Shown piece after piece: positions 1 through 31,676 of a DNA stretch of 31,676 bases (positions are counted from its first letter, which is position 1; every line of letters begins with the position of its first letter). Position numbers and translations under genes: made by a program. The notes under the pieces were generated by a model. That model worked only from the letters and a program-made list of their open reading frames with translations, did not search any database and was not told the DNA's origin. The stretch comes from Burkholderiales bacterium (GTDB taxonomy: Bacteria; Pseudomonadota; Gammaproteobacteria; Burkholderiales; Casimicrobiaceae). The stretch is taken from assembly GCA_031257235.1 (NCBI GenBank), contig JAIRPA010000067.1, positions 1 to 31,676 on the forward strand, in the 5' to 3' direction.

Positions 1-460
1 ATCCGACACATCTGGCGTATTCATTTCCTGAATTGTCTCGGCAACTCATCACCCCTGTACTTTGCGAATAAGTACAAACCAACCCCATCGGATCACTAAA
101 CAACACCGGCTCCCCCTCCACATACGCGTACTTATTGATTCCGCCCATAAGCCCAATCGGATCCTCACTAATAAACCTCTGATACAACGGCGAATAGTAT
201 CTTGCGCGGTAGTAGTAAAAACCCGTCGCGCCATCGTACACATAAGCCGTGGTCTCGCCGTTGATCGTTTTGGTTTGACGACGACCCATCGCGTCGTACC
301 GAAACGACGCAAATGCCTTGTTCGCCGCAATGTCGTGAATGATCACCAATTGATTCCTCGCGTCCCAATAGTATTTGTACATCCCGTCACTTGACAAATT
401 CCCGTTCGCATCATACGTCAAGGTTTTGCCGTCGAACTTGATCAGACGATCTGATCTATC
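1..460 (-). pseudogene. Rhs-repeat core remnant (orphan or degenerate) with the start of a C-terminal toxin; runs off the left edge
   Basis: Manual translation of the minus frame 460->2 has no stop: DRLIKFDGKTLTYDANGNLSSDGMYKYYWDARNQL...FRYDAMGRRQTKTINGETTAYVYDG-ATGFYYYRARYYSPLYQRFISEDPIGLMGGINKYAYVEGEPVLFSDPMGL-VCTYSQSTG.... This shows YD repeats, the Rhs core motif and the DPxGL boundary. An in-frame TAA lies at 461-463, and there is an in-frame ATG at 382. Confidence 0.85.
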
Positions 461-508
461 TTACGTCATACGGGTATGGGATGCAATCCGGTGTTCCTTT
501 GGCGGCTT

Positions 509-546
509 GGATTCTGCGACTTCGCTTCGCTACATGCAGAATGACG
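509..546 (-). repeat. CGTC-type palindromic (REP-like) unit
   Basis: The reverse complement reads CGTC-ATTCTGC...GCGAAGCGAAGTC-GCAGAAT-CC, similar to 653-699 and 12947-12994. Confidence 0.75.
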
Positions 547-614
547 TAGTATGGGGGTTGTGCGGAGGAAGGTTTGATTCCGCGTTTTGCAATAACAAAA
601 AACCGGATTGGGTT

Positions 615-649
615 TCAGGAATCAGAGGTCAGGGATCAGGGATCAGAGA
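615..649 (+). repeat. Heptamer tandem array (TCAGRRR)x5
   Basis: TCAGGAA TCAGAGG TCAGGGA TCAGGGA TCAGAGA. Confidence 0.9.
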
Positions 650-652
650 CGC

Positions 653-699
653 CGTCATTTAAGCGCGCAGTTTGCGAAGCAAACGAAGTCGCAGAATCC
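653..699 (+). repeat. CGTC-type REP-like unit (degenerate 5' arm)
   Basis: CGTCATTT...GCGAAGCAAACGAAGTCGCAGAATCC, a near copy of 12947-12994. Confidence 0.7.
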
Positions 700-715
700 A
701 CGTCGCCTTTTCCTC

Positions 716-844
716 AAAAAATCGTCGGGGTTTTGGTCTCCACTAACTTTGCTTCGCAAAGTAAGTTCCGCCCCAACCAAAGGTTGTCCCGCGATTTTTT
801 GGTAACTCCAACCGCCCAAAAGTAGGGGTTTACTTTTGGGCGAA
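716..844 (+). repeat. Double-hairpin element copy 1 (56-nt insertion in the loop of hairpin 1)
   Basis: AAAAAA TCG T CGGGG [731-786] TCCCG CGA TTTTTT GGTAACTCCAA C CGCCCAAAAGTA GGGGTT TACTTTTGGGCG AA. Confidence 0.85.
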
Positions 845-2122
845 TACCTGATTCCTGAAATCCTGACACCAAAACACCCGCTCCCCGTGGTAGGGCATCT
901 GCGCGGCAGCCTCCACGGCGTCCCCGATCACAAGAATGGACGGTTTCTCACACGCCGCCGCCATCTCGGTCAAGGAAGCCAGCGTTCCGATCACGGACTT
1001 TTCTTTATCCGACCCGATCTTGGACACAAATGCGCAAGGCGTGGAAAGCGCGACCTGATGATCAATGGCGCTTTGTTGTATCTCGCGCGCAAAACTCATT
1101 GCCATCAATACGATCACCGTATAAGGTTTTGACCGAACCACCGACATCCAATCATCGTTGAATCTTCCGCCGCGCAAGTGCGCAGACACCACCAACGCGC
1201 CGGAGGCAACATCGCGCAGCGTCACGGGAATGCCGGACGCCACCGCCCCCGCCAACATGGAAGAAACCCCGTTGATGATATCAACGTTAATGTGGTGACG
1301 GGCAAGCATGGAGGCTTCATCAAACATTCTTGCAAAAATCGACGGGTCTCCCCCTTTCAATCGCCCGACGGTATAACCTTGACGCGCGTAATTCAGCAAT
1401 AAGGCGTTGATTTCTTCCTGCGTTTTGGTCGCGTGCCCTTTTTCTTTACCCACGGATATTTTTATACAATCAGCAGGCAGTAAATCCACCACGGATTTGC
1501 CCACCAAGCCGTCAATCAACGCCACATTGAGTGTCGGCAAGGCTCGAATGGCCGCCAGTGTCAAGTGTTTGACGTGACCGGGTCCGCAACCGATTAAATA
1601 GACTTTTTCGCCCTTAGGGGTTTGCGGCGCAAAAGGCGCAACTTTGGCGCGTTTGTTCCGCAACGTTTGATAGAAGGACTTGGGTAATTCGGGGACGCAA
1701 AGTTTGATCACGTCACGAATTTTTTGCGCGTAGGAGGGCGAAGCACCGCCGGTACTCACCGACACGCAAAGATCGTGGTTTCGGTACGTCGCGCCAAAAT
1801 AAAAATCACAGTATTCGGGAACGTCCACACAGTTGAGCCAATAACGATAGTGTTTTCGGTGATTCCATAACCATTGCGATAACGATAAATCTCCGGTGGC
1901 GTTGATCACCACATCAAAGGCGTCCGCTCCCTTTAAATCCTCTTGATCAAATGCTTTTAAAACAACAGGCAAATGATGAAAATACGGATCACGAATACTT
2001 GTTGCCATGACGGTTAATGAAGAATCACTCTCCAAAATCACTTTGGCTTTTTGCGCGGCAACCCTCCCCGCTCCGATTAAGAGGATTTTTTTAGGCGTGA
2101 CCGCAATCGGGAGTATGTTCAT
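830..2122 (-). CDS. cysG: Siroheme synthase (precorrin-2 dehydrogenase/ferrochelatase fused to uroporphyrinogen-III C-methyltransferase)
   Basis: N-terminal Rossmann motif LLIGAGRVA, NCVDVPEYCDFYF and VSTGGASP. The methyltransferase half has VYLIGCGPG and LKGGDP. It is the last gene of the sulfite-reductase operon, with an ATGA overlap with sir. Confidence 0.9.
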   Translation of the reverse strand: MNILPIAVTPKKILLIGAGRVAAQKAKVILESDSSLTVMATSIRDPYFHHLPVVLKAFDQEDLKGADAFDVVINATGDLSLSQWLWNHRKHYRYWLNCVDVPEYCDFYFGATYRNHDLCVSVSTGGASPSYAQKIRDVIKLCVPELPKSFYQTLRNKRAKVAPFAPQTPKGEKVYLIGCGPGHVKHLTLAAIRALPTLNVALIDGLVGKSVVDLLPADCIKISVGKEKGHATKTQEEINALLLNYARQGYTVGRLKGGDPSIFARMFDEASMLARHHINVDIINGVSSMLAGAVASGIPVTLRDVASGALVVSAHLRGGRFNDDWMSVVRSKPYTVIVLMAMSFAREIQQSAIDHQVALSTPCAFVSKIGSDKEKSVIGTLASLTEMAAACEKPSILVIGDAVEAAAQMPYHGERVFWCQDFRNQVFAQK

Positions 2123-4488
2123 TTTTTCCTTATCTTAACGTGCCACACATCGCCGACTTTGTCTTGCGATAAGATGGCGTGCCCTTCGTTGGCCACCGAT
2201 TGCGGCACGTTATCAATCGGCGCGCCGTCGTCTAACACAATTTCCAAAAGCTCCCCGCTTTTCATCTGCGCCAAATCTAATTTGGTTTTGACAAAGTTCA
2301 TCGGGCAGGCAACCCCGCGATAATCTTTAAAACGGTTCACCGGCGGTGTGGCGAGGGGTTGCGCCTTAACGCCTAAGGTTGAGGCTTCTCCCTTGTTGGG
2401 TTGATCCTTTGAATTTTCTATCTCTGCACTTCTTGCCTGCCCCTCCCCTGTGGAGGGACGATTCACCGCAAAAGAAAGAGTATGATCCATCGTTTGATAA
2501 AGCGCGATCACTTCACGCGCAAGATCAATCACTTTGGCAGTAGGCGCGCCATTAAGCTCGTCTATGTATTGAGTGCCGATATAACCTTTGTCGATAAAGT
2601 AAAGGCGGAAGGCTTTCAACACCGCTTCTTCCTGACGCGAATCATCGCCTTGCGTGACCAATAACATCCGCGCCGCCAAAAGCCGTATGGTGCGCAACGC
2701 CGTTTCATCTTGCGGTGCGTTTAAAAGTTCGGTTAAGGCTTTTTTGTCCGCCTCGATCAAATCATACATGCCCGCGCTGCATTCGCCCGTGCCGCGTCCT
2801 TTGATGGAAAAAAGCGTTTTTGCCGAATAATCAAAATACGGATTTTTATCGTCGTCAAAATCGGGAATGTCGGATAATTGATCGGCGACGGCTTTCACGG
2901 TTTGCTCACCGGTATCGTCGATCCAGTCGGAAAAAGTGCGGTAGCCGGGCTTGACCGAAAGCCATGATTTCATCACCTCCACAACAAATTGCGGCAAATG
3001 AAAAGCACTGATGTCCGCGACTTTACGCGCAAACCGCGTATTATTTTCGCCGGTTTTGGCGCCGACCAAGACGTTATAGGCAGGATAAGGCACACCGTTT
3101 TTACGCAAAAGTTTCCCAAAAAAACCCAAGTCGGCAATGGCGTGTTTGCCACAGCTATTGGGGCACCCCGACAAATGAATTTTGATGTCCGAAAGCGCGT
3201 CTAACGCAAGATCGGATTGCGTCAAGGCTTTTTCAATCGGTTTTAACGCGCCGCGCGGAATAGTCACCCCCAGCTGGCAGGTGGCCGCACCCGTGCAAAC
3301 AACGATATTGCCGATCACCGGTGCTTTGACGGATAAAGGTGCCAATTGTCGGATTAAAGGGTACAACGCCATGACCGACGATGCCGTTAAATTGCGTAAG
3401 TACGCGTTTTGATCGGCGGCAAACCGAATCACGTCGTGGTGATCGGTGAGCTTTGCGAGTTGATCCGCCAATTGAACGGCAAAATCGGCGTGAATATCGC
3501 CCAAGCTCAACGGGAGCTTAACCAAATAATAGCCTTTTTGTTTTTGAGGAATCACATAACGGTTCCACCACAAACGCTCTTCTTCATTGAGAGGCGGCAA
3601 GGCATCATCGGCAAGCGGCGTGACTTCTGATAGGGGCGATAAAGTGAGCGGCTTTAGCCCTTGCGCGCGCAAGGCGGACATCTTTTCACGGACTAACGCT
3701 TTGAAGGTATCAAAACCCAAGTCCTCCACCAAAAAACGAAGCCGCGCGTGGTGTTTATTTTTGCGATTGCCTTTTTCATTGAATAATTCTTTAATGGCCT
3801 GCGCGACGCAATAAATGTCTTCCTCCGGCAAAAAGTCGATTAAAAGGTCACTCAATCGGGATTTTGCGCCCATCCCTCCGGCAATCCAAACGCCAAACCC
3901 GCGTTTGCCGTCTTTGATTTTGGCGATGAATCCCACATCGGAAAACGACGCGCCGCTTAAATCTTGGGTAGACCCGGAAAAAACAATTTTATATTTGCGC
4001 GGTAATTGATACGAATCTTTCAAAGACAACATCGCTTCGGTCAGCGCGACGGCGTGCGGCGTGGTATCAAACACTTCGTGTTGAGACACGCCTGCGTCAA
4101 AGTCCGCCATGATGTTGCGCACGGTATTGCCCCCGCCGCCGCGCCCCGTTAATCCCACCTGATGCAAGGCGTCAATGATCGTCAACAATTGAGGATGCGA
4201 CACCTGATGAATCTGCGCGCCGGCGCGAGTGGTGACATGAACGCGCTTGTCTCCGTAACGTTGCGCAAGCTCGCCCAACACACGCAATTGCGCGGGCGAA
4301 ATCAGCCCGCCGGCAAGTTTGACCCGCACCATATAAGTATCGGGATCGCGTTGCTCATAAATACCAAACGGAACGCGATACGTTTTGAACGCAACCGCGT
4401 CTAATGAGCCTTGGGCAAAATCACGATACTGCTTGGAAAAGGTATTAAAGTCTTCGTGGACTTCTTTGGGAATTGCATAACCGGTCAT
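2119..4488 (-). CDS. sir: Sulfite reductase hemoprotein (NiR/SiR family, siroheme/[4Fe-4S]) with a C-terminal TusA/SirA-like domain
   Basis: HVTTRAGAQIH, LPRKYKI, CTGAATCQLG...SGCPNSCG cluster/siroheme ligands. The C-terminal DYRGVACPMNFVKTK is TusA-like. Context is sulfate assimilation. Confidence 0.88.
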   Translation of the reverse strand: MTGYAIPKEVHEDFNTFSKQYRDFAQGSLDAVAFKTYRVPFGIYEQRDPDTYMVRVKLAGGLISPAQLRVLGELAQRYGDKRVHVTTRAGAQIHQVSHPQLLTIIDALHQVGLTGRGGGGNTVRNIMADFDAGVSQHEVFDTTPHAVALTEAMLSLKDSYQLPRKYKIVFSGSTQDLSGASFSDVGFIAKIKDGKRGFGVWIAGGMGAKSRLSDLLIDFLPEEDIYCVAQAIKELFNEKGNRKNKHHARLRFLVEDLGFDTFKALVREKMSALRAQGLKPLTLSPLSEVTPLADDALPPLNEEERLWWNRYVIPQKQKGYYLVKLPLSLGDIHADFAVQLADQLAKLTDHHDVIRFAADQNAYLRNLTASSVMALYPLIRQLAPLSVKAPVIGNIVVCTGAATCQLGVTIPRGALKPIEKALTQSDLALDALSDIKIHLSGCPNSCGKHAIADLGFFGKLLRKNGVPYPAYNVLVGAKTGENNTRFARKVADISAFHLPQFVVEVMKSWLSVKPGYRTFSDWIDDTGEQTVKAVADQLSDIPDFDDDKNPYFDYSAKTLFSIKGRGTGECSAGMYDLIEADKKALTELLNAPQDETALRTIRLLAARMLLVTQGDDSRQEEAVLKAFRLYFIDKGYIGTQYIDELNGAPTAKVIDLAREVIALYQTMDHTLSFAVNRPSTGEGQARSAEIENSKDQPNKGEASTLGVKAQPLATPPVNRFKDYRGVACPMNFVKTKLDLAQMKSGELLEIVLDDGAPIDNVPQSVANEGHAILSQDKVGDVWHVKIRKK

Positions 4489-4883
4489 ACCGTCACCTCC
4501 AAGGTTTCCGGCTCAACCACGCCGCCGACAATTTTAAAAGATCGAACATCCGGCTTGTCTCCCGCAAGAGACACGATGACATAGTGAATCCCGGGATCAA
4601 ACGCAAGCCTGATGTCTTCCCTCGAAGGACGCGCGGGCGACGCCGGATGTGAATGATAACACGCCACCGGCTTTAGTCCTTGTAGCCTCGCGGCTTTGAG
4701 CGCGGCAAATTGCTCTTTAGGATCAAACGAAAAATGTTCTTCGCTTTGATCCACATTCGTCAACGGGCGCGCGGATTGTGCCGTATCCCCGTTGCCGATT
4801 AAATACCCGCACGCCTCAATGGGTGCGTCTTTTTGCGCGTGCGCGATGATTTGCGCCAACGCATCTTTCGTGATTCTAAGCAT
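4485..4883 (-). CDS. JAB1/MPN/Mov34 (JAMM) metalloprotease, Mec+/HcyD-like
   Basis: EACG near the N-terminus and the JAMM motif HSHPASPARPSRED; adjacent to ThiS-like and ThiF-like genes. Confidence 0.92.
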   Translation of the reverse strand: MLRITKDALAQIIAHAQKDAPIEACGYLIGNGDTAQSARPLTNVDQSEEHFSFDPKEQFAALKAARLQGLKPVACYHSHPASPARPSREDIRLAFDPGIHYVIVSLAGDKPDVRSFKIVGGVVEPETLEVTV

Positions 4884-5688
4884 GGTTTTTTAACTCACAT
4901 AAAGGTTGTTCATAATCGGTCAAAGAAATTTTTTGAGGGTCGGCGCAAACGCGGCAACGCGGATTTTTCTTAAACTTCGCACGTTGAAACGCCATGGTTT
5001 TTGCGTCAAACCTTAATAAGGTATCCGTCAATAAGCTGCCCACTCCCGTGAAATACTTCAACGCTTCTGCCGCTTGAATGGTGCCCAGCATTCCGGCAAC
5101 CGCGCCTAAAATGCCGGCGGAGGAACAAGTCGGCACCAAGCCCGGAGGCGGCGGCGCGTTAAAAGCACAAGCGTAACACGCGGATTGACCGGGATAAATG
5201 GTCATCGTCTGCCCGGCAAAACGCAAAATGCCGCCGTGCGAATAGGGTTTGGATAACAAAACACACGCGTCGTTAATTAAAAACTTAGCGGCGAAATTAT
5301 CCGTGCCGTCAATAATAAAATCGTAAGGCGCGATGATCGATTCAATGTTCTCGGCAGATAACATCGTATGATAATCATCCACTTGAATGGAAGGATTGAT
5401 AGCGAGCATCTTTTGTTTTGCAGACACCACTTTGGGCGTGCCGATGTCGGCGGTGGTGTGAATCACTTGGCGCTGCAAATTGCTCAAGTCCACCACGTCA
5501 CCGTCCACAATACCGATTCTCCCCACGCCGGCCGCTGCAAGATACAACGCAATCGGCGAACCCAATCCGCCCGCGCCGATAATCAATACCGACGCATTGA
5601 ATATTTTTTCCTGCCCTTCGATCCCGATATCTTCTAAGATGATGTGGCGGGAGTAACGCTCTAAGGCTTCATCCGTAAATAATGTCAT
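4876..5688 (-). CDS. ThiF/MoeB/HesA family (E1-like) sulfur-carrier adenylyltransferase, no rhodanese domain
   Basis: ERYSRHIIL, GAGGLGSP, SNLQRQ, DGTDNF, and CxxC pairs (CYAC, CRVC). The start was moved from the ORF track's 5742 to ATG 5688, which overlaps the upstream stop (ATGA). Confidence 0.92.
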   Translation of the reverse strand: MTLFTDEALERYSRHIILEDIGIEGQEKIFNASVLIIGAGGLGSPIALYLAAAGVGRIGIVDGDVVDLSNLQRQVIHTTADIGTPKVVSAKQKMLAINPSIQVDDYHTMLSAENIESIIAPYDFIIDGTDNFAAKFLINDACVLLSKPYSHGGILRFAGQTMTIYPGQSACYACAFNAPPPPGLVPTCSSAGILGAVAGMLGTIQAAEALKYFTGVGSLLTDTLLRFDAKTMAFQRAKFKKNPRCRVCADPQKISLTDYEQPLCELKNHA

Positions 5689-5894
5689 TGCCCGCCACCC
5701 ATGAAATAGAGAAAGTCCACCACATCGCCTTCTTTGAGCCACGTCGTCGCGTAATCGGGTTTGCGCAAAAATTCTTCGTTTAATTGTATCGAGACCATGT
5801 CGGGTTGATCGACCGATTCAATTGTTAATAAGTCGGAAATGTTGATTTTTTCCTGCGTGAATGTTTTTTCTTCGCCATTGATGATGAGTTTCAT
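5685..5894 (-). CDS. ThiS/MoaD-family ubiquitin-like sulfur carrier ending GGG-Q
   Basis: 69 aa, MKLIINGEEK...LKEGDVVDFLYFMGGGQ. RBS (AGGAG) upstream. Confidence 0.92.
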   Translation of the reverse strand: MKLIINGEEKTFTQEKINISDLLTIESVDQPDMVSIQLNEEFLRKPDYATTWLKEGDVVDFLYFMGGGQ

Positions 5895-5902
5895 CGTGTC
5901 TC

Positions 5903-7282
5903 CTAAATAGTATAGTCTTGGTTTTTGTTGCCCAAATCGGGAAAACGATGCGGAAAATGTTTCCGCAACAATAAAAATAAGGCATCTTCAAAATCCGCGT
6001 CGGGTCGCTCTCCTTCCGTCGGATGCGTCAAGCCTTGTAATACAATCCCGCCGCCGGCGGCATTATAACCGTCTACAATCACAAACCGCCCTAAGGTAGG
6101 ATTATCTTTAAACGCCGTCAGCGCCATAGGGTCTTGGAACTTTAAGATCACACAACCGCATTCATTGCGATTCAACCCGTAATAATCCTCCGCCCCTGAA
6201 TCCTCTCCTAATTTTCGCTCAATCTTTTCTAACCAAACGCGCGCTTTGGCGCTCCCCAATTTTAAAAGATACGGGCGGTCAAACGTTAAAGGTTGTTGCC
6301 CCAACCATATAATATTCGCCTCGATTCTTTGGGTGACGATGATCGGAGAAGGTTCGTCGGATTTCACCATGACCTCGCCACTTTTGACATAAATATCTTC
6401 CACCAAAGTCAGACCGGTGGCTTCATCGGTGGAAGACTGTGATTTTGTCGGCGCGTTCCATGATTCTATAGATTTGATATGCGCTTCTTTATTGGACGGC
6501 AAAAACCGAACGGGATCACCAATGCGAATCGTGCCGCTGGTCACGGTGCCCGCGTAAATTCGGCGATCGTCGTTATCGTTACTGAAGCGATAAATATCTT
6601 GCAAGTGCATCGAAAAAAATGCCTCATGATCCGCTACGGAATTTTGAAAACTGTCCAATAATTCCAATACCGTTTTTCCCTGATACCAGCTCATTTCTTC
6701 GGCGCGCCGCGTTAAGTTTTTGCCTTCACGCGCCGATACCGGAACAATGGCGTAAGGTTTAACATTCAGCGTGGCAAGATACGCCTCGTACTCGTTTTTA
6801 ATTTGACGAAACACACTTTCATCGTAATCAAAACGATCCAATTTATTGACCAACACAATCACTTGCTCGATGCCTAAAAGCGACAACAACAAACCATGTC
6901 GACGTGAATTTTCGGCAACCCCGGAGAGCGCGTCAATCACCAAAACAGCCGCGGCGGCACGCGATGCCCCGCTCAACATATTGCGCAAAAACTCGATGTG
7001 CCCGGGAGCGTCGATCAACACATATTCCCGTTTCTCGCTTTTGAAAAAGACACGCGCGCTGTCAATGGTAATGCCTTGTTTTTGTTCGTCTTCCAAGGCA
7101 TCCAATAACATCGAATATTCAAAGACGCGACCGTTTTCGGCGCACGATTGCCGAATCTTCTCAATTTTGCCGGAGGGCAAAGAATGCGTGTCGGCTAAAA
7201 GCCTTCCGACCAACGTGCTTTTGCCGTGATCCACATGCCCGGCAATCACAATGTTCATCCGTTCCAAAAGTTGTTCAGACAT
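5903..7282 (-). CDS. cysN: Sulfate adenylyltransferase subunit 1 (GTPase), no APS-kinase domain
   Basis: [24 protein letters not shown] and SAREG GTPase motifs; C-terminal LRKHFPH. Confidence 0.93.
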
Positions 7283-8160
7283 TACATATACCCTTCTTTT
7301 CGTAATTGTTCTAACGTCCCGCCGCCTTCTTGATCTTGGGCGCGCCCCGATCGCTCGGCGATGTTTTTAAATTTACCGCTCACTAACTCCTCAATAATGT
7401 CTTTAGGCGTTTGGGCGGAAGACTCCACCGGTGAGGTGCAGGGGTAGCACCCCAACGAGCGATAACGAATGCCTTTCCCCTGATCGAAATAAATCGGAAT
7501 CACCGGAATTTTTTCTTTCTCGATGTATTCCCAAATCGTGAGTTCCGTCCAATCCAAAAGCGGATGAACACGCACATGGGTTTTGGGCGCAAACTCGGTT
7601 TTATAGAGATTCCACAATTCGGGAGGTTGAGACCCTGCATCCCATTCGCTACGTTCATCGCGTGCCGAAAACACGCGCTCTTTGGAGCGGCTGCCCTCTT
7701 CGTCACTGCGCACCCCGACAATCGCCGCCTGATAAGGCTCGGCATGATCATAGCTTTCCCAGCGATCGGCGCGATAATCGTAAACGCGCCGCGGCCATGT
7801 GCCGTCTAAGGTGTGATTCAACGCCTCGCTTTTAAGGGCTTTACAACATTCGATGCGCGTTTTCCCGTTTGGATACGTTTGTTGTTCACTCAACGCCTTT
7901 TGGTTTTGCCCCACGACCAAACGTAACTTCAAGGCTTTGGCAACCTGATCCCGATAAGTAATCATCTCCGGGATTTTAAGACTGGTGTCAATATGCAATA
8001 AATCAAACGGCACGTGTCCATAAAACGCCTTTTTGGCCAGCCACAACAATACCGTGCTGTCTTTGCCGATAGACCATAACATGCAGCACCGCTTGAATGA
8101 GCGATACGCCTCTCTGAGTATAAAGATACTTTGCGCTTCTAGTTTTTCGAGTTTATCCAT
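7282..8160 (-). CDS. cysD: Sulfate adenylyltransferase subunit 2
   Basis: [19 protein letters not shown]-loop, [22 protein letters not shown]; TAATG overlap with cysN. Confidence 0.93.
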
Positions 8161-8827
8161 GAGACTTCCTTGTGTGTAATCCGCATTCTTTATGTTCCGG
8201 GTTTTCCCACCACCAGCGACCGGCGCGAATGTCTTCGTTTGCCGCGATGGCGCGCGTGCAAGGCGCGCAACCGATGCTTCTAAAACCTTCCCGATACAAG
8301 GCGTTGTTCGGCAACGAATGCGCGTTCATATAATCCGTCACGGCATCCTCTGACCAATGAGCCAGCGGATTAAATTTTAAACATTGAAACGATTCATCGT
8401 ATTCGACGACATGTATGTTTTCGCGCGTCACGGATTGCGCCGCGCGAAGCCCGGTCACCCATGCGGTTTTTCCCGCAAGCGCACGCGCCAATGGGCGCAC
8501 CTTGCGCACGTTGCAACAACGCTTTCGGTTTTGCAAACTTGCCCGCATTGCCCATTCGTCGGCAAAATCGGCTTCCAAAGATCGAAGTTCGTGTTCATCC
8601 GGTGTATATCGGTGAATGGTTAAATTGAAGAAGGTTTCAATCTGACGATGCAGGTCAAGGCTTTCTTTGAAATGCCTGCCCGTGTCTAAGGTGAACACTT
8701 CAAAAGGGCGCGTCAAACGCTCTTTTAATAAATGAAGCACCACCACGTCTTCGGCTTGATAACTCAACGCTAACGCAATGTCGCCTTCTAATTTGTTCAA
8801 TAAATGAAAAGCAAGATCAAATGACAT
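8153..8827 (-). CDS. cysH: Assimilatory APS reductase ([4Fe-4S] type, CysH family)
   Basis: LDTG, CC-x-x-RKVRPL, SIGCAPCT and C-terminal ECGLH. The CC...CxxC ligands indicate APS rather than PAPS specificity, consistent with the absence of cysC. Confidence 0.9.
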
Positions 8828-9887
8828 AATCGCTCCATGTATTTTCGTCGTTATAATATTTTGCGTCTAAAATGGTGAAGTAAACATTATCGTTTAATTC
8901 AAGATTTAGCGCCCGCCATGATTTTTTCTCGATGTTGGCTTCAATGGTCTCATTGGATTGATAAGCATTTAAACCCACGCGAACACGATTGCCTAAGGCT
9001 TTGTATGAAATCACTTGGGCGGCAACCCCTTTCCCGCTTGGGTTGTCACGCGATAATTCGATGTCGTGCGGTCGCACAAAAAGTTGGGTTTGACCTGCAT
9101 GGTTAGAAGCGCTTGTCACGTCCGAGGCGCGCGTTTCTTCAAGGTGACGACGCCCGTGATAGAGATTGACATGCCCCATAAACCCATACACAAACGGATT
9201 GATCGGATGATCGTACACCTCTTCAGGCGAGCCTACCTGCTCCACCGCCCCTTGATTCAAAATCACGATTTGATCGGCCACTTCCAAAGCCTCTTCCTGA
9301 TCGTGCGTCACAAAAACGCTCGTTAAATGCGTTTCATCGTGAAGATAACGCAACCACCGCCGAAGCTCCTGCCGCACTTTGGCGTCCAACGCACCAAAAG
9401 GTTCATCCAACAATAAAACACGCGGCTCAACCGCCAACGCGCGCGCCAACGCCACCCGTTGCTTTTGGCCGCCGCTTAATTCTGACGGATAACGTTTTGC
9501 CATCGACTCTAATTGAACCATGGACAATAGTTTAAAAACCTTTTCTTTGATGATCTCTTTGGTAGGGCGCGTGGCGCGCGGACGAATATTCAACCCGAAG
9601 GCAACGTTATCGAATATCGTCATGTGTTTGAACAACGCATAATGCTGAAATACAAAACCGACTTTTCTTTGATTGATCGGTTGTCGCGTGATGTTCTCGC
9701 CAAAAAAATGCACCGACCCGCCATCGGGTTCTTCTAACCCCGCGATGATGCGCAAAAGCGTGGTTTTGCCTGAACCGGACGGACCCAATAATGCCGTCAA
9801 CGCCCCTTTTTCCAAGGTTAAATTGATATTTTTCAGCGCGTCAAACGATCCGAATTTTTTGTGGACATTCTCAATAGTAATACTCAT
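8817..9887 (-). CDS. cysA: Sulfate ABC transporter ATP-binding subunit
   Basis: [31 protein letters not shown]-like tail; sulfate ABC context. Confidence 0.93.
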
Positions 9888-9897
9888 ATCCCTGCCT

Positions 9898-10728
9898 TTA
9901 ATCTGATGCTTTCAAGCGCCGCTCCATGGCGGACTTTAATATTAGAGTGACAAACGCTAACAAGGTTAATAAACTTGCGGCGGCAAACGCGGCGGAAAAC
10001 GCATATTCATCAAACAAAAAACCGATGGTCAACGGCAAAGTGGTGGTCTCTCCGCGTATTAACCCGGAGACCACCGCCACCGCGCCATATTCACCGATGG
10101 CGCGCGCGTTGGTTAATATGATCCCGTACAAAAGCCCCCACTTGATGTTCGATAAAGTGATTTTAAAAAATGTTTGTAGCCCGCTTGCGCCTAATGTTAA
10201 TGCGGCTTCTTCATCGTCGTTACCCAATGATTCCATCAACGGAATTAACGTGCGCGCAATGAACGGAAACGTCACAAACGTGGTGGCCAGAATAATTCCG
10301 GGCAACGCAAAGACAATTTTTATGTCCATGCTTTGCAACCAACGCCCCAACCCTCCATGCGCGCCGAACAACAAGACAAACATCAAACCCGCGATCACCG
10401 GCGATACGGCAAACGGCAATTCAATCAAGGTGGTCAAGGCTTTTTTGCCGCGAAAAGAATACTTGGCGATGGACCACGCAAGCAGAGTGCCGAATATCGT
10501 ATTGATCGGCACGCAAACGAGCGCCACTGTTAAGGTTAGCCGGATGGAGGACAACACCTCCGGCGAGGTGACGGCTTTTTTATAGACCGCCACGCCCGAA
10601 CGAAACGCTTCCGAGAATATCGTATAAAGCGGCAAGACAATAAAGACCGCCAAAAAGCCCAGGGTGATTAAAATACCCGCGCGTTTGACCCACAACGATT
10701 CATTGGCAAAGGAAGTTTTTTGCATCAT
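9898..10728 (-). CDS. cysW: Sulfate ABC transporter permease
   Basis: [23 protein letters not shown] loop, [11 protein letters not shown]. The start was placed at ATG 10728, which overlaps the cysT stop. Confidence 0.9.
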
Positions 10729-11558
10729 GTTGAAGACTCCCTTTTTTTCATCCACGATTGAAGTGCGTTGATGATGAATAACAATATAAACGCTAACACT
10801 AACATCATGGTGCCCAACGCCGCCGCGCCCGTGTAATCAAATTGCAATAATTTTTTGACGATTAAAAGCGGCACGATCTCGGTTTGAAACGGCATGTTGC
10901 TGGAGATAAAGATAATGGTTGCGTATTCGCCGATTCCCCGCGCAAACGCCAACGCCATGCCGGTCAGCCATGCGGGCATGATCGCCGGAAAAATAATTTT
11001 TAATAATCGTTGCCTTGTGTTTGCGCCCAAACTCACGGCGGCTTCTTCCACTTCTTTATCCAAGGCTTTAATCACCGGTTGCAAGGTGCGAACCACAAAC
11101 GGAAACCCGATGAAGATCAACGCAATCACAATGCCGGCTTTGGATAAGGCAATATCCCAACCTAACGGAGTTAATACTTTTCCCAATACTCCGTTTTTAG
11201 AAAACATCACCGCCAATGCAATCCCCGCGACTGCCGTGGGAATTGCAAAAGGCAGATCAATGGCCGCGTCGATGATGCGTTGTCCGATGAAGCGATAACG
11301 CGTTAATGTCCACGCGATGACCAACCCGAACATTCCCGCGATCAGCGCGGCCATGCCTGCGGAGACAAAGGACACGTAAAACGCGGATAAAACGCGCCTG
11401 TCTGTTAATATGTGAACCATTTCGCCCCATGAGAGACGCGCCGCGTATAAGGTCAACGCCGCCAACGGTATCAACAATAATAGTGAGAGATAGGTGAGCG
11501 ACAAACCCAGCGTGATCCCAAAGCCGGGCAAAGCGGATTTTGTTTTAATGATTTTCAT
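10725..11558 (-). CDS. cysT: Sulfate ABC transporter permease
   Basis: LPGFGITLG, DLPFAIPTAVAGIAL, EEAAVSLGA, FARGIGEY. Confidence 0.9.
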   Translation of the reverse strand: MKIIKTKSALPGFGITLGLSLTYLSLLLLIPLAALTLYAARLSWGEMVHILTDRRVLSAFYVSFVSAGMAALIAGMFGLVIAWTLTRYRFIGQRIIDAAIDLPFAIPTAVAGIALAVMFSKNGVLGKVLTPLGWDIALSKAGIVIALIFIGFPFVVRTLQPVIKALDKEVEEAAVSLGANTRQRLLKIIFPAIMPAWLTGMALAFARGIGEYATIIFISSNMPFQTEIVPLLIVKKLLQFDYTGAAALGTMMLVLAFILLFIINALQSWMKKRESST

Positions 11559-11583
11559 GGCGTTTTGGGATCACGTTGCCGGA

Positions 11584-12627
11584 TTATTTGGACGGCTGAT
11601 AAATGCGGTCAAATTCTCCGCCGTCGGCAAAATGTTTTTTTTGCGCGGCGTGCCAACCGCCAAACACTTCGTCAATCGTGATTAACGATACTTTCGGAAA
11701 TTGATTTTCAAATGATTTGGCAACGTCGGGATCACGCGGACGATAATAGTTTTTGGCGGCGATGGTTTGCCCTTCTTTAGAATATAAGTATTCTAAATAG
11801 GCTTTGGCGACTTCCGTGGTTTTCTTTTTTTCGGTGACTTGATCCACCCAAGCCACTGTCGGTTCGGCTAATATGGATAAGCTCGGCACCACAATTTCAA
11901 ATTGATCTTTGCCGAGTTCGTCAATCGCCAAAAAGGCTTCGTTTTCCCATGCCAACAAAACATCCCCGATCCCGCGACGAACAAACGTATTGGTCGAGCC
12001 GCGCGCGCCGGAATCCAACACCGGGACGTTTTTAAAGATCGCTTTCACAAATTCGCGTGTTTTGTCTTCATTGCCGAATTTTTTGAGCCCGTACCCCCAC
12101 GCCGCCAGATAATTCCACCGCGCCCCGCCGGAGGTTTTGGGGTCAGGCGTGATGACTTTAATGTCACTGCGTGTTAAATCGTCCCAATCTTTGATTTTTT
12201 TCGGATTGCCCGCGCGAACCAAAAACACAATCGTTGACGTGTAAGGCGCGCTGTTGTTTTTCAAGCGCGTCTGCCAATCCGCCGGCAGTTTTTTGGTTTT
12301 TTCGGCAATCGCGTCAATGTCGTACGCCAGCGCCAGCGTCACCACGTCTGCGTCCAAGCCGTCAATCACGCTGCGCGCCTGTCCGCCCGACCCGCCGTGC
12401 GACTGTTTAATGATGACTTCATTTCCCGTTTGGGCTTTGTAATGCTTTTGGAAGGCTTCGTTGTAAGCGCGATAAAGCTCACGCGTCGGATCATACGAAA
12501 CATTCAAAAGCTCGTAGGACGCGGCAAATGCCGTCGTCGCAAAGAAGAATCCCGCAATAATGCCTATCGCGCCTTTTAACACCGGCGCGATGAGCCCTTT
12601 TTTTACTCCTGCTGATTGATGAATCAT
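11584..12627 (-). CDS. sbp: Sulfate ABC transporter periplasmic binding protein
   Basis: Signal-peptide-like N-terminus, then [41 protein letters not shown]. Confidence 0.93.
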
Positions 12628-12680
12628 GGCAACACCCTTTACATGTCAATTAAAGATAACCACTCGAACTCTTAAAACAT

Positions 12681-12700
12681 AGTAAACCATATTGTTTACT
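12681..12700. promoter_or_regulatory. Near-perfect 20-bp palindrome upstream of the sulfate operon (candidate operator)
   Basis: AGTAAAC-CATATT-GTTTACT. It overlaps a minus-strand TACTAT (-10-like) about 55 bp before the sbp start. Confidence 0.45.
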
Positions 12701-12741
12701 TTTTGTATTCTGACGTTTTATTTTTGGGGTGTCAAGGGGGG

Positions 12742-12776
12742 GCAGGTATCAGGAATCAGAAGTCAGGAATCAGGGA
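12742..12776 (+). repeat. Heptamer tandem array x5
   Basis: GCAGGTA TCAGGAA TCAGAAG TCAGGAA TCAGGGA. Confidence 0.9.
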
Positions 12777-12777
12777 G

Positions 12778-12853
12778 TTCGGCAAAAAGTAAAAACCTAC
12801 TTTTTGCCGGTCATGATTTGCAAAAAAGTACGGGCAAAGCCCGATACTTTTTT
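12778..12853 (-). repeat. Double-hairpin element copy 2
   Basis: Minus strand: AAAAAA GTA T CGGGC TTT GCCCG TAC TTTTTT GCAAATCATGA C CGGCAAAAAGTA GGTTTT TACTTTTTGCCG AA. Confidence 0.9.
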
Positions 12854-12873
12854 GCAAAAACGACGATAAAACC

Positions 12874-12994
12874 GGATTGCGGATCAAGTCCGCAATGACG
12901 CCGCCTAAAGGCGGCGTGTGGGTTTCAGGGATCAGGGATCAGAGCTCGTCATTCTGCGCGTAGCGAAGCGAAAGCAAGCGAAGTCGCAGAATCC
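12874..12994. repeat. Central mosaic: two CGTC-type palindromes, a GC hairpin and a 3-unit heptamer array
   Basis: GGATTGCGGA-TCAAG-TCCGCAATGACG (12874-12900); CGCCGCC-TAAA-GGCGGCG; TCAGGGA x2 plus TCAGAGC (12925-12945); CGTCATTCTGC...GCAGAATCC (12947-12994). Confidence 0.8.
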
Positions 12995-13010
12995 ACACCG
13001 CCTTTTCCTC

Positions 13011-13081
13011 AAAAAATCGTCGGGGTCCCCCCGCGATTTTTTTGGAAATTTCAACCGGCAAAAAGTACCCCTTTTGCCGAA
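13011..13081 (+). repeat. Double-hairpin element copy 3
   Basis: AAAAAA TCG T CGGGG TCC CCCCG CGA TTTTTTT GGAAATTTCAA C CGGCAAAAAG TACCC CTTTTGCCG AA. Confidence 0.9.
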
Positions 13082-13082
13082 T

Positions 13083-13112
13083 AAAAAAACGCGGCATTGC
13101 GCCGCGTTTTTT
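13083..13112 (-). terminator. Intrinsic terminator (possibly bidirectional) after rplI
   Basis: AAAAAAACGCGGC-ATTGC-GCCGCGTTTTTT, 18 bp past the rplI stop. Confidence 0.75.
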
Positions 13113-13130
13113 GGATCACTTGTCAAAACA

Positions 13131-13589
13131 TTACCGCGATACGGTTTCACCCAAAACACTGACGTTAATGTTGACTAAGACATCGGTATGCAACTGCAAC
13201 GCCACCTGATGATCGCCGATTTGTTTCAACGGACCTTCGGGCAGACGCACCATGTTTCTTTCCAAAGAAAAGCCGCTGCCTTTGAGCGCGTCCACAATGT
13301 CGGCATTGGTCACGGAACCGAACAACCGACCATCCACGCCCGCGCGTTGAACGATTTGCACCGTCAACCCTTCAAGTTTGCCGGCAAGTTCGGTGGCTTG
13401 CGCCAATTTACCCGCGGCAAGCTGCTCCAACTCTGCGCGTTTTTCTTCCAAAAGTTTGATGTTTTCCGGCGTGGCGCGCTTTGCTTTGCCTTGCGGGATC
13501 AAAAAATTGCGCGCATAGCCGGGTTTGACTTTAACCACGTCGCCCAATGCGCCGACATTGACGATTTTTTCAAGCAATATAACCTGCAT
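13131..13589 (-). CDS. rplI: 50S ribosomal protein L9
   Basis: [36 protein letters not shown]; GRLFGSVT. Confidence 0.97.
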
Positions 13590-13597
13590 GTTGCCTC

Positions 13598-13888
13598 CTA
13601 CGAATGATGACGATCAGTGTATGGCAACAACGCCAAAAACTGCGCGCGTTTGATTGCGGTGGAAAGCTGACGTTGATAACGCGCTTTCGTTCCGGTGATG
13701 CGAGCCGGCATAATTTTGCCGTTCTCTTGAAGGTATTCCTTCAAAACATCCACATCTTTGTAGTCAATTTGTTTGACCTTTTCCATCGTAAAACGACAGA
13801 ATCTTTTCCGCTTGAAAAGCGGATTCCCGCGATCGCGGTTTTGTTGCTTGTCGGCATCTTTGCCTTTTCTTCCCATCATACGAGCCAT
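13598..13888 (-). CDS. rpsR: 30S ribosomal protein S18
   Basis: KRKRFCRFT...IDYKDVDVL...[13 protein letters not shown]...[13 protein letters not shown]. The start was placed at ATG 13888, which follows a GAGGAA RBS. Confidence 0.95.
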
Positions 13889-13913
13889 TTTGTTTTCCTC
13901 TCGTTTCAATAAT

Positions 13914-14207
13914 TTATTCGATAACCTCAAATGCTGTTAAATGCAGTCTTAATGTTGACGCGGTTTTTGAGCGACGACACAAAAAACCCTCACAATGCAA
14001 TTTTTTATGTTCCTCAACGCGCTGTAGCGCTAAAGCCATTTGCCCGAAAGCGACAGCCGTGATTTCAAAAGAAACCTGCCTTGCCTCCCCTTCTTCCGTC
14101 TGTTGGGATTCGTGCGTGAATGTGACTTCCAGCGCTTCAATCCCCGCCGCCGTGTAGCGCAATGCCTTTTTTTGGGCAAGGATCACGTCGACGATTAACC
14201 GGTTCAT
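13914..14207 (-). CDS. priB: Primosomal replication protein N
   Basis: MNRL...LRYTAAGI...[16 protein letters not shown]; canonical position between rpsF and rpsR. Confidence 0.88.
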
Positions 14208-14234
14208 GGGGCGACCCGCTTCAACAATAAGCGT

Positions 14235-14666
14235 TTAAGCGTTTGTGGCTTCCTCCTGCGATTCTTCCGCCGCCGATTTCAAATCGACAGAGCCGACCTC
14301 CGGCTCTTCAACCGAAACGTCGGATGGCTTCTCGGTTGGTTTGGGCTTGCCTTCACGCATCATCACGGAAGGTGTGGTCACCGCTTCTTCCATAGAAACG
14401 ATTAAATGACGCAACACGGCATCGTTAAATTTGAATGCGTGCTCTAATTCAGACAGGGTTTCGTTGTCGCATTCGATGTTCAACAACACGTAATGCGCTT
14501 TGTGCAGTTTTTGAATGGAGTAGGCCATTTGGCGACGCCCCCAATCTTCAACGCGATGAATGCGTCCACTGCGCGATTCCACCATAGTGCGGTAACGCTC
14601 AATCATTGCGGGCACTTGCTCACTTTGATCGGGATGGACGATAAAAACAATTTCATAATGACGCAT
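14235..14666 (-). CDS. rpsF: 30S ribosomal protein S6
   Basis: [25 protein letters not shown]...[10 protein letters not shown]. The start was placed at ATG 14666, which follows an AAGGAG RBS. Confidence 0.97.
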
Positions 14667-14762
14667 GTAAGTTTCTCCTTTCGGTCTAATCAACGAAGGT
14701 TGATTGCCTATCAATCAACCTCTTTAGGCTACCCCGATGCGTAACGGGTGCAGCAAGGGAAC
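14667..14762 (-). promoter_or_regulatory. Probable S6:S18-binding rpsF leader RNA
   Basis: The leader begins CCCTTGC, which can pair with the SD region, and has CCG immediately before AAAGGAG, as in the known rpsF autoregulatory leader. It carries a 10-bp hairpin at 14697-14721. Confidence 0.6.
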
Positions 14763-14767
14763 TGCGG

Positions 14768-14796
14768 ATTTTAGCGGTTTGCCGCGCTTTCCGCAA
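14768..14796 (-). promoter_or_regulatory. sigma70 promoter of the rpsF operon
   Basis: TTGCGG-N17-TAAAAT followed by a GC-rich discriminator (CCGCAG). Confidence 0.65.
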
Positions 14797-14870
14797 GTAG
14801 CACTCGCCCCAAAAGGTTTAGCCTGACGGGGGTTTGCGCTTTTCGGGACGGACAAGTCCGTCCCCGACGC

Positions 14871-14941
14871 AAAAAAGTAACCGGCTTCGCCGGTACTTTT
14901 TTGGAAATATCAACCGGCAAAAAGTACTACTTTTTGCCGAA
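14871..14941 (+). repeat. Double-hairpin element copy 4
   Basis: AAAAAA GTA A CCGGC TTC GCCGG TAC TTTTTT GGAAATATCAA C CGGCAAAAAGTA C TACTTTTTGCCG AA; preceded by the hairpin GGGACGGAC-AA-GTCCGTCCC. Confidence 0.9.
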
Positions 14942-14950
14942 CCCTCCGAA

Positions 14951-16342
14951 TTACTCAATCCCCTTTCCTATCTCTTCGATCACTTTTTTGGCGTCGCCGA
15001 ACACCATCATGGTTTTATCCATGTAAAACAGCGGATTTTCGATGCCCGCGTAACCGGACGCCATCGACCGTTTATTCACGATCACCGTCCGTGCTTTGTA
15101 GGCTTCCAAGATCGGCATTCCGTAGATCGGGCTACCCTTTTCGGCAGCAAGCGGGTTGACCACATCATTAGCACCTAAAATCAGCGCGACATCCGCCGTG
15201 CCAAATTCGCTGTTGATGTCTTCCATTTCAAAGACCTGATCGTAAGGCACTTCGGCTTCCGCCAAAAGCACATTCATATGGCCGGGCATTCTTCCTGCCA
15301 CCGGATGAATGGCGTACTTCACCAGAACGCCTTTGGCGCGAAGTTTGTCCGCCATTTCTTTGACGGCGTGTTGCGCGCGCGCCACCGCCAGACCGTACCC
15401 CGGCACGATGATGACCGACTCCGCGTTGCCCAAGATGAACGCCACGTCTTCGGGACTGCCGGATTTCACGGTTTTATCCGCGCCCCCTGACGCCATCGCG
15501 CCTTCCTCTGCGCCAAACCCGCCCAAGATGACGCTTAAAAAATTGCGGTTCATCGCGCGACACATGATGTACGACAATATCGCGCCGCTGGAACCCACCA
15601 ACGAGCCGGCGATGATCAACATGGCGTTGTTCAACGAAAAACCGATGCCTGCCGCCGCCCAGCCGGAGTAACTGTTCAACATGGAAATCACCACCGGCAT
15701 GTCCGCGCCGCCGATCGGGATAATCATCGTGACGCCCAAGACAAACGCGATCGCCATCATCACCAAAAACGGTGTCCAACTTCCGCACACAAAAAACGCG
15801 ATGCCGCTGCCCAGCATGACCAACGCCAATAAAAGATTGACGATGTGTTGCCCTTTAAAGACCACCGGCGCGCTTTTGATTTTGCCCGACAATTTTCCGA
15901 ACGCAATGACGGACCCCGAAAAGGTAATCGCACCGATGAAAGTCCCGATGAACAACTCCAAGCGATTCCCTGTCGGGATCGGCAGGGCAAGCCCCATCGC
16001 CTGCGGATTGTGCACCGCCGCCACCGCAATCAACACCGCCGTCAACCCGACCAGCGAGTGCATGGCGGCCACCAGTTCCGGCATTTGCGTCATCTGAACA
16101 CGACGCGAAATGATGGTGCCTATCGTGCCGCCCACGGCAATCCCCAACACAATTCTCAACACCCCAAAGCCTGCGGCATCAAACGCCACGATCAGTGTGA
16201 CCACCACCGCAATCAACATGCCGATGATTCCCAACACATTGCCGCGCCGCGCGGTGGTGGGATGCGATAACCCTTTCAACGCCAAAATAAAACAAACAGA
16301 CGCCACCAAATAACTTAATACGACTTGATTGATTGTAAGCAT
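14951..16342 (-). CDS. pntB: NAD(P) transhydrogenase subunit beta
   Basis: MTQMPELVAAMHSLVGL, GGADMPVVISMLNSYSGWAAA, IVPGYGLAVARAQH, HPVAGRMPGHMNVLLAEA. Confidence 0.97.
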   Translation of the reverse strand: MLTINQVVLSYLVASVCFILALKGLSHPTTARRGNVLGIIGMLIAVVVTLIVAFDAAGFGVLRIVLGIAVGGTIGTIISRRVQMTQMPELVAAMHSLVGLTAVLIAVAAVHNPQAMGLALPIPTGNRLELFIGTFIGAITFSGSVIAFGKLSGKIKSAPVVFKGQHIVNLLLALVMLGSGIAFFVCGSWTPFLVMMAIAFVLGVTMIIPIGGADMPVVISMLNSYSGWAAAGIGFSLNNAMLIIAGSLVGSSGAILSYIMCRAMNRNFLSVILGGFGAEEGAMASGGADKTVKSGSPEDVAFILGNAESVIIVPGYGLAVARAQHAVKEMADKLRAKGVLVKYAIHPVAGRMPGHMNVLLAEAEVPYDQVFEMEDINSEFGTADVALILGANDVVNPLAAEKGSPIYGMPILEAYKARTVIVNKRSMASGYAGIENPLFYMDKTMMVFGDAKKVIEEIGKGIE

Positions 16343-16352
16343 GGCACCTCCG

Positions 16353-16667
16353 TTATTCTTTAGCCGTTTTCACGGTTTTGGGTTCTTTCTTTTTGAACAT
16401 TTCCAGCATGCGTTTCGTCACCAAAAACCCACCGAAAACATTGACCGATGCCAGCACGACCGCCAACACGCCTAACCACCCGCCCCAATCAAAGGCTTTG
16501 GGCGCTGCCGCCAACATCGCACCCACCAAGATAATGCCCGATATGGCATTGGTGACCGACATCAAGGGCGTATGCAACGCCGGCGTGACATTCCACACCA
16601 CGTGATAACCGACAAACACTGCCAATACAAATACAATTAAATTGACAACAATAGGGTCTGCAATCAT
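16353..16667 (-). CDS. pntAb: NAD(P) transhydrogenase subunit alpha part 2 (membrane)
   Basis: [35 protein letters not shown]. The start was placed at ATG 16667, which follows a GAGGAA RBS. Confidence 0.93.
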
Positions 16668-16749
16668 TGAGGTTTTCCTCCTAACGGTTATATTCAATTG
16701 ATGAAAGAATCGGTTGGGCAAAAGTATTTATTTTGTCCAACGGGCAACA

Positions 16750-17880
16750 TTATTTTTTTGCCGAGACAACGGCGCCGTCTTGACACAACAACGTCGCGGC
16801 AATAATTTCATCCGATTCAGGCAAAGTATAGTTTCCGGTTTTGGCGTCTAACATCAAACTTAAAAACTGAAAACCGTTTCGCGCGTAGAGTGCCGAAGCA
16901 TCTGCCGCCAAATAGGTTGCCAAATTGGGTAAGCCGATGATCGTCACGCCATGATCGGTCACAAAAGTTTCGTTCACGCGAACCCCTTCCACGTTGCCGC
17001 CCTGCTCTGCCGCCAAATCCACAATCACCGAACCTTGTTTCATCGCGGCGACGGTGGACGCCTTGATCAGTTTGGGGGCGGGACGACCGGGAATCAACGC
17101 GGTGGTAATGAGGATATCTGTCGATACGGCGCGCTCATGAACAATCTGCGCTTGACGCGCCATCCACGAAGCCGGCATCGGGCGCGCGTATCCACCCACC
17201 CCTTCGGCAATCTCGCGTTCTTCGTCGGTTTCATAGGGAACGTCCACCCATTTTGCGCCCAACGAGGACACTTGATCTTTCACCGCAGGGCGCACGTCGG
17301 AGGCTTCAATCACCGCGCCTAACCGCTTGGCTGTGGCAATCGCCTGCAAGCCCGCCACACCGACGCCCAACACCAACACCCGCGCGGCTTTGGTTGTGCC
17401 GGCGGCGGTCATTAAGGTCGGAAAAAATCTTTGATAGGCATTGGCGGCAAGCAATACCGCTTTATAACCGGCAATGTTTGCCTGTGACGACAAAACATCC
17501 AGCGACTGCGCGCGCGTGATGCGCGGAATCTTCTCCAATGAAAACGCCGTGATCCCTGCTTGGGCATAGCTTGCGACCAACGCTTCATCGAAGGGATTCA
17601 GTAATCCGATCAAAACGGCACCTTTTTTCATCAGGGCTAATTCTTGGGCATTGGGGGCGCGGACTTTTAAAACGATGTCTGACGCTAAGGCTTCTTGCTT
17701 CGTCACCATTTCCGCGCCGACACTTTCAAACAGGGCATCCGAAATACTGGCCGACACCCCTGCGCCTTTTTCAACCACCACACGAACTTGACCCGACGCG
17801 CGCCATTTTTTGACGATCTCCGGCGTGATCGCCACACGCGTTTCACCCGACAGCGTTTCTTTGGGAATTCCGATCTGCAT
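16750..17880 (-). CDS. pntAa: NAD(P) transhydrogenase subunit alpha part 1 (dI)
   Basis: MQIGIPKETLSGETRVA, RITRAQSLDVLSSQ, GVGVAGLQAIATAKRLGA. The start was placed at ATG 17880, which follows GGGAGG. Confidence 0.95.
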   Translation of the reverse strand: MQIGIPKETLSGETRVAITPEIVKKWRASGQVRVVVEKGAGVSASISDALFESVGAEMVTKQEALASDIVLKVRAPNAQELALMKKGAVLIGLLNPFDEALVASYAQAGITAFSLEKIPRITRAQSLDVLSSQANIAGYKAVLLAANAYQRFFPTLMTAAGTTKAARVLVLGVGVAGLQAIATAKRLGAVIEASDVRPAVKDQVSSLGAKWVDVPYETDEEREIAEGVGGYARPMPASWMARQAQIVHERAVSTDILITTALIPGRPAPKLIKASTVAAMKQGSVIVDLAAEQGGNVEGVRVNETFVTDHGVTIIGLPNLATYLAADASALYARNGFQFLSLMLDAKTGNYTLPESDEIIAATLLCQDGAVVSAKK

Positions 17881-17938
17881 AACCCTCCCGATTGTTGATG
17901 AGTTGGACATGGAACGGATGATTATAATTCAGGAAACG

Positions 17939-17974
17939 CGACATTGCGGCGCCCGAAGGAAGTGACCCGCAATC
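17939..17974 (+). repeat. CGTC-type palindrome (CGAC variant)
   Basis: CGAC-ATTGCGG...CCGCAAT-C. Confidence 0.6.
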
Positions 17975-17987
17975 TGTTCGTTTCCAC

Positions 17988-18099
17988 AAAAAACCATCAG
18001 GGTCTCCCTGTGGTTTTTTGGAAATACTCACCGGCAAAAAGTACCACTTTTTGTCGTTGAGTGTAGGGTTTTACTTTTGGGCGAACCCCTGATCCCTGA
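17988..18099 (+). repeat. Double-hairpin element copy 5 with duplicated right arm, plus 2 heptamers
   Basis: AAAAAA CCA T CAGGG TCT CCCTG TGG TTTTTT GGAAATACTCA C CGGCAAAAAGT ACC ACTTTTTGTCG TTGAGTGTAGGGTTTT ACTTTTGGGCG AA CCCCTGA TCCCTGA. Confidence 0.88.
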
Positions 18100-18102
18100 A
18101 AA

Positions 18103-19194
18103 CTACGCATCGTACCGAATGACGTATTGCGCGTCATCGCGGTCGACCGTGCTGGCTTTACTGCATAAAAAAGAATCCCAACCCAAACGCGCGCCGGTGT
18201 GATTGTCCAACACGCATCCGTTGATATCCTCTTTGGCGAGGATCAGACGAACCTCATACTCATAAGTAATACCGCCCATCAAGAGTAATAGTTTTTTCAA
18301 CGCCTCTGCGCCATGACCGCCCGGAAGAAAATCTTCAAACTTTTTTGCGTTTAAAGGTCCCAACTTCACGCGCAGACGTAAATTTCGCTGCCAAACCCGT
18401 TCACCGATGAACGCCGATCGCCCCAAATAAGCCGATTCGCCGCCCAATTCGGTGCGGCAATTCTCCGGCACGACGTACCACGAGCCGACAAACTGTTCGA
18501 TCGAAAACGTGATCCCGAAATACTCTGCCAAAGCGCGCTGTAAAAATTTGGCGGCGGGCGGACGTTGCTTGACGGCGGTGGCGTATCGCGCCAACGCGCT
18601 GTCGCACACCTCGCCTTTGCCGCCGCGAAGTCGATTGCGTAACCCCGAATGCCCTAAGCCTGCAATGCTCAACAACGCCGAAAGATATTGCTCGCCCGTT
18701 CCCGATTCGTGCATCAACGCCAAGCGGTATTTTTTCCACGCGTGGTAAAACAAATACGCCGCGCGATTGGAAAAAATATCAAAAAACGACCGTGCGCCGG
18801 GGTCTCGCTTTTGCGCCTCGAAGGTGGCAAGCCTTTCCGAATAATGGAAGGGCAACGCCCCTTGAACCCCCAATAAACCGAAAAACGTCGGCGTGATTTC
18901 TACGGTTTCGATTTCGGCATTTCTAATGGCTTCCGATAATTCTTCGGGGCTCAATACATGAAAGTTTTCGGCGTAGGCTTTTGCCGCCGCAATCTCACTT
19001 GCCGGAAACGAAAGCGAGGTTGAATTGATGAATCGCAAATGTTGTTGTTCAAAGGCTTTGATGTCTTCTTTTTGCGTGGACGCGGCGCGCCAACGCTCCA
19101 AGAGGCGAACCGCCTGAAAGAATTGAAAACGATACGGTTCCCTGAAGAACCGTTCGATTACACTAAATTCAATCCGCCGCTGCATGGCTGACAC
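18103..19194 (-). CDS. tssG: T6SS baseplate subunit
   Basis: YRFQFFQAVRLLE, SLSFPASEI, FFGLLGVQGALP, FFDIFSNR, LGWDSFL; follows tssF. The start is GTG 19194 or ATG 19185. Confidence 0.92.
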   Translation of the reverse strand: MSAMQRRIEFSVIERFFREPYRFQFFQAVRLLERWRAASTQKEDIKAFEQQHLRFINSTSLSFPASEIAAAKAYAENFHVLSPEELSEAIRNAEIETVEITPTFFGLLGVQGALPFHYSERLATFEAQKRDPGARSFFDIFSNRAAYLFYHAWKKYRLALMHESGTGEQYLSALLSIAGLGHSGLRNRLRGGKGEVCDSALARYATAVKQRPPAAKFLQRALAEYFGITFSIEQFVGSWYVVPENCRTELGGESAYLGRSAFIGERVWQRNLRLRVKLGPLNAKKFEDFLPGGHGAEALKKLLLLMGGITYEYEVRLILAKEDINGCVLDNHTGARLGWDSFLCSKASTVDRDDAQYVIRYDA

Positions 19195-20993
19195 CGCATG
19201 AGTTCCGTGCCGTCATCCGAAAGAATGACCAGACGGGTGAAACTGTTGATGTGAACATAAAGCCCAAAAAAACGATCCAGCACCGAGATGAAGGTATGCA
19301 GACTCGTGCCGACAAAATGATCGGGATTGATGGTTAATCTGATCTCAATCCCTTTAATGAACGTTGCAAACGGCTCGCCTTCTAACCATAACGTCGAGAG
19401 CGCGTGATCAATGCCGATCAATCCTTCGATCTGCCGCGTGATCGCGGACGACATGGATAAATTGTAAAGATGCAGGGTTTCTTTGAGTGCCGACAAACCG
19501 GTATCCACCAGCGACAAATGGTTCAGCGACAAATGAGAAATCAAGCGCCAGTGCATCCCTCGCCCTTTGGCAAACCGAACGCTGGGAGTAGGACGGCGCA
19601 AAAGCCGAACCGCGTCCACGACATCCCCTTCCATCAGTAAGTCGCCCTCGCGCTGGCCAATGGACAAAAACGTGGGCAAATCCCGATTGGTGCACGTCAT
19701 CTTGATACTCAAGGTATCCACCCGCGGCACCATCGGGTTGTAATCCGAATCGACAATGCTGATCACCGTTTCGTAGCCGGGGCTTCGCTCACTCATGGCG
19801 GCGTCGCGTGTGGCCGTCCAATACCCGCCTTTTCTGTCCTCCCCTTCCCCGTGTCTCAACGAGAAAAACGGTCGAACTTCCGCCACGTGCGTGGCTTCCG
19901 CCTGCTCTTGAACTTCAAAGACTTTATCAATGCTGTACACATCAAAGCCGTTGCTGTAGCGCCCGTCCGCCAGCGCCGGATACTCTGTCATCATTTGCGT
20001 GACACGAATCGGCTCTCCTTGATACTCAAACAAATTCACAATCGGCGTACAACCTAACCGAATGTTGTCTTTGGACGTGGTTTCCATCAACCGCGCTTCG
20101 TTGGAATCCGCCGAGATGCCGTGCGTCAAAAGATGCAACGTGAAGGAATTGGCGCGCCCGATAAGTTCATAGAGTTCCTTCCACGGAATATCAAAAAAGT
20201 TGAATTTTTCCGAAAAGGCAAAATACTCGGCAAGTAAACGATACGCCGGGTGCGAGCTTGCGGGAAGATCAATCAACGCCTCATTTTCTTCAAAGCCGCA
20301 AGACGCCAGCGGCACTTTCTCCAAGCGTTGCCATTTTCTTTCGGGATACTCCACAAAAGCGTGATTGACCTTCATAAACAAAGTGTCGCGCAACATCGCC
20401 ACCAATGAGGCTTCCCCGTGTAAGTAACATCTCAGTTTGGAAAGATCAATGTCGTTAAAGGTCAATGCCTTATCGGGCAACTCGAATTTAATGGAAAGTC
20501 TGCCGGTGGTTTCCGGCGGAAAAGACACGCCCTGGGGCAACATCGGCGAAGAAAAATACTGCGCAGACGCCACCATGATCGGCGACAAGGTGACATCGTA
20601 AACCGTCCGAAATTTACACGGCACTTTGCGCACGGGTTTTGACGTGACATAAGTGCCGCGCGGAATCAGCGTCGTTTCTTTGAGCTCGCCGATTCTTGAG
20701 CCTAAATCAAATTGCACAATGGAAGACGAAGGAAACGGGCGCATGTAATGCGGATACAGCACCTCAAGAAGCGATTCGGTAAATTCGGGATAATCGTCGT
20801 CGAGTTTTTTGCTGACCCGCGCCGTCAAAAGCGCGAAGGATTCGATCATCCGCTCAACATGAGGGTCTTCACACGCCTCGCCGGTGAGCCCCAAGCCCGC
20901 CGCAATTTTAGGATAGCGTTTTGCAAACTCCCGGGACGTGCCGCGCACGAACGCCAACTCGCGCTCGTAATAGGGAAGCAGTTCTTCAATCAT
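19158..20993 (-). CDS. tssF: T6SS baseplate subunit
   Basis: LLPYYEREL...YPKIA...EDPHVERMIESFALL, LGCTPIVNLF, TNRDLP, WRLISHLSLNHLSL. Confidence 0.95.
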   Translation of the reverse strand: MIEELLPYYERELAFVRGTSREFAKRYPKIAAGLGLTGEACEDPHVERMIESFALLTARVSKKLDDDYPEFTESLLEVLYPHYMRPFPSSSIVQFDLGSRIGELKETTLIPRGTYVTSKPVRKVPCKFRTVYDVTLSPIMVASAQYFSSPMLPQGVSFPPETTGRLSIKFELPDKALTFNDIDLSKLRCYLHGEASLVAMLRDTLFMKVNHAFVEYPERKWQRLEKVPLASCGFEENEALIDLPASSHPAYRLLAEYFAFSEKFNFFDIPWKELYELIGRANSFTLHLLTHGISADSNEARLMETTSKDNIRLGCTPIVNLFEYQGEPIRVTQMMTEYPALADGRYSNGFDVYSIDKVFEVQEQAEATHVAEVRPFFSLRHGEGEDRKGGYWTATRDAAMSERSPGYETVISIVDSDYNPMVPRVDTLSIKMTCTNRDLPTFLSIGQREGDLLMEGDVVDAVRLLRRPTPSVRFAKGRGMHWRLISHLSLNHLSLVDTGLSALKETLHLYNLSMSSAITRQIEGLIGIDHALSTLWLEGEPFATFIKGIEIRLTINPDHFVGTSLHTFISVLDRFFGLYVHINSFTRLVILSDDGTELMRCQPCSGGLNLV

Positions 20994-21490
20994 AATCTCA
21001 CCTCATCATGCCCTGACCTAAAAACGCTGCGGCTGACGGCATACTGCAACGTTGAAGGTTTTAACGTGGCGTCAAACGCCACCGGCTCATACAATTCGCC
21101 GACATTCAAAACCGCCGTGATGGCAAAACAAAGCGTTGCGGTGGCGCGGGTATCCACCAAAAGTTTCACTTTAACGCTTTTTAATCTCGGCTCATGGCGC
21201 TCCACCGCCTTCTCAAGCGAGGAGCAAATCGCCGTTCGATCGGTAAAACTCGCCAAACTTTTTCCGGAAAAATCGTTGACGCCGTAAGTCAGAATAGACC
21301 TTTGACAATGTTTGAATTTGGCAAGATTTTCTTCGGTGAACTGCATTCGCGTGTTTAAAAGCGACTCAATATCCTGCGCCACCGAGTCTTTGAGCTCTTC
21401 GATGCTCAAACGACGCACCAAATAATTGGCGCCATATTCACGCGGGAAAATCTTATCAAACAGCGAGGGCTCGAAACCTTTGGCAGACAT
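20990..21490 (-). CDS. tssE: T6SS baseplate gp25-like subunit
   Basis: FEPSLFDKI, DIESLLNTR, SILTYG, ERHEPRL; ATGA overlap with tssF. Confidence 0.92.
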   Translation of the reverse strand: MSAKGFEPSLFDKIFPREYGANYLVRRLSIEELKDSVAQDIESLLNTRMQFTEENLAKFKHCQRSILTYGVNDFSGKSLASFTDRTAICSSLEKAVERHEPRLKSVKVKLLVDTRATATLCFAITAVLNVGELYEPVAFDATLKPSTLQYAVSRSVFRSGHDEVRL

Positions 21491-21531
21491 GATTTTATTC
21501 GGGAAACGGGTTAAAAAAAGCGGAAGGTGGG

Positions 21532-21540
21532 ATTATAACA
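21532..21540 (-). promoter_or_regulatory. Extended -10 promoter element for tssEFG
   Basis: TGT-TATAAT on the minus strand, about 40 bp before the tssE ATG. Confidence 0.5.
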
Positions 21541-21693
21541 ACCTGTAAAAGATAAGTCCCTCTTTGGCGTAAAAAAAGCCCAAATTTTCGGTCAAACGCG
21601 CCGAATGCGCGTCACAAACGGGCAAACCTGTCGAAAGGTCGAAGCGAGGCTTGCCTCGCCCGCATGCGCCTTGCCTGCCCTTGCCTTTCCTGC

Positions 21694-21769
21694 AAAAAAT
21701 CGACGGGGTCCCCCCGCGATTTTTTGGAAACCTCAACCGCCCAAAAGTAGGTTTTCACTTTTGGGCGAA
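21694..21769 (+). repeat. Double-hairpin element copy 6
   Basis: AAAAAA TCG A CGGGG TCC CCCCG CGA TTTTTT GGAAACCTCAA C CGCCCAAAAGT AGGTTTTC ACTTTTGGGCG AA. Confidence 0.9.
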
Positions 21770-21774
21770 TCTAT

Positions 21775-21808
21775 AAAAAAGGCTGTGCGTCTTTCGACCA
21801 CAGCCTTT
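21775..21808 (-). terminator. Intrinsic terminator after hcp
   Basis: Minus strand: AAAGGCTGTG-GTCGAAAGACG-CACAGCC-TTTTTT. Confidence 0.75.
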
Positions 21809-21827
21809 GTTTTTCCCGCAAAAAAGA

Positions 21828-22385
21828 TTAAACGGAATATGTCTTGTCGTTCTTCGTCAAGCTCCAAGCACCTTGGGTCACGCCGTTTTGATTGCCGCCG
21901 ATTTTCTGCTTGGTGTATTTCCATTGAATGGCGGCATATTTCAGTTTGAAGCGATCCGTCGGAATCGTGGAAACTTGCTTTGAGCTGTCTAACGCCGCCT
22001 CTGCGGAATCCGCCGCGTCGATCTGAAGACCGGCAACGGTTTCCACGTCGCAAATAATGACGTGTTTGAGCTTGACTTCGAGGTATTTAACGCGATTCCC
22101 TTCGCCGTCCGCACGCATAAAGTCGATGGTCACTTCGTCAAACGTGGTGCCGCCGGAAGAATGCTGATACAATAACGGGCTGACGAGATCAACGTCTTTG
22201 GTGAGGATCATCGCGCCATGTTCGGTACGCTCGGAAGTATGCCCGCCGGAGGTGGACGCCGTCACGGAACGGGGTTGGTGAATGCTTTGCTTGAAGGAAC
22301 TGATCTCAATCCACTCGGCATGGTCTTTGTCATTGGACTCGCCTTTGATGGAAGGATTTCCAAATTGTAAATATATATCTTTCAT
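21828..22385 (-). CDS. hcp: T6SS tube protein Hcp
   Basis: IKGESNDKDHAEWIEI, TASTSGGHT, GGTTFDEVTIDF, LKYAAIQW, GAWSLTKNDKTY; AGGAG RBS. Confidence 0.95.
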   Translation of the reverse strand: MKDIYLQFGNPSIKGESNDKDHAEWIEISSFKQSIHQPRSVTASTSGGHTSERTEHGAMILTKDVDLVSPLLYQHSSGGTTFDEVTIDFMRADGEGNRVKYLEVKLKHVIICDVETVAGLQIDAADSAEAALDSSKQVSTIPTDRFKLKYAAIQWKYTKQKIGGNQNGVTQGAWSLTKNDKTYSV

Positions 22386-22491
22386 AAGACAATCTCCTAG
22401 AATTTATTTAAAAAAACATAACATCATAAAAAAGTAACGATCATTTCAACTACACATATTGTCTGTTACGACAAACCTTATAGACTGTCGG

Positions 22492-22500
22492 ATTCTAGCA
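22492..22500 (-). promoter_or_regulatory. Extended -10 element upstream of hcp
   Basis: TGC-TAGAAT on the minus strand at the edge of an AT-rich leader. Confidence 0.4.
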
Positions 22501-22627
22501 TAAACCGCCTTAAAAGAATCAAAAGATGATTATTTTTATGGTATTTTTTGGACTTCGTCCCTTTTTTGTCGGGGGCGGATAAGAACTTTCCCGCGTTAGC
22601 TATGCTTTTATCGTTTTTTTTGTTGAG

Positions 22628-22700
22628 CGCCCAAAAGTAAACACCTACTTTTGGGCGGTTGAAGTTACCCAAAAAGTACGGGCAAAGCCCGATACTTTTT
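22628..22700 (-). repeat. Double-hairpin element copy 7
   Basis: Minus strand: AAAAA GTA T CGGGC TTT GCCCG TAC TTTTT GGGTAACTTCAA C CGCCCAAAAGTA GGTGTT TACTTTTGGGCG. Confidence 0.9.
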
Positions 22701-22721
22701 GGTAAAAACGGCGGTAAAACC

Positions 22722-22812
22722 GGATTGCGGGTCGGAGCCCGCAATGACGACGCGCTTTGCGCGTCCGCCGCCTTTGGCGGCGTTTTTCGGGCGAAGCAAG
22801 CCTCGCCCCTAC
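22722..22812 (-). repeat. Central mosaic: CGTC-type palindrome, GC hairpins and a GTAG-type palindrome
   Basis: GGATTGCGGG-TCGGAG-CCCGCAATGACG (22722-22749); CGCCGCC-TTT-GGCGGCG; minus-strand GTAG-GGGCGA-GGCTTGCT-TCGCCC (22789-22812). Confidence 0.8.
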
Positions 22813-22814
22813 GC

Positions 22815-22914
22815 AAAAAAGGATCAGGCTCTGCCTGTCCTTTTTTGGAAATTTCACTTCCGGCAAAAAGGTCCACTTTTGGGCGTCGAGTGTAGGTTTT
22901 CACTTTTTGCCGAA
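22815..22914 (+). repeat. Double-hairpin element copy 8 with duplicated right arm
   Basis: AAAAAA GGA T CAGGC TCT GCCTG TCC TTTTTT GGAAATTTCACTT C CGGCAAAAAG GTCC ACTTTTGGGCG TCGAGTGTAGGTTTTC ACTTTTTGCCG AA. Confidence 0.88.
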
Positions 22915-23058
22915 CGATCCCCGAACCCTGTTTACAATCCGACCAAAGAAAAGCACAATACCCGTTTTTTAATCCGAGCAACATTCGGAATATGGGGCGC
23001 GGATCGGCGCAAACCTTGTGCCGTCGGCGTCAAACTCTCATTTCTTAGGAACATGTTT

Positions 23059-25098
23059 ATGTCTTACGGACTTCTCTTGGCGCTTGTCTGCGCCGTCGTT
23101 GCGCTGGTGTTTGGCGGCGCGTCAATCCAATGGATTCTCAACAAACCCGATGGCAATGACCGCATGCGCGAAATCGCCGCGGCCATTCAGGCGGGAGCCA
23201 AAGCCTATTTGAACAGACAATATCTGACCATCGGCATCGTCGGCATCATCTTATGCGTCGTGATCGGTGTGTTCATCAACTGTTTGACGGCGGTCGGGTT
23301 TTTGATCGGCGCGTTGTTGTCGGGCGCTGCCGGCTACATCGGCATGAACGTTTCGGTACGCGCGAACGTGCGCACGGCAGAGGCCGCGCGTCACGGCATT
23401 CCGGCGGCGTTGGCGGTTGCCTTTCGCGGCGGCGCGATTACCGGTCTTTTGGTTGTCGGTTTGGGGCTATTAGGCGTTGCCGGTTTTTATTGGGCGTTGG
23501 TGACTTTATCGCCTGACGCCGCCGGCGATCTTCATCATGCCATCCAGCCTTTGGTGGGTTTGGCGTTCGGCGGCTCGTTGATTTCAATCTTCGCGCGGTT
23601 GGGCGGCGGTATTTTCACCAAAGGCGCGGACGTGGGCGCGGATTTGGTCGGTAAAGTTGAAGCCGGAATTCCCGAAGATGATCCGCGTAATCCCGCGGTG
23701 ATCGCCGATAACGTCGGCGATAACGTCGGAGACTGCGCGGGCATGGCGGCAGACCTCTTTGAAACCTACGCCGTGACCATCGTGGCGACCATGCTTTTGG
23801 GCGCGTTGATGTTAAAAGACATCGCGGCAACGGCGGTGGTTTATCCGTTAGTCTTAGGCGGTGTCTCGATCATCGCCTCCATCATCGGCTGTTTCTTTGT
23901 CAAAAGCGCCAAGGGCAAAATCATGGGCGCGCTTTACAACGGTTTGATTGTTGCCGGCGTATTGGCGGCCATTGCGTTTGCGGCCATCACTTATTGGATG
24001 CTGGGCAATATCCATGAAACCTATCCCGAATACACTTGGGTGCGCTTGTACGGCGCGGCACTGATCGGTTTGGCGTTGACGGCTTTGATGGTCGTCATCA
24101 CCGAATACTACACGGGGACGCAATACAAACCCGTGCGACATGTCGCCCAAGCCTCCACCACCGGTCACGCCACCAACATCATCGCGGGCTTAGGCGTTTC
24201 GATGAAAGCCACCGCGCTTCCCGTGATTGCGGTTTGCGCGGCCATCGGTTGTGCGTATGCTTTAGGTGGCTTGTACGGCATTGCCGTTGCCGCTACTGCC
24301 ATGCTCTCGATGACCGGCATCATCGTGGCGTTGGACGCTTATGGTCCGATCACCGACAACGCCGGCGGGATTGCGGAAATGTCGGAGTTGCCTGAATCCG
24401 TCCGCGCCGTCACCGATCCTTTAGACGCCGTCGGCAACACCACCAAAGCCGTCACCAAAGGCTACGCCATCGGCTCGGCGGGCTTGGCGGCGTTGGTGCT
24501 TTTTGCCGATTACACCCACGCGCTTGAAAGCAAGGGTTTGAATTTATCCTTCGATTTGTCCGATCACATGGTCATCATCGGTTTATTCATCGGCGGCTTA
24601 GTCCCCTACTTATTCGGCGCGATGGCCATGGAAGCCGTCGGACGCGCGGCGGGCGCGGTGGTGGTGGAAGTGCGCCGTCAATTCCGCGAAATCAAAGGCA
24701 TCATGGAAGGCAAGGCAAAACCGGAATACGGCGTAGCGGTCGATATGCTGACCAAAGCGGCCATCAAAGAAATGATCATTCCGTCGCTCTTGCCGGTGTT
24801 GGTGCCGGTCTTAGTCGGGCTTATTTTAGGACCCAAAGCCTTGGGCGGTCTTTTGATGGGAACGATCATCACGGGGATTTTTGTGGCCATTTCGATGACC
24901 ACCGGCGGCGGCGCGTGGGATAACGCCAAGAAATACATTGAAGACGGAAACTTCGGCGGCAAGGGTTCGGACGCGCACAAAGCGGCCGTGACGGGCGACA
25001 CCGTGGGCGATCCTTATAAAGATACGGCAGGCCCTGCGGTCAATCCGTTGATCAAGATCATCAACATCGTCGCGCTGATGATCGTGCCGTTGTTGTAA
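23059..25098 (+). CDS. hppA: Membrane H+-translocating pyrophosphatase, K+-independent type
   Basis: [46 protein letters not shown] has Lys at the K+-dependence position, indicating K+-independence. The start was placed at ATG 23059, 8 nt after AGGA. Confidence 0.95.
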
Positions 25099-25135
25099 TT
25101 TCAAGCATCACAGATGGCTCTTCGAGCATCAGAGG

Positions 25136-25170
25136 AAGGGGGCGCAAAAAAGCGTCCCCTTACTTTTTTT
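25136..25170 (+). terminator. Intrinsic terminator after hppA
   Basis: AAGGGGGCGC-AAAAAA-GCGTCCCCTT-AC-TTTTTTT. Confidence 0.75.
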
Positions 25171-25186
25171 GCCTCGTCATGCCCAC

Positions 25187-26413
25187 TTACTTGGCGAGCC
25201 GGTAAAGCGCTTCGGTCAAGAGGTCTACCCCAAGCGCAATATCATCGGGAGACGCATACTCTAAAGGATGGTGGCTCAACCCGTCTTTATTGCGAATGAA
25301 GATCATGCCCACCTTGGCAAGGCTACCCATATTCATGGCATCGTGTCCGGCGCCGCTGGGCAACTGCATGGTGGCAATCCCCAACGCTTGCGCACTCTGC
25401 CCCAAAACCTCGATGATCTCCGGGGACATCGTGACCGGATTATCCGAAACCAAGGGTTTTAAGTGAATCGGCGTTCCGTATTTTTTCTCAATCTCTCGGA
25501 CACGTTTTTCGATCTCGGCTTGGGCGGCATCCATCGCGGCACGGTTGATCCCTCTTAAATCAATCCACAAATCCACTTCCCCGGGCACCACGTTGATCGC
25601 GCCGGGTTTGACGACCAGATTGCCCACGGTGCCCACAATATCTTTGGAGGCATAAGCGTTGGCCACCTCATTGACGGCAAGCACGACTTCCGACGCCGTC
25701 ACCAAAGCATCTTTTCGTTGGTTCATCGCCGTCCCGCCGGAATGGCTCGCTTTGCCGATCACCTTGACGTGCGTGCGAATGGGCGCGGCAATGGCTTTGA
25801 CAATGCCCACGCCCAGATTGTTTAATTCCAGCGTCGGGCTTTGCTCGATGTGGAGCTCAATAAAGGCGTCAATCTCGCCTTTTTGACGTACCGCCGTCTC
25901 CATTTTTTCAATGTCCAAACCCACCCTCTCCATCGCCAAAGGCAGGGGGATGCCGTCTTTGTCTGTGAGCGTTTTGGCGATGTCTTGACTTATTTTTCCC
26001 GTCATTGCCTTACTGCCAAAGGTCGCCATGGCAAAGCGACTGGATTCTTCCATCTGAAAAATAATCAGCTCTAAAGGATGCTTGAGTGCTCCGCGCTTTT
26101 GAAGCCTCATGAGGGCGGCCAACCCCGCCACGGCGCCGGTCATACCGTCATAATGTCCGCCGTTGGGCACGGTGTCGATGTGTGATCCTGTCGCAATCGC
26201 GCCCGCATGGGGGTCTTGCCCTTCCAAGCGACCGATGATGTTTCCCACCGCATCCACCCTGACGTTTAAATGAGCTTTTTTCATCAAACCGATGAAGTAA
26301 TCCCGCGCCAAATCGTCCTCGTTGGAATACGCCAATCGGTGCGAGCCGTTATCTTTTGTTCTGCCGATGGTGGACAAATGCGTCAACACATCCATCATCC
26401 ATGGTTTGTCCAT
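25187..26413 (-). CDS. M20 family Zn-dependent hydrolase (allantoate amidohydrolase / N-carbamoyl-L-amino-acid hydrolase-like)
   Basis: GSHIDTVPNGGHYDG, EESSRF, ELHIEQ, GKASHSG, SGAGHDA, SHHPLE. Confidence 0.88.
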   Translation of the reverse strand: MDKPWMMDVLTHLSTIGRTKDNGSHRLAYSNEDDLARDYFIGLMKKAHLNVRVDAVGNIIGRLEGQDPHAGAIATGSHIDTVPNGGHYDGMTGAVAGLAALMRLQKRGALKHPLELIIFQMEESSRFAMATFGSKAMTGKISQDIAKTLTDKDGIPLPLAMERVGLDIEKMETAVRQKGEIDAFIELHIEQSPTLELNNLGVGIVKAIAAPIRTHVKVIGKASHSGGTAMNQRKDALVTASEVVLAVNEVANAYASKDIVGTVGNLVVKPGAINVVPGEVDLWIDLRGINRAAMDAAQAEIEKRVREIEKKYGTPIHLKPLVSDNPVTMSPEIIEVLGQSAQALGIATMQLPSGAGHDAMNMGSLAKVGMIFIRNKDGLSHHPLEYASPDDIALGVDLLTEALYRLAK

Positions 26414-26540
26414 TTTAAAAACCTTTCCTTGAAAGGGAGGGCGTGATGAAGAGGTGGGGGCGTCAAAGCGGCAATGAAATCCCGCTTTGCCTTACCGCCC
26501 CGAACAAAGCCTCTTCCCTATCTCACCCGCACAAAAATAA

Positions 26541-27848
26541 TTAGTCGATTTTGAGATAATCACCCACCATATGCGCCACAAACGCCAACGCCGGAGACAA
26601 TCCTTCCTCGTCGAAATCAAAAGCACTGTTGTGATGACTGGCTGTCCGATTCACCCCCAGCTGAACATACGTGCCTATCCCGCCTTGTCGTTGAACTTCG
26701 CTCATCATGTGTGCAAAGTCCTCGCCGGCACCAAACTCTTTCAAGCCCTCGATTTGGGTATAAAACGGCACCTTCTTTGCCGCGGCAATTGCCCGATCAA
26801 TCATTTCGGGGCTACTCTGACCACTCTTGGTGCCGCCCATGACCGTGATCGAATACTCGCAGTCCCACATTTCCGCCGCGGCTTTGACGATGCGTCCGGC
26901 TTCTTTGACCATATAATCGTTCAAGTCACTGGTGACTCCGCGAGTTTCCATGACCAGCAAAGCGTCAGGCGGAACCACGTTGCGCCCCGCGCCGCCCACC
27001 AGCTTGCCTACATTGATGCGGGTCACTCCGTCACCATGCCGGCTGATCGCATGCAGGTTTAACGTGGCGGCACACGCCGCCAAAAGCGCGTTTTTACCTT
27101 CCTGTGGCGCGGCTCCCGCGTGAGCCGATTCCCCTTTAAACCTCACATCCCATTTTGTGGACGCTAAAAATCCTTTTGAGCCGCAGACAATTTTTCCGGC
27201 TTTGTCTGCCTGAAAACCGATATGCAAGCCTAAAATAGCGTCCACGTCTTTGACGACACCGGCGGCCACCATGGGGGCGGCTCCTCGCAACCCCTCTTCG
27301 GCAGGCTGAAAAATCAAACGAATCGACCCTTTGAGCCGATCTTTCATGCCCGCCACGATTTCTGCCACCGCCATGCCGATCGCGGTGTGCGCGTCGTGCC
27401 CGCAGGTGTGCATCGCTCCTTCGTTCACCGAAACAAAACCTTCACGAACCGGACGATGTTTTTCGTCTTGGCTCTCGTGCCCGTCGTTGGAATCCATGTC
27501 CACACGAATGGCAAGTTTGGGCCCCGGCAACCCAAAATCCATATCCGCCCAAAAGCCCGTCAAGCCGCCTTCCATTTGGCGAATCAGCGCTTCCACGCCG
27601 CCTTGCGCAATGGCGCGGCTTTGTTCCTTTTTGAGTTGATCGGGAGACGGCACCCCCATCATGGCGGACGGCGCGACGGCATCTTTACCCATGGTGATGG
27701 TGTAGCCCAGCTCTTTGACTTTGGAAAGAGCAATCGACGCCGTGCGAAATTCTGTCCAGCCCGGCTCGGGATGTTGATGAAAATCGCGTCGCCGCGCAAT
27801 GGTGACCGGGGTCAACAAAGCCACCTTTTCTTTAATGTATTGATCCAT
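26541..27848 (-). CDS. M20D amidohydrolase (AbgA-like)
   Basis: RRDFHQHPEPGWTEF, RVDMD, MHTCGHDAH, FQPAEEG, GEDF, HH. The start was placed at ATG 27848. Confidence 0.88.
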   Translation of the reverse strand: MDQYIKEKVALLTPVTIARRRDFHQHPEPGWTEFRTASIALSKVKELGYTITMGKDAVAPSAMMGVPSPDQLKKEQSRAIAQGGVEALIRQMEGGLTGFWADMDFGLPGPKLAIRVDMDSNDGHESQDEKHRPVREGFVSVNEGAMHTCGHDAHTAIGMAVAEIVAGMKDRLKGSIRLIFQPAEEGLRGAAPMVAAGVVKDVDAILGLHIGFQADKAGKIVCGSKGFLASTKWDVRFKGESAHAGAAPQEGKNALLAACAATLNLHAISRHGDGVTRINVGKLVGGAGRNVVPPDALLVMETRGVTSDLNDYMVKEAGRIVKAAAEMWDCEYSITVMGGTKSGQSSPEMIDRAIAAAKKVPFYTQIEGLKEFGAGEDFAHMMSEVQRQGGIGTYVQLGVNRTASHHNSAFDFDEEGLSPALAFVAHMVGDYLKID

Positions 27849-27888
27849 GTTTTTTCTTCCTGACTTTTTTCCTGAAACGGCATGAGCC

Positions 27889-29337
27889 TTATGAAACGTA
27901 TAACAGCAACACCATCGCCGCCACGGACGCAAGAATCATCCCCGGCGCGTTGCGCTTTGCCATTTCCATCGGATTAACCTTGGCAATGCCCGCCAGCAAA
28001 ATAGCCGCGCCGGCAATGGGCGACATCGTGCGTCCTAAAGACCCCCCCAGTGCCGCCAAAGCTCCCATGTTTGCCGTCTCAAACCCAAATGCCGAGGCGT
28101 GAATCGTGACGGCTTTGTTAAACGCCATTGCCGCGGCGTCTCCCGATCCGCTCACCACCCCCAACAAAAACGGTCCGTAAGAAGCCGCAATGCCTGCAAT
28201 ATTGGTCGTCTCCTTCATCGCTTTAATTCCGGCATCAATCAATCCCAGCGCGTTCATGCCGCCCACAAAAACGCCCGCCGCGATGATGATACTGATCACG
28301 TCGCCGTAGCCTTTACCCATGCCGTCAAAGAAATACCGAGTGGCTTTAGAGGGGCTTGTCCTTGTAAACAGCAGACACAAAAACGCGCCGAGCAACATGG
28401 CGTGGGGCACTAAAACGCCTTTTGCCCATCCCCATCGGCTCATGAACGCCTTCGCGCTTTCAATCGCTTCGGGAGCGGCATCCGCCGAGCCTGCAATACT
28501 TTTCGCGCTGTTGAGTTCGCCGCTTAAAAGGCTCGCGCCAATTAAAAGCACAATCGGCATCATCGGCAAAACCGCTAAAAACGGATTGACTTTAAAGTTG
28601 TTGATCGCGGCTTTTTCCTCTTCCCCTAGGGAGGGATCGACATAGCCGGCATTTTCTTTTCTGAAAAAGGCAACGACGGTCAAAGAAGCCGCACCGATAC
28701 CAAAACAGACCAGTGTCGGCACCAACAGGGTTTTAATCACATCCATCGCGCCAAAGGTTTCGCCGGCGGGCAGGGTGCCGGCTTCGTGCATGGCGGCGGT
28801 CGTCAATTCGGCAATCACCGGGTTATGCGCCAACCCCGGACTAAACATGGAACCAAACGTTCCAAGCATAATGGCGGAAGCCGCAATCACGGGATGAACG
28901 CCTTGCGATACCAGCAGGGGAATCATGATCACGCCGGTGGCCGCGGCGCATCCCGCCGCCGTGGGAATGGCAATGTTAATCAAAAACGTTGCCAACGCCG
29001 CCGCCGGAATCAAAAAAGGTCGAATATGTTTTAATCCTCTTGCCATCGCAAACACCAGATGCTTATCACACTGTGTCAGCTGCAACACGCCGGCAAAGCC
29101 CAGTGCCGAACAAATATTGAGCACCAGACTTTTGACCACCATGTTGTCGGTAAACGCCGTGAAAGCCGCCATCAAATTCCAACTCAAGATCGCCATTAAA
29201 AACCCGGCGCCGATCAGCACCATACGGGTTTCGTACTGCTTGATCAGCAACACCACCACGCCGATAATAATCACGATGCCCAACAAGACCCCTAGGGATA
29301 AGCCTCCCAAAATTTGAACGCTCATCAAATTAGCCAT
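27889..29337 (-). CDS. DcuC-family (C4-dicarboxylate/organic-acid) secondary transporter
   Basis: YETRMVLIGAG, INIAIPTAAGCAA, GSGDAAAMAF, GRTMSPIAG; many hydrophobic segments; AAGGGGAG RBS. The substrate is uncertain. Confidence 0.8.
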   Translation of the reverse strand: MANLMSVQILGGLSLGVLLGIVIIIGVVVLLIKQYETRMVLIGAGFLMAILSWNLMAAFTAFTDNMVVKSLVLNICSALGFAGVLQLTQCDKHLVFAMARGLKHIRPFLIPAAALATFLINIAIPTAAGCAAATGVIMIPLLVSQGVHPVIAASAIMLGTFGSMFSPGLAHNPVIAELTTAAMHEAGTLPAGETFGAMDVIKTLLVPTLVCFGIGAASLTVVAFFRKENAGYVDPSLGEEEKAAINNFKVNPFLAVLPMMPIVLLIGASLLSGELNSAKSIAGSADAAPEAIESAKAFMSRWGWAKGVLVPHAMLLGAFLCLLFTRTSPSKATRYFFDGMGKGYGDVISIIIAAGVFVGGMNALGLIDAGIKAMKETTNIAGIAASYGPFLLGVVSGSGDAAAMAFNKAVTIHASAFGFETANMGALAALGGSLGRTMSPIAGAAILLAGIAKVNPMEMAKRNAPGMILASVAAMVLLLYVS

Positions 29338-29508
29338 TTGAAATCTCCCCTTCGATTAAAGATTTATATCCGATATTTAACGACTAAAATTAACCCATCA
29401 ACGAGAATGTCTGAAACATTAACTACAAACTCACCACGGTCAAAGACCGTTTCAGGCGCTCAATTTTAACGCCGGTGATGTTGATAATATTTGCGTTACC
29501 TTAATAAA

Positions 29509-29543
29509 ACAGGAATCAGAGGTCAGAGGTCAGGGATCAGGGT
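29509..29543 (+). repeat. Heptamer tandem array x5
   Basis: ACAGGAA TCAGAGG TCAGAGG TCAGGGA TCAGGGT. Confidence 0.9.
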
Positions 29544-29619
29544 TTCGGCAAAAAGTGAAAACCTACTTTTTGCCGGTGTATGCTTCCCAAAAAGGACAGG
29601 CAAAGCCTGATCCTTTTTT
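29544..29619 (-). repeat. Double-hairpin element copy 9
   Basis: Minus strand: AAAAAA GGA T CAGGC TTT GCCTG TCC TTTTT GGGAAGCATACA C CGGCAAAAAGT AGGTTTTC ACTTTTTGCCG AA. Confidence 0.9.
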
Positions 29620-29639
29620 GTAGGAAATGCGGGAAGACC

Positions 29640-29770
29640 GGATTGCGGGTCTGCCTGCCGCAGGCGGACTGCCCGCAATGACGAGGTGAGAGATGGTCGC
29701 TAAATTCGATACACCGCGTTTGAGGCAAGCCCCCTTTATAAAAGGGGGTGGCTACGAAGTCGCCGGGGGT
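29640..29770. repeat. Central mosaic: CGTC-type palindrome with a nested hairpin, and a C5/G5 palindrome
   Basis: GGATTGCGGG-TCTGCCTGCCGCAGGCGGACTG-CCCGCAATGACG (29640-29683); CCCCCTTT-ATA-AAAGGGGG (29730-29748). Confidence 0.75.
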
Positions 29771-29792
29771 TTGTAACATTCGCCGTTTATAC

Positions 29793-29905
29793 AAAAAAGT
29801 ATCGGGCTTTGCCCGTACTTTTTTGCAAATCATGACCGGCAAAAAGTAGGGTTTTACTTTTTGCCGAACCCGCTGATCCCTGATCCCTGAAACTCCGATC
29901 CCTGA
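29793..29905 (+). repeat. Double-hairpin element copy 10 plus heptamer array
   Basis: AAAAAA GTA T CGGGC TTT GCCCG TAC TTTTTT GCAAATCATGA C CGGCAAAAAGTA GGGTTT TACTTTTTGCCG AA, then CCGCTGA TCCCTGA TCCCTGA ... TCCCTGA. Confidence 0.9.
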
Positions 29906-30134
29906 TACCCATGTCATTAAAATGGTCATAACGCCATGTAACTCGCACCCCTCTATATCTCAACAAAAAATAAGTCTCCTCTACTATCCGCTGTTGAAAA
30001 AAGTATAAGTGTTACCAATGTTGCATTTTGGTCATCACTTTGGGTAATGGAGGTAAAAATACGTACTTTTAATGAGTCTTATATATAAAAAAACTAAAAT
30101 GACTTAACTCCCTCCTTCAGATGAAAGGGATGAC

Positions 30135-30350
30135 ATGAATAACCAAACTATGCAAATGAACCGACACTTTACACTCCACTCACTTGAGAAGACGCTGTGC
30201 GAATTGCAGTCCGTTCGCCGCTTGGAAAAATCAAATTTGTTGCTCGCTAACGGGAGTAACAAAGACACTATTGAAAAATTCATTGTTAAGCTTGATAAGT
30301 TAATCGCGGGGACGGAGAATAAAATAAGGCAGCTCACTTATTTCCATTAG
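30135..30350 (+). CDS. Hypothetical 71-aa protein in an AT-rich patch
   Basis: ATG start with AAGGGA about 4 nt upstream and a helical-looking sequence. No recognisable family. Confidence 0.4.
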   Translation: MNNQTMQMNRHFTLHSLEKTLCELQSVRRLEKSNLLLANGSNKDTIEKFIVKLDKLIAGTENKIRQLTYFH

Positions 30351-30493
30351 TGCGTTGCGCGCCTCATGCCGCGAACGATTAACGTCAAACATGGGTTGGG
30401 GGTTTTTCCCAAAGGGTTTGTTTGGGCGGAATGAGTTTTTTTCAATCGTCTTGAGAGATAAGGCAACCTTGGGTTTGCCGTTTGAGTTCGGGC

Positions 30494-30513
30494 GGGCGGG
30501 TTGCCTGCCCTAC
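30494..30513 (-). repeat. GTAG-type palindrome
   Basis: Minus strand: GTAG-GGCAGG-CAA-CCCGCCC, embedded in a longer TTGAGT...ACTCAA stem. Confidence 0.5.
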
Positions 30514-30544
30514 TCAAGTTTCACCGGTCGCCGAGCCCGTCCGT

Positions 30545-30572
30545 TTGCGAAAGGCTTAATCTCGCGTATAAT
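30545..30572 (+). promoter_or_regulatory. sigma70 promoter of tRNA-Gly
   Basis: TTGCGA-N16-TATAAT followed by a GC-rich discriminator (CCGCTCAC), typical of stable-RNA promoters. Confidence 0.7.
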
Positions 30573-30596
30573 CCGCTCACGTTTTATGAGTGCCAC

Positions 30597-30670
30597 GCGG
30601 GCGTGGTTCAATGGTAGAACGGCGGCTTCCCAAGCCTCAAACGGGGGTTCGATTCCCCTCGCCCGCTCCA
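30597..30670 (+). tRNA. tRNA-Gly (anticodon CCC)
   Basis: Acceptor stem GCGGGCG/CGCCCGC, D-arm GTTC/GAAC, anticodon loop TTCCCAA, T-loop TTCGATT, encoded CCA; 74 nt. Confidence 0.95.
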
Positions 30671-30746
30671 TGACACAAAAATATCCACCAAACCCCGAAA
30701 GCAACCCCTCCCATCACGCCATGGCGTGTATTTTTGCCTATCCCTC

Positions 30747-31163
30747 TTATGGCTTGGGCGCCATCACCAGCCCGACTTGGGTCAGCCCCGCACGAGCGCA
30801 ATCGGAAAGCGTATCCGCCACCACCCGATACGCCACCTCCTGATCGGCTCTCACATGCACGATCGGTTGCGGGTTTTTCCGCGCTTCGGCTTCAAAAAGC
30901 GTATTGGCTTCTTCTCGGGTGGCAGGTTCGCCGTTTAAAAACAATTCGCCCGCGCCATTGATGGCAACATCGAGCTTATCTTGAACGGTTTGATGTTCTG
31001 CCGCGTCAGATTGAGGCAGATTTAAACGAATCGCGTGGGTAAAAAAAGGCGCGGTGACGATAAAGATCACCAATAAAACCAACATCACGTCAATGAGCGG
31101 CACCATATTGATTTCGCTCATCGGTTTATCTTTCGTCCCTCGATCAAACGAGCCGAACATCAT
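30747..31163 (-). CDS. exbD: ExbD/TolR biopolymer transport protein
   Basis: SEINMVPLIDVMLVLLVIFIVTAP and VHVRADQEVAY. Confidence 0.92.
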   Translation of the reverse strand: MMFGSFDRGTKDKPMSEINMVPLIDVMLVLLVIFIVTAPFFTHAIRLNLPQSDAAEHQTVQDKLDVAINGAGELFLNGEPATREEANTLFEAEARKNPQPIVHVRADQEVAYRVVADTLSDCARAGLTQVGLVMAPKP

Positions 31164-31188
31164 TGCCTTTCATCAAAAAGACTTTCAT

Positions 31189-31676
31189 CTATCGCTTGCC
31201 GCTTTGACGCGCGTATTGCAACAAGAGCTCCCACCACTCATACGCAAAACGATCCAGCCTTGCCAACCACACGCGATTGACCCGCATAAACCCGTTATAA
31301 GCAATCACCGCCGGAATCGCCACGAAAAGCCCAAAGCCGGTCATGATCAAGGCTTCCCCGACCGGCGCCGCAATTTTGTCGAGCGTTCCCGCCCCCGAAA
31401 CGCCGATATGAATCAGCGCCGAATAAATCCCCCACACCGTCCCAAACAACCCGACAAAAGGAGCGGTGCTGCCAATGGTGGCCAATGCCGTCAACCCGCT
31501 TTCACATCGTGTGGTTTCTTCGTCCAACGCGCCGCGCATCGCGCGTGTAATAACTTGCTTGAATGTGGCTTCATCCCACACCCCCGTGTTTTGTGCCTCA
31601 TAGTATTCTTGCGCTTCCAAACTTTGCCGGCTCACGCGGGCAAACGCGGAATTCGGAGGTAACGCGCGAATCGATT
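31189..31676 (-). CDS. exbB: ExbB/TolQ/MotA proton-channel protein (5'-partial; frame open to the window edge)
   Basis: LATIGSTAPFVGLFGTVWGI, EALIMTGFGLFVAIPAVIAYN; directly upstream of exbD. Confidence 0.9.
   Translation of the reverse strand, partial: SIRALPPNSAFARVSRQSLEAQEYYEAQNTGVWDEATFKQVITRAMRGALDEETTRCESGLTALATIGSTAPFVGLFGTVWGIYSALIHIGVSGAGTLDKIAAPVGEALIMTGFGLFVAIPAVIAYNGFMRVNRVWLARLDRFAYEWWELLLQYARQSGKR

Follow-up and report, generated by a model that had tools for sequence, protein, structure and literature searches.

The ten copies of a double-hairpin element that occur in the analysed window, a 31,676-nt stretch of a Casimicrobiaceae genome assembled from the termite gut, are probably members of a lineage-amplified, non-coding palindromic repeat of about 90 nt, which resembles REP/BIME and SPRITE elements and probably serves as terminators. 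Judged by anatomy and behaviour, the family is best read as an intergenic mosaic repeat of the REP/BIME type, with the pneumococcal SPRITE as closest described analogue.

The unit comprises a short 5' flank, a first hairpin, an 11-nt spacer and a second hairpin. Hairpin 1 is composed of A6, 3 bp, one bulged base, 5 bp, a triloop and T6; hairpin 2 is an 11-12 bp palindrome around AAAGTAGG..ACTTT that contains an invariant GTAGG. The unit boundaries are sharp, reaching from about 18 nt 5' of hairpin 1 to 2-3 nt past hairpin 2. Reading of the sequence confirmed this anatomy for all ten copies listed by the first-pass annotation (Table 1). Hairpin 1 is bounded by A5-6 and T5-7 tracts, its 3-bp helix is TCG, GTA, CCA or GGA, the unpaired base of the 5' arm is T in eight copies and A in two, the 5-bp helix is CGGGG, CGGGC, CCGGC, CAGGG or CAGGC, and the loop is TYY (in copy 1 an insertion is found instead). 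The spacer measures 11-13 nt, and the hairpin-2 arms are of the CGGCAAAAAGT or CGCCCAAAAGT type. A covariance model (CM) built from six window copies and nine copies of other genomes recovered all ten at E <= 1e-10. RNA folding predicted the two hairpins on either strand, with z-scores of -3.8 to -6.9 relative to shuffled sequences. Units are accompanied by neither target duplications nor terminal inverted repeats and contain no promoter of their own. Rfam returned no match to the unit even at E <= 1, in agreement with the earlier description of a structured motif family without a named class.

Table 1. Repeat units and neighbouring modules in the window.
Feature	Position	Strand	CM bits	Type	Surroundings and remarks
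Copy 1	698..845	+	76.8	TCG-T-CGGGG; CGCCCAAAAGT-type hairpin 2	~56-nt insertion in hairpin-1 loop; hairpin-2 end overlaps stop of siroheme synthase gene (830-2122, minus strand)
Copy 2	12777..12871	-	99	GTA-T-CGGGC	hairpin-2 side and heptamer array face start of solute-binding-protein gene (11584-12627, minus strand); sigma-70-like site 12735-12707 just past the heptamers
Copy 3	12993..13082	+	61.8	TCG-T-CGGGG; hairpin 2 short-looped	head-to-head with copy 2; hairpin-2 side faces 3' end of rplI (terminator hairpin of its own also present)
Copy 4	14853..14942	+	77	GTA-A-CCGGC	hairpin 2 ends 9 nt from pntB stop (14951); 5' side faces rpsF start; fold z = -6.7 and -4.5; hairpin 1 terminator-like on both strands
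Copy 5	17970..18059	+	77.2	CCA-T-CAGGG	followed by partial second hairpin 2 to about 18092, ending a few nt from tssG stop (18103)
Copy 6	21676..21770	+	96.8	TCG-A-CGGGG	between start of tssE-like gene (21490) and 3' end of hcp (21828); hcp carries a further terminator hairpin of its own
Copy 7	22625..22719	-	98	GTA-T-CGGGC	hairpin-2 side faces hcp start
Copy 8	22797..22915	+	55.8	GGA-T-CAGGC; two tandem hairpin-2 modules	head-to-head with copy 7; hairpin-2 side faces start of H+-pyrophosphatase gene (23053); promoter-like site 22931-22959 just past the copy
Copy 9	29543..29637	-	92.5	GGA-T-CAGGC	hairpin 2 and heptamer array face start of DcuC-like carrier gene (29337)
Copy 10	29775..29869	+	95.9	GTA-T-CGGGC	head-to-head with copy 9; heptamer array follows; fold z = -5.0 and -5.6
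CCGGATTGCGG..CCGCAATGACG hairpin, outside unit	12872..12900	-
Same module	22720-22749
Same module	29638-29683				with nested hairpin
CTGATCC heptamer array	29873..29906	+			Tandem Repeats Finder
Further heptamer arrays	615-649, 12743-12774, 12925-12942, 29510-29542

The compensatory change reported previously proved real in the covariance-model check: 97.3% of the cells pair compared to 75.5% in partner shuffles, both sides change in 20 of 26 pairs, and the covariation score is 0.519 versus at most 0.09 for slid partners. Within this genome, however, the covariation is carried by only nine discrete stem haplotypes (subfamilies); chimeric copies exist as well. When sites were anchored on hairpin 2 alone, all eight pairs of hairpin 1 formed in the bulged geometry at 143 of 190 sites (75%), while random partnering of 5' and 3' arms gave on average 30 and at most 51 fully paired sites of 190. 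Deviation from the consensus within subfamilies amounted to 33% for the spacer and 29% for the 5' flank, compared to 2% for the A-tract, 0.7% for the T-tract and 3.7% for the bulge. The corresponding stem figures are partly circular, since the set was chosen for pairing; the unbiased measures of constraint are those for tracts, bulge, loop, flank and spacer together with the 143/190 count. On the unit strand G.T wobbles exceed A.C by 48:21, regardless of which strand is transcribed in the neighbouring gene.

The 1.74-Mb termite-gut MAG contains 231-248 complete units, a density of about 0.13 per kb, and a loose hairpin-2 pattern matched 226 times compared to 0 for the reversed control pattern. 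The loop-insertion form of copy 1 is a subfamily of 28 copies, and the CCGGATTGCGG..CCGCAATGACG module stands ahead of 81 of 231 units. Blocks of repeats account for 5% of the assembly; they occur in 52% of the gaps between convergent genes, 36% of those between divergent genes and 22% of those between co-directional genes. Copies adjoin unrelated genes in all kinds of spacer; the r-protein junctions of this genome are free of the unit. In at least two independent samples from termite guts the raw data carry the elements at the same sites, so the units are not an assembly artefact; element depth in these data is 15-50x that of unique sequence. No two copies are identical and nearest-copy identity has a median of 90%, from which it follows that any amplification burst is old. 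Two samples that differ by about 1% had identical sites, with no insertion event caught, and the comparison of filled and short spacers with a congener comprises one partial case (C46).

Pattern and CM searches found the unit in none of 11 congeners. A second amplification is seen in G031 and G032, compared to 0 of 39 of their relatives, and the high-copy genomes are termite-gut MAGs. Such a patchy distribution, with at least 230 copies here, fits the non-autonomous spreading element suggested at first. The bulge, previously considered fixed, is lineage-specific: It is present in 10 of 10 window copies and 43 of 44 copies of soil relatives, but absent from 23 of 24 G031/G032 copies and from the single aligned copy of G033. 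In three further MAGs of termite-gut origin the repeat is numerous but bulge-less.

In soil relatives the spacers of ribosomal-protein operons carry the unit as an old element of low copy number and conserved position. Soil Casimicrobiaceae possess 8-42 bulged copies (CM counts of 42 in G246, 16 in G308 and 8 in G097), exact hairpin-2 matches occur at 1-4 each in 18 of 325 other family genomes, and over 120 contigs contain the hairpin-1 core, almost all of them from uncultured Burkholderiales/Casimicrobiaceae MAGs. The soil homologues share the bulge and the apical sequences, and their basal stems covary. They lie mostly at junctions of the ribosomal-protein/RNA-polymerase/tuf cluster; 11 of the 16 G308 matches fall within one 43-kb region of this kind. 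Sites in G308 are rpoA|rplQ, rpsK|rpsD, tuf|rpsJ, fusA|tuf, rpsL|rpsG, rpoB|rpoC, rplL|rpoB and tRNA-adjacent positions, with atpH|atpA in addition. At orthologous junctions across genera (four pairs compared) the orientation is kept and the stems show compensatory changes. Inside operons paired GAATCG/CGATTC flanks replace the A/T tracts, so that these copies have no U-tract where read-through is needed.

In the termite-gut genome, hairpin 1 has, by sequence, exactly the shape expected when an intrinsic terminator works in both directions, and it was flagged terminator-like on both strands at every copy. Since the units moreover adjoin stop codons, the contrast drawn earlier with ordinary terminators is not supported. 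The median distance of the hairpin-2 side is 15 nt to a stop codon (n=128) versus 88 nt to a start (n=88), and likewise 5 versus 76 nt in G031/G032. Inverted neighbouring units have hairpin 1 inward in 27:0 cases. Two points speak against a terminator role: the units show no more than a moderate bias in their orientation to genes (65:40, p=0.019), and about a third of divergent-gene spacers carry blocks with no obvious need for a terminator.

We propose that the ancestral unit was a host-maintained structured spacer element recognised via the conserved tips of its hairpins. A variant with A6- and T6-flanked hairpin 1 would have multiplied in termite-gut lineages without leaving target duplications, for which ssDNA-hairpin recognition and recombination are candidate routes; the search of element-bearing genomes identified no mobilising enzyme. 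The flanked hairpin 1 is predicted to be a bidirectional Rho-independent terminator, and a hairpin 2 beside a stop codon would give transcripts ending in stop, hairpin 2, hairpin 1 and U-tract. Selection at each locus would keep the copies in shape.

Alternatively, the units may be immobile cis-regulatory elements of the host, i.e. structured RNAs or protein-binding DNA sites, which arise by rare duplication and recombination and are each kept as useful. The soil relatives, which retain the unit at the same operon junctions and in the same orientation with compensatory changes, argue for this, as do the strong conservation of stems and A/T tracts relative to the spacer and the site positions that are stable between two samples. 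We nevertheless consider it unlikely, given the increase from no copy to at least 230 inside a single genus, the similar increase in G031/G032 versus 39 relatives, the occurrence in every spacer type beside unrelated genes, and the absence from the r-protein junctions of this genome. Stems of chimeric type, hairpin-2 modules in tandem and the loop-insertion subfamily resemble the dynamics of a repeat family.

The first-pass annotation had linked the element to HUH/Y1 nucleases (RAYT or IS200/IS605 TnpA), which recognise bulged ssDNA hairpins and would copy them without target duplication. An imperfect, bulged hairpin with conserved apex, the invariant GTAGG and the lack of both target duplications and terminal inverted repeats agree with such substrates, and the excess of G.T over A.C weakly suggests folding of one fixed strand. 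However, no Y1_Tnp domain was found in four element-bearing genomes (this one, 85% complete; G032; G308, 98% complete; G246, 93% complete), although the same search was positive in 6 of 14 control genomes. The Y1 matches in G031 are fragments without flanking units, and the amplified G031/G032 copies lack the bulge. In REPs GTAG stands at the hairpin foot, whereas here it is at the tip. The link is not supported, and we regard this origin as rather improbable.

Small-RNA genes, for example GGA-rich protein sponges, are a very improbable reading of the units or of their reverse strand (heptamers, hairpin 2, hairpin 1, U-tract). On the reverse strand the heptamers have the sequence UCAGGGA/UCAGGAA, and two hairpins with a terminator come after them, but only 38 of the 177 heptamer arrays of the genome directly adjoin hairpin 2, the repeat unit includes no promoter, Rfam gave no match and more than 200 copies are implausible for such genes. 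That hairpin 2 represents two DNA-uptake sequences in inverted arrangement, like DUS/USS pairs in terminators, has next to no likelihood: Its 11-12-mer is the genome's most frequent word and occurs in inverted pairs, but is contradicted as an uptake signal by its rarity outside repeat blocks (36 observed versus ~10 expected in 1.63 Mb), where it stays far below one per kb and is not dispersed over coding regions.

For the preferred reading as an amplified repeat, SPRITE offers the closest likeness. It is a non-coding interspersed repeat of ~100 nt, bounded by AAAA and TTTT, in which a long duplex is followed by a U-rich tract; it has neither a target duplication nor a linked transposase, is enriched at gene 3' ends and between convergent genes, is patchily distributed among related species, and was suggested by its authors to be co-opted as terminator (PMC3049150). 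The unit shares these traits, a role as terminator being probable. In contrast to SPRITE, the unit has two distinct hairpins, a bulge conserved in Casimicrobiaceae and old low-copy homologues at fixed r-protein operon positions in other genera, and its density is about ten times higher (SPRITE: 30 copies per 2.2 Mb; PMC3049150). The two share no sequence similarity and belong to different phyla.

REPs have been described as terminator and stabiliser elements of 3'UTRs (bioRxiv 10.64898/2026.03.23.713779), with reported terminator and mRNA-stabiliser effects and binding of gyrase and IHF (PMC3184786; bioRxiv 10.64898/2026.03.23.713779). Like the REP/BIME families of enterobacteria and pseudomonads (including REPINs and RAYT), the units are extragenic imperfect palindromes in hundreds of copies that form mosaics with other short modules, in both orientations, inside and between operons; IS110-type elements are inserted in such mosaics in G031. 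The unit differs by the missing RAYT in the four genomes, by its fixed pair of different hairpins at constant spacing in place of a single REP or REP doublet, and by A/T-tract flanks that give an intrinsic-terminator shape, which REPs lack. Correia elements and other MITEs are likewise short, non-coding and intergenic, reach high copy numbers and may contain terminators or promoters, but are defined by terminal inverted repeats and target-site duplications, which the unit lacks.

Intergenic mosaic elements are also represented by NIME/dRS3 of Neisseria (NIME is mentioned in PMC3184786) and by RIME of Rhizobium, the latter described as two large palindromes. As here, they form intergenic arrays of several hairpin modules, but, compared by description, are not terminator-shaped. 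The modules of type GTCATT-stem-loop-stem-AATCC that adjoin the units, as well as modules of the congener G002 (ATTCCCGCGAAGGCGGGAAT), resemble dRS3.

Direct reading of the sequence confirmed, at all ten sites in the window, the anatomy that the first-pass annotation had described. Hairpin 1 is bounded by an A5-6 tract and a T5-7 tract; its stem has a basal helix of 3 bp and an apical helix of 5 bp, with one base of the 5' arm left unpaired between them, and is closed by a TYY triloop. Copy 1 carries an insertion where the loop would be; insertions of this type define a 28-member subfamily in the genome and are thus not a one-off event. Hairpin 2 starts 11-13 nt after hairpin 1, to which it is unrelated in sequence; it is a palindrome of 11-12 bp whose arms read CGGCAAAAAGT or CGCCCAAAAGT. 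A covariance model (CM), trained on 6 window copies and 9 copies from other genomes, recovered 10 of the 10 window copies at E <= 1e-10. In single-sequence folds both hairpins formed on either strand, with z-scores of -3.8 to -6.9. The limits of the unit were obtained from an all-against-all comparison of 205 units: Similarity begins abruptly at 16-20 nt (or 6-10 nt) upstream of the 3-bp helix and stops 65-74 nt past it, i.e. 2-3 nt beyond hairpin 2. The core therefore measures about 90 nt and consists of a 5' flank (consensus around CGCCTTTCCTAC), A6, hairpin 1, T6, spacer and hairpin 2. Almost every unit is preceded by a further GC-rich hairpin module, of one of at least three types. Heptamer arrays (CTGAYYY) are a separate module: only 38 of the 177 arrays directly adjoin hairpin 2. 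Since the same sites carry elements in contigs from a second, independent termite-gut sample (Logan), and the depth of repeat-containing bins is 15-50 times that of unique sequence, an assembly artefact is excluded.

The window is one contig (C111) of a MAG of 1.74 Mb (G000; 218 contigs, 85% complete, 51% GC) that itself comes from a termite gut metagenome. Over the whole assembly we found about 300 strictly paired hairpin-1 sites and 231-248 complete units with hairpin 2 at the fixed distance. A loose hairpin-2 pattern gave 226 matches compared to 0 for the reversed control. Almost all units are intergenic, such that they constitute high-copy extragenic imperfect palindromes. Together with the other modules they form 501 repeat blocks that occupy 5% of the assembly and fill 52% of the convergent, 36% of the divergent and 22% of the co-directional gene gaps. 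Of 436 contig ends, 95 lie no more than 150 nt from a repeat block, for which reason the repeats probably account for part of the fragmentation of these MAGs.

To avoid pre-selection of hairpin 1, its pairing was examined at 190 sites that were anchored on hairpin 2 alone. All eight pairs in the bulged geometry were present at 143 of them, while randomly re-partnered arms gave 30 on average. Within G000 the stem variation amounts to nine haplotypes, i.e. subfamilies, and a few copies are chimeric, with 5' and 3' arms from different subfamilies and loss of pairing. The covariation evidence is much stronger across genomes. The alignment, which was fitted to the CM, comprised 78 distinct sequences, taken from the window, from three other MAGs (G031-G033) and from many soil MAGs. 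Of its cells, 97.3% formed pairs (75.5% in shuffles), both-sided changes occurred at 20 of 26 pairs, and the covariation score was 0.519, whereas shuffles scored 0.115 and slid partners no more than 0.09. All 10 window copies have the bulge (T in 8, A in 2), as do 43/44 soil copies (T in 20, A in 18, G in 4, C in 1). It is missing in 23 of 24 copies from G031 and G032 and in the single G033 copy that was aligned. The bulge is a conserved trait of the Casimicrobiaceae form, and amplification does not require it.

Flanked by A6 and T6, hairpin 1 of every regular copy has, read from either strand, the sequence features that define an intrinsic terminator. The tracts deviate little from the consensus (A-tract 2%, T-tract 0.7%) compared to the spacer (33%) and the 5' flank (29%). 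Placement is polar: The hairpin-2 side faces the 3' end of a gene in 128 units (median distance to the stop codon 15 nt) and the start of a gene in 88 units (median distance 88 nt). The same polarity was seen in G031 and G032 taken together, with 33 units facing a gene 3' end at 5 nt and 16 facing a gene start at 76 nt, and inverted neighbouring units have hairpin 1 inward in 27:0 cases (p = 1.5e-8). At a typical gene end in G000 the stop codon is therefore followed by hairpin 2, the spacer, hairpin 1 and the U-tract. From this arrangement we infer a terminator function, and the unit appears to supply terminators for much of the termite-gut genome. The copies are old, with a median nearest-copy identity of 90% and no identical copies. 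Since three quarters of them are nevertheless perfectly paired, selection on shape at individual loci is argued for.

Among the congeners, 0 of 11 genomes gave any match by pattern or CM, seven of the 11 being at least 90% complete. When one genome per species was scanned with an exact pattern for the A-type hairpin 2, three other MAGs gave matches: JAITRP01 (G031), JAITEO01 (G032) and JAITCV01 (G033), whose isolate names (Nm470, Roe453) suggest an origin from a termite-gut survey. They are distant from G000 (57-61% amino-acid identity for RplI, 79% for the H+-PPase), about as distant as a soil family member with 81% amino-acid identity. G031 and G032 hold many copies; 0 of 39 of their relatives carry any. 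Exact matches to the C-type hairpin 2, at 1-4 per genome, were found in 18 of 325 other Casimicrobiaceae genomes, in three of which (G097, G308 and G246) the CM detected 8, 16 and 42 copies, respectively. Searched by itself, the hairpin-1 core turned up in over 120 contigs, almost all of which belong to MAGs of uncultured Burkholderiales. Rfam searched with the window at the gathering threshold matched a tRNA alone, and ten loci with soil copies gave no match at the elements at E <= 1. No match was obtained in IMG/VR for an exact hairpin-2 search or in PLSDB for blastn with a unit, and none of the 14 papers found to mention Casimicrobiaceae deals with repeats.

In the soil genomes the unit occupies particular positions. 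In G308, a soil MAG, 11 of 16 unit matches fall within 43 kb, at junctions of ribosomal-protein, RNA-polymerase and tuf genes (table), and one more unit adjoins atpA. Five are sense and five antisense with respect to the genes. In all four orthologous junction pairs compared across genera the orientation was kept. The hairpin-1 flanks of the soil junction copies are paired extensions (GAATCG...CGATTC plus covarying bases) and no A/T tracts. The basal stems of both hairpins show compensatory differences within G308 as well as between orthologous junctions of different genera. The tips show little or no variation: AATCG-W-CNGGC...GCCNG-CGATT in hairpin 1 and AAAGTAGG..T..ACTTT in hairpin 2. G000 has no unit at its own ribosomal-protein junctions.

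In a speculative reading, to which we attach a low probability, invariant tips, covarying basal stems and tolerance of either orientation relative to transcription would point to recognition at the DNA level. The recognised form could be a cruciform or a single-stranded hairpin, and the site might be of the gyrase or nucleoid-protein type, serving very highly transcribed operons. On this reading the soil unit would be an old host element at about 10 ribosomal-protein/RNA-polymerase/tuf junctions and at atpH/atpA, read as DNA by a conserved protein. In the termite-gut genomes the same element would then have escaped into selfish amplification and been re-used as a portable bidirectional terminator.

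Features by genome and position (G000, genome of the window; G002, congener of G000; G031 and G032, other MAGs with the unit; G308, G061, G097 and G328, soil Casimicrobiaceae MAGs; C and L numbers, contigs and loci)
Genome	Position	Feature	Detail
G000	window 2-421	terminal ORF	no Pfam match at E <= 1e-5
G000	window 830-7282	sulfate-assimilation block	siroheme synthase, sulfite/nitrite reductase, CysN-like GTPase
G000	window 3477-3489, 8560-8572	coding 13-mers	examples
G000	window 12627-14951	rpsF-priB-rpsR-rplI cluster and pntB	adjacent, one unit alone between
G000	window 12735-12707, 22931-22959	-35-like hexamers	after heptamer arrays
G000	window 18103-22385	T6SS fragment between pntAB and H+-pyrophosphatase gene	Hcp, gp25/TssE-like, TssF, TssG by Pfam
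G002	C2:186300-186900 (L248)	own intergenic repeats	inverted copies of GTCATTCCCGCGAAGGCGGGAATCC; no two-hairpin unit
G031	C102, L261:750-2800	IS110-family gene	between two head-to-head units
G031, G032	L156:4550-4620, L158:150-200	heptamer-like CCTGAT repeats	abut TATAAT box upstream of rpsF
G308		unit at rpoA/rplQ	
G308		unit at rpsK/rpsD	
G308		unit inside spc	
G308		unit at tuf/rpsJ	
G308		unit at fusA/tuf	
G308		unit at rpsL/rpsG	orthologous pair with G061
G308		unit at rpoB/rpoC	
G308		unit at rplL/rpoB	
G308		unit at tuf/tRNA-Trp	orthologous pair with G328
G308		unit at tRNA/tuf	orthologous pair with G097
G308		unit at atpH/atpA	

What suggests mobility is the distribution: 0 versus at least 230 copies within one genus, with a second clade from the same habitat repeating this pattern. 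Direct traces of insertion were sought in several ways. Reads of four runs contained no clean empty allele, the check that the first-pass annotation had named, and the second sample is filled at the same sites; in these runs the repeats interrupt the contigs, whose joints cross-link different copies. G031-G033 share no synteny with the window at its unit sites. The comparison of 400 kb with G002 yielded only 6 informative repeat-bearing gene pairs, with one partial case of a filled versus a short spacer (C46). A genome-wide comparison of repeats with synteny breaks was underpowered and not significant (Fisher p = 0.087). On the unit strand G.T wobbles outnumber A.C by 48:21, independent of the transcribed strand of the adjacent gene (Fisher p = 0.73, small numbers); the excess would be a weak hint of a single-strand mechanism.

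By behaviour, the closest described analogue is the pneumococcal SPRITE. This element of about 105 nt is bounded by AAAA/TTTT, combines an 18-bp duplex with a U-rich tract and is located close to 3' ends and in convergent gene gaps; neither a target-site duplication (TSD) nor a matching transposase goes with it, and its authors suggest co-option as a terminator (PMC3049150). The unit likewise consists of an A-run, a long GC-rich duplex and a T-run, and lies near 3' ends and in convergent gaps. In anatomy and mosaic habit it also resembles REP/BIME elements; REPs are reported as terminator/stabiliser elements of 3'UTRs (bioRxiv 10.64898/2026.03.23.713779) and as gyrase and IHF sites (PMC3184786). 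However, the RAYT partner that defines REP/REPIN-RAYT systems, typically REP-flanked, was not found for the unit. REPs have a conserved GTAG/CTAC at the foot of the palindrome; the unit has an invariant GTAGG, at the apex of hairpin 2. The HUH/RAYT link proposed by the first-pass annotation was accordingly not borne out: PF01797 had no match in G000 (85% complete), G032, G308 and G246, gave only fragments without flanking units in G031, and its matches in G033, G061 and G097 were not tied to units. The other part of that proposal, a structured non-autonomous repeat family outside Rfam, held. Its contrast with ordinary terminators did not, hairpin 1 being terminator-shaped. IS110 (PF01548), found in G031 and G032 only, was rejected as a driver: The one copy examined lies inside a different palindromic module (TTCAGCGGC..CTGAACCGCC), seen on both sides of the insertion, which makes it a tenant of the mosaic. 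IS200/IS605-derived palindrome-associated elements have two similar subterminal hairpins and a TnpA (Y1) and/or TnpB gene; the hairpins of the unit are dissimilar, no Y1 was found in G000, G032, G308 and G246, and five genomes lacked the TnpB zinc-ribbon (PF07282). DNA uptake sequences (DUS/USS) are strongly over-represented as single copies throughout coding DNA, unlike the hairpin-2 word, for which 36 occurrences were observed versus about 10 expected in the 1.63 Mb outside repeat blocks; the uptake-sequence reading was rejected. A MITE is rejected, as the unit ends (about -18 and +70) are not inverted repeats of each other, i.e. there are no terminal inverted repeats, and ten solitary copies have no flanking direct repeats that would form a TSD. 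The unit is unusual in that two different hairpins form a fixed pair, in its conserved bulge and, most of all, in having old low-copy homologues at fixed ribosomal-protein/RNA-polymerase junctions.

The unit represents an uncatalogued structured repeat family that is missing from Rfam and occurs widely across a large branch of the Burkholderiales, almost all of it uncultured. Both ends of its history are visible: in free-living species a rare element with conserved positions and compensatory evolution, located in the operons with the highest expression, and in smaller termite-gut genomes independent bursts to hundreds of copies. This provides a model for asking how functional hairpins turn into selfish repeats or the reverse, how reduced symbiont genomes acquire their 3'-end signals, and which protein reads the conserved hairpin tips.

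Some observations concern the surroundings of the units. Units flank the T6SS fragment on both sides and one lies between tssE and hcp; the block has no nucleotide match in five congeners. The ribosomal-protein cluster and pntB, neighbours in the window, are on different contigs (C2, C4) in G002. Repeat-filled spacers may mark rearrangement junctions. The own repeats of G002 resemble the Neisseria dRS3 and also the GTCATT-stem-AATCC modules beside window units. The sulfite/nitrite reductase of the sulfate-assimilation block has 789 aa and a fused C-terminal TusA domain. From their position next to promoter-like motifs, the heptamers may be promoter-proximal elements. The coding regions of G000 contain many 13-mers that occur at least 6 times and mix GC-rich runs with A/T runs, which indicates a strong bias in oligonucleotide usage that has no relation to the repeat family.
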